From positions 1,273,533 to 1,305,532 of the forward strand of contig OZ242186.1 in NCBI GenBank assembly GCA_965205675.1: a stretch of DNA of 32,000 nucleotides, in the 5' to 3' direction. Both the position numbers and the translations under genes were made by a program. Below are positions 1 to 32,000 of the stretch, piece after piece (the stretch's first letter is position 1; every line of letters starts with the position of its first letter). The notes under the pieces were generated by a model. The model ran no database searches. It was not told the DNA's origin and was given only the letters and a program-made list of their open reading frames with translations. The DNA comes from Nitrosopumilus sp. Lineage in GTDB: Archaea; Thermoproteota; Nitrososphaeria; Nitrososphaerales; Nitrosopumilaceae.

Positions 1-161
1 TTGATGAAAAAATGAATAAAAGATTTGACGTGCTGGAAGAAAAGATTGAAAAATTACATGATATGATTTTAGATGAACCGCTGAGATCCCTTAAGATAAG
101 ATACGCAAAAGGGTATATTACACGCGATGAATTCCTGTGGATCAAAAATGATTTACTCTAG
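1..161 (+). CDS. 3' end of a CDS entering from the left edge; SHOCT-like C-terminal motif
   Basis: Frame is open from base 3 to TAG at 159-161. The tail ...LRSLKIRYAKGYITRDEFLWIKNDLL resembles the short C-terminal SHOCT motif (G-x-I-T-x-x-E-F-x-x-x-K-x-x-L-L). Confidence 0.4.
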   Translation, partial: DEKMNKRFDVLEEKIEKLHDMILDEPLRSLKIRYAKGYITRDEFLWIKNDLL

Positions 162-260
162 TCTGCACACGTCTTTTTGAAAATGACTCATTTGATAATT
201 ATAATGTGGACCTGCTGAGAGTTGAAATCCCAATCTCCTGGTTTTCAAGTAGGTTATGTC

Positions 261-295
261 AGGCGCGCCAATCTCTTTTTTATCACATTCAAATG
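261..295. repeat. 35-bp direct repeat, left copy (AGGCGCGCCAATCTCTTTTTTATCACATTCAAATG)
   Basis: Base-for-base identical to 5306-5340. Contains the GC-only palindrome GGCGCGCC in an AT-rich context. An imperfect GGTTAT match lies 9 nt further upstream in both copies. Confidence 0.95.
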
Positions 296-380
296 TATAT
301 ATTAAATATTTTCTGAAAATGCATCAAATCTCTAAAAACTAATATGAGCTGAAGAGTAAACGCCCATTGTATGACTGAAC

Positions 381-440
381 ATTCCTTCTCATTCCTTCTC
401 ATTCCTTCTCATTCCTTCTCATTCCTTCTCATTCCTTCTA
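381..440. repeat. Tandem repeat ATTCCTTCTC x6 (last unit ends in A)
   Basis: Six head-to-tail 10-bp units read directly from the sequence. They are intergenic, ~200 bp upstream of the mod start. Confidence 0.95.
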
Positions 441-455
441 TTATGATGGTATCAA

Positions 456-470
456 GGGCAGTACCTGCCC
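456..470. repeat. Inverted repeat GGGCAG-TAC-CTGCCC
   Basis: Perfect 6-bp arms with a 3-nt spacer, between the 10-bp array and the mod promoter region. It could be an operator or a small hairpin. Confidence 0.5.
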
Positions 471-614
471 ATGAATGTGTCAAAGACCCTAGAGATACAA
501 CTCTTAAAACACCCCTCTAAAACAAAACCCGAATCTCAAGAAAACAAAAATTATCATTTACTTGCAAATCCTATACTTTTAGATTTGAGATTCCAAAGAA
601 TTCTCCAATTCTGC

Positions 615-624
615 ATATACAAAA
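615..624 (+). promoter_or_regulatory. TATA-like box ATATACAAAA upstream of mod
   Basis: Ends 19 nt before ATG 644. Same ATACAA core and spacing as the boxes upstream of other first genes in the window. Confidence 0.35.
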
Positions 625-643
625 TGATTTTGGATAGAACAAA

Positions 644-2581
644 ATGACTGTAAGAGTATCTAGAGAATCCTCCGATATCGTGAAAGGAAAAATTCAAATT
701 CTGAAACAAATAATTCCAGAATGTTTTACAGAAGGGACTCTCGATATTGAGAAATTAAAGAATACTGTTGGTCAAACCTTGGACTCTAATGATGAAAAAT
801 ATACTCTGAATTGGGCAGGACGTAACGATACTTTCAAAAATATACAAATACCTATAAGGGATACTCTTGTACCAAACAAAAACGAATCTGTGAAATTTGA
901 TGATACAGAAAATATTTTCATTGAAGGAGAGAATCTTGAAGTTTTAAAGTTATTACAAAGATCATATTTTGGTAAAATCAAAATGATTTACATTGACCCG
1001 CCATACAACACAGGAAAAGATCTTATCTATAAAGATAATTTTCATGAAGATATATCCGAATATTTGAAAGAAACAGGACAGTCAAAAGATGGAATAAAAT
1101 TAACTACAAATCCAGAAACATCTGGGCGTTTTCATTCGGATTGGATTTCTTCTATGTACGCACGATTGTTTATAGCTAGAGATTTACTGACAGATGATGG
1201 TGTGATTTTTGTATCGATTGACGATAAAGAAGTTCATAATTTAAAACTAATAATGAATGAAATCTTTGGCGAAGAAAATTTTATTACGAATATAATTTGG
1301 GAGGGTGGCTTGAAGAATGATTCAACATTTTTTTCAATTTCTCACGATCATATTTTATGCTATGTGAAAAATCAATCTTTATTAAAAAATAATAAAACAA
1401 AATGGAGGTTAGAGAAAAAAGGTATTGATTCAATATATGAGCAAGTAAAAAAATTAAATGAAAATAGTTCTAATCATCAAATACTCTCAAAAGAATTAAA
1501 GAAATGGTATGGGGAATTAGATAAAAACGATCCAGCGTGGAAACATAGACATTATGATGACATTGATGAAAACGGTGTTTTTTTTGGAGGTGATATATCT
1601 TGGCCGGGAAGCGGAGGGCCAAGATATGACGTAATTCATCCAAAAACAAGAAAACCAGTAAAAATTCCAAGATCGGGATGGAGATATTCTAAACAAGAAA
1701 AAATGAATCAGCAAATTAGAGATAATAAAATTCAATTTGGCATAGATGAAACTACTGTTCCAAAAATAAAACGATATTTGCATGAAACTGAAGGTCAAGT
1801 GTACCCAAGTGTAATCTATAAAGATAGACGTGCTGCAAAACAAACACTTGATAGATTATTTCATACAGACATATTTGATGATCCAAAAGACGTAAATGTT
1901 ATTAAAGATTTAATTCGTTTAATTACAGAACGCGATGACATCATCCTAGATTTCTTTGCGGGTTCTGGAACTACTGCACATGCAGTCATGGAATTAAATA
2001 AAGATGATGAAGGAAATAGAAAATTTATTTGTATTCAAATACCAGAAATAATAATTGATAAACCAAAAAACAAATCTACACGAGACTTCTTAAAACAAAT
2101 AAAAAAACCCATTAATATCGCTGAAATATGCAAAGAAAGAATAAGACGTGTCATCAAAAATATAGATCCAAACTCAGATTTGGATCTGGGTTTTAAAGTA
2201 TTCAAACTTGCAAAATCCAATTACAAGATATGGGAAAATTATCTAGGTAAGGATGAAAAAGAATTGGAAAAACAAATTAAATTGTTTGAATCTCCTCTAA
2301 TAGAGAAATATACAGATGAAGATGTGATATACGAATGTATTATTAAAGAAGGATATAATTTCAACAGTAAAATTGAAAAATTAAAAATAAAATCAAATAC
2401 AGTATACAAAATTACGGATACGACTAATTCATTTTATATCTGTCTTGACAAAACAATTACAGATGATATTATCAAAGAAGTAAAGATAATTAATAATGAT
2501 ATCTTGATTTGTATTGATGCGGCACTTGATGATAGTCAAAAAACAAATCTGTCCAATCAGTGCAATCTAAAAACACTTTAG
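644..2581 (+). CDS. mod: Type III restriction-modification DNA methyltransferase (Mod; beta-class N6-adenine type)
   Basis: IYIDPPYNTG (motif IV) near aa 117. SDWISSMYARLFIARDLLTDDGVIFVSIDDKEVHNLKLIMNEIFGEENF is typical of Mod subunits. ILDFFAGSGTTAHAVMELN (motif I) lies near aa 440. Motif order IV then I, and res follows immediately downstream. Confidence 0.9.
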   Translation: MTVRVSRESSDIVKGKIQILKQIIPECFTEGTLDIEKLKNTVGQTLDSNDEKYTLNWAGRNDTFKNIQIPIRDTLVPNKNESVKFDDTENIFIEGENLEVLKLLQRSYFGKIKMIYIDPPYNTGKDLIYKDNFHEDISEYLKETGQSKDGIKLTTNPETSGRFHSDWISSMYARLFIARDLLTDDGVIFVSIDDKEVHNLKLIMNEIFGEENFITNIIWEGGLKNDSTFFSISHDHILCYVKNQSLLKNNKTKWRLEKKGIDSIYEQVKKLNENSSNHQILSKELKKWYGELDKNDPAWKHRHYDDIDENGVFFGGDISWPGSGGPRYDVIHPKTRKPVKIPRSGWRYSKQEKMNQQIRDNKIQFGIDETTVPKIKRYLHETEGQVYPSVIYKDRRAAKQTLDRLFHTDIFDDPKDVNVIKDLIRLITERDDIILDFFAGSGTTAHAVMELNKDDEGNRKFICIQIPEIIIDKPKNKSTRDFLKQIKKPINIAEICKERIRRVIKNIDPNSDLDLGFKVFKLAKSNYKIWENYLGKDEKELEKQIKLFESPLIEKYTDEDVIYECIIKEGYNFNSKIEKLKIKSNTVYKITDTTNSFYICLDKTITDDIIKEVKIINNDILICIDAALDDSQKTNLSNQCNLKTL

Positions 2582-2586
2582 GCTAT

Positions 2587-5169
2587 ATGATGGAACTGAA
2601 ATTTCAAAGCAATTTAGATTTTCAGTTAGATGCAATAAATTCTACTGTAGATATTTTTGAATCCCAAGAATTTACTCGAGAATCATTTGCCTTGATCTCA
2701 GAAAATGGGGTAATTCCAAACAAACTTGATTTGACACAAGAACAAATCTTAGCAAATATCAATAAAATCCAAAAAAGTAACAATATCGCACCAACCAATG
2801 AACTAAATGGAATGAACTTTTCAATAGAGATGGAAACCGGAACTGGTAAAACCTATGTGTATATCAGAACCGTTTTTGAATTATATCAAAATTATGGATT
2901 CAAAAAATTCATTGTGATTGTTCCTTCAATAGCAATAAAAGAAGGTGTTCTTAAAACCTTGGAAATTACCAAAAAACATCTTAAGGAAATCTATGCAAAT
3001 ACACCTTATAGTTACTACGAGTACGATTCAAAAAAAATCAACCTAATAAGACAATTTTCCAGATCAAATAAAATAGAAATTATGATTATGACAATTGATT
3101 CATTTAACAAAGACATCAACATAATGAACCAACAAAGAGACAATCTTTATGGAGAAAAACCAGTAGATCTTGTTAATAAAACTCAACCCATTCTGCTTTT
3201 GGATGAACCGCAAAACATGGAAAGTGACACTGCCAAGCAGGCAATTTCTAATTTGAATCCTTTGTTCACCCTGAGGTATTCTGCAACTCATAAAAATTAT
3301 TACAATCTGATATATCGATTAACCCCAGTTGATGCTTATCAGAAAAACCTTGTAAAGAAGATTGATGTAATGTCTGTTCTCAAGGAAGGTGATTTTAACA
3401 ATGTTTTTATCCGTTGCGTCAAAATCATAGCAGAAAAGAAAGGAATTAAGACAAAACTGTTGCTAAATAAAAAACTAGTAAATGGGTACAAGGCGACAGA
3501 AATGATTCTAAAATATGGAGAATGTCTTGCTCAGAAAACACACAATTCAGAGTATGATGGATTTATAGTAACTGAAATCAACGCAAGACACAACTTTGTT
3601 AAATTTTCAAATGGTATTAAGATTGGATTAGGAGAAGAACAAGGAGGAGACAGAAAAGAACTCATGCACATGCAAATAGAGCACACAATTCAAGAGCATT
3701 TTGAAAAATTTCTTATATTAAAACCACTTGGAATCAAACCGCTTTCATTGTTTTTCGTAGATAGCGTTGATAATTATCTTGCAAGAGATGGATTCATCAG
3801 AAAATCATTTGAAAAGTCTTTTGAAAAACTCAAAAAACAATACCGCGACTTTGAGAATATCGATGCCAAAGATATTCACTCAGGTTACTTTTCAAAACTA
3901 AAATCCGAAAAAGGGATGCAACAAGACAAAGACACTTTTGATCTGATCATGAGAGATAAGGAACGATTACTGTCATTTGATGAACCTATACAGTTTATTT
4001 TTTCACACTCTGCACTGCGGGAAGGTTGGGATAATCCCAACGTGTTTAACATTTGTACTCTGAATCAAACTATTTCGGGAATCAAAAAACGACAAGAAAT
4101 TGGAAGGGGTATGAGATTGCCGGTAAATCAAGAAGGAGATCGTCTTTATGGCGATCAGAATATTTTGACTGTAATTGCAAATGAAAACTATGCAAATTAT
4201 GCATCAAGACTACAGACGGAGTATGAAGAAGATTATGGTGCAGGTAGTTCTCCTGATATTCATAATAGAAAAAAGCGAACCGTGCTAAAACTAAAGAAGG
4301 GATTCAAACTCAATCCGGAATTTCAAGAACTTTGGAGACGCGTCTCTAAAAAAACAAAATATGCCATAAAACTAGATACTGGAAAATTAATTGATTCGTG
4401 TGTTTCTGAGATAGAGTCAAGTGTATCAGTAGATTCAATTAACATCCACATTACAACAGCATCCCTGGCATTGTCTGAAAACCAATCTCATTACAAAGTA
4501 GAGACGGATGTTTTAGGTACTGAAAGACCCCCAATCAAAAAGGATTTCCCGATACCTGATATTATAGAGCAGTTAAGCGATGAAACAAAACTAACCCGTT
4601 CTACAATTGTAAATATTCTAACAAAAATCAACAACTTGAATCTTGTATTTGCAAACCCTCAGTCATTCTTACTATCTGTTTCTCATATCATTAAAGAAAA
4701 ACTAGCTGACTTTCTTGTAGATGGTGTACAATATTTGGAAGTAGATGATTATTACAAAATGGAATTATTTCAAGACATTCTTACTTATGAAGATACAATT
4801 ATTCCTGTGAAGCATTCAATTTATGACAAAATAGTCTGGGATTCAAAAATTGAAGAAAAATTTGCCAATGACCTAAATGAAATGAATAATATCAAGCTCT
4901 TCATAAAATTACCTAACTGGTTTGTAATTGATACTCCCATTGGGAACTATAATCCTGATTGGGCAGTTGTCATAGAGGATGTTGATTCGCACAGAAGATC
5001 TAGAGAGAGATTGTATTTTGTAACTGAAACCAAGGCAATTCCAAATCTTAATGAATTAAGACCTAATGAAAAGAAAAAGATATCATGTGGAAAAAAACAC
5101 TTTGGAAAAATCAATGTTACATATCATGTTGCCACCAGTGTTGATAAATTACTGCAAAAACTTGCTTGA
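2587..5169 (+). CDS. res: Type III restriction enzyme Res subunit (SF2 helicase plus C-terminal PD-(D/E)xK nuclease)
   Basis: METGTGKTY (helicase motif I), LLLDEPQNM (motif II), SALREGWDNPNVF (motif VI-like), and C-terminal NPDWAV...FVTETK nuclease motif. ATG 2587 lies just after the mod stop. The track start GTG 2560 would overlap mod by 22 nt. Confidence 0.9.
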   Translation: MMELKFQSNLDFQLDAINSTVDIFESQEFTRESFALISENGVIPNKLDLTQEQILANINKIQKSNNIAPTNELNGMNFSIEMETGTGKTYVYIRTVFELYQNYGFKKFIVIVPSIAIKEGVLKTLEITKKHLKEIYANTPYSYYEYDSKKINLIRQFSRSNKIEIMIMTIDSFNKDINIMNQQRDNLYGEKPVDLVNKTQPILLLDEPQNMESDTAKQAISNLNPLFTLRYSATHKNYYNLIYRLTPVDAYQKNLVKKIDVMSVLKEGDFNNVFIRCVKIIAEKKGIKTKLLLNKKLVNGYKATEMILKYGECLAQKTHNSEYDGFIVTEINARHNFVKFSNGIKIGLGEEQGGDRKELMHMQIEHTIQEHFEKFLILKPLGIKPLSLFFVDSVDNYLARDGFIRKSFEKSFEKLKKQYRDFENIDAKDIHSGYFSKLKSEKGMQQDKDTFDLIMRDKERLLSFDEPIQFIFSHSALREGWDNPNVFNICTLNQTISGIKKRQEIGRGMRLPVNQEGDRLYGDQNILTVIANENYANYASRLQTEYEEDYGAGSSPDIHNRKKRTVLKLKKGFKLNPEFQELWRRVSKKTKYAIKLDTGKLIDSCVSEIESSVSVDSINIHITTASLALSENQSHYKVETDVLGTERPPIKKDFPIPDIIEQLSDETKLTRSTIVNILTKINNLNLVFANPQSFLLSVSHIIKEKLADFLVDGVQYLEVDDYYKMELFQDILTYEDTIIPVKHSIYDKIVWDSKIEEKFANDLNEMNNIKLFIKLPNWFVIDTPIGNYNPDWAVVIEDVDSHRRSRERLYFVTETKAIPNLNELRPNEKKKISCGKKHFGKINVTYHVATSVDKLLQKLA

Positions 5170-5305
5170 TTGTATAAAAAAAATCTAAAAAAAATTCAAA
5201 CGAATTCACATTTGACACGCAAAAACAGATGCATAGATCTGAATATGTTACTAGATTTGATAAATAATGAATGCTAATAAGATTAGTTCTTACTTGGGTT
5301 ATCCT

Positions 5306-5340
5306 AGGCGCGCCAATCTCTTTTTTATCACATTCAAATG
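5306..5340. repeat. 35-bp direct repeat, right copy
   Basis: Identical to 261-295. Its terminal ATG (5338-5340) is the start codon of ORF 5338-5640. Confidence 0.95.
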
Positions 5341-5640
5341 AAATGTTGGGATAAAGGATTGCCAGTACAGAAGACTAGAGCGTCTGCAAATATGTCATAC
5401 TATGAATTTTTTAAAATACCCGAAAAATGTCGCGGTTTTGAGTTTGTTGAAAAGTGGTGTGTGTGCCCTCTGTGTGAAATCAGAGTTCAGTTGTGCCGCA
5501 TAGGAATGCTAAATGATTTCATCTATGGGTATGAGAGATGTTCTGTATGTTTTGTAAAAATACCGTTGCCAAAATATATCACATCATTTCTAAAAAAACA
5601 ATCAAGTACAAAAAACCAAAAGACCCTGTCTTGTTTTTAG
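5338..5640 (+). CDS. Hypothetical small Cys-rich protein (possible zinc ribbon)
   Basis: 100-aa ORF with CVCPLC...CSVC cysteine pairs. The start codon lies inside the direct repeat. No other support. Confidence 0.25.
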   Translation: MKCWDKGLPVQKTRASANMSYYEFFKIPEKCRGFEFVEKWCVCPLCEIRVQLCRIGMLNDFIYGYERCSVCFVKIPLPKYITSFLKKQSSTKNQKTLSCF

Positions 5641-5789
5641 ACTGGAAATTCCACATCATTTGATATGCCAAGAGACATGATATGCGCTCTGAGAACTTTG
5701 AGATGGGATATCCAAAAAGAACATGCAAGAACATCAAAAAACTTTTTGGCATATGATTTCTTTGCAACCTTACAGGTAAGGGACTTTGG

Positions 5790-5799
5790 TTTATACATT
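5790..5799 (+). promoter_or_regulatory. TATA-like box TTTATACATT
   Basis: Ends 19 nt before ATG 5819. This favours ATG 5819 over the track's TTG 5786, which lies just upstream of the box (5790-5799). Confidence 0.35.
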
Positions 5800-5818
5800 G
5801 AATGAACCAAAAGGCTCC

Positions 5819-8653
5819 ATGCCATACAATACAAAGTCAATTCGCAAAAGACCGGTAAAGTCATTTTATTCCATGACTAATCCCAACATCCGCAAAAACT
5901 CCAAGGTATATCATATGCTAAAGCACGGTCCATTCCCTGAGAGTTTCTCATATCTTGTAAATGATGGCAAAATAACCAAGGAAGGAAGATGGCTGATGCT
6001 TGCATGTGATATGGGACTGTCGTTTGCAGAACTGTGTGTGCTTGTGTATATCGTCAGGTATTGTACCGGTACAATTTCACGCCAGATGATTCATGATTTT
6101 TTTGTGGGCGTGATGCCCTTGCAACGTGTCGTTAATACCTTATCCAAACTAAAGAGTGCAAAATATGTAAACGCTGATGCAACTTCTCTGGCAGTTACAG
6201 ATAAAACAAAATCTTTGGTAGACTCTCACAAGATAGAGTTTCAGCAACTGCACCTGTATGTTGAGACATTAACAAAATCAAAAAAGACTAATGTTCCAAT
6301 GGTAAAGGACGCCCCTCGCAAAAACTTTGAAGGAATAACAAACAGATCATGCATCCGCAAAAACTCCAAGGTGTATCATATGCTAAAGCACGGTCCATTC
6401 CCTGAGAGTTTCTCATATCTTGTAAATGATGGCAAAATAACCAAGGAAGGAAGATGGCTGATGCTTGCATGTGACATGGGACTGTCATTTGCAGAACTGT
6501 GTGTGCTCGTGTATATCGTCAGGTATTGTACCGGTACAATTTCACGCCAGATGATTCATGATTTTTTTGTGGGTGTGATGCCATTGCAAAGAGTTGTAGA
6601 CATACTCTCCAAACTAAAGAGTGCAAAATATGTAAACGCTGATGCGACTTCTCTGGCAGTTACAGATAAAACAAAATCTTTGGTAGACTCTCACAAGATA
6701 GAGTTTCAGCAACTGCACCTGTATGTTGAGACATTAACAAAATCAAAAAAGACTAATGTTCCAATGGTAAAGGATACTCCTCGCAAAAACTTTGAAGGAA
6801 TAACAAACAGATCATGCATCCGCAAAAACTCCAAGGTATATCATATGCTAAAGCACGGTCCATTCCCTGAGAGTTTCTCATATCTTGTAAATGATGGCAA
6901 AATAACCAAGGAAGGAAGATGGCTGCTGCTTGCATGTGACATGGGACTGTCATTTGCAGAGCTGTGTGTGCTCGTGTATATCGTCAGGTATTGTACCGGT
7001 ACAATTTTACGCCAGATGATTCATGATTTTTTTGTGGGTGTGATGCCATTGCAAAGAGTTGTAGACATACTCTCCAAACTAAAGAGTGCAAAATATGTAA
7101 ACGCTGATGCGACTTCTCTGGCAGTTACAGATAAAACAAAATCTTTGGTAGACTCTCACAAGATAGAGTTTCAGCAACTGCACCTGTATGTTGAGACATT
7201 AACAAAATCAAAAAAGACTAATGTTCCAATGGTAAAGGACGCCCCTCGCAAAAACTTTGAAGGAATAACAAACAGATCATGCATCCGCAAAAACTCCAAG
7301 GTATATCATATGCTAAAGCACGGTCCATTCCCTGAGAGTTTCTCATATCTTGTAAATGATGGTAAAATAACCAAGGAAGGTCGGTGGCTGCTGCTTGCAT
7401 GTGACATGGGACTGTCATTTGCAGAACTGTGTGTGCTTGTGTATATCGTCAGGTATTGTACCGGTACAATTTCACGCCAGATGATTCATGATTTTTTTGT
7501 AGGCGTGATGCCCTTGCAACGTGTCGTTAATACCTTATCCAAACTAAAGAGTGCAAAATATGTAAACGCCGATGCGACTTCTCTGGCAGTTACAGATAAA
7601 ACAAAATCTTTGGTAGACTCTCACAAGATAGAGTTTCAGCAACTGCACCTGTATGTTGAGACATTAAAAAAATCAAAAAAGACTAATGTTCCAATGGTAA
7701 AGGACGCCCCTCGCAAAAACTTTGAAGGAATAACAAACAGATCATGCATCCGCAAAAACTCCAAGGTATATCATATGCTAAAGCACGGTCCATTCCCTGA
7801 GAGTTTCTCATATCTTGTAAATGATGGCAAAATAACCAAGGAAGGAAGATGGCTGATGCTTGCATGTGACATGGGACTGTCATTTGCAGAACTGTGTGTG
7901 CTTGTGTATATCGTCAGGTATTGTACCGGTACAATTTCACGCCAGATGATTCATGATTTTTTTGTGGGTGTGATGCCATTGCAAAGAGTTGTAGACATAC
8001 TCTCCAAACTAAAGAGTGCAAAATATGTAAACGCTGATGCGACTTCTCTGGCAGTTACGGGCAAAACTAGAATATTGATAGATTCACAACAATCAGATCT
8101 TCTGAAATTGTATCAGTATGTTGAGACATTAAAAAAATCAAAAAAGAATAATGTTCAAATGGTAAAGGATACTCCTCGCAAAAACTTTGAAGGAATAACA
8201 AACAACTCGTACATCCGCAAAAACTCCAAGGTGTATCATATGCTAAAGCACGGTCCATTCCCTGAGAGTTTCTCATATCTTGTAAATGATGGCAAAATAA
8301 CCAAGGAAGGAAGATGGCTGCTGCTTGCATGTGATATGGGACTGTCATTTGCAGAACTGTGTGTGCTTGGATACCTGGTTATGTTGCATCGCAGTTGGCT
8401 AAAAGACCCAGGTTCCATGTCGTGGATGCATAGACCATTGGTGTATACTTCGTTTGACGAGTTTCTTGGTTTTTGGTCAGTTCAAAAATTCTTTGCAAAG
8501 TTCAAAAAGATGGGATTCATCAAGGTGCACACACCGGGACTTCGCGCAGTGAAATTTAACCCGGGATTCATAGATGCATTCATCAAATCCCATACACGAG
8601 AACTTGACGAGCTTGAGGTATACGTAAAGGAACATCTTGAACTGCCTTTGTGA
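5819..8653 (+). CDS. Repeat protein: five near-identical 155-aa winged-helix-like modules plus a sixth, diverged C-terminal module
   Basis: Single uninterrupted ORF across the 465-bp array. Each unit carries LSFAELCVLVYIVRYCTGTISRQMIHDFFVGVMPLQRVV(N/D)(T/I)LSKLKSAKYVNAD...LAVTDKTKSLV, a MarR-like helix-turn-helix plus wing pattern (fold inferred by eye). Confidence 0.75.
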   Translation: MPYNTKSIRKRPVKSFYSMTNPNIRKNSKVYHMLKHGPFPESFSYLVNDGKITKEGRWLMLACDMGLSFAELCVLVYIVRYCTGTISRQMIHDFFVGVMPLQRVVNTLSKLKSAKYVNADATSLAVTDKTKSLVDSHKIEFQQLHLYVETLTKSKKTNVPMVKDAPRKNFEGITNRSCIRKNSKVYHMLKHGPFPESFSYLVNDGKITKEGRWLMLACDMGLSFAELCVLVYIVRYCTGTISRQMIHDFFVGVMPLQRVVDILSKLKSAKYVNADATSLAVTDKTKSLVDSHKIEFQQLHLYVETLTKSKKTNVPMVKDTPRKNFEGITNRSCIRKNSKVYHMLKHGPFPESFSYLVNDGKITKEGRWLLLACDMGLSFAELCVLVYIVRYCTGTILRQMIHDFFVGVMPLQRVVDILSKLKSAKYVNADATSLAVTDKTKSLVDSHKIEFQQLHLYVETLTKSKKTNVPMVKDAPRKNFEGITNRSCIRKNSKVYHMLKHGPFPESFSYLVNDGKITKEGRWLLLACDMGLSFAELCVLVYIVRYCTGTISRQMIHDFFVGVMPLQRVVNTLSKLKSAKYVNADATSLAVTDKTKSLVDSHKIEFQQLHLYVETLKKSKKTNVPMVKDAPRKNFEGITNRSCIRKNSKVYHMLKHGPFPESFSYLVNDGKITKEGRWLMLACDMGLSFAELCVLVYIVRYCTGTISRQMIHDFFVGVMPLQRVVDILSKLKSAKYVNADATSLAVTGKTRILIDSQQSDLLKLYQYVETLKKSKKNNVQMVKDTPRKNFEGITNNSYIRKNSKVYHMLKHGPFPESFSYLVNDGKITKEGRWLLLACDMGLSFAELCVLGYLVMLHRSWLKDPGSMSWMHRPLVYTSFDEFLGFWSVQKFFAKFKKMGFIKVHTPGLRAVKFNPGFIDAFIKSHTRELDELEVYVKEHLELPL
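5888..8369. repeat. 465-bp tandem repeat, 5.34 copies
   Basis: ATCCGCAAAAACTCCAAGGT recurs at 5888, 6353, 6818, 7283, 7748 and 8213, an exact 465-bp period. Identity with the previous copy is lost at 8370. Confidence 0.95.
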
Positions 8654-8663
8654 TAAAATCGGG

Positions 8664-8673
8664 TTAAATACAA
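8664..8673 (+). promoter_or_regulatory. TATA-like box TTAAATACAA
   Basis: 17 nt separate the box from ATG 8691. Shares the TTAA(A)TACAA motif with 13118, 16906 and 21613. Confidence 0.4.
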
Positions 8674-8690
8674 TTTCTGTCGTATAATAC

Positions 8691-9557
8691 ATGAGCAAGC
8701 ACTCCTTCGTATGGTATAGAATAAGGCAGTTTGCCTCAGCTGAGAAAATAGATGATGTTCCGAGCCAGGACCTGTTGGTATTATGTGGCTCCATATCTGA
8801 TATTGTCATTGCAATTTTCCGTCTTGATGAGTCTGGAACATCCATATACCTACGGGTTCCTGATTTCTGCGCCAGTCAGGTCGAATCAATCATCTCCTTT
8901 GGTAAGGAAAAACAAGAGTATCCAGTATGCACAAAGATACAATCACTAGTAGAGCTCAAACTTAGAAAAAAATCCGTGTACCCACTTGTATCGAATCCTG
9001 CTGACATGCACCATAACGTCTTTTCGCTGTTCTCATCTGCACCGCAGGGAGCAATATTTCTAAAGCTATCGCATACTGATTCCAAAAAAACGAAAAGGCA
9101 GTACGATTCCATAAAACGCAGATATGAAAAACAAAAAGATGATGCAAAAAACACAAACTGGCACGAGTCTGCATGCAAGGCAAAGGCTGATTGCCGTCGA
9201 TTCTTTCATGCACAGTTATTCTTTGGAACCCTCACCCCGTCAGACATTGATGACTTTGAGCGGATTCTGCCCTGTGTCGGACGGGATATAGAGCCAAACG
9301 GATTGGTGCGAAAAAAATCAATCTTGTACAATTTAAAACATCCGAGAAGAGCACTTGATTTTTTGGAAAAGATACTGCTTGAAAAATCAAAAAAATCCGG
9401 AATGGTACTCTCCGAAAATGACATTGTACCTTTTGTTAGATTCCCTGAAAATGCAGACAGATTACAGATGGAGCCTGCCTCGTCTGAGACATTCTCATCA
9501 GGTCTCGCTGCAAATGTTCCTGACCCTCAAAAAGAATTTGAGGATGGTCTGTCATGA
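8691..9557 (+). CDS. Hypothetical protein
   Basis: 288-aa ORF with no hydrophobic segments. Its stop overlaps the next start (ATGA at 9554-9557). No motif recognised. Confidence 0.6.
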   Translation: MSKHSFVWYRIRQFASAEKIDDVPSQDLLVLCGSISDIVIAIFRLDESGTSIYLRVPDFCASQVESIISFGKEKQEYPVCTKIQSLVELKLRKKSVYPLVSNPADMHHNVFSLFSSAPQGAIFLKLSHTDSKKTKRQYDSIKRRYEKQKDDAKNTNWHESACKAKADCRRFFHAQLFFGTLTPSDIDDFERILPCVGRDIEPNGLVRKKSILYNLKHPRRALDFLEKILLEKSKKSGMVLSENDIVPFVRFPENADRLQMEPASSETFSSGLAANVPDPQKEFEDGLS

Positions 9558-10978
9558 TTATTGCCGTCTTTGCACTGGTTATATTTGCAACGACATTTGC
9601 AACCATCATACCTGCAATGGCAGACTCTGATTACATTGTAATCAAAGAAAATGTGTTGGAAAAGGGACACGGTAATTTGTATGTGGACATAAGTGGACGC
9701 ATCACTGGGGCATACGTTGAGATTGTGCTGTCTGCCCCCGACGGCTCGACATCTAATGCACAATCAAAGTTGGTAAATGATGTCTTGTCATATTTTATCT
9801 ATCTTGAGAGATCAAGTGATGCCGGACTGTACAGAATTGATATTACAGCATATGACTATGATGATAACAATGATGATGACGACTATGTCATTGTAAATGA
9901 ATTGACGGATTATTTTATACTGCTTGATAGTGGCTCCTCAATTGATATACACATTGAAAAAAATGCGTCAGTCGAATGTGTGCCAAAAACTGATTCCTAT
10001 GGCGAACCTTTGTACAAAAAAGGCGGATGTATCACTCCTGTACATGTGATAACGGCTGCAACTTTTGGTGTGAATTTTATCAATGATGATTACAAGACTC
10101 ATAACCTGCAGTTTGAAAAAGACGAAACAGGTCCTATAATTCCTGGTCTTAACACAATCATATTTCCACCACGCGGCGAACATGAATACCAATGTGCATA
10201 TCATCCGTGGGTAAAAGGAACGATACATGTTGAGAGGGTAAGGCAATTACAGTATGTGGAACCCCCTCCACTTGTAATTCCTGATGCACAAGACCATGAT
10301 CCTACAAACCCAAATCCCATATCCACTGATGCACAATATTCCCTTGATGATTGTGGACGGTGCTATGTCGGAAAGGTAACAAAGATAGTTGACGGTGATA
10401 CCCTATTTGTAAATGGCAAATCAATCCGTCTTGCATTGGCAAATGCTCCGGAGAGAAATCAAAAAGGATTTGCAGATGCAAAACTTTTCGTAGAGCAAAC
10501 ATGCAGAGTGGGGGACTCTGTGTTGGTGGACATTGATGATCTCAAACCATCTGACTCTTATGGCAAGCCTATTGCAAAAATTATTTGCGGTGAGATAAAT
10601 ATCAATGCAGAACTGCTTCAAAATGAAAACGCCGTACCATACGAATGGTTTTGCAAAAAGACAGAATTTGTAGATGAGCCGTGGGGCGCTGCTGCTTGTG
10701 GTGTTACAGAGTCAGGAGAACTAGAACCTGCAAGCATTCTAGATCTCGATATTCCCGAAGAGGTTGCATCAGTTGATATAGATATTATTAACGATACTGT
10801 AGGAGTAATACAATCTGGTCTGACCCCGTATGATGCCAGTCTGGAGATTCTGATATTATTGATAATTGCAATTGTGGTGATGGCGATACTGGCACTCATC
10901 ATACTGTCAAGACGCAGCACCGGCACCAGGGACAGCCTTGCATCTGATGATGCAGAGACATTCATCTATCTGAAATAA
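9554..10978 (+). CDS. Secreted, C-terminally membrane-anchored nuclease: cupredoxin-like region plus staphylococcal-nuclease (SNase/thermonuclease) domain
   Basis: N-terminal signal MIIAVFALVIFATTFATIIPAMA. THNLQF...HEYQCAYHPWVKGTIHV resembles a cupredoxin His/Cys/His ligand pattern with no axial Met. VDGDTLFVNGKSIRLALANAPE...DSYGKPIAKIICGEININAELLQNENA matches the SNase signature. C-terminal TM segment ILILLIIAIVVMAILALIILS. GAGGA lies 9 nt upstream of the ATG. Confidence 0.7.
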   Translation: MIIAVFALVIFATTFATIIPAMADSDYIVIKENVLEKGHGNLYVDISGRITGAYVEIVLSAPDGSTSNAQSKLVNDVLSYFIYLERSSDAGLYRIDITAYDYDDNNDDDDYVIVNELTDYFILLDSGSSIDIHIEKNASVECVPKTDSYGEPLYKKGGCITPVHVITAATFGVNFINDDYKTHNLQFEKDETGPIIPGLNTIIFPPRGEHEYQCAYHPWVKGTIHVERVRQLQYVEPPPLVIPDAQDHDPTNPNPISTDAQYSLDDCGRCYVGKVTKIVDGDTLFVNGKSIRLALANAPERNQKGFADAKLFVEQTCRVGDSVLVDIDDLKPSDSYGKPIAKIICGEININAELLQNENAVPYEWFCKKTEFVDEPWGAAACGVTESGELEPASILDLDIPEEVASVDIDIINDTVGVIQSGLTPYDASLEILILLIIAIVVMAILALIILSRRSTGTRDSLASDDAETFIYLK

Positions 10979-11300
10979 TTGTCAGGACCACAAAAATAGA
11001 ACTGTTTTTACGTGATCTGTTTTTCTTCAAGTAAACCTTTGATTTGTGTATGAAATCTCTTAAAAATTAAAATAGATCCAAGTAAGAGATAAAACGATTG
11101 GCTCAGATTATGGTTTGCAATATCATCATCTCTAAATGATAAGAGCGTCACGGCTTCATCGTTGCCAGTCATTTTTACTTGATTCATACAAAACATTGGC
11201 TTTAAATATAAGTTTGTTCTAATAATAGTAGAATGGTTTTATCTTCAAACTATGAAATCTCCAACTGGATCTTTTTTATCAGTAAATGTGTTAATTGAAC

Positions 11301-11326
11301 ACGTTTATTAAATGCGTTTATTAGAT
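11301..11326. repeat. 13-bp unit x2 (ACGTTTATTAAAT / GCGTTTATTAGAT)
   Basis: CGTTTATTA recurs at 11302 and 11315. Confidence 0.7.
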
Positions 11327-11332
11327 AAGTTC

Positions 11333-11362
11333 GTAATCGGTGGCCTCCACGCCACCGATTAC
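11333..11362. repeat. Perfect hairpin GTAATCGGTGGC-CTCCAC-GCCACCGATTAC
   Basis: 12-bp perfect stem with a 6-nt loop. It is GC-rich within an AT-rich intergenic region. Confidence 0.9.
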
Positions 11363-11365
11363 AAA

Positions 11366-11414
11366 CTGATTCTACTGACTGATTCTACTGACTGATTCTA
11401 CTGACTGATTCTAC
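11366..11414. repeat. Tandem repeat CTGATTCTACTGA, 3.8 copies
   Basis: Perfect 13-bp units at 11366, 11379 and 11392, and a partial unit at 11405. The array starts 3 nt after the hairpin and lies ~70 nt upstream of the TFB-like start. Confidence 0.95.
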
Positions 11415-11483
11415 AAAATTACTTGATGGACATTCAAAATAACCCGCTTTAAATCCAAAAAATATCTCCCTTTGTGACGACAT

Positions 11484-12164
11484 ATGAGTAGTTGTATTTT
11501 ATGCGGTAATGGTAATTTTGTTAAGGTTGAGACTGAGATCGTATGCTCAAAGTGCGGTGTTATCTCACATTATGATACGGCAGAAACGACGCCTGTTGGC
11601 TCAAAGTCGCGTATGCCAGTACATGAAGAGCAAAAAATCGGCTCAAAGAATATCATAGTAGATGGCATCACACTGCCACACATCAACAAAAAACGTACAG
11701 AGCAAATAATCTCAAGTCGCGACAGTCATCTTGACTCTTTTTCGAAAATCTGCTCCACTCTCGGACTGCCAAAGTATGTTACAGTAAATGCATTTGTGTT
11801 ATTCCAGAAATTAAAACCGGCAAAGCTGGGGTCTGGCAAGACTGCCGTGTTCTGTATTCATCAGGCGTGTATGGATGCAGGTATAACGTACGATGAGGGG
11901 AGACTGATTGCAGTTACGAGAACGCAACTTGGTTTGAAAAGACAGATATTTCTCACAAAGGCAATATATCAGGTAAAGCGGGTCGCACTAGAGCAGAAAC
12001 TCATTGTACCCTCATCTGATGATTCACATGAAAAATATTTTCTAAGAAAGATGATTCGTCCGAACCAAATGCGTGAGGCAGTTAAGATATCTGGCATGTT
12101 TGGAGGCAAAACCACTGACCAAAAGATGCGGCGTGTAGGGAGGTATCTTGATGCATACAACTAA
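11484..12164 (+). CDS. Short TFIIB/TFB-like transcription factor (Zn ribbon plus a single cyclin-like repeat)
   Basis: N-terminal C-x2-C-x13-C-x2-C ribbon (CILCGNGNFVKVETEIVCSKCG). Then SKICSTLGLPKYVTVNAFVLFQKLKPAKLGSGKTAVFCIHQACMDAGI, resembling a TFB cyclin fold. At 226 aa it is too short for two cyclin repeats. Confidence 0.6.
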   Translation: MSSCILCGNGNFVKVETEIVCSKCGVISHYDTAETTPVGSKSRMPVHEEQKIGSKNIIVDGITLPHINKKRTEQIISSRDSHLDSFSKICSTLGLPKYVTVNAFVLFQKLKPAKLGSGKTAVFCIHQACMDAGITYDEGRLIAVTRTQLGLKRQIFLTKAIYQVKRVALEQKLIVPSSDDSHEKYFLRKMIRPNQMREAVKISGMFGGKTTDQKMRRVGRYLDAYN

Positions 12165-13122
12165 TGATGATAGTAGCCTCAGCATTATTGCGCTAAGCAA
12201 GATATCGCTGCCAGAACTTGTCGTGATTCCATCGCAGTACGGCATTGAGCAGATTGTTACATCCTTTGCCCCTGATGCTGGCACTGATGAGTTGTCAATC
12301 AAAGTTGTAGAATCCAAAAACGGCTATGTTCTAGTCGATGGAATCGATGTATATTATGCTGCAAAAAAGATGCGTCTCAAGGAGATAAACGCATATGTCG
12401 TAAATGACTCTGTTGATCCCCAGATAACATACATTCGATATACAAAAAAAGACCAGCAAAATCCAATCAAGATAGTACGCCAGATGCGAAGATATGTCAA
12501 GGATAATGGTCTTCCAAAGACAATGCAGATGATGCATCTAGAACCAGTATACTCCAAAGTGTATGCCCTTGAATTTGATACAAAACTTGAAGATACATTA
12601 GATGAACTCTTTGATACGGCATACTCTAACGGGGTACGCTCCACTGCACCACTGCCAATGCTGCGGTTCATATGCAATCTCGATGAGGATGCACAGCATG
12701 TAGTAATTGGGAAACTCCAAAAACATGCAAAAGAGAACAGCGGTTACCGGTGGCCGCACAACGAGTTTCTAAAGGACATGATCCCCGAGTCTGATAATCC
12801 CTCAAAATCTGAGGGAGAGAAAAAACAAGACACTGCAAGCTCAGAGGTTACAACCTTTGAATGCACAAAGTGCAAGACTCCCCATCTGGTGCACGACGGA
12901 CGGGTCGCACCATACAAGGAGCAATCCGGACTGAAGATAATGGAGGGCGATATTGCAGACCCTATGATTTCACTTGGAAAAAAGCATGCAAAACATCTGG
13001 GAATTGATCTAGGCGATGTCCCAGAGGTGATTACTTCTGAGTCGGACTGGAAGTCAGTCACATCTAAGATGAGGGGTAGAAAGTTTGTAGTCTTGCTTGG
13101 GGCAGAATTTAACCCCTCTTAA
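12151..13122 (+). CDS. ParB/Srx-like N-terminal domain protein with C-terminal zinc-ribbon-like CxxC pair
   Basis: NGYVLVDGIDVYYAAKKMRLKEINAYVV resembles the ParB nuclease/CTPase-fold core. FECTKCKTPHLVHDGR lies near the C-terminus. GGGAGGT sits at 12138-12144, 6 nt before the ATG. Overlaps the TFB-like stop by 14 nt. Confidence 0.55.
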   Translation: MHTTNDDSSLSIIALSKISLPELVVIPSQYGIEQIVTSFAPDAGTDELSIKVVESKNGYVLVDGIDVYYAAKKMRLKEINAYVVNDSVDPQITYIRYTKKDQQNPIKIVRQMRRYVKDNGLPKTMQMMHLEPVYSKVYALEFDTKLEDTLDELFDTAYSNGVRSTAPLPMLRFICNLDEDAQHVVIGKLQKHAKENSGYRWPHNEFLKDMIPESDNPSKSEGEKKQDTASSEVTTFECTKCKTPHLVHDGRVAPYKEQSGLKIMEGDIADPMISLGKKHAKHLGIDLGDVPEVITSESDWKSVTSKMRGRKFVVLLGAEFNPS

Positions 13123-13127
13123 TACAA
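13118..13127 (+). promoter_or_regulatory. TATA-like box CTTAATACAA
   Basis: Overlaps the ParB-like stop codon. 16 nt separate it from ATG 13144, which is in frame with the track start 13135. Confidence 0.35.
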
Positions 13128-13134
13128 CGGCGCA

Positions 13135-13620
13135 ATGTATAATATGATAAGGCAAATCTTTTTTGTCCTGCAACCGTCGTCGCTGCAGGATTCCTTATCT
13201 TTACCGCTTTCTGGACTCTCCTATACAAATGAGCTGCTAATAGTGTCTTCTGCTGTTCTTGTACTCGGAGGTCTGTCAATTGGAGTGTTTTACTCTGACA
13301 CTGAATCCACATCTTCAATGCTTGTTGAAATTAACAGGATTAATCGTGATATTTTGAACGAAAAGATAGATGTTATCTCTGCTGATACGTCTGCAACACA
13401 CGTGGTGTTTTCTCTCAGCAATTACGGAAGTAGAGATACGGAGATAACGGCAGTACTTGACTCTGATGCAAATAGCATTGACTGTACAAGCAACAATGCA
13501 GATTCTGCTAACTTTGTGGTTCTGACTGGCAAGCACATGGAGGTCTCATGTGTACTGCAAGGAGATGACAAGTATTATGCAGTAACTGACACGGGGCAGA
13601 TTCTAAAGGTGATACCATGA
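13135..13620 (+). CDS. FlaF/FlaG/pilin-like protein (hydrophobic N-terminal helix plus beta-rich domain)
   Basis: ELLIVSSAVLVLGGLSIGVFY helix followed by IDVISADTSATHVVFSLSNYGSRDTEITAVL, the strand-N-x-G pattern seen in archaeal FlaF/FlaG-type proteins. The true start may be ATG 13144. Confidence 0.5.
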   Translation: MYNMIRQIFFVLQPSSLQDSLSLPLSGLSYTNELLIVSSAVLVLGGLSIGVFYSDTESTSSMLVEINRINRDILNEKIDVISADTSATHVVFSLSNYGSRDTEITAVLDSDANSIDCTSNNADSANFVVLTGKHMEVSCVLQGDDKYYAVTDTGQILKVIP

Positions 13621-15002
13621 AGTATTATTTTATGCTGATGCTGTTACTTTGTGCTGCTACTTGCATTCCTTTTGCACATGCATGGGAGTTCGGAATATTT
13701 GCACCAGGAGAGTCATACCATTATACCATATGCGATAACATAACACGCGATGCATTCACTGCAACTGCATCAAAGTGCTATGATATGCAGATGCGCGTAA
13801 TTGAGAATGTGAAGATGGATTCAGGATACGTGTGGATAATGCACGTTATAATGAATGGGTCTGATCATGACCTGGTTTTACTTGATGAGAATTTTGATGT
13901 AACCTCATTACACAACAGATACATTGAAGAGTCGCTCTCATCTACGCTTTTCTGGCTGCCTGATGATTCTCTCAGAGAGTTTGATCCAGTTATAGGAGAT
14001 ATCCTTGGAAGCGTGCCATCAAAATTCAAGGATGCTGAGATCATAGTTGCAGATTTTTTGGATTATGATGAAGGACAAAAAGAATATTCGATTTTATGGA
14101 CAAATGAATATGAAAACCAAATATGGATACGCGAGGGGGTTGCACTGCCAGTTAGAGCTAGCGTGTATTCTGAGATACATGCTGGGTTTGGAGAGAATCT
14201 TGCACACTCGTATGATCTAAAGTCGTATGTTTCTTCTGAAGAGTATCTCTTTGACCTACTTTCATCTGTGAGGTATCCTGATGATGCCTTCGTCGATGAT
14301 GCCTTCGTCGATGATGCCTTCGTCGATGATGCCTTCGTCGATGATGCCTTCGTCGATGATGCCTTCGTCGATGATGCCTTCGTCGATGATGCCTTCGTCG
14401 ATGATGCCTTCGTCGATGATGCCTTCGTCGATGATGCCTTTGTTGATGATGCCTTTGTTGATGATACCTTTGTCGATGATACCTTTGTCGATGATACCTT
14501 TGTCGATGATACCTTTGTCGATGATACCTTTGTCGATGATACCTTTGTCGATGATACCTTTGAGAACGAGGTATTGTCTGATGAAGAGTTCTATGGTGCA
14601 GATTTCGTTGGTGATGATTTGAGTGCGGATGAACCATCTCACCATGCTGATGATGAACCATCTCACCATGCTGATGATGTTCTATCTGAAATTCCTGAGT
14701 TTTTCCCCTCTGAGATAGTTAATTCTTCTTTGAATGATTCTGATGTTTTGTCTTTCTCAAATGCTTCATCGGATCTCAAACCCTCTGAAACTATGCCCTC
14801 CGAGCCAGTAGATGATATTGCAAACCCACAATCTCAATTTGATATAGACCCAAAGGATGAATCAGACTATGTAGATGATGCGCTCCCTGGAGATAATGAA
14901 ACTGAAACTCTAGAACGGGACGCTCAGAAATTACAAGATGAAGATGAACCATTTGGTTTTATTTTGTCTTTCTTTGAACCTCTTCTGGAAATTTTCAAGT
15001 GA
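13617..15002 (+). CDS. Secreted, highly acidic repeat protein (DDAFV/DDTFV pentapeptide array)
   Basis: Signal peptide MKYYFMLMLLLCAATCIPFAHA. AGGTGAT lies 3 nt upstream of the ATG. ATGA overlap with the previous gene. Contains a 19-unit pentapeptide array and a D/E/S-rich C-terminus. Confidence 0.7.
   Translation: MKYYFMLMLLLCAATCIPFAHAWEFGIFAPGESYHYTICDNITRDAFTATASKCYDMQMRVIENVKMDSGYVWIMHVIMNGSDHDLVLLDENFDVTSLHNRYIEESLSSTLFWLPDDSLREFDPVIGDILGSVPSKFKDAEIIVADFLDYDEGQKEYSILWTNEYENQIWIREGVALPVRASVYSEIHAGFGENLAHSYDLKSYVSSEEYLFDLLSSVRYPDDAFVDDAFVDDAFVDDAFVDDAFVDDAFVDDAFVDDAFVDDAFVDDAFVDDAFVDDAFVDDTFVDDTFVDDTFVDDTFVDDTFVDDTFVDDTFENEVLSDEEFYGADFVGDDLSADEPSHHADDEPSHHADDVLSEIPEFFPSEIVNSSLNDSDVLSFSNASSDLKPSETMPSEPVDDIANPQSQFDIDPKDESDYVDDALPGDNETETLERDAQKLQDEDEPFGFILSFFEPLLEIFK
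14280..14564. repeat. 15-bp tandem repeat x19 in three homogeneous blocks
   Basis: GATGATGCCTTCGTC x10, GATGATGCCTTTGTT x2, GATGATACCTTTGTC x6, and a terminal GATGATACCTTTGAG. Counted directly; in frame. Confidence 0.95.
14628..14675. repeat. 24-bp tandem repeat x2 (GATGAACCATCTCACCATGCTGAT; DEPSHHAD)
   Basis: Two perfect in-frame copies. Confidence 0.9.
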
Positions 15003-15020
15003 CAAGTTCATCAATTAGAA

Positions 15021-15263
15021 TCATAATAAAATAGACAACACAAGTAATATTGGAATACTGACTAATCCTATCATAAACAACGTTATAGATACTGTCAACC
15101 GTTTAGACTTGGTTTCAATTACACTTTCAGCTTGTGCTAAACATTGAATATACTCCTGACATAATACTTCATAATAATCTCTTTCAGATGCATTTATCCA
15201 ACTACTTAAAGTGCCTGGATTGACGTCGCCTGATCTGTTAAGAAATTTTTTACCTAATAATGG
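15021..15263 (-). pseudogene. Possible relic of a tail-anchored protein gene (open frame without a usable start)
   Basis: My own reverse-strand translation gives 80 sense codons between stops. They end ...KSKRLTVSITLFMIGLVSIPILLVLSILL*, a C-terminal TM anchor. There is no ATG, GTG or TTG before codon 56. Confidence 0.25.
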
Positions 15264-15478
15264 CTAGTTTTTGATCTAAATTGAGTTACTTTCCCATCTA
15301 CTGATTCAAACCGTATTCCTACGCCATTCTCATACCTAAGATATCAAAAGATGCGAAATAACAAAAGACGAATTCGAATATGTGAAAAAAGATTCAAAAT
15401 GAGAGACTAAGAATAATTTTTACAGTTCATGGATTTTGTAAAATGCGTCTTTTTAAGTAAAAATTACTATACATCTCA

Positions 15479-15772
15479 TTGGAGATTTACATAATCATAT
15501 TTTTGGTTATACTGCTTGCCTTTTTGAGTCTGTTCCTGACACACTATGTGAAAAAATCAAGAAAGTACGAGACAAAGGCATCATTTTATTCTGGTGCATA
15601 CATGCGGCTACGCGTATGGAATATCGATGATGCCCTGAAAAGATCCACAAGATCAAAGGAGACGCGCTTTTGGGGTGATATTATACTGAGAGGCGATACA
15701 GAACTTGCAACTCGGGGAGAGCCCGGGGAGACAATACTGGATGAGCTTTTTGGTCCATCACAGAAAACATAA
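15479..15772 (+). CDS. Small membrane protein (single N-terminal TM)
   Basis: TTG start preceded by TTTTAAGTAAAAA ~23 nt upstream. N-terminus MEIYIIIFLVILLAFLSLFLTHYV followed by a charged tail. Confidence 0.4.
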   Translation: MEIYIIIFLVILLAFLSLFLTHYVKKSRKYETKASFYSGAYMRLRVWNIDDALKRSTRSKETRFWGDIILRGDTELATRGEPGETILDELFGPSQKT

Positions 15773-16556
15773 GTTCCATCTCTTCTCTGGGGTTGATGTG
15801 AATATCCGGAGAATATCCCTTAGCATATTTGTCGGCATAACAGTTCTGCTTGTAGGACAGGTCTTTGTCAATGAATTCCTTGTGAGTTTTAATGTAGAGA
15901 CATCAGAGACTGCAAAGAGTGGTGGAGAGATAATCATACAAAACAACGGTGTAATTCAAGCACATGATGTCATGGCGTACTTGAAATTTACAGACGTTCC
16001 AAAAATAACCGATCATAATTGTTTGGAGGGAATAATTGATAGCAAATACAAAACAATAACCATACACTTTGACAGATTCTCTACAAACATTGCATGCGTG
16101 ATACATCTTGAGGAATTCTCAGGTGCAGATGTTACAATAACTTCCGATGATAGGACGGCGCACACCGGCAAATACCAAGAGTTGTGGGGTCTGCTTTACT
16201 TTGTATCTGCCATGTTTTTCACAGGTGCAGGACTGGTGATTTTTGCAACATACGGGTTTGCAAGGAGATGTTACTATAAGGCGGTGTTTTACTTTGGATG
16301 TCGAGGATTTGTGCCAATGGATTGCAGTGCGGAGATGTGCTCTGATATGCAAAAAGAATTCTCAATCAAGGTCTCTGATGCTGACATATCCATATTGTAT
16401 CACATCTCGAACCAAAGAAAAACACTGTACCAAATAAAAGCACATACAAAATTATCTGTATCCTATGTGGCATATCGCATCATGCGCTTGAGATGTCACG
16501 GACTGGTAGAAAAAGACAACACCCCATCAGAGTTTATTCTAAACTATTTCAGATGA
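15741..16556 (+). CDS. Membrane protein with FlaF/FlaG/pilin-like N-terminus and C-terminal winged-helix-like domain
   Basis: NIRRISLSIFVGITVLLVGQVFV helix followed by GGEIIIQNNGVIQ. A second TM segment LLYFVSAMFFTGAGLVIFATYGF. C-terminal DADISILYHISNQRKTLYQIKAHTKLSVSYVAYRIMRLRCHGLVEK. The start is ambiguous: TTG 15705, ATG 15741 or GTG 15798. Confidence 0.55.
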   Translation: MSFLVHHRKHKFHLFSGVDVNIRRISLSIFVGITVLLVGQVFVNEFLVSFNVETSETAKSGGEIIIQNNGVIQAHDVMAYLKFTDVPKITDHNCLEGIIDSKYKTITIHFDRFSTNIACVIHLEEFSGADVTITSDDRTAHTGKYQELWGLLYFVSAMFFTGAGLVIFATYGFARRCYYKAVFYFGCRGFVPMDCSAEMCSDMQKEFSIKVSDADISILYHISNQRKTLYQIKAHTKLSVSYVAYRIMRLRCHGLVEKDNTPSEFILNYFR

Positions 16557-16905
16557 GGTTCCTGATGATTGTGATGCCTTGCGAGTAATTTGATTTTGTT
16601 TTTTTACTATTTTCTTTCCTCCAACATGCCTCTAATTCATTATACCAGTTATGGGGTATGATCACTTTGAAAAGTTATGCCCAAAACTTGGCATGTCTTA
16701 AAATCGATCAGATGTGTTAACAGCAACATGGGAACCGCAAACACCAAAAGGAAGATGATCCGTATGTATCAAGCCTCATGCCTAGAATTTGTTTTTAGTT
16801 TCCATTTTTGTTCCTGATGGGGCAGATGACCTTTGCCGGTTCTGGCAAATAGCCTGAGAATGTTTCAAAAATCCCCCATCTCTTTTTCTGCGATAATTAT
16901 TCCCC

Positions 16906-16915
16906 TTTAATACAA
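16906..16915 (+). promoter_or_regulatory. TATA-like box TTTAATACAA
   Basis: 15 nt separate it from ATG 16931. Preceded by CCCC, as at 13114. Confidence 0.4.
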
Positions 16916-16930
16916 CTCTTTCTCTACTGT

Positions 16931-17530
16931 ATGATGAGAATCCTCTCGGTTCCGACAAAAAGCCTGTTGCACGTGCCGTTTTTGAACCTCAAGGTAATCT
17001 CTGTATCACTGCGACAGATACTGTACATTGTTGTATGTGTCGTGTTACTGGCACAGGCACTTCACGGAGAAGACAATGTGCTCTTGGCAGTTCCTGCCAT
17101 GCTCTTTGCAGCACTTGCCTTTGTGCCATTTAAATTCATCACACCTGAGATGCATCTGATTCATGCACTTGCGTTTCGATTCGCCAAACCCGAACACCAT
17201 TCCAGAGACAAGACAAATTCCTCAGAAATGCTCTTTGCTGGAAGACAGTCATCTCAAATACAAGAAGAGCAGCAAGAGACAGTTCAGAGATTCACGATAA
17301 GTGATCTTGGTATGCCACATACCATATCCCTTGATACTACTGAGAAGAGACAGTTCGTGCCAGTCGGAATAGAGATTGATGGCAAAGTGCTAGTAAATAC
17401 TGCGACTGAAAGACATGGCAAAGTGTGCTGTACAATAATGATTGAGAGTCTGGGACCAAAAAAGATACGTGTGATTCGCGCAGAAGATGACTCTGTTTTG
17501 TATGATAGGAGGGTAATATTTGAGGGCTAG
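16931..17530 (+). CDS. Membrane protein with an N-terminal two-helix hairpin
   Basis: ILYIVVCVVLLAQAL and LLAVPAMLFAALAFVPFKFI are separated by a short loop, followed by a ~120-aa soluble region. Overlaps the next gene by 11 nt. Confidence 0.6.
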   Translation: MMRILSVPTKSLLHVPFLNLKVISVSLRQILYIVVCVVLLAQALHGEDNVLLAVPAMLFAALAFVPFKFITPEMHLIHALAFRFAKPEHHSRDKTNSSEMLFAGRQSSQIQEEQQETVQRFTISDLGMPHTISLDTTEKRQFVPVGIEIDGKVLVNTATERHGKVCCTIMIESLGPKKIRVIRAEDDSVLYDRRVIFEG

Positions 17531-19370
17531 TCTTGATGCCGTATTGTACAGCAGCCCCATATGTAACATAAAGAGATTTTTGCAAAGACCTCTTTCTGGA
17601 ATAATTCCGGTTCCGGGCCTTGAGGCTGCCATCATACTTGCCTCTGCAATACTCACTGTGGTCTTTATGATATCTGCCCTGAACTATATGACATCAAATG
17701 TGGAAGGAGAATTTGTCAGGCTGATCACTGACATGCCCAAATTCGACTTTCAGATAGTAGACGGGGCAGAGACTGGCAACTCTGCGTTTCTTATCTTCTC
17801 GATGCTGCGAGACTTGGCAAACTATTTCTTTGTCTTTGTTTTCATTCTTGTCGGAATACTTGTGATGTTTAAGCAAGCAGGTCTGGTCTCAAGCGAGACG
17901 ATAAAAAAGATGTTTCTCGGAGCTGCTGGCGGGATAATACTATTAATGATATTTCCGTACATTTGGGATCCGGTATCTGAAGCAGTTGAGATGTTCTCAA
18001 TATCGCTTCTAAATCCAATGTACTCTTTTGACGAATCAAACCCGTGCGTCGCAGCAACTGATCCTCGTGGACTGTTGTTTGCTGAGCAGAACGCCGAGAT
18101 CGGCAAGCGCTCTACGTTCTTTGGGCTGGGACTATCCACTGATGATTTGTGCAGACCTGACTTGCGAATATCCTACATGTTTGCAAAGGTAAGGTATGGC
18201 GCAGACGTTGGAACTGCCTTTGAGACAGGCAGCGATCTTGAGGTGCTGACAAACTTTGCAAGCCAGATATCTGAGAGCTTTGTAACTACTATCTTTACTG
18301 GATTGACCAAAACTGTGATGCTGTTTTACATGGCTACAATGACTGCCCTGGTTGGCAATGTCCGTTATTTGCTGGTAAATGTGATTGCAATAGCCCTGCC
18401 CTTGCTACTTGTGTTCCGCTCTCTTCCGTTTTTCTATATCGACAAGATATCAAATACGCTGCTATCGACATGGGTTCCGCTAGTTATGGTGCCGATATTT
18501 TCCTGTCTGATAATTCTTGCAGGAACGTCAGACCTGCTTGACAGGGAAGCACAAGTATCTGACGGGGTCGACAGATATGACTTTTGGCTGCACTCCATGT
18601 CAGTAATGATGCTTGCGGTAATGATACCGATAATTGTCGCACCCATATTGGGTTCGCTCTCAAATACAATGGGGCAGATGGTAATGTCCGGTGTGATGTC
18701 AGGAGTAATGGGTGGCGCTGCAATGGCTCAGGGCGCTGCCTCAAGGGCGGGCGGCGGAATTGCACAAAGGTTTGCAGCAGGCCGGTCTGCAATGGGACCC
18801 TCCTCGATGAGCGGCGCAATAAGTATTCCCGGAGCTGCCGGTGGATTTGCCGGCGGACTAAAGGCGGCATTTGGCAAGGCAGGAATCGCATCAACTGCCA
18901 AGGACGTGACACATGGACTGGGAACTGGAGCCACTGGCATGATACAGTCCGATGCGTTTCAGGCTGGCCGTGCAGCTCCTGGTGTCAGCATGGGTCCTGT
19001 CAACTTTGATTCGTTTGCACGAGATGCCGGAGTGATTCCAATTAATGGCGGCATCAGACCCGGACTGGTAACACTTGCACAATCTCAAGCATCTGGTGCT
19101 GCCTCCGCAGCTCCTCCTGTTATAGTTACAGGCGGCGGCACTCTTCCGGCAGGTGAGGTCATGAGAACAGGATCTCCGATATTTGCAGGAGGTGGCGGCA
19201 CTCCGGCAGTCAGTGCACCGCAGCAAGGTGCCATGCCAAGGGGATTCTCGCATCCTCCTGCAGGTGATGGCGGTGCGACATATACTGCTGGGGGACAAAG
19301 GGTTGGTACAAGTCCTGTTGGGAATCCAAAGGAGAAATTCAAAGGAAGTAAAGACAGGGGGAAGGTCTGA
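17520..19370 (+). CDS. Polytopic membrane protein with a long Gly/Ala/Ser/Pro-rich tail; TrbL/VirB6-like by architecture
   Basis: TTG start with GGAGGG at 17508-17513, 6 nt upstream. About 7 hydrophobic segments by eye. C-terminal ~230 aa of low complexity (GVMGGAAMAQGAASRAGGGIAQRFAAGRSAMG...). The CDS call is firm; the family assignment is inferred from architecture only. Confidence 0.65.
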   Translation: MRASLDAVLYSSPICNIKRFLQRPLSGIIPVPGLEAAIILASAILTVVFMISALNYMTSNVEGEFVRLITDMPKFDFQIVDGAETGNSAFLIFSMLRDLANYFFVFVFILVGILVMFKQAGLVSSETIKKMFLGAAGGIILLMIFPYIWDPVSEAVEMFSISLLNPMYSFDESNPCVAATDPRGLLFAEQNAEIGKRSTFFGLGLSTDDLCRPDLRISYMFAKVRYGADVGTAFETGSDLEVLTNFASQISESFVTTIFTGLTKTVMLFYMATMTALVGNVRYLLVNVIAIALPLLLVFRSLPFFYIDKISNTLLSTWVPLVMVPIFSCLIILAGTSDLLDREAQVSDGVDRYDFWLHSMSVMMLAVMIPIIVAPILGSLSNTMGQMVMSGVMSGVMGGAAMAQGAASRAGGGIAQRFAAGRSAMGPSSMSGAISIPGAAGGFAGGLKAAFGKAGIASTAKDVTHGLGTGATGMIQSDAFQAGRAAPGVSMGPVNFDSFARDAGVIPINGGIRPGLVTLAQSQASGAASAAPPVIVTGGGTLPAGEVMRTGSPIFAGGGGTPAVSAPQQGAMPRGFSHPPAGDGGATYTAGGQRVGTSPVGNPKEKFKGSKDRGKV

Positions 19371-19455
19371 CATTGCACCGCCCCATGACCACACATCATA
19401 CTCGACTGTACAGGCACAAAAACCAAACAATCTTTAAAAACTCTGGTGAGATAGT

Positions 19456-21396
19456 ATGCCCATGTTAGCACTGATGCCGGGAGAAATCCAGATAATGGAG
19501 GTGCCCCTCAAGAAAAACAAGACGCTTTCTGCAAGCAACACAAGAATTGTCGTATATGGGAATGACGGCATGACGTTTGCAGCACCCATAGAAACGGTGC
19601 GTTCTGTAACTCCAATAAAAAAAGATGCCGTGCGAATTCAGCATTACTCCCAAAAGGCAGACGGCTCAGCCAAAAGGGAGTTTTCTGATTACAAGTTACA
19701 TGATTCTAAATATTCAGCAGCCCAGGTATGCCACAAGATAGTCCGGGAATATGAGAAACTGGAGACCTTTGCAACAAATGCCAAGGGACTGCTAATCCTA
19801 AAGCCCCACGAACACATCATCACCACATACAGTGATGCCAAGACAAACCAAGGAAAGGGACTGCTCTATGTGACAAACCTCGGAATCGCACTGGAGGTCC
19901 CTGACGAGGGAGTCGTATGTGATGTGCCATTTGAGAACTTTTCACTGGTTACCGCACTCAAAAAGAAAAAGATACGCATTGTATGGTATGAGGGATCCTC
20001 AAAGTTCAAGTTTGACTTTGAGATAGGTGCAGGGCGCGATGATATAATGTCAATGATGCAAAATGCACTGGACCAGCACCGCACCAATACCGGATATCAT
20101 TTTTTACAGCTGGAACAAAAATATTCCAAGCTGACACCTGACGAGTTTTATGCACTGGCCCAATCTGCAAACCCCGAATTTTTTGACTATCTGAGACGCC
20201 ACGCAATTCACACCTTTGGGTTTTATGCTGTAAAGTTTACCGACGGCGATGAAAGCGTAATAATGGCCTGCAAGATGCTGGGATATCCAATAGAGATGAT
20301 ATCTGATATTTCAGATGAGGAGATGAATCAGAGAAAGACCACATATGACTCTGCATTAAGATACACTAATTTCATTGCAGAGTGGAGGGGACAAAAGGCA
20401 GAGCTTGACTCACTTGAGAAGCAGTGCAGTACTGCTGATGATCTCAAAGTATTGCAAAAGACTGAAAAGTACAAAAAAATTCAAGAGTCCATGGATAGTC
20501 TCTGCAGAGAGAACAGCGAGTTTGGAGATTACGGCGCATACAAAATGGAGCTGCAGGCATCAGCTTGGGGACTCCAAGCAGATGACAGACGCTCTCAAAT
20601 AATCTATGAAAAGTGGTGTGAGAGCAATCCTTTACCTGACATAAGTGATGACGTATATGATGAGTCGTGGGTGCGATATCTCTCTGAGAAACTAAACAAC
20701 TCAAAGGGAAGAAATCCGCTTGTTACGTCACATCCGCACTTTGAGCACCTGCAAGACGACATTAAAACCAAAAATCGAAACGCATCCACACTTGAGATGT
20801 TCACTGCACCTGAGGGAATCCCAGATGAGGATATTTACAACAACTGCTGGCATGACAGGCGCTCCAAGATGTGGTATGTCCAAAATGACAATTTAAATGA
20901 GCATCTACGCAATGCCGCGGTATCTGATCCTGACCACTCACAGCACGTGTGTGGCAGACGTGTATGGGGATTCTCTGAAGATGTCGTTGAGATGTTTTGC
21001 GGACTGCCGGCAGTATCAGTGCAGTATGATGAAAAGGACTATTATTATCGTGTAAAGGTCAGCAGAAGGACAGGCCGTGAGGTTAATTATTTATCAAAGG
21101 CAATCCTTCCATTTATCCTGCCAATTCTTAGAGAGGAGGATGTTACAGAAGAGAGGGCATCACATAATGGAAAATGGGTCCGTGAAACAAGCGCCCTTGC
21201 ATACTCCGTTGACTCTACAGGTTCTGAATTAAATCGCACCCCAAAAGAGTACGAACTGTACTGCAAAAAATGGGGCTTTGTACATCTGCCAATAGCTGAG
21301 AGGGTGAGACGCGCCGTGTTTTCTGTAATGTCTGGCATTACACTAGAGGAGATAGAGACAGAGAAAGGAATGCCTGAAGAACTGACTAATCTTTGA
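19456..21396 (+). CDS. Large cytoplasmic protein of unknown function; two PH/GRAM-like N-terminal modules
   Basis: GGTGA lies 6 nt upstream of the ATG. LMPGEIQIMEV...RIVVYGNDG...IETVRSV and GKGLLYVTNLGIALEV...FENFSLV...IRIVWYEG resemble bacterial-PH/GRAM patterns. No Walker motifs and no TM segments. Confidence 0.65.
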   Translation: MPMLALMPGEIQIMEVPLKKNKTLSASNTRIVVYGNDGMTFAAPIETVRSVTPIKKDAVRIQHYSQKADGSAKREFSDYKLHDSKYSAAQVCHKIVREYEKLETFATNAKGLLILKPHEHIITTYSDAKTNQGKGLLYVTNLGIALEVPDEGVVCDVPFENFSLVTALKKKKIRIVWYEGSSKFKFDFEIGAGRDDIMSMMQNALDQHRTNTGYHFLQLEQKYSKLTPDEFYALAQSANPEFFDYLRRHAIHTFGFYAVKFTDGDESVIMACKMLGYPIEMISDISDEEMNQRKTTYDSALRYTNFIAEWRGQKAELDSLEKQCSTADDLKVLQKTEKYKKIQESMDSLCRENSEFGDYGAYKMELQASAWGLQADDRRSQIIYEKWCESNPLPDISDDVYDESWVRYLSEKLNNSKGRNPLVTSHPHFEHLQDDIKTKNRNASTLEMFTAPEGIPDEDIYNNCWHDRRSKMWYVQNDNLNEHLRNAAVSDPDHSQHVCGRRVWGFSEDVVEMFCGLPAVSVQYDEKDYYYRVKVSRRTGREVNYLSKAILPFILPILREEDVTEERASHNGKWVRETSALAYSVDSTGSELNRTPKEYELYCKKWGFVHLPIAERVRRAVFSVMSGITLEEIETEKGMPEELTNL

Positions 21397-21612
21397 GAGT
21401 CATTGTATCTTGTAGGAGAGAGTGTTTTGTCTGAATTTTCGAGTCGGTGTAAAAAGATGTGCAGGAGATAAAGACCATCGAAGGCGGCGTGTCGGAAGTG
21501 TGATATTTGATGTGTACAGTCAATCTCTGATTAATCATTGCCAATACCGTTTCCTGGAATTAAAATATGCTGAGAGTCTCACCTGCCCTTTATCAAAATA
21601 CAAAAATGCCCA

Positions 21613-21622
21613 CTTAATACAA
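21613..21622 (+). promoter_or_regulatory. TATA-like box CTTAATACAA
   Basis: 17 nt separate it from ATG 21640. Identical decamer to 13118-13127. Confidence 0.4.
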
Positions 21623-21639
21623 AAAACCCAGTATCATAT

Positions 21640-24375
21640 ATGCTGTATGTAGTGATTCTTGCCACGCTCCTCATTGCAGGAATTGTAGGCGTGAGCGTGA
21701 TTGCAGTTGATAACGTAACTAGTGTCTCAAATACTGCAACTGATTCTGCAAAAATCGACAACCTCAGAAATTCAGAATACATTGATGCATATTTTGATGG
21801 TGCAGATATCCACCTGGAGAACCGCGGTCGAGATACCTCGGAGATTGCAATGATACGTTTCTATGATGATAAAGGAGATGAGGTGAGAATAATCCACCTT
21901 CCTGATGGGACTGACCGTGTATTTGGTGGCGACATGCCTTCTACTGCATCAACTGATCTGACATATGATGATTCGCAGCTCTTGCCACACGACCCGCAAA
22001 TCATTACTGTTCCAATTCACAACTCTACTGTATCGGGGGAAATAATAACAAAATATGGCAACGTGATCCCGATAAGAAACATGCATCCTGATAGCCTTGG
22101 TGATGAAACCGGTGATGGCAGTAACACAAACGGTACTGCCACTGTAAATGGACTCGGATTAAACTCAAGGATTGCCCAAAAAGATTTTGATGGCGTCATT
22201 GTTACAGGTAGTTCTAATTCTGTCGGAGATGCTCATGACGTTGTGCCGTATCTGTCGATTCCCCGCACAACAGCGGATTCCCGCCCATACGTTGCAATTA
22301 TTGGAGATACCGATCCGGTGACGGTACATAACATTCCCACTCTTGATTCTCGTTATGAATTACGTGATGGTTACCTACACGATAGAAATGCCCAGAATCT
22401 GCTGTTGTTTTCAAATAACACTGTTGTTGGTGGTCAAAATAGTTTTAGCATCCGTAGCGGCTACTATGAAGTTACAGGAAACGGCACAACCATTTTCAAA
22501 ATAGACGAGTCGCTTTACGGTAGAATACTTGATCTTAGCGGTTCTGTTCCATCAGGCAGCTCTTTGAAAATTGTAACATCGGAGAAAAACCTCAATGACG
22601 GTGACATATATCAGTCTCTGCTTGGCCGGGATGACCCACCTCAGCATGAATATGGGTATTATATTGGAGACATGACGTGTACTGATCTAGTTCGTGAAGG
22701 ATCTTATGATTTCAATTACCGGCGTGATCTGTTTCGGTCTATAGACCAATATGATTTGAAATGCCTTATGGATGAAGTACCGATTTCACACCCGTCCAAT
22801 GTTTATGTCTATCATGAAGAGACATTTGTTAAAAGAGAATATGGTTCTAATTGTGGATCTAATCCTAGCCTCCCGGGCTGTTTTATCGGGGTTAACCCCC
22901 GCTGGCAGCATGGTACAATTACTCTGAGCACAATAACAGCTACACCATCTCACAGCGATGTTCCAAATGCATTATACATAGATCTGATTTCAGAGAAAAA
23001 CCAAACTGGGGTTCACATGCTAAGTGGAATGGTCGTCAATATGGACGATGCTTTTTCGCAAAAGTGTTACCCATGTACCAAATATGATATATGGAACATT
23101 GATAATCGCCCTGAGACACCATCATATCACGTATTTGATGATGCGGTCCTAGCAGACAGGACTTGGGAATTTGGTCCTGCAATCAATGAAGAATTTGTGT
23201 TTCCAATTACTAATTCTTATATCATAATTGAGCCAAACGGCCAGACAGTTAGGATTCGTGCATCAAATGATTCTCATTCCAATGGTGACTTTGACTCCTC
23301 CGTTCTTTCGATAACTAATATTGATCCTTCTACGCCGTTTCGCATAATGAAGGACGACAAGGTTATGGCTACAGGGGTATCGAATCGTAACGGTGGCATT
23401 TATACCGTCTCGCTGAATCTTGATACTGATATAGGCGATAAGACAGACGAGGGATGGAAATTGCATCTGTATCCTGAATCATCTGTTCATCGCGATCTCT
23501 TTGACTTTGTGATCTTTGACCCCATAAACGATCAGAAAATACAGAAAACACACACTGATGATGATGAGCGCACGGTGTATGTCACTCATACATACGTGCG
23601 TCTACCATTGGTCGGGGGGATAAATGTTACTGATATGAGGCTTCTTGAAGATGATGGTGGGAATTTAATGCCACTGAATCTGGACTATCTGAATAAATAC
23701 TATGACGGAAACACTATCGAGGTTCCTATCATTCCGGGATATGATTCCATTGACTTTTATGCAAACGGCATACATGCAAATATCAAATATGTTGACGTTT
23801 TGGGCCGCCCTGAAATTATGATTGCCGAACCCGACTCATCGCATGTCAGTTACATACATCCTTCCCGCGACATACGTTCAGTTGAAACTCGAGTTGGTAC
23901 TACTGCATATGCCATCGCAACATCTGCTGGTACCATGCATGCCATTGTGTCTGAGACACTGTCAGGCAGTGCAACAATCACAAACAAATATGATTTACAA
24001 AAGATTCCACCTCCTCCTCCGCCCCCAAGGAGATATGATCCTCTTACCGGCTGGGTCGAAGTCTATGTAAATGGAGATCTTCAGAAAAGGACGGAGTTGG
24101 GTATAGACGCATTTCCTGACTTTACTAACTCCCATGATCGAAGCGGCCGGACTGTAACGGTTGGTGTGGAATACGCGTATCCGACCACTTTCATGCAGGC
24201 AACAGTGTCAGTTGATGTAGAACCGGGAGATTTTGTAGAGTTTTATCTGTATGGTCACATACAAGGAGACATTGAAGAGTATGTGGCGCCACGTGGATGG
24301 CGAATTGTCTCTGAATCAGGAGAATCAAGTGCCCATGTGACCCTTCACAGCGCATCAATTCTAACCGGCCAGTAG
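21640..24375 (+). CDS. 911-aa surface protein with FlaF/FlaG/pilin-like N-terminus (candidate filament or adhesin subunit)
   Basis: MLYVVILATLLIAGIVGVSVIAV helix followed by ADIHLENRGRDTSEIAMIRFYDDKGDEV. Long Ser/Thr/Asp/Gly-rich, probably beta-rich body. Poly-Pro stretch IPPPPPPPRR encoded at 24007-24027. Confidence 0.65.
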   Translation: MLYVVILATLLIAGIVGVSVIAVDNVTSVSNTATDSAKIDNLRNSEYIDAYFDGADIHLENRGRDTSEIAMIRFYDDKGDEVRIIHLPDGTDRVFGGDMPSTASTDLTYDDSQLLPHDPQIITVPIHNSTVSGEIITKYGNVIPIRNMHPDSLGDETGDGSNTNGTATVNGLGLNSRIAQKDFDGVIVTGSSNSVGDAHDVVPYLSIPRTTADSRPYVAIIGDTDPVTVHNIPTLDSRYELRDGYLHDRNAQNLLLFSNNTVVGGQNSFSIRSGYYEVTGNGTTIFKIDESLYGRILDLSGSVPSGSSLKIVTSEKNLNDGDIYQSLLGRDDPPQHEYGYYIGDMTCTDLVREGSYDFNYRRDLFRSIDQYDLKCLMDEVPISHPSNVYVYHEETFVKREYGSNCGSNPSLPGCFIGVNPRWQHGTITLSTITATPSHSDVPNALYIDLISEKNQTGVHMLSGMVVNMDDAFSQKCYPCTKYDIWNIDNRPETPSYHVFDDAVLADRTWEFGPAINEEFVFPITNSYIIIEPNGQTVRIRASNDSHSNGDFDSSVLSITNIDPSTPFRIMKDDKVMATGVSNRNGGIYTVSLNLDTDIGDKTDEGWKLHLYPESSVHRDLFDFVIFDPINDQKIQKTHTDDDERTVYVTHTYVRLPLVGGINVTDMRLLEDDGGNLMPLNLDYLNKYYDGNTIEVPIIPGYDSIDFYANGIHANIKYVDVLGRPEIMIAEPDSSHVSYIHPSRDIRSVETRVGTTAYAIATSAGTMHAIVSETLSGSATITNKYDLQKIPPPPPPPRRYDPLTGWVEVYVNGDLQKRTELGIDAFPDFTNSHDRSGRTVTVGVEYAYPTTFMQATVSVDVEPGDFVEFYLYGHIQGDIEEYVAPRGWRIVSESGESSAHVTLHSASILTGQ

Positions 24376-24398
24376 CGATAAATAATGCAGACGCTGCA

Positions 24399-24431
24399 CT
24401 CTGATGATTTTATCGTTATTTTGCATCAGAG
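24399..24431. terminator. Hairpin CTCTGATG-(17 nt T-rich loop)-CATCAGAG between convergent genes
   Basis: 8-bp perfect stem. The loop ATTTTATCGTTATTTTG provides T-tracts on the + strand. Sits 24 nt after the stop of 21640-24375 and overlaps the 3' end of the - strand SWIM ORF. Confidence 0.3.
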
Positions 24432-24796
24432 GAACCGGCAGGTTCGCGATGCCTCGTTAACTTGCCAGTTCCAAATCCAATCTTGATTATTGTAGTGGAA
24501 CTGCATTTAGAGCATATTTGAGGTTGCTCAGTTTTCTCAATTTTGTTCTGAATTGAGATATTTTCTTTTAGCATGATACAGCTCCGAATGTGCTTACAGT
24601 GTTTGTTGTCTTTAGTTCTCAACCTAAAATGAAAATCATCACATTGGCAAACCCATACATCTGTATCTCTTAGCTTCTCAACACTGTATCTCTTATCTGA
24701 GTTTTGAGATTCTACAATAAAATGATTGTTTGTAACTTTTCTAATTGAGTTTGTCTTTGAATAGATCTGAGTTGCTTTTTGCTCTCTTTGATTCAT
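24416..24796 (-). CDS. SWIM zinc-finger protein with a C-terminal CxxC half-ribbon
   Basis: VWVCQCDDFHFRLRTKDNKHCKHI fits the SWIM C-x-C-x(n)-C-x-H pattern. C-terminal QICSKCSSTTIIKIGFGTGK resembles the N-terminal zinc ribbon of some transposase ORFs but has no partner CxxC. Confidence 0.55.
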   Translation of the reverse strand: MNQREQKATQIYSKTNSIRKVTNNHFIVESQNSDKRYSVEKLRDTDVWVCQCDDFHFRLRTKDNKHCKHIRSCIMLKENISIQNKIEKTEQPQICSKCSSTTIIKIGFGTGKLTRHREPAGSSDAK

Positions 24797-24879
24797 ACAT
24801 AATATTATCCGTATGCTTATTTATTGCTTACTGTTAACCGATCGCTTATTATAGATGAGATATAATTAAAAAACATAAT

Positions 24880-25053
24880 TTGACACGTTGGAAAAAAGAT
24901 GAGAGTGATTTTTTAGTAAGATTATCAGATGATGGAAGACACAGTACAATTTGCAGAATACCAAAACCGATCTTGCAATTCCTAAATAATCCAGAAGCTA
25001 TTAGGTTTGTAATTGAGGGTAAGAAGATCACAGTCAAAAGAGGTTTGAAATAG
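24880..25053 (+). CDS. AbrB/SpoVT-like small DNA-binding protein (57 aa, TTG start); absent from the ORF track
   Basis: My own translation: (M)TRWKKDESDFLVRLSDDGRHSTICRIPKPILQFLNNPEAIRFVIEGKKITVKRGLK*. The RIPKPI...I-x-F-x-I-x-G-x-K-I-x-V pattern is typical of AbrB/MazE swapped-hairpin domains. Its TAG shares a base with the methyltransferase GTG (TAGTG). Confidence 0.45.
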   Translation: MTRWKKDESDFLVRLSDDGRHSTICRIPKPILQFLNNPEAIRFVIEGKKITVKRGLK

Positions 25054-26636
25054 TGCTTACAAAATGTGCTGAAGAAATTCCAAAATCATATACTGGTATC
25101 TATTCTATGCACAAGTATTGGTCAAAAAAACCATTTAATGTAATTGACAGGTATATTCAAACATACACAAAACCAGATGATATAGTATTAGACCCATTTC
25201 TAGGATCTGGAATTAGCAGTATAGAATCTATTTTTTCGAATAGACGAACAGTTGGTATTGATATTAATCCCATGTCCACATTCATAACAAAGCAAATGCT
25301 GGAAAATATTGATCCTAAAGTCATAGATGAGGAATTCCTAAAACTACAAGATGTCCTACGTAAGCAAATCGATAGCCTATACGAAATACAAGTAGATGAT
25401 ATGTCATTTACAGGCTCACATTTTATTTACAAAAATGAACAACTAGTGGAGATATGGTACAAAGATAACAAAACAAAAAAAATAGTCGATATGACAAAAC
25501 CGACCAATGTCAAAACAATGAAAGATTTTACTTATGAAAACATCAAGACTGTTTTGCCTACAAAAAAATTAGTCAAGAACTCAAGAATAAATGCCAAGGA
25601 AGGAATGTCAGTTTATGATTTGTTTACTCCTAGAAACGCATTGGCATTGTCTATGTTGTTAGAGGAAATAAACAAGATTCAAGATATCAAATTGAGGGAT
25701 TTTTTCAGATTTTGTTTTACAGCCTGTTCTGGTCAGGCTAGCAAAATGGTATTTGTCATTAATAAGCGTAAAAAAATGAAAGGTGAGCATACTGTATCAG
25801 ACAGAAAGGAAGTTGGAAGCTGGGTAATAGGATATTGGATTCCTAAGGAACATTTTGAAATAAATGCCTGGAATTGTTTTGAAAACAGATACAAGAGAAT
25901 TCTAAAAGCTAAAAAAGAATTTTTTCAATCAAATCCAAATGTGAGATATGTAAGAAATTTCAAAAGTCTGGAAAATAATCAAGGTAACATATTATTAATT
26001 AATGACAGTTGTTACACAGCACTAAAGACAATACCTGATAATTCAGTTGACTATGTCATAACAGATCCGCCTCATGGTGATAGATTGCCATATTTAGAAT
26101 TGAGTATGATGTGGAATGATTGGCTAGATTTTGATGTAAACATGGATAAGGAGCTTGTTGTAAGTGATGCAAAAGCGAGAGATAAGACAGTTACAGAATA
26201 CATGATATTGTTAGAAAAAATACTAGTTGAGATTAACAGGGTTTTAAAAAATGGCAAATATTTTACATTGATGTTTAATAACTATGATCAACAAGTGTGG
26301 GGGAAACTACAAGAAATTCTGTTTGGTTTGGATTTGGAATTATCAGATGTTAGTACGATAGGTTATTCTGCATCATCAGTGATTCAAGATAGCAGAAAAG
26401 GTGGATTGAAAACAGATTTTATATTTACTTTTAAGAAAAATACCTCAATCAGAAATAAGAAATTCGGCATTGCAGATCAAAATATGGTTGATAGTCTGAT
26501 CTCTGATTATCTAAACAAAAACAAAGATCATTCTTTATATAAAATACTAAATTATGTCATAATCTATCTCATTTCCAATAGATTAATTTTTGACATAAAA
26601 TCAGTTATATCATCAATATCATTGAAATTTCAATGA
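25053..26636 (+). CDS. DNA amino-methyltransferase (N6-adenine or N4-cytosine), probably Type II
   Basis: MHKYWSKKP...IVLDPFLGSGISSIE (AdoMet motif I) near aa 48 and VDYVITDPPHGD (motif IV, DPPH) near aa 338. Motif order I then IV, the reverse of the Mod at 644. Confidence 0.85.
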   Translation: MLTKCAEEIPKSYTGIYSMHKYWSKKPFNVIDRYIQTYTKPDDIVLDPFLGSGISSIESIFSNRRTVGIDINPMSTFITKQMLENIDPKVIDEEFLKLQDVLRKQIDSLYEIQVDDMSFTGSHFIYKNEQLVEIWYKDNKTKKIVDMTKPTNVKTMKDFTYENIKTVLPTKKLVKNSRINAKEGMSVYDLFTPRNALALSMLLEEINKIQDIKLRDFFRFCFTACSGQASKMVFVINKRKKMKGEHTVSDRKEVGSWVIGYWIPKEHFEINAWNCFENRYKRILKAKKEFFQSNPNVRYVRNFKSLENNQGNILLINDSCYTALKTIPDNSVDYVITDPPHGDRLPYLELSMMWNDWLDFDVNMDKELVVSDAKARDKTVTEYMILLEKILVEINRVLKNGKYFTLMFNNYDQQVWGKLQEILFGLDLELSDVSTIGYSASSVIQDSRKGGLKTDFIFTFKKNTSIRNKKFGIADQNMVDSLISDYLNKNKDHSLYKILNYVIIYLISNRLIFDIKSVISSISLKFQ

Positions 26637-27725
26637 TTGACATCAAAAGGTGATTTTAAGGAATTGCAGAATCTTTATGATTCTGGTGATTTTACAAAGA
26701 TATTGGATTATTCCAATGGGATGTATTTTCTAAAACTACGTTCAATGTCAAGACCCACTCTTCTTAAAAAACTGGCAGAACAACAAGCCATAACAATTTT
26801 TCCCAAACCAAAACTTTTTGATATTTTTAATCAAAATATTCCATTAACAGCATTAGACAAATTCATCAGAAAAGAAGCTGTTGACGAACTAAAAAACATA
26901 GCAGATGAAAAAGAAATTCTATACACAGAATTATTCAAGCTTGATGTTTTGGATTGGGGAGGATTATATCAGAATGGACTAGAAAAAACCATAGTCAACA
27001 ACTATGTCAAGAAAATCAAAAATTATGACGAGCTTAATCAAAAAATCACTAATGAATTACATGATAGTATGTCGGGATATGTGAAAAGTTCTTGGTATAA
27101 TCATTGGTCAACCATCTTAATTGAGAATATGTTTCAAGAACACAAAAATATAATTCCTGCAATAGGAAAAGTGAAAAATTTGGATTTCTTTTGGAATGAC
27201 ATTCCACTTGATCTGAAAGTAACATACTTTCCAAAAGAATTCTTAAACGATAAAAGAAAGGAACTTGGTTTGAGAACTGAGTTATCATCCCTGAAGAAAT
27301 TTGCCAAAGAAAGTAAAATATGTTATGACAAAAATGGAAATGACCGACAAATTTTTACAGAGATATATAGGAAATTAAGTGAATCATCAAAACCAGAATA
27401 TCTGAAATTCATAAAGGAATTAAAACAGAAAAGCACAGAGATAATCAATAATACAATAAAAGATCCTGTATCATTAGCACAATGGCTGTATGAAAAACAA
27501 AGTGAAAGGAGATTTGACAGGGTTTATCGATTTTATCTTATTTTGATAGATTCAACTAATTTAGAAGATAGTTGGAAATTGAAGCGTAACAGAGATTTGG
27601 TTCCAAACGGAATCAAGTCATTTCTCTCTAAAGATCCTAAAAAAGAAATTAAAGATATTAAGTTTGGATGGAAAGATAAAGAATATGACACAAAATGCTT
27701 TGTGTTGTTTATCGTTAAATCATAA
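26637..27725 (+). CDS. Putative cognate restriction endonuclease
   Basis: TTG start directly abuts the methyltransferase TGA. LDFFWNDIPLDLKVT could be a PD-(D/E)xK core. The assignment rests mainly on position. Confidence 0.45.
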   Translation: MTSKGDFKELQNLYDSGDFTKILDYSNGMYFLKLRSMSRPTLLKKLAEQQAITIFPKPKLFDIFNQNIPLTALDKFIRKEAVDELKNIADEKEILYTELFKLDVLDWGGLYQNGLEKTIVNNYVKKIKNYDELNQKITNELHDSMSGYVKSSWYNHWSTILIENMFQEHKNIIPAIGKVKNLDFFWNDIPLDLKVTYFPKEFLNDKRKELGLRTELSSLKKFAKESKICYDKNGNDRQIFTEIYRKLSESSKPEYLKFIKELKQKSTEIINNTIKDPVSLAQWLYEKQSERRFDRVYRFYLILIDSTNLEDSWKLKRNRDLVPNGIKSFLSKDPKKEIKDIKFGWKDKEYDTKCFVLFIVKS

Positions 27726-27727
27726 CT

Positions 27728-27790
27728 CCCTAACGTAACAGCTCAAACCCCTAATGTAACACCACTTTGAAAAACCCCTAAGATGGAACA
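27728..27790. repeat. Three copies of CCCTAA-N(1-3)-G(T/G)(A)ACA
   Basis: CCCTAACGTAACA at 27728, CCCTAATGTAACA at 27749 and CCCTAAGATGGAACA at 27776, immediately after the endonuclease stop. Confidence 0.5.
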
Positions 27791-27985
27791 GTGTAAAAAT
27801 TCACTTTCTACACTCATACAAAATCACCTGAATTGCACCGTACATACCCTTTATAATACATTTTCAAAATTTAAGTCAATCTATAATTTCAGGTATAATT
27901 AATATCGAATATTTGGCAAAGGAATTTGATGTCATCTCTGCATCTGTAAGTGGGAGAAGAGATCTGATTTCTGATAATTTTCTGC

Positions 27986-27995
27986 CTTTAAATTT
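27986..27995 (+). promoter_or_regulatory. TATA-like box CTTTAAATTT upstream of the peptidase gene
   Basis: 20 nt separate it from TTG 28016. There is no SD motif in between. Confidence 0.25.
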
Positions 27996-28015
27996 GATTT
28001 TACCTGAATGGTTCA

Positions 28016-28657
28016 TTGTATCTGGAACTTGCCCTGCTTGCACTGCTCGTATTTTATGCATTTTTGGATATTCGCACAAGGCATGTGCGCACCTATTTTT
28101 TCGTGTTTCCGTTTGTAGCCCTACTTGCATTGAAAATAATTACCGGTTCAATTGATGCGACAATGCTGATAATGTTTGCAATGCAGGCAGGATTTGTCAT
28201 GGCAGCATACCTCCTCCGGCTTTTTGCCTCAGCTGACCTGCTGGGTCTGTTAGTTGTGACCTTTGCAGTTCCCTTTGTAGGACCATTTCCTGCAGTACTT
28301 GTACTGGCGCTGACAATAATATTCCAGTCAAACGGAATCATGCTGTCAAATCTGTCATACAATCTGGCGGACTTGTACAATAACCGACAACTGTTCTCCG
28401 ATGTCCCACAGATGCGCACAAAAAAGACTGCAAGGAGAATCTACTGGTCGTTTCTTGCACGCCGTCTGCGAGATGCTGACAAACACGTCCTCCCTGCACA
28501 AAGAATCCACAAAGGTTCACTTGAGCTTGCAGTCTCTAGGAAAAATACCGACACACTCTCAAATGCACAATATGTGTATTCTGCACATCCGGGTCTTGCA
28601 TACATTGCATGCGCATACGCATTTTTGCTTTTGGTGGCAAGCCCGTTTCTGATATGA
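28016..28657 (+). CDS. A24-family prepilin/preflagellin peptidase (FlaK/PibD-like)
   Basis: Polytopic membrane protein carrying the two expected aspartate motifs: YAFLDIRTRHV near the N-terminus and FASADLLGLLV (a GxGD-type variant). Only a TTG start is available, since the frame opens at 27998. Confidence 0.65.
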   Translation: MYLELALLALLVFYAFLDIRTRHVRTYFFVFPFVALLALKIITGSIDATMLIMFAMQAGFVMAAYLLRLFASADLLGLLVVTFAVPFVGPFPAVLVLALTIIFQSNGIMLSNLSYNLADLYNNRQLFSDVPQMRTKKTARRIYWSFLARRLRDADKHVLPAQRIHKGSLELAVSRKNTDTLSNAQYVYSAHPGLAYIACAYAFLLLVASPFLI

Positions 28658-28661
28658 TGGT

Positions 28662-30329
28662 GTGTTGATGATGCAATTCTCCAAGGTATTCAAAAATTTG
28701 AGTCAAAAAATCGCAAGTACTCTAAAAAAAGATGCAAAGAAAAAAAACATTCCAGAAAAAAACATTCCAGAAAAAAACATTCCAGAGAAGAGCATTCCAG
28801 AGAAGAGCATTCCAGAGAAGAAGAACTCAAAAAAAGATACAAAAAAAGATACACCGCAAGAAAAATCCCTCTCGTATTCCTCTGTTAGACCTGCAAAGTA
28901 CCTTATACAATACAAGGTAGGTGATGATGTAGTAGTTACAATATCTGAGGACATGCAGTACTGCGTATATGAGCCACAGTTCTCAGATGCTGCATCAAAA
29001 TCCGCATATGACAGTATAATGTCATACAAGAGATTTACAAGGTATGATGGCAACGCGGTCTTTTCTGAGTTGTCCGTAGAGGAGATAATGAGTGAGGCAG
29101 AATCCGCTGCAACAGAACTTGGTCTTCTCGAAGAGTTTCTGAAAAATTACCGAACGTTTCAATACTATATCCGGCGCGATATCTTCGGGTTTGATGTTCT
29201 AAATGTACTGCTGCAAGACGAATCAAATCTTGAGGACATCACATGTTCAAATTACAATGATACGGTAGGTGTGGTTCACCGCAAATATCTCAGCTGGGGA
29301 GTCATGAGAACCACGATAAAATTTGACTCAAAAAAGCATATGGAGTCGCTGATGGAGAAGATGGCAAACCGCGCTTACAAACATCTCTCTGATGCCACAC
29401 CCATGGTTGACCTGCAGCTGGATAAAAAATACAGAATGTCGCTTGTAAAATCTGACGTGATATCGCCGCTGTCCCCTGCGCTATCCATACGAATAAAATC
29501 CCCTGACCCGATCACGATAAAAAATCTGCTTGACTCAAACACCATATCTCACAATACAGTTGCTGCAATCTGGACTCTTTTGGATGTACGTGGTACGGGG
29601 CTTATTATTGGCGGCACAGGTTCAGGCAAAACCTCTACCCTTGGCGCCTTACTGCTGCTGATAAAAAAGACTGAGAAGATAATAACAATCGAGGACACTG
29701 GGGAAATTCAGATACCTCACACAGACTGGCTGCCATTAATGATTGATGCCCCCGTATCAACTGCCGGTTATTTTAAAAAATTTCAGGCAATTCTCAACAC
29801 TTCGCTGCGACAGAGACCATACATGATCTCAGTGGGAGAGGTGCGAGGCGAATCAACAAAGATGCTCTTTGATGCAATATCTACAGGCCACTCCTCGATG
29901 TCATCCTTTCATGCATATGGTGCGTCAGGTGCAATCAATCGTATCATAGGGGAAATCGGTGTACCTGCCGGTTCTTTTACTGATCTTGGATTCATTTTAT
30001 CAATGGGGGAAATAATAACAAAGCAGGGAATACTTGAGAGGCGATGCCTCTCCTTTGATGAGATAAGCTCAGATGGTCATGAGGTCTTTCTCAACAACCT
30101 TGGAGTGTACAATGCAGATACTGATTCTTTTGATAACAACTCGATTCCTTTTCTGTGTGAGAATTCCAAGAGGCTGCAGGCAGCAGTAGCCCGAGACGCA
30201 TCAACTGAGATGGCATCAGACTTTGCACTACGAGTTGACCTGTTGCGGGAATGTCAAAAGCGGGCAGTCACCCAACACGAGACAGCAGAGATTCTATCCA
30301 AATATTATGAAAAGAAATATCAGCGATAG
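28662..30329 (+). CDS. Type II/IV secretion-family ATPase (FlaI/PilB/VirB11-like)
   Basis: LIIGGTGSGKTSTLGALL (Walker A), ITIEDTGEIQIP (Asp box), MISVGEVRGES (Walker B) and STGHSSMSSFHA (His box). The start could be GTG 28662 or ATG 28668/28671. Confidence 0.9.
   Translation: MLMMQFSKVFKNLSQKIASTLKKDAKKKNIPEKNIPEKNIPEKSIPEKSIPEKKNSKKDTKKDTPQEKSLSYSSVRPAKYLIQYKVGDDVVVTISEDMQYCVYEPQFSDAASKSAYDSIMSYKRFTRYDGNAVFSELSVEEIMSEAESAATELGLLEEFLKNYRTFQYYIRRDIFGFDVLNVLLQDESNLEDITCSNYNDTVGVVHRKYLSWGVMRTTIKFDSKKHMESLMEKMANRAYKHLSDATPMVDLQLDKKYRMSLVKSDVISPLSPALSIRIKSPDPITIKNLLDSNTISHNTVAAIWTLLDVRGTGLIIGGTGSGKTSTLGALLLLIKKTEKIITIEDTGEIQIPHTDWLPLMIDAPVSTAGYFKKFQAILNTSLRQRPYMISVGEVRGESTKMLFDAISTGHSSMSSFHAYGASGAINRIIGEIGVPAGSFTDLGFILSMGEIITKQGILERRCLSFDEISSDGHEVFLNNLGVYNADTDSFDNNSIPFLCENSKRLQAAVARDASTEMASDFALRVDLLRECQKRAVTQHETAEILSKYYEKKYQR
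28746..28820. repeat. 15-bp tandem repeat x5 (NIPEK x3, SIPEK x2), followed by a 12-bp x2 repeat (KKDT) at 28830-28853
   Basis: AACATTCCAGAAAAA x2, AACATTCCAGAGAAG x1 and AGCATTCCAGAGAAG x2, all in frame at the extreme N-terminus of the ATPase. Confidence 0.9.
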
Positions 30330-32000
30330 GACCATCATATGTGTAGTTCTGTTTTTTGCAGGCATTGTACTTGGAATATCCGGACACATCGCACTGCTGT
30401 TTCTCTGCTGTATCTCTGCACTGTCAATATACACGATACGTCTTTCTGATGTTGCAAAACTCAAAAGACTTGGAAAAAAACCTGCAATCAGAAAAAAAGA
30501 GATTCCAAACTCTGAAAAGTTTCTAAAGAGACTGATAAAATACAGAATGTTCTCCCTGCTGTATGATTCTGCAAGAAATACTGCCCACGCAAGCGTGCCC
30601 AGGACTGGTCAGACTGCAACTCCTGGCATTCATGCAAAAAACGCAGTCATTATATTTTTTGCATCTCTTTTTGTAGCGGCGGCTGTTGCCCTCTTTGGGA
30701 TACTTTCAGGAATTTACTATCTTGCAGCGTCTCTTGCTGTTCCGTTAGTCGTGTATCTCTTCCCGAAACTATCTGTATCTGTGCGGGTATCTGAGCGCAC
30801 AACACTCTTTGATGAAGAGATTGCATATTTTCTGTCATACCTGCAGATAGTCCATTCTGGCACCATGATGATATACAGAAGCATCGCAATGCTTGACGGA
30901 AAAAATATATTTCCAGGACTAGAGTCTGACGGATTGTTACTGAAAAAATGGGTAGAGTATGATGCGACAGTACAGATTGATGCGATAAATGAACTGGCAC
31001 AGAACCATCCGCACAAGACATTCAAGCAGTTTTTAATCCAGTACTGTAGCATAGCCAAATCAAGCGTTGATAACATTCCCTCGTTTATTGCAGAATCTGC
31101 CAAAACAGAGTTTGCAAGAATTGTCCAGAGTGCCGAGAATGCGATAGGCAAGGCTGCAATGGTATTCATCATGGGTGCACTCATGATGGTGATGGCGCCG
31201 GTCCTGCTGGTCATGATGAGTTTCATTGGTGGCGTTGATGACTCTACAACACATCATCTCATAAATTTCCTAACTGTAATGCCTGTAATTTACACTGTGA
31301 TGGTTTTCTTTATGTTCAAAACAAGACAGGACAGTGAACTGTATCCGAAAAAAATCGCATTTGTTGCACTTCCAGTCATTTTTGTATTATGCTATCTTAT
31401 CACTAGGGATGCAATGGCATCCTTTGCACTTGCATGTGCAGTGCCATGTGTGATTAATGGCAGAGCCATCGCAAGTCAGATGAGATACATCAGACAGATT
31501 AATGACAACTTTCCAATCTTTTTGCGTGATTTGATAGAGTCTCGCAAGATAGATGCAAACTTTATCGTGTCATTAAAAAAACTGGCATCTGGAGACGACA
31601 TGGAATCAAGGTATGGCGCATATGCTGGCATATTGCGACAGATGCGAATGCGGTTAGAGGATGGCAATTACCATGACCGACCTCTGATTTATGACAGAGG
31701 AATCCCATCATGGCGTCTGAGGATGCTGACGTTTATCTTTCAGACAATATATGATGCAGACAGAGGTGACATTGCCACGCTTGAGCGGATGCACAAGTTT
31801 ACCGTCTCAATTAACGAGATCAAAAACAAGCTCTCAGATTCAGTCTCTCTCTCGTCGTTGATGCTGTATGCATCATCACCACTGTTCTTTGTGGTGCTAG
31901 TTGCAATGTCTGTCTTTATGGGGTCTTTCTCAAGTGTGATTCCTGATCTTCCAGACAGCATACGCGGTTCTGCTGATGCCAGTCTCTTCTTTGAAAAGCC
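30307..32000 (+). CDS. FlaJ/TadC/PilC-like polytopic platform protein, 3'-truncated by the window end; absent from the ORF track
   Basis: I translated frame 1 codon by codon from ATG 30307 to 31998 and found no stop (564 codons). Two T2SS-F-like cytoplasmic repeats (ERTTLFDEEIAYFLSYLQIVHSGTMMIYRSI and INDNFPIFLRDLIESRKIDANFIVSL), each followed by hydrophobic segments. Overlaps the ATPase stop by 23 nt. Confidence 0.75.
   Translation, partial: MKRNISDRTIICVVLFFAGIVLGISGHIALLFLCCISALSIYTIRLSDVAKLKRLGKKPAIRKKEIPNSEKFLKRLIKYRMFSLLYDSARNTAHASVPRTGQTATPGIHAKNAVIIFFASLFVAAAVALFGILSGIYYLAASLAVPLVVYLFPKLSVSVRVSERTTLFDEEIAYFLSYLQIVHSGTMMIYRSIAMLDGKNIFPGLESDGLLLKKWVEYDATVQIDAINELAQNHPHKTFKQFLIQYCSIAKSSVDNIPSFIAESAKTEFARIVQSAENAIGKAAMVFIMGALMMVMAPVLLVMMSFIGGVDDSTTHHLINFLTVMPVIYTVMVFFMFKTRQDSELYPKKIAFVALPVIFVLCYLITRDAMASFALACAVPCVINGRAIASQMRYIRQINDNFPIFLRDLIESRKIDANFIVSLKKLASGDDMESRYGAYAGILRQMRMRLEDGNYHDRPLIYDRGIPSWRLRMLTFIFQTIYDADRGDIATLERMHKFTVSINEIKNKLSDSVSLSSLMLYASSPLFFVVLVAMSVFMGSFSSVIPDLPDSIRGSADASLFFEK

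Follow-up and report, generated by a model that had tools for sequence, protein, structure and literature searches.

Related systems

The thaumarchaeal ICEs described by Krupovic et al. (2019; PMC6563490) typically have a TFIIB gene directly 5' of a ParB-like gene, and they also carry FlaI, TadC, a prepilin peptidase and pilins. Most of them encode a VirB4/TrbE and VirD4/TraG ATPase pair (PMC6563490). Such elements also have VirB6/VirB3-like membrane proteins, and an integrase and att sites, often located in a tRNA gene, mark their limits. Archaeal type IV pilins have class III signal peptides that an A24 peptidase processes. In archaeal type IV pilus loci, TFIIB homologues are the commonest regulators (Makarova, Koonin and Albers 2016, PMC4858521). 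Borgs are giant linear elements associated with Methanoperedens, with conserved backbone genes, long terminal inverted repeats and two replichores that each have their genes on a single strand. They are distinguished by perfect repeats, which account for 0.62% of their bases compared to at most 0.01% in their hosts; secondary structure may trigger the polymerase slippage (Schoelmerich et al. 2023, PMC9879509).

The window, by which we mean the whole 32-kb stretch of DNA that was analysed, probably lies inside a chromosome-borne, horizontally acquired pilus island of a Nitrosopumilus-like archaeon of the ammonia-oxidising type, in which the short tandem arrays would be recent products of slippage or recombination and the array of 465-bp units an older, selected fusion. 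The island would encode a type-IV-pilus-like secretion or DNA-transfer apparatus, as in the thaumarchaeal ICEs, and low-GC RM cassettes would have been inserted into it.

Gene content of the window

The genes of the pilus core and the putative accessory pilus genes are as follows (L numbers in the text denote related loci).

13135..13620, + strand: conserved 161-aa pilin-like protein with an N-terminal hydrophobic segment
16931..19370, + strand: two conserved membrane proteins (199 aa and 616 aa), the smaller with a faint match to PrgI/VirB3 (E 0.04)
21640..24375, + strand: large 911-aa pilin-like or surface protein with an N-terminal hydrophobic helix
28016..28657, + strand: 213-aa polytopic membrane protein, a putative prepilin peptidase by position (weak Peptidase_A24 match, E 0.62, L001 orthologue)
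28662..30329, + strand: T2SSE secretion ATPase of the FlaI/UpsE type (Pfam T2SSE, 6.5e-29), with a lysine-rich N-terminal tail that contains two arrays
30190..32000, + strand: TadC/UpsF/FlaJ-type membrane platform (NCBIfam UpsF, 1.7e-31), in a frame open from 30190 past the end of the window

The T2SSE ATPase and UpsF platform genes adjoin and overlap. Both components by which an archaeal type IV pilus is recognised, the secretion ATPase and its cognate TadC/FlaJ/UpsF-type platform, are present. The platform protein also matches BasF and ArlJ, and is 73% identical to that of L001. The 213-aa protein has orthologues with 39-57% identity. Neither the window proteins nor the L001 orthologue of the peptidase-like protein gave a significant match to a pilin or A24 family. 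Orthologues of the 911-aa protein are positioned 5' of the peptidase-like gene in L002, L003, L005 and L006, and weakly in L004; the 145-aa proteins of the relatives likewise have N-terminal hydrophobic segments. The PrgI/VirB3 reading of the 199-aa protein found no support in the PDB. The genes for this protein and the 616-aa protein are rearranged here, because they are downstream of the pilus core in the relatives.

The other genes of the island are more diverse.

5786..8653, + strand: 955-aa ORF formed by in-frame fusion of six copies of a small winged-helix-like protein; it holds the 465-bp array
8691..9557, + strand: 288-aa conserved island protein, with orthologues in L005, L007 and L009 (36-54% identity)
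9554..10978, + strand: 474-aa SNase-like protein: signal/TM segment at the N-terminus, staphylococcal-nuclease-like domain at aa ~262-373, TM anchor at the C-terminus
11484..12164, + strand: TFIIB-like protein with a CxxC...CxxC zinc ribbon and one cyclin-fold region
12148..13122, + strand: putative ParB-N-like protein, overlapping the 3' end of the TFIIB-like gene; its top PDB match is ParB (4umk), at a weak E of 0.14
13617..15002, + strand: 461-aa secreted protein, consisting of a conserved ~210-aa N-terminal domain and an acidic repeat region with two arrays
15705..16556, + strand: 283-aa membrane protein with a hint of a C-terminal winged helix (HTH_27, 0.004; phrog_2440, 2e-5)
19456..21396, + strand: 646-aa orphan protein that has no Walker A motif and for which no homologue was found

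The SNase-like protein matches phrog_452 (4e-11), EcnA (1.5e-6) and a thermonuclease in the PDB (2e-4), and has orthologues in the related islands, as does the ParB-N-like protein. When a five-sequence profile of the TFIIB-like protein was compared to the PDB, the top eight matches were all TFIIB (best E 1.2e-4); the NCBIfam TFIIB match is 0.004. A weak homologue of the 283-aa protein is found 5' of the unit gene (the single-copy counterpart of the 955-aa ORF) in L009.

Two RM cassettes complete the list.

644..5169, + strand: type III RM cassette (Pfam) with Mod at 644-2581 and Res at 2560-5169, GC 0.28-0.34
25053..27725, + strand: inserted type II RM-like cassette, GC 0.30
25053-26636, + strand: N6/N4 methyltransferase of the type II RM-like cassette
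26637-27725, + strand: 362-aa ORF without a match, a putative endonuclease

PADLOC identified the type III cassette by MTase_III (1e-184) and REase_III (8e-235). A 10-bp array at 380-439 is in this low-GC cassette, outside the island proper.

The island resembles the thaumarchaeal ICEs. The same overlapping arrangement of TFIIB-like and ParB-like genes is seen, with a ParB-like match that is weak here (E 0.14), and a FlaI-type ATPase, a TadC-type protein, and peptidase-like and pilin-like proteins are also present. RM cargo, a gene order that is rearranged among relatives and the host lineage are all alike. However, no VirB4/VirD4 pair, integrase or att site was seen in the 32 kb analysed here. 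Its secreted SNase-like nuclease and small winged-helix-like protein are absent from the list in PMC6563490, and its tandem-repeat load is heavy, whereas the main text of that paper never uses the term 'tandem repeat'. The Ups/Aap-type pilus loci have the same core of secretion ATPase and TadC/UpsF-type platform, as well as pilin-like genes. Unlike these loci, the island has its core coupled to genes for a nuclease and for ParB-like and winged-helix-like proteins, differs from the host in GC and is patchily distributed.

Chromosomal setting and relatives

The window proteins are on a single contig of 2,011,361 bp. As the contig is about 2.01 Mb in length, the window is therefore chromosomal and not extrachromosomal. 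The extrachromosomal origin that the earlier note had entertained is contradicted by this contig and by L009, in which the island (GC 0.39-0.48) adjoins cellular-type PolB1 and PriL genes with a GC of 0.50. The closest relative is the chromosome of a Nitrosopumilus sp. MAG, OZ253567.1, with which the peptidase-like, ATPase and platform genes share 57-74% protein identity and ~75% DNA identity. Other relatives are on contigs of 1.9-3.2 Mb. The region from 5.8 to 32 kb of the window belongs to a rare conserved cluster family; L005, L006, L007, L008 and L009 have 9-12 genes in common with the window.

The near-uniform + orientation described in the earlier note is real. About 19 supported genes are all on the + strand, and the only non-overlapping ORFs on the - strand, 24416-24796 (126 aa) and 11008-11196 (62 aa), have no homologue in the related loci. 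The reading of this orientation as a replichore effect or a Borg hallmark did not hold: in L005-L009 gene order is conserved with all genes on one strand, and because all relatives have the same co-oriented order, it is a trait of an operon-like cluster.

The GC of the island is ~0.42, compared to 0.28-0.30 in the Nitrosopumilus context (L001). The departure from the host flanks is in opposite directions in L001 and L009. Composition and a very patchy distribution, together with the inserted low-GC RM cassettes, support the identification of the window as an accessory, putatively horizontally acquired archaeal gene island, and the earlier suggestion that it is not ordinary core chromosome agrees with these data. 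No tRNA, integrase or att site was found in the window, and VirB4/VirD4-type ATPases, integrase and att site were seen neither in the 32 kb nor in ~150 kb of relatives; the ATPase genes and the element boundaries may be situated outside the window. Among the window proteins, only the T2SSE protein and the type III Res were recognised as ATPases, and when L007, the one locus covered, was scanned for Walker A, the motif was found in its T2SSE ATPase alone. Given these absences, we infer mobility and conjugation from composition and distribution only.

Tandem arrays

Arrays were located in the 32-kb window by TRF and by our own exact-repeat scan.

380-439, + strand: perfect 10 bp x6.0 array, CATTCCTTCT x6, intergenic, ~205 bp 5' of the start codon of type III mod
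5887-8369, + strand: imperfect 465 bp x5.3 array (95% matches) within the 955-aa ORF
11283-11323, + strand: weak 13-bp array (71% matches by TRF)
11365-11414, + strand: perfect 13 bp x3.85 array, intergenic
14280-14562, + strand: near-perfect 15 bp x~19 array (98% matches) in the 461-aa gene, encoding DDAFV x12 and DDTFV x7
14628-14679, + strand: perfect 24 bp x2.2 array in the 461-aa gene, encoding the peptide DEPSHHAD
28741-28821, + strand: near-perfect 15 bp x5 array (93% matches) in the ATPase gene, encoding NIPEK x3 and SIPEK x2
28828-28853, + strand: perfect 12 bp x2.2 array in the ATPase gene, encoding KKDT x2

These eight arrays match the coordinates of the earlier note. All were located and are unusually dense; nine arrays were observed in the window and none in 20 mononucleotide shuffles. 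They had been described as perfect throughout, which is true of about four or five. The copies of the 465-bp unit differ pairwise by 1.5-11% (7-52 of 465 nt), and the supposedly perfect '13 bp x2' at 11301 is only the 71%-match array at 11283-11323. The genic units had been said to be divisible by three, and they are (465, 15, 24, 15 and 12 bp); neither of the intergenic unit lengths, 10 and 13 bp, is. The claim that the encoded peptides are rich in D/E/K/N/P/S/T is loosely true of the short arrays, but the 465-bp unit encodes a folded domain (pLDDT 87).

The density was calculated by the criteria of the Borg paper (perfect arrays of at least 50 nt and at least three units). Four arrays, or 1.17% of bases, satisfy them in the window, a value subject to ascertainment bias, as the window was chosen for its repeats. 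An identical scan of nine related loci found 0-1 arrays per ~21 kb. The fraction of A is 0.10-0.29 in four of the six short arrays, compared to the window mean of 0.32; the only two A-rich ones are both in the ATPase gene (0.53 and 0.73).

The arrays resemble Borg repeats in several respects. In both cases perfect head-to-tail arrays are intergenic as well as in frame within genes, with genic but not intergenic units divisible by three. The units are unique to their locus and flanked by partial units, the amino-acid repeats fall in segments that are secreted or of low complexity, arrays recur in one conserved hotspot gene, and the densities are similar in magnitude. One could propose that the window derives from a Borg, or from a giant linear extrachromosomal element related to Borgs, as its repeats exceed the Borg average (1.17% against 0.62%), its genes are almost uniformly oriented and one of its secreted proteins contains amino-acid repeats. 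The probability of this is close to nil. The nearest relatives are a Nitrosopumilus chromosome (74% amino acid identity) and chromosome-sized contigs, not Methanoperedens, and the earlier note was right not to assign the window to Borgs. The host belongs to the Nitrososphaeria, and the context is an island, some tens of kb in size, within a chromosome (source contig of 2.01 Mb). The same co-oriented cluster has few or no repeats in its relatives and in L009 borders on cellular replication genes. Borg repeats are enriched in A on the coding strand, whereas four of the six short arrays lack A-rich units, and the 465-bp array, the largest, is both old and diverged and codes for a folded domain. 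No match of the window proteins to Pfam, NCBIfam or PHROGs was indicative of a Borg. Borg identity was rejected on the Nitrosopumilus relatives, the 2.01-Mb contig, the repeat-poor co-oriented relatives, the unit composition and the cellular replication genes beside the L009 island.

The short arrays may have grown in steps. The 15 bp x~19 array consists of three unit variants in blocks of 10 + 2 + 6-7, and the 15-bp array of the ATPase gene of blocks of 3 + 2, so that the unit variants of the short arrays are contiguous and not scattered. The ATPase repeat is present in only one of 120 homologues, the one described here, and is missing even from a 74%-identical orthologue. The short arrays (10-24 bp) would thus be recent, lineage-specific local expansions, for which replication slippage or unequal recombination may be responsible. 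The earlier note inferred an active repeat-generating mechanism, but the data are compatible with ordinary slippage or unequal recombination combined with selection.

A dedicated repeat-generating mechanism, encoded by or targeted to the element as was proposed for Borgs, would also be in keeping with the Borg-like density, the perfect units with partial units at the array flanks and the strong hairpin that adjoins one array, since such structure may trigger slippage (PMC9879509). We regard it as very unlikely. The window encodes no polymerase or recombinase, the PolB near the L009 island is of the cellular type, the related islands have only 0-1 arrays, and there is no A-rich seed signature. 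Unit variants grouped in blocks are the expected product of stepwise slippage. The chance that some or all arrays are collapsed or expanded by assembly is slighter still. Repeats are known to cause assembly error (PMC9879509), but all genic arrays leave long ORFs open and in frame, the unit variants are in ordered blocks, the 465-bp copies have copy-specific, mostly synonymous differences, and arrays occur in the same gene in independently assembled relatives.

The 465-bp array

In the 465-bp array, which appears older than the short ones, an entire gene has been fused in frame to give six copies, and purifying selection appears to act on them. The pairwise differences between its copies are patchy as well as copy-specific, with dN/dS of 0.06-0.5 and dS of up to 0.3. 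The orthologues of the unit protein are single-copy proteins of 140-224 aa, except for one two-copy protein, and the family has just 18 members among 1.84 billion proteins. The model of the unit has a confident fold, and the folds closest to it all belong to DNA binders of the winged-helix type, although every match is above E 0.03. A small gene of predicted DNA-binding type may have been amplified in frame to give a six-domain protein, which purifying selection would then have retained.

A bolder reading, which we consider doubtful, is that the cluster encodes an undescribed archaeal DNA-transfer or uptake apparatus on a mobile island, and that the repeats are a convergent hallmark extending beyond Borgs. 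If so, the apparatus would combine a type-IV-pilus core with a membrane-anchored nuclease and with TFIIB-like, ParB-like and small winged-helix proteins, and fast-turnover perfect repeats would diversify the surface and secretion proteins of large archaeal mobile elements. The six-domain putative DNA-binding protein might then recognise iterated sites, for example the 10-bp and 13-bp arrays of the island.

The repeat hotspot and the intergenic arrays

In the L008 orthologue of the 461-aa protein, a perfect 24 bp x9.2 array is at the same position with an unrelated unit, and in L009 a 63 bp x5.6 array, again unrelated, takes this place. The array in L007 is imperfect, and L005 has none. Because unrelated arrays occupy the same place in four different genomes, the 461-aa gene is a repeat hotspot. 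This locus effect, independent of host, speaks against the proposal that repeat richness is a property of the whole host genome, caused for instance by a slippage-prone replisome or weak repair, with the island context being incidental. That proposal, unlikely but worth serious consideration, is favored by the location of the 10-bp array in the low-GC RM cassette and not in the higher-GC island, by a complex array in the Nitrosopumilus chromosome outside the pilus block (L001, 19590-20392), and by the far fewer arrays of the island's relatives, from which the repeat load would depend on the genome and not on membership of the island family.

In the surface-protein genes of microbes, contingency loci and minisatellites are slippage-prone, in frame and located in linkers; the in-frame arrays in surface-protein linkers are similar here. 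In the preferred explanation, that of local expansion on an acquired island, genic short arrays would survive only in frame, and would accumulate in segments that are already of low complexity and fast-evolving, such as the acidic stalk and the lysine-rich tail of the ATPase.

Intergenic arrays are in promoter-proximal DNA, where their copy number could tune expression. One such region precedes the TFIIB-like gene.

11283..11414, + strand: promoter-proximal repeat region 5' of the TFIIB-like gene, with two 13-bp arrays and a hairpin

The hairpin has a perfect 12-bp stem (11333-11362) and is situated between the two arrays, the second of which, the perfect one, is flanked by partial units. The spacer 5' of the TFIIB-like gene is 505 bp long compared to ~120 bp in the relatives, whose spacers do not contain the 13-bp repeat region. 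Phase-variable type III mod genes are known, in which the copy number of a simple-sequence repeat switches expression. The 10-bp array resembles these in being a simple-sequence array that adjoins mod, but it is ~205 bp upstream, outside the ORF and the core promoter.

Gene content and composition

The window is best accounted for as an ICE-like pilus/secretion island on the chromosome of a Nitrososphaeria archaeon, gained by horizontal transfer and carrying recent slippage-type arrays and one old, selected gene amplification. The GC content is ~0.28-0.35 at 1-5.8 kb, 0.36-0.51 at 5.8-24.8 kb, 0.30 at 25-28 kb and 0.42-0.44 at 28-32 kb. The low-GC blocks contain RM systems, and the higher-GC DNA encodes mostly proteins without a family assignment.

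Assigned genes of the window
644-2581, +, type III RM Mod (PADLOC 1e-184), low-GC block
2560-5169, +, type III RM Res (PADLOC 8e-235), low-GC block
25053-26636, +, type II RM methyltransferase, with a 362-aa partner ORF without family assignment, low-GC block
28662-30329, T2SSE ATPase (6.5e-29), the strongest assignment
from 30190, UpsF/BasF/ArlJ-type platform (1.7e-31)
secreted nuclease-like protein with SNase domain (phrog_452 4e-11; thermonuclease 2e-4)
TFIIB-like protein (5-sequence profile against the PDB: top eight matches all TFIIB, best E 1.2e-4)
ParB-N-like protein (top PDB match a ParB N-terminal domain, weak, E 0.14)
28016-28657, A24 peptidase-like protein (E 0.62, on the orthologue in L001, a Nitrosopumilus sp. 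chromosome, only), the weakest assignment

The T2SSE ATPase and the RM Res subunit are the only ATPases recognised in the window. In L007, a related locus, a Walker A scan picked out only the T2SSE ATPase. The single-sequence AF2 model of the ParB-like protein has a pLDDT of 34 and is unusable; word-indexed homologue searches with this protein and with a 955-aa protein returned the query alone. The window contains no tRNA and no Rfam family.

A 199-aa membrane protein (16931-17530) has a faint match to Pfam PrgI (VirB3-like; E 0.04) that covers most of the profile and, if real, would be a connection between the island and type IV secretion. Profile searches of the PDB with this protein and with a 616-aa membrane protein gave no match.

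The conserved cluster

Contigs with homologues of the ATPase share a gene set, which is thus a conserved cluster. In the relatives L005/L006, L007, L008 and L009 the set is common, has a shared order and lies on one strand throughout.

Genes of the conserved cluster, in order
1, 187-204-aa protein
2, ~290-aa protein
3, ~450-490-aa SNase-like protein, secreted
4, ~240-aa TFIIB-like protein
5, ~320-aa ParB-N-like protein
6, ~160-aa pilin-like protein
7, 341-702-aa secreted protein
8, ~870-900-aa pilin-like protein
9, ~210-aa polytopic membrane protein
next, ATPase and TadC/UpsF-type platform
last, small pilin-like proteins, two ~1000-aa proteins and two membrane proteins

According to blastp, the window carries the same gene set. 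Its two membrane-protein genes (16931-19370) and two genes specific to the window precede the 911-aa gene, and an RM cassette separates the 911-aa gene from the peptidase-like gene. Because most of its proteins have no family assignment, the cluster represents dark matter in an important lineage. The mid-island genes at 19456-21396 and 15705-16556 lack a counterpart at the corresponding place in the relatives; the 646-aa product of the former had no homologue in any search.

The near-uniform gene orientation noticed earlier is largely real, with ~19 supported genes on the + strand. Free-standing ORFs on the - strand number only two (24416-24796 and 11008-11196), neither with homologues in the related loci. 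The one-strand architecture of the cluster explains the strand bias.

Low-GC RM cassettes lie inside the higher-GC island at 24800-27950 in the window, at 6476-8932 in L004, another comparison locus, and at 14185-17132 in L009. The position immediately before the peptidase-like gene is occupied by the type II MTase and the 362-aa ORF in the window and by an unrelated MmeI-type enzyme in L004, which suggests that it is an insertion hotspot for defence genes. Flanking repeats were looked for around the window cassette (24.8-27.9 kb); none was convincing and there were no direct repeats.

Two further features were seen in L009. Its ParB-like gene (18159-19134) consists of two overlapping ORFs of 179 and 159 aa, together spanning the whole window protein; it may have been split by a frameshift or a sequencing error, or be a pseudogene. 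Just upstream of the first conserved genes of the island, at 7338-9107, is an SNF2-family helicase whose match to 'pilus expression-regulating Snf2 family helicase' of NCBIfam (2e-45) is below the cut-off; it also matches ZorD-like models.

Chromosomal location and origin

Proteins of the window are listed for one contig, which has 2,011,361 bp. In L009 the island (GC 0.39-0.48) comes after genes for a cellular-type PolB1, an XPD-like helicase and PriL, at a GC content of ~0.50. A reading of these genes as a replication module of an element was dropped, because the PolB is a strong match (584 bits, covering 511 aa) to NF004417, the equivalog of cellular archaeal PolB1. Its core-replication neighbours in L009 and the 2-Mb size of the contig place the island on a chromosome. 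Of the earlier proposal of an extrachromosomal or integrated element distinct from core chromosome, the distinction from ordinary core chromosome is supported and an extrachromosomal location is not.

Positions 27978-32000 have ~75% DNA identity to the chromosome of a Nitrosopumilus sp. MAG (OZ253567.1, L001), and the three shared genes have 57-74% protein identity. L001 contains only this three-gene pilus core, with a GC content of 0.42, in DNA of 0.28-0.30. The island therefore departs from its host in opposite directions, its GC content being above the surroundings in L001 and below them in L009. These two contrasts and the extreme rarity of the family argue for horizontal acquisition. No relative was found in two scans of metagenome contigs with the ATPase, and a megablast of 22.5 kb against plasmid and phage collections gave no match. 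In IMG/VR nothing matched any of three proteins or either of two DNA patterns. A provirus was dropped as an explanation, since there were neither PHROG structural or packaging matches nor IMG/VR relatives.

Krupovic et al. 2019 (PMC6563490) describe pilins and a prepilin peptidase in thaumarchaeal integrative-conjugative elements (ICEs), alongside TadC and the ATPases FlaI and PilT. According to the same paper, a TFIIB gene placed directly before parB is apparently specific to these elements. The order of the TFIIB-like and the putative ParB-like gene in the window matches this arrangement, although the ParB match is weak (E 0.14). Most of these ICEs have a VirB4/VirD4 pair, whereas the window has none. 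Furthermore, neither an integrase nor an att site is visible in the window. For these reasons the island is called ICE-like and not an ICE.

Tandem arrays and the comparison with Borgs

Tandem arrays were detected with TRF and an exact-repeat script, which found one at every position reported in the earlier note. The description of the arrays as perfect applies to four of them. Two others are only nearly perfect because they are built of contiguous blocks of unit variants. The 465-bp array (95% matches) and the 13 bp x2 at 11301, which TRF gives as a 71%-match array, are not perfect.

Perfect and nearly perfect arrays
380-439, intergenic, CATTCCTTCT x6 (10-bp unit), perfect
11365-11414, intergenic, 13 bp x3.85, perfect
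14628-14679, genic, 24 bp x2.2, perfect
28828-28853, genic, 12 bp x2.2, perfect
14280-14562, 15 bp x~19, nearly perfect, blocks of 10 + 2 + 6-7 units
28741-28821, 15 bp x5, nearly perfect, blocks of 3 + 2 units

The window contains nine arrays, compared to 0 in 20 shuffles of it. The genic units (465, 15, 24, 15 and 12) are divisible by three, as had been claimed, and the intergenic units of 10 and 13 are not. Apart from one hotspot gene, for a 461-aa secreted protein, the comparison loci have 0-1 arrays per ~21 kb, which makes the window the richest by far.

By the definition used for Borgs, extrachromosomal elements of Methanoperedens (perfect, at least 50 nt, at least 3 units), there are four arrays comprising 1.17% of bases. 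The repeat signature is real, and it is dense by this yardstick, the values being 0.62% in Borgs and at most 0.01% in their hosts (PMC9879509). The window shares with Borgs perfect arrays that are in frame within genes and out of frame between them and that make up ~1% of the sequence. Borg repeats are A-rich, however, whereas A-rich units are a minority among those of the window. Host, context and composition all speak against a Borg, and that reading is rejected. Since an island on the chromosome of an ammonia-oxidiser-type archaeon also has Borg-type repeat statistics, the signature is not diagnostic of Borgs; it may be a general way for archaeal mobile elements to diversify secreted and pilus-associated proteins.

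The putative six-domain protein

The 465-bp x5.3 array (5887-8369) is an in-frame whole-gene amplification encoding folded domains. The 955-aa ORF that contains it (5786-8653) aligns six times to one single-copy 187-aa protein of L005. An exhaustive HMMER search of 1.84 billion proteins found 18 representatives of this unit family, nearly all of them single-copy and 140-224 aa long; P0123 of the L009 island (332 aa) has two copies and the window protein has six. Pairs of copies show 7-52 mismatches over the 465 positions, distributed in patches. The differences are mainly synonymous (dN/dS 0.06-0.5, dS up to 0.3), indicating that the amplification is old and that every copy is under purifying selection.

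Based on an alignment of 16 sequences, the AlphaFold model of the unit is confident (pLDDT 86.8). The array is not a disordered low-complexity repeat. The best PDB matches of the model are all winged-helix DNA binders (HsmR/MarR-type, ORC and TubR). Because these matches are weak (best E 0.03, TM ~0.4-0.5), the putative assignment of the unit as a winged-helix-like DNA-binding protein is a lead. The six-fold, in-frame joining of an entire small gene of DNA-binding type is a clean example of tandem gene amplification yielding a multi-domain protein. The 283-aa membrane protein encoded at 15705-16556 also gives a weak winged-helix hint, and a relative with 26% identity lies upstream of the L009 unit gene.

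Origin of the short arrays

Judged by comparison of orthologous loci, the short arrays are lineage-specific. The N-terminal NIPEK/SIPEK and KKDT repeats of the ATPase are missing in the 74%-identical L001 orthologue and in 119/119 other homologues examined, all 119 of which have a variable, lysine-rich N-terminal tail. The 13-bp array at 11365-11414 has partial units at its flanks and lies inside a 505-bp spacer upstream of the TFIIB-like gene. The equivalent spacer in relatives is ~120 bp and free of repeats, so that a function of the array as an iteron or centromere is not supported.

The array directly adjoins a GC-rich hairpin (11333-11362) with a perfect 12-bp stem and a 6-nt loop (folding z = -5.5), found once in the window. 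The hairpin could be a replication staller promoting slippage or a protein-binding site. Part of the same spacer is occupied by the 62-aa ORF on the - strand (11008-11196), perhaps a small divergent gene, perhaps spurious.

In the 461-aa secreted protein (13617-15002), a conserved N-terminal domain of ~210 aa precedes an acidic region, which in the window is (DDAFV)12(DDTFV)7 plus DEPSHHAD x2.

Repeats in orthologues of the 461-aa gene
L008, perfect 24 bp x9.2 array and 87 bp x2.8 array
L009, 63 bp x5.6
L007, imperfect ~19-aa repeats
L005, no array

Unrelated arrays at one place in several genomes make this gene a repeat hotspot, like a conserved Borg locus reported as a hotspot with unrelated units (PMC9879509). 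With arrays in four genomes and none in the fifth, the gene provides a comparison set for repeat origin.

The short arrays would have arisen by stepwise slippage or unequal recombination, together with selection, a route that fits the block-wise variants, the partial flanks and the in-frame retention. They would represent recent slippage-type expansions in fast-evolving linkers and promoter-proximal DNA.

Repeats were also seen elsewhere in the relatives. The islands of L005 and L006 are 95.5-98.5% identical except for a ~580-bp non-homologous cassette (L005 14772-15332, L006 14763-15347) within the gene for a 933/943-aa secreted protein. The cassette looks like a hypervariable region, and its L006 version holds a perfect 15-bp x5 array. 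L001 has a complex array of 9-bp units (TGAGAACCA and variants) with higher-order periods of 77-351 bp at 19590-20392. This array is outside the pilus block, so minisatellite-like genes also occur in the chromosomes of relatives.

The CATTCCTTCT array at 380-439 is ~205 bp upstream of the start of the type III mod gene (644). A 10-bp period corresponds to one helical turn, and from its position a change in copy number might tune or switch mod expression.

Follow-up and report, generated by a model that had tools for sequence, protein, structure and literature searches.

The stretch of Nitrosopumilus sp. DNA analyzed here (32,000 nucleotides; hereafter, the window) contains a 465-bp tandem array at positions 5887 to 8369, for which Tandem Repeats Finder reported 5.3 copies, 95% matches, 0% indels, and a score of 4420. 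This array is far above chance expectation. It lies in frame within a single open reading frame that is free of stops from either a TTG at 5786 or an ATG at 5819 and that carries six units in exact register, five of type A (A1 to A5) followed by one of type B (Table 1). An exact 465-bp period, the six unit starts, and an intact frame had been reported in an initial annotation, and each was confirmed by Tandem Repeats Finder, an open reading frame scan, and unit alignment. When the 944-aa product was searched with the family HMM, six domains were found, each at an E value of about 1e-52 to 1e-57. Each unit has an N-terminal extension and a constant N-part of 53 aa, a helix-turn-helix (HTH) with its wing, and C-terminal helices, with predicted disordered linkers of about 23 aa joining the units. 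If the TTTATA motif upstream of the ATG is the promoter, the six-unit gene could possibly give rise to a leaderless mRNA. An identical protein, 912 aa from an internal Met, is recorded in NCBI/ENA on one 2.01-Mb contig, and the six-unit gene is present in public data as a single allele on one contig.

Table 1. Positions, within the window, of the six-unit gene, its parts, and the features around it
Feature	Position	Strand	Remarks
Putative archaeal TATA box TTTATA	5790..5795	+	~26 nt upstream of ATG 5819; read from sequence
Gene for predicted six-unit winged-helix protein, 944 aa	5819..8653	+	pI 9.6, net charge +59; six family-HMM domains
N-terminal leader MPYNTKSIRKRPVKSFYSMTNPN	5819..5887	+	Aligns as a homologue of the inter-unit linkers and of the N-terminal extension in single-unit relatives
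Unit A1	5888..6352	+	Cassette type A (RVVNTLSKL); unit alignment
Variant cassette, unit 1	6118..6142	+	N83-T84, from 11 linked substitutions; within unit residues 78-90, the predicted recognition helix; in units 2 to 5 at 6583-6607, 7048-7072, 7513-7537, and 7978-8002
Unit A2	6353..6817	+	Cassette type B (RVVDILSKL); unit alignment
Unit A3	6818..7282	+	Cassette type B; unit alignment
Unit A4	7283..7747	+	Cassette type A; unit alignment
Unit A5	7748..8212	+	Cassette type B; first 311 nt are the array consensus, without private change
Diverged tail of unit A5	8059..8211	+	34 substitutions versus the consensus of copies 1 to 5, mostly nonsynonymous
Unit B, terminal ancient paralogue	8213..8650	+	~10-aa insertion; basic wing
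N-part of unit B	8213..8369	+	3 differences in 157 nt versus A units; homogenized
X288, conserved 288-aa neighbor	8691..9557	+	Follows the winged-helix gene(s) in every locus; no known family
Membrane-anchored nuclease	9554..10978	+	Cupredoxin-like and staphylococcal-nuclease-like domains
Palindrome GTAATCGGTGGC-CTCCAC-GCCACCGATTAC	11333..11362		Between nuclease and TFIIB genes
13-bp repeat ACTGATTCTACTG, 3.8 copies	11365..11414	+	Immediately after palindrome
TFIIB/TFB homologue	11484..12164	+	Zinc ribbon and cyclin fold; profile versus PDB TFIIB core, E 3.3e-5
X324, conserved 324-aa gene	12148..13122	+	Overlaps the TFIIB gene stop

Pairwise nucleotide identity among copies 1 to 4 was 94.6 to 98.5%, these units being separated by 7 to 25 nucleotide differences that were mostly synonymous and in no case frame-breaking. 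Copy 5 was 88.8 to 92.9% identical to the remaining copies. In copy 6, only 3 differences were found over the first 157 nt, and the DNA beyond that point was unrelated. Private differences, again mostly synonymous, were present in every one of the five A copies. The pN/pS ratio among units 1 to 4 was 0.06 to 0.21 and therefore indicates purifying selection on the copies. Two linked variant cassettes had been described as alternating in the order A-B-B-A-B, and this was indeed the order over units 1 to 5. The cassette comprises 11 substitutions at unit positions 231 to 255, 7 of which lie in codons whose amino acid is unchanged and 4 in the two codons that change between N-T and D-I. From their helical periodicity, the N-T or D-I residues may face DNA. 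Variants common to several units, including multinucleotide patches, failed the four-gamete test, with incompatible site pairs such as 109 versus the cassette, the cassette versus 386, and 156 versus 423 to 426. This mosaic distribution of the variants common to units indicates gene conversion between them, in agreement with what the initial annotation had argued.

The units had been proposed to be winged-helix modules, and structure prediction bore this out. The AlphaFold2 (AF2) model of a single unit (pLDDT 79.7, pTM 0.75) contained helices at residues 31 to 41, 46 to 58, 65 to 72, and 78 to 90, strands at 94 to 96 and 100 to 103, and helices at 105 to 113 and 115 to 133. This order, a helix, an HTH, a two-strand wing, and two further helices, is that of the MarR fold. 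When this model was compared to the PDB with Foldseek, the best 50 matches were all MarR-family proteins, several of them solved with operator DNA, at a probability of about 1, TM-scores of 0.4 to 0.5, and modest E values of 3e-3 to 5e-2. Each unit is thus predicted to have a MarR-like winged-helix fold. No Pfam, NCBIfam, or PHROG model matched the unit sequence. In Pfam, no family passed, either for the unit or for the 19 family members searched, and the strongest hits were scattered HTH matches at E values of 0.006 to 0.3; NCBIfam, its MarR-type models included, had no match for the unit or the family, and a PDB sequence-profile search with the unit returned nothing significant. The AF2 model of two adjacent units had a pLDDT of 82 and a pTM of 0.51, with low-confidence inter-unit geometry. 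Its top PDB match was SarS (1p4x), at a TM-score of 0.22 to 0.26 and an rmsd of 16 Å over 288 aligned columns, and the relative placement of the halves is therefore different or undefined; TrmBL2, an archaeal DNA-coating winged-helix protein, was also among the fold matches of this model. Neighboring units may pair as intramolecular MarR-like pseudo-dimers, so that six units would form three dimers, but a pTM of 0.51 means that AlphaFold gives such a defined pairing no support. A hydrophobic window in each unit was considered as a membrane span and rejected, since it is helix alpha2 of the predicted winged-helix core and has charged residues.

HMMER was used to search 1.84 billion representative proteins exhaustively for relatives, and 18 representatives of the family were identified, one with six units, three with two, and the rest with one. 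Protein P0017 was left out because its five matches to a 32-residue stretch look like an unrelated low-complexity repeat. A word-index protein search found just one relative, scans of IMG/VR with two profiles found none, and BLASTN of positions 5000 to 12000 against plasmid and phage collections gave no match. Eleven loci were recovered, eight of them distinct. Single-unit versions, for which the initial annotation had recommended a search, were found both among the HMMER relatives and at the recovered loci, with one unit per locus at L008 to L010. Two and three units were encoded by separate genes at L006 and L007, respectively, and two units were fused at L001 and at L003 to L005; protein P0018 also had the two-unit architecture, and six fused units were found only in the window. 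The closest relative is located on the chromosome of a Nitrosopumilus metagenome-assembled genome (MAG). Since the relatives carry one to three copies, the six-unit gene, with its five near-identical units, is a rare and recent expansion. The view that no described family has this architecture holds for the sequence family and for an array of six units, but a chain with two fused halves of MarR/SarA-like type is already known from SarS. The family therefore offers living examples of every stage of the architecture, from a single gene through adjacent paralogues and a two-unit fusion to the six-unit array.

The C-terminal part of unit 6 was 18 to 20% identical at the protein level to the A units and had an insertion of ~10 residues that was also found in single-unit relatives. 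The closest relative carries two units, one of A type and one of B type. Over the C-part, unit B and the second unit in the Nitrosopumilus relative were 53% identical, versus 17 to 21% in A/B cross comparisons, and these two units are orthologous. The ancestral A-to-B junction is kept in the tail of A5, which reads NNSY/IRK, compared to YNSY/IRK in the relative. The N-parts behaved differently from the C-parts. Within the window protein's gene, the N-parts of A and B were 97% identical in nucleotides and 96% at third positions, and within L001 they were 92% and 85% identical, versus 74 to 78% and 46 to 57% between the window and L001 genomes, and only 18% amino acid identity was in common between the A and B C-parts. 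These comparisons show that the N-parts (~157 nt) of all units have been homogenized within each genome by concerted evolution. The N-part, not the HTH, is the best-conserved region of the family, and paralogous units diverge most in the HTH and wing.

Amplification had been suggested to have occurred at least twice, with the end of copy 5 and the C-terminal domain as older versions of the module. More than one round is supported by an A/B duplication common to relatives in other genomes, the older tail of copy 5, and copies 1 to 4 being the youngest. The terminal module is an ancient paralogue of B type, not a product of local amplification. The history may be pictured as follows. In a two-unit ancestor, the gene-converted stretch of ~157 nt would have been present in two copies 465 bp apart. 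Unequal crossing-over between these stretches, probably seeded by their homology, would have led to two or more duplications of the A unit and so to A5-B, after which gene conversion would have shuffled variants between the copies and purifying selection would have preserved each of them. The mechanism would be visible in the family, with a gene-converted constant N-part both keeping the units compatible and seeding unequal crossing-over.

Downstream of the array, the gene order is conserved. The winged-helix gene(s) lay directly upstream of the X288-nuclease block in all eleven recovered loci, and the TFIIB and X324 genes came next wherever the contig reached far enough. A profile of the 226-aa TFIIB family matched the TFIIB zinc ribbon at an E value of 0.03, and searches of Pfam, NCBIfam, and PDB profiles with X324 returned no match to ParB. 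Five related loci carry a long palindrome at the equivalent position, with changes that are compensatory. The palindrome may serve as a binding site or hairpin; any tie to the six-unit protein is hypothetical. The initial annotation had further proposed that the protein might read iteron-like repeats such as those at 11301 to 11414. At the aligned site of the closest relative, no tandem 13-bp repeat was seen, and thus nothing ties these repeats to the protein. Elsewhere in the window, the palindrome half-site and the 13-bp motif had 3 and 2 additional imperfect copies, all coding, versus about 0.9 expected. The promoters of family genes had no palindrome or repeat in common and nothing consistent, Rfam had no match in the window, and no tRNA was found there. 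A small-terminase or virus-packaging role was considered in view of the downstream nuclease and rejected, since this nuclease is not a terminase but a membrane protein with staphylococcal-nuclease and cupredoxin domains, and none of the genes seen encoded a capsid protein.

The elements that carry the cassette are integrated in Nitrosopumilus-like archaea and are similar to thaumarchaeal integrative-conjugative elements (ICEs). In addition to the TFIIB homologue, the window encodes a FlaI/PilT-type ATPase at 28662 to 30329 (FlaI, E 1.9e-66, below the equivalog cutoff; T2SSE, 6.5e-29), multipass membrane proteins, and a weak PrgI/VirB3 match, and the relatives have replication modules with MCM or PolB. 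According to the description of thaumarchaeal ICEs by Krupovic et al. (2019; PMC6563490), these elements carry TFIIB beside a ParB-like gene, along with FlaI. The two kinds of element are alike in that a partner gene comes directly after an element-encoded TFIIB homologue, and both have a FlaI-type ATPase, membrane proteins, replication modules that vary (MCM, PolB), and restriction-modification cargo. X324 may be the ParB-like partner. The elements differ in that neither VirB4 nor VirD4 was found in the 32-kb window with Pfam and NCBIfam, where the proteins of 616, 646, and 911 aa have no Walker A motif, and in that X324 lacks a ParB match; the passages of PMC6563490 covered here mention neither this winged-helix family nor the nuclease. 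The VirB4 and VirD4 genes may lie outside the window, and with X324 unconfirmed as ParB, "ICE" is a best fit and not a demonstration. The cassette of these mobile elements of ammonia-oxidizing archaea, whose transfer and regulation are essentially unstudied, is marked by an unannotated winged-helix family with 18 representatives among 1.84 billion proteins.

Taken together, we consider it probable that this is a six-unit MarR-like gene of an ICE-type element, with a history of crossover and conversion, whose product is a multivalent DNA regulator or organizer. The analysis itself establishes how the gene is built, its fold and family, the gene order, concerted evolution, and selection; binding to DNA, the site bound, a role in regulation, and the crossover route are inferred. 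Its most likely function would be as a multivalent DNA-binding regulator or organizer of the transfer cassette. The recognition helices of the units would bind DNA of their own element, the protein would regulate or organize the transfer/partition cassette in a multivalent fashion, and added A units would provide greater avidity or a longer footprint. If the units instead coated or bridged a site resembling a centromere and brought in the ParB-like protein encoded downstream, the product would be a centromere-binding partition adaptor, which is how AspA, a small winged-helix protein of the Sulfolobus plasmid pNOB8, reportedly works with ParB and ParA. In every case the gene shares one co-directional block with that for TFIIB and with the gene that would be ParB-like by PMC6563490, the block contains the conserved long palindrome, TrmBL2 is among the two-unit fold matches, and a multivalent basic protein suits spreading or bridging. 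We nevertheless regard this reading as unlikely, given the missing ParB match of X324, the two unrelated genes that separate it from the winged-helix gene, the position of AspA outside the top structural matches, and the lack of a ParA-type ATPase among the products seen for the window. An iteron-reading replication initiator, whose extra units would match origin-repeat arrays, is quite improbable. Plasmid initiators such as RepA, RepE, and pi are built of two winged-helix domains, and the tandem modules here, the weak HTH_36 and viral "replication initiator" matches (among many other winged-helix matches), the 3.8 copies of the 13-bp repeat, the 25-bp repeat of 11.5 copies near the MCM gene of L001, and the location of the gene at the border of the replication and transfer modules in relatives would all suit such a role. 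However, the PDB fold matches are MarR type and not Rep type, no Rep family was found in Pfam or PHROGs, and the nearest repeats lie at a distance of 2.7 kb and lack a tandem counterpart at the closest relative's aligned site. Linkage is to the transfer cassette and not to a particular replication module, the upstream genes vary by locus (MCM, PolB/primase, or neither), and just two units are present in the relative that carries the large iteron array.

The units may also not bind DNA at all. They may instead form a scaffold for protein partners, X288 and the transfer apparatus being examples, or act as a decoy for the defenses of the host, with repetition raising the valency for a protein partner. 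Winged-helix domains are capable of mediating protein contacts, and such a role would agree with the conservation of the N-part over the HTH, a wing without basic residues in the A units, and the presence of X288 next to the gene at all loci. The strong net positive charge of the protein, structural neighbors that are all DNA-binding regulators, and a divergence of HTH and wing between paralogous units that is the usual pattern of DNA-specificity diversification make this reading very unlikely. It is even less probable that the copy number is an assembly artefact and that the true gene has two or three units in an over-extended repeat. The gene is known from only one contig, its copy number comes from a single assembly, and 465-bp repeats with 95 to 98% identity are hard for short-read assemblers. 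Over-extension would yield identical copies, however, and the private substitutions in each of the five copies, mostly synonymous and with the frame unbroken, therefore count against it. In addition, a 2.01-Mb contig suggests long-read assembly, and unit number genuinely varies (1, 2, or 3) at related loci. If the units bind DNA, as the preferred reading of a multivalent regulator or organizer would have it, the protein is a natural hard-wired multimer for probing how valency and recognition-helix variants act in site choice; even if they do not, it offers a clean example of intragenic amplification that is recent and under purifying selection.

Reports on TcpK of pCW3 (PMC6137059) and RdfS of ICEMlSymR7A (PMC11963761) describe winged-HTH multimers on repeated or extended DNA sites that control transfer or excision. 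These are likewise winged-helix proteins encoded by conjugative elements, but they multimerize from separate small subunits, as opposed to the multimer hard-wired in one chain here. They were not among the top structural matches, and no relaxase or recombinase context is present here. The array can also be compared to those of TAL effectors, in which near-identical tandem coding repeats are likewise reshuffled by recombination and few residues vary at the place where DNA is read, as the N-T versus D-I residues would if the units bind DNA. TALE repeats are helical hairpins of 33 to 35 aa that read one base each, whereas each repeat here is an entire 155-aa predicted winged-helix protein and a role of N-T/D-I in specificity is hypothetical. 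By extension, the array might be a recombination-tunable DNA reader, in which units are gained, lost, or recombined and the N-T/D-I recognition-helix cassettes are swapped by gene conversion, retuning the length and sequence of the DNA array that the protein occupies in its own element and thereby controlling when the element transfers. We regard this as a long shot. If true, archaea would have a TALE-like principle with whole MarR-like domains as its building blocks, and the hairpin-adjacent 13-bp repeats, likewise expanded here, would be a candidate target.

The unit resembles the MarR regulators MftR (8ylg), OhrR (2pfb), and MarR (5h3r), likewise small and basic proteins, in its predicted topology of helix, HTH, beta-hairpin wing, and C-terminal helices. 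It differs from them in lacking a MarR-type Pfam or NCBIfam match and in having an extra conserved N-terminal element of 30 residues, and MarR regulators are homodimers whereas six units are present per chain here, with dimer-like pairing predicted without confidence. SarS, the two-domain SarA homologue of Staphylococcus, mimics a dimer with two MarR/SarA-like winged-helix halves in one polypeptide. It is bacterial, has no sequence similarity to the protein described here, and consists of two anciently diverged halves, compared to five near-identical units plus one. The SarS architecture is matched by the two-unit relatives, namely, those at L001 and L003 to L005 and P0018.

The initial annotation described this gene as a series of near-identical 465-bp units in an intact frame, and this was borne out by the open reading frame, by Tandem Repeats Finder, which reported one array there, and by a gap-free alignment of the copies with unit starts at 5888, 6353, 6818, 7283, 7748 and 8213. 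Copies 1 to 4 differed from each other at 7 to 25 nt and copy 5 differed from these four at 33 to 52 nt, giving 60 variable sites among copies 1 to 5. Copy 6 showed 3 differences from the array in its first 157 nt and was unrelated DNA beyond that. The pN/pS ratios among copies 1 to 4 were 0.06 to 0.21, which indicates that purifying selection has acted on each copy from its origin onward. The six-unit copy number comes from one assembly, and the identical protein, with an internal Met start (912 aa), was recorded once, on a 2.01-Mb contig in NCBI and ENA. An assembly artefact is an unlikely explanation of the copy number: every copy carried private changes and none of these broke the frame, a pattern not expected had the assembler over-extended a repeat.

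Positions of the features discussed, in the window and in related loci (L001, closest relative; L004, L006, L007 and L009, other related loci)
Feature	Locus	Position	Description
10-bp repeat	window	380-439	perfect, 6 copies
Mod	window	644-2581	Type III pair
Res	window	2560-5169	Type III pair
Array-bearing open frame	window	start 5786 (TTG) or 5819 (ATG), end 8653	single frame
Tandem array	window	5887-8369	period 465, 5.3 copies, 95% matches, no indels
Nuclease (predicted)	window	9554-10978	474 aa, conserved; cupredoxin-like (blue-copper) and staphylococcal-nuclease-like domain; hydrophobic at both ends
Palindrome	window	11333-11362	12-bp stem
13-bp repeat	window	11365-11414	directly after palindrome
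TFIIB/TFB homologue	window	11484-12164	zinc ribbon and cyclin fold, element-encoded
324-aa gene	window	12148-13122	conserved, overlaps TFIIB/TFB gene
Repeats in 461-aa gene	window	14280-14560, 14628-14679	15 bp x 18.7 copies, 24 bp x 2.2 copies
Second low-GC island	window	25053-27725	about 30% GC; 527-aa N6/N4 DNA methyltransferase with a 362-aa partner of unknown family
FlaI-like ATPase gene	window	28662-30329	
Repeats at 5' end of ATPase gene	window	28724-28853	15 bp x 5.1, 12 bp x 2.2
25-bp repeat	L001	4105-4392	11.5 copies, 98% matches
Palindrome	L001	~13365-13395	
Repeats in orthologue of 461-aa gene	L001	16282-17016	15 bp x about 25; 12- and 21-bp arrays
Palindrome	L004	17383-17440	
Separate family genes	L006	9372-10615	two
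Palindrome	L006	13386-13431	
Separate family genes	L007	4656-6492	three
Palindrome	L007	9263-9308	
Palindrome	L009	5331-5378	

The two linked cassettes noted initially, RVVNTLSKL (N-T) and RVVDILSKL (D-I), were also recovered: 11 substitutions fell within unit positions 231 to 255, only two residues were altered, and the order along the gene was N-T, D-I, D-I, N-T, D-I (A-B-B-A-B). Shared variants formed a mosaic, with site 109 common to copies 3 and 4, the cassette to copies 1 and 4, site 156 to copies 2 and 3, site 386 to copies 4 and 5, and sites 423-426 to copies 2 and 5. Because all four combinations were present for several pairs of shared variant sites, some of which were multi-nucleotide patches, the gene conversion or crossing-over between units that had been proposed is well supported.

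One relative came from a word-index search covering 5.8 billion proteins, and 18 proteins, the window protein included, came from an exhaustive HMMER search in which the unit profile was run against 1.84 billion representatives. About a dozen were single-unit proteins of 140 to 224 aa, so single-unit versions do exist, and three had two units (the P0001 cluster, P0003 and P0018). Six units, five of them near-identical, were found only in the window protein among these 1.84 billion representatives. A repetitive match, P0017, was rejected as probably spurious. The closest relative is encoded on a Nitrosopumilus MAG chromosome (OZ253567.1), and its full ORF of 326 aa consists of a leader, one A-type unit (the type of copies 1 to 5), a linker and one B-type unit (the type of copy 6). 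A further two-unit fusion was present in L003-5, and a single unit was present in three marine contigs (L008-L010). Two loci of high-GC relatives, recovered from public assemblies, carried adjacent family genes, two in L006 and three in L007, with 4-nt start/stop overlaps, and these sets look one lost stop codon short of fused forms. The leader of the window protein matched both the N-terminal extension of the single-unit proteins and the inter-unit linkers, so each "unit" is a whole ancestral protein.

Within a locus, the first 53 residues of paralogous units (the N-part) were 96% identical between A and B in the window, 89% in L001 and 87 to 98% in L006 and L007, compared to only 18 to 61% for the HTH, wing and C-terminal part. 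At the DNA level, the N-parts of A and B were 97% identical in the window (third codon positions, 96%) and 92% in L001 (third positions, 85%), but identity between the window and the L001 genome was 74 to 78% (third positions, 46 to 57%). Since identity was higher within genomes than between them, the N-parts have been homogenised within each genome. Homogenisation leaves a two-unit gene with two copies of one ~157-nt stretch, 465 bp apart; this spacing is the exact array period, and the array end (8369) coincides with the end of the shared stretch in unit B. Unequal crossing-over between these stretches would have duplicated the A unit. The first 311 nt of copy 5 matched the array consensus, its last 154 nt departed from it at 34 positions, and the first 157 nt of unit 6 equalled that consensus. 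A first duplication would have produced a copy whose old tail persists in copy 5, and a second round would have produced copies 1 to 4, with conversion afterwards. The proposal that amplification occurred at least twice is supported. The terminal module is diverged and older, as had been noted, but it is an ancient paralogue common to other genomes and not a by-product of local amplification.

AlphaFold2 modeling of a single unit from an eight-row alignment (pLDDT 79.7, pTM 0.75) gave a short helix and hairpin, helices at 31-41, 46-58, 65-72 and 78-90, a two-strand wing at 94-103 and helices at 105-133, with residues 133-155 disordered. The best 50 Foldseek matches in the PDB were all MarR-family winged-helix regulators (probability about 1, E 3e-3 to 5e-2, TM 0.4-0.5), several of them solved on operator DNA, which supports the predicted winged-helix module of the initial annotation. 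Neither the unit nor its relatives matched any Pfam, NCBIfam or PHROG model, and searching the PDB with a sequence profile of the unit gave no match. The cassette falls midway along helix 78-90, the predicted recognition helix, where by helical periodicity its two residues would share a face with Q79, R80 and K87. In a two-unit model (pLDDT 82) each unit was well folded, with low confidence in neighbor placement (pTM 0.51), so that a MarR-like pairing of adjacent units is no more than possible. The best PDB match of this model was SarS (1p4x), at a TM of only 0.22-0.26. SarS consists of two fused SarA/MarR-like halves, an architectural parallel to the two-unit fusions. The view that no described family has this architecture therefore stands for the six units and does not extend to two-unit fusions; the fold is already known in kind, and the sequence family is very rare and undescribed in the libraries searched.

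In 11 of 11 loci the family gene or genes lay directly upstream of one block, which begins with a protein of ~290-410 aa that has no known family and another of ~460-480 aa. Wherever the contig reaches, a long palindrome comes next, then a ~225-aa protein overlapped by one of ~320 aa. PDB profile searches assigned cupredoxin-like and staphylococcal-nuclease-like domains to the ~470-aa protein, which has terminal hydrophobic segments and is a predicted membrane or extracellular nuclease, the constant partner of the winged-helix gene. Profile comparison identified the ~225-aa protein as a TFIIB homologue. Upstream, the relatives carried MCM, or PolB and primase. The account of thaumarchaeal integrative-conjugative elements by Krupovic et al. 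(PMC6563490) places a ParB-like gene immediately after TFIIB, reports this pairing as specific to these elements, and describes FlaI/PilT ATPases and variable replication modules. The window encodes a FlaI-like ATPase, multi-pass membrane proteins and a weakly PrgI/VirB3-like protein; no VirB4 or VirD4 was found in the 32 kb. The element fits that description, with the ParB identity of the 324-aa protein only putative.

Palindromes with arms of 12 to 28 nt lay between the nuclease and TFIIB genes in almost every related locus, with symmetry kept and sequence varying. The window palindrome was conserved in L001, where two base pairs had changed in a compensatory way, and long palindromes of other sequence occupied the same place in L004, L006, L007 and L009. 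Those of L006 and L007 had outer arms in common and inner arms that differed with full compensation. Such a palindrome could form a hairpin or cruciform (an oriT-like or processing site) or bind a dimer.

Both the evolutionary series and the amplification seeded by conversion are well documented; function we infer. A DNA-binding role, as a multivalent winged-helix regulator or organizer of the element's transfer/partition cassette, is most likely given the modeled fold, the charge (pI 9.6, net charge +59), an HTH that has diversified between paralogues, and a place at the cassette head that does not change. Specificity for DNA would lie in the variable HTH and wing, the constant N-part may make unit-unit or partner contacts, and five A units would provide greater avidity or a longer footprint. 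Counting against DNA binding, the wing of the A unit has no basic residues, no target was found, and the promoters of the family genes had no motif in common; the protein could instead, though less probably, be a protein scaffold, an alternative against which the fold and charge can be set.

Also less probable is an initiator reading iterons. The 13-bp repeats had been suggested as the protein's target, and this was not sustained, as the aligned site in L001 showed no tandem counterpart; the palindrome is the better candidate site, and neither feature was linked to the protein. A partition adaptor, likewise less probable, would act with the putative ParB-like protein, for which Pfam, NCBIfam and PDB profile searches gave no ParB match.

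Two low-GC restriction-modification islands were present in the window. The Type III pair (29-33% GC) closely precedes the array gene, and about 200 bp before mod there is a 10-bp repeat (CATTCCTTCT), a possible phase-variation tract because its unit is not divisible into whole codons. The second island, inside the element, is probably another inserted restriction-modification module. Tandem expansions are generally abundant in these elements, occurring in the 461-aa downstream gene, in its orthologue in the Nitrosopumilus MAG and, for the FlaI-like ATPase gene, at its 5' end. The 25-bp array of L001, which occupies a gap between genes beside MCM in the replication module, is likely an origin or iteron array.
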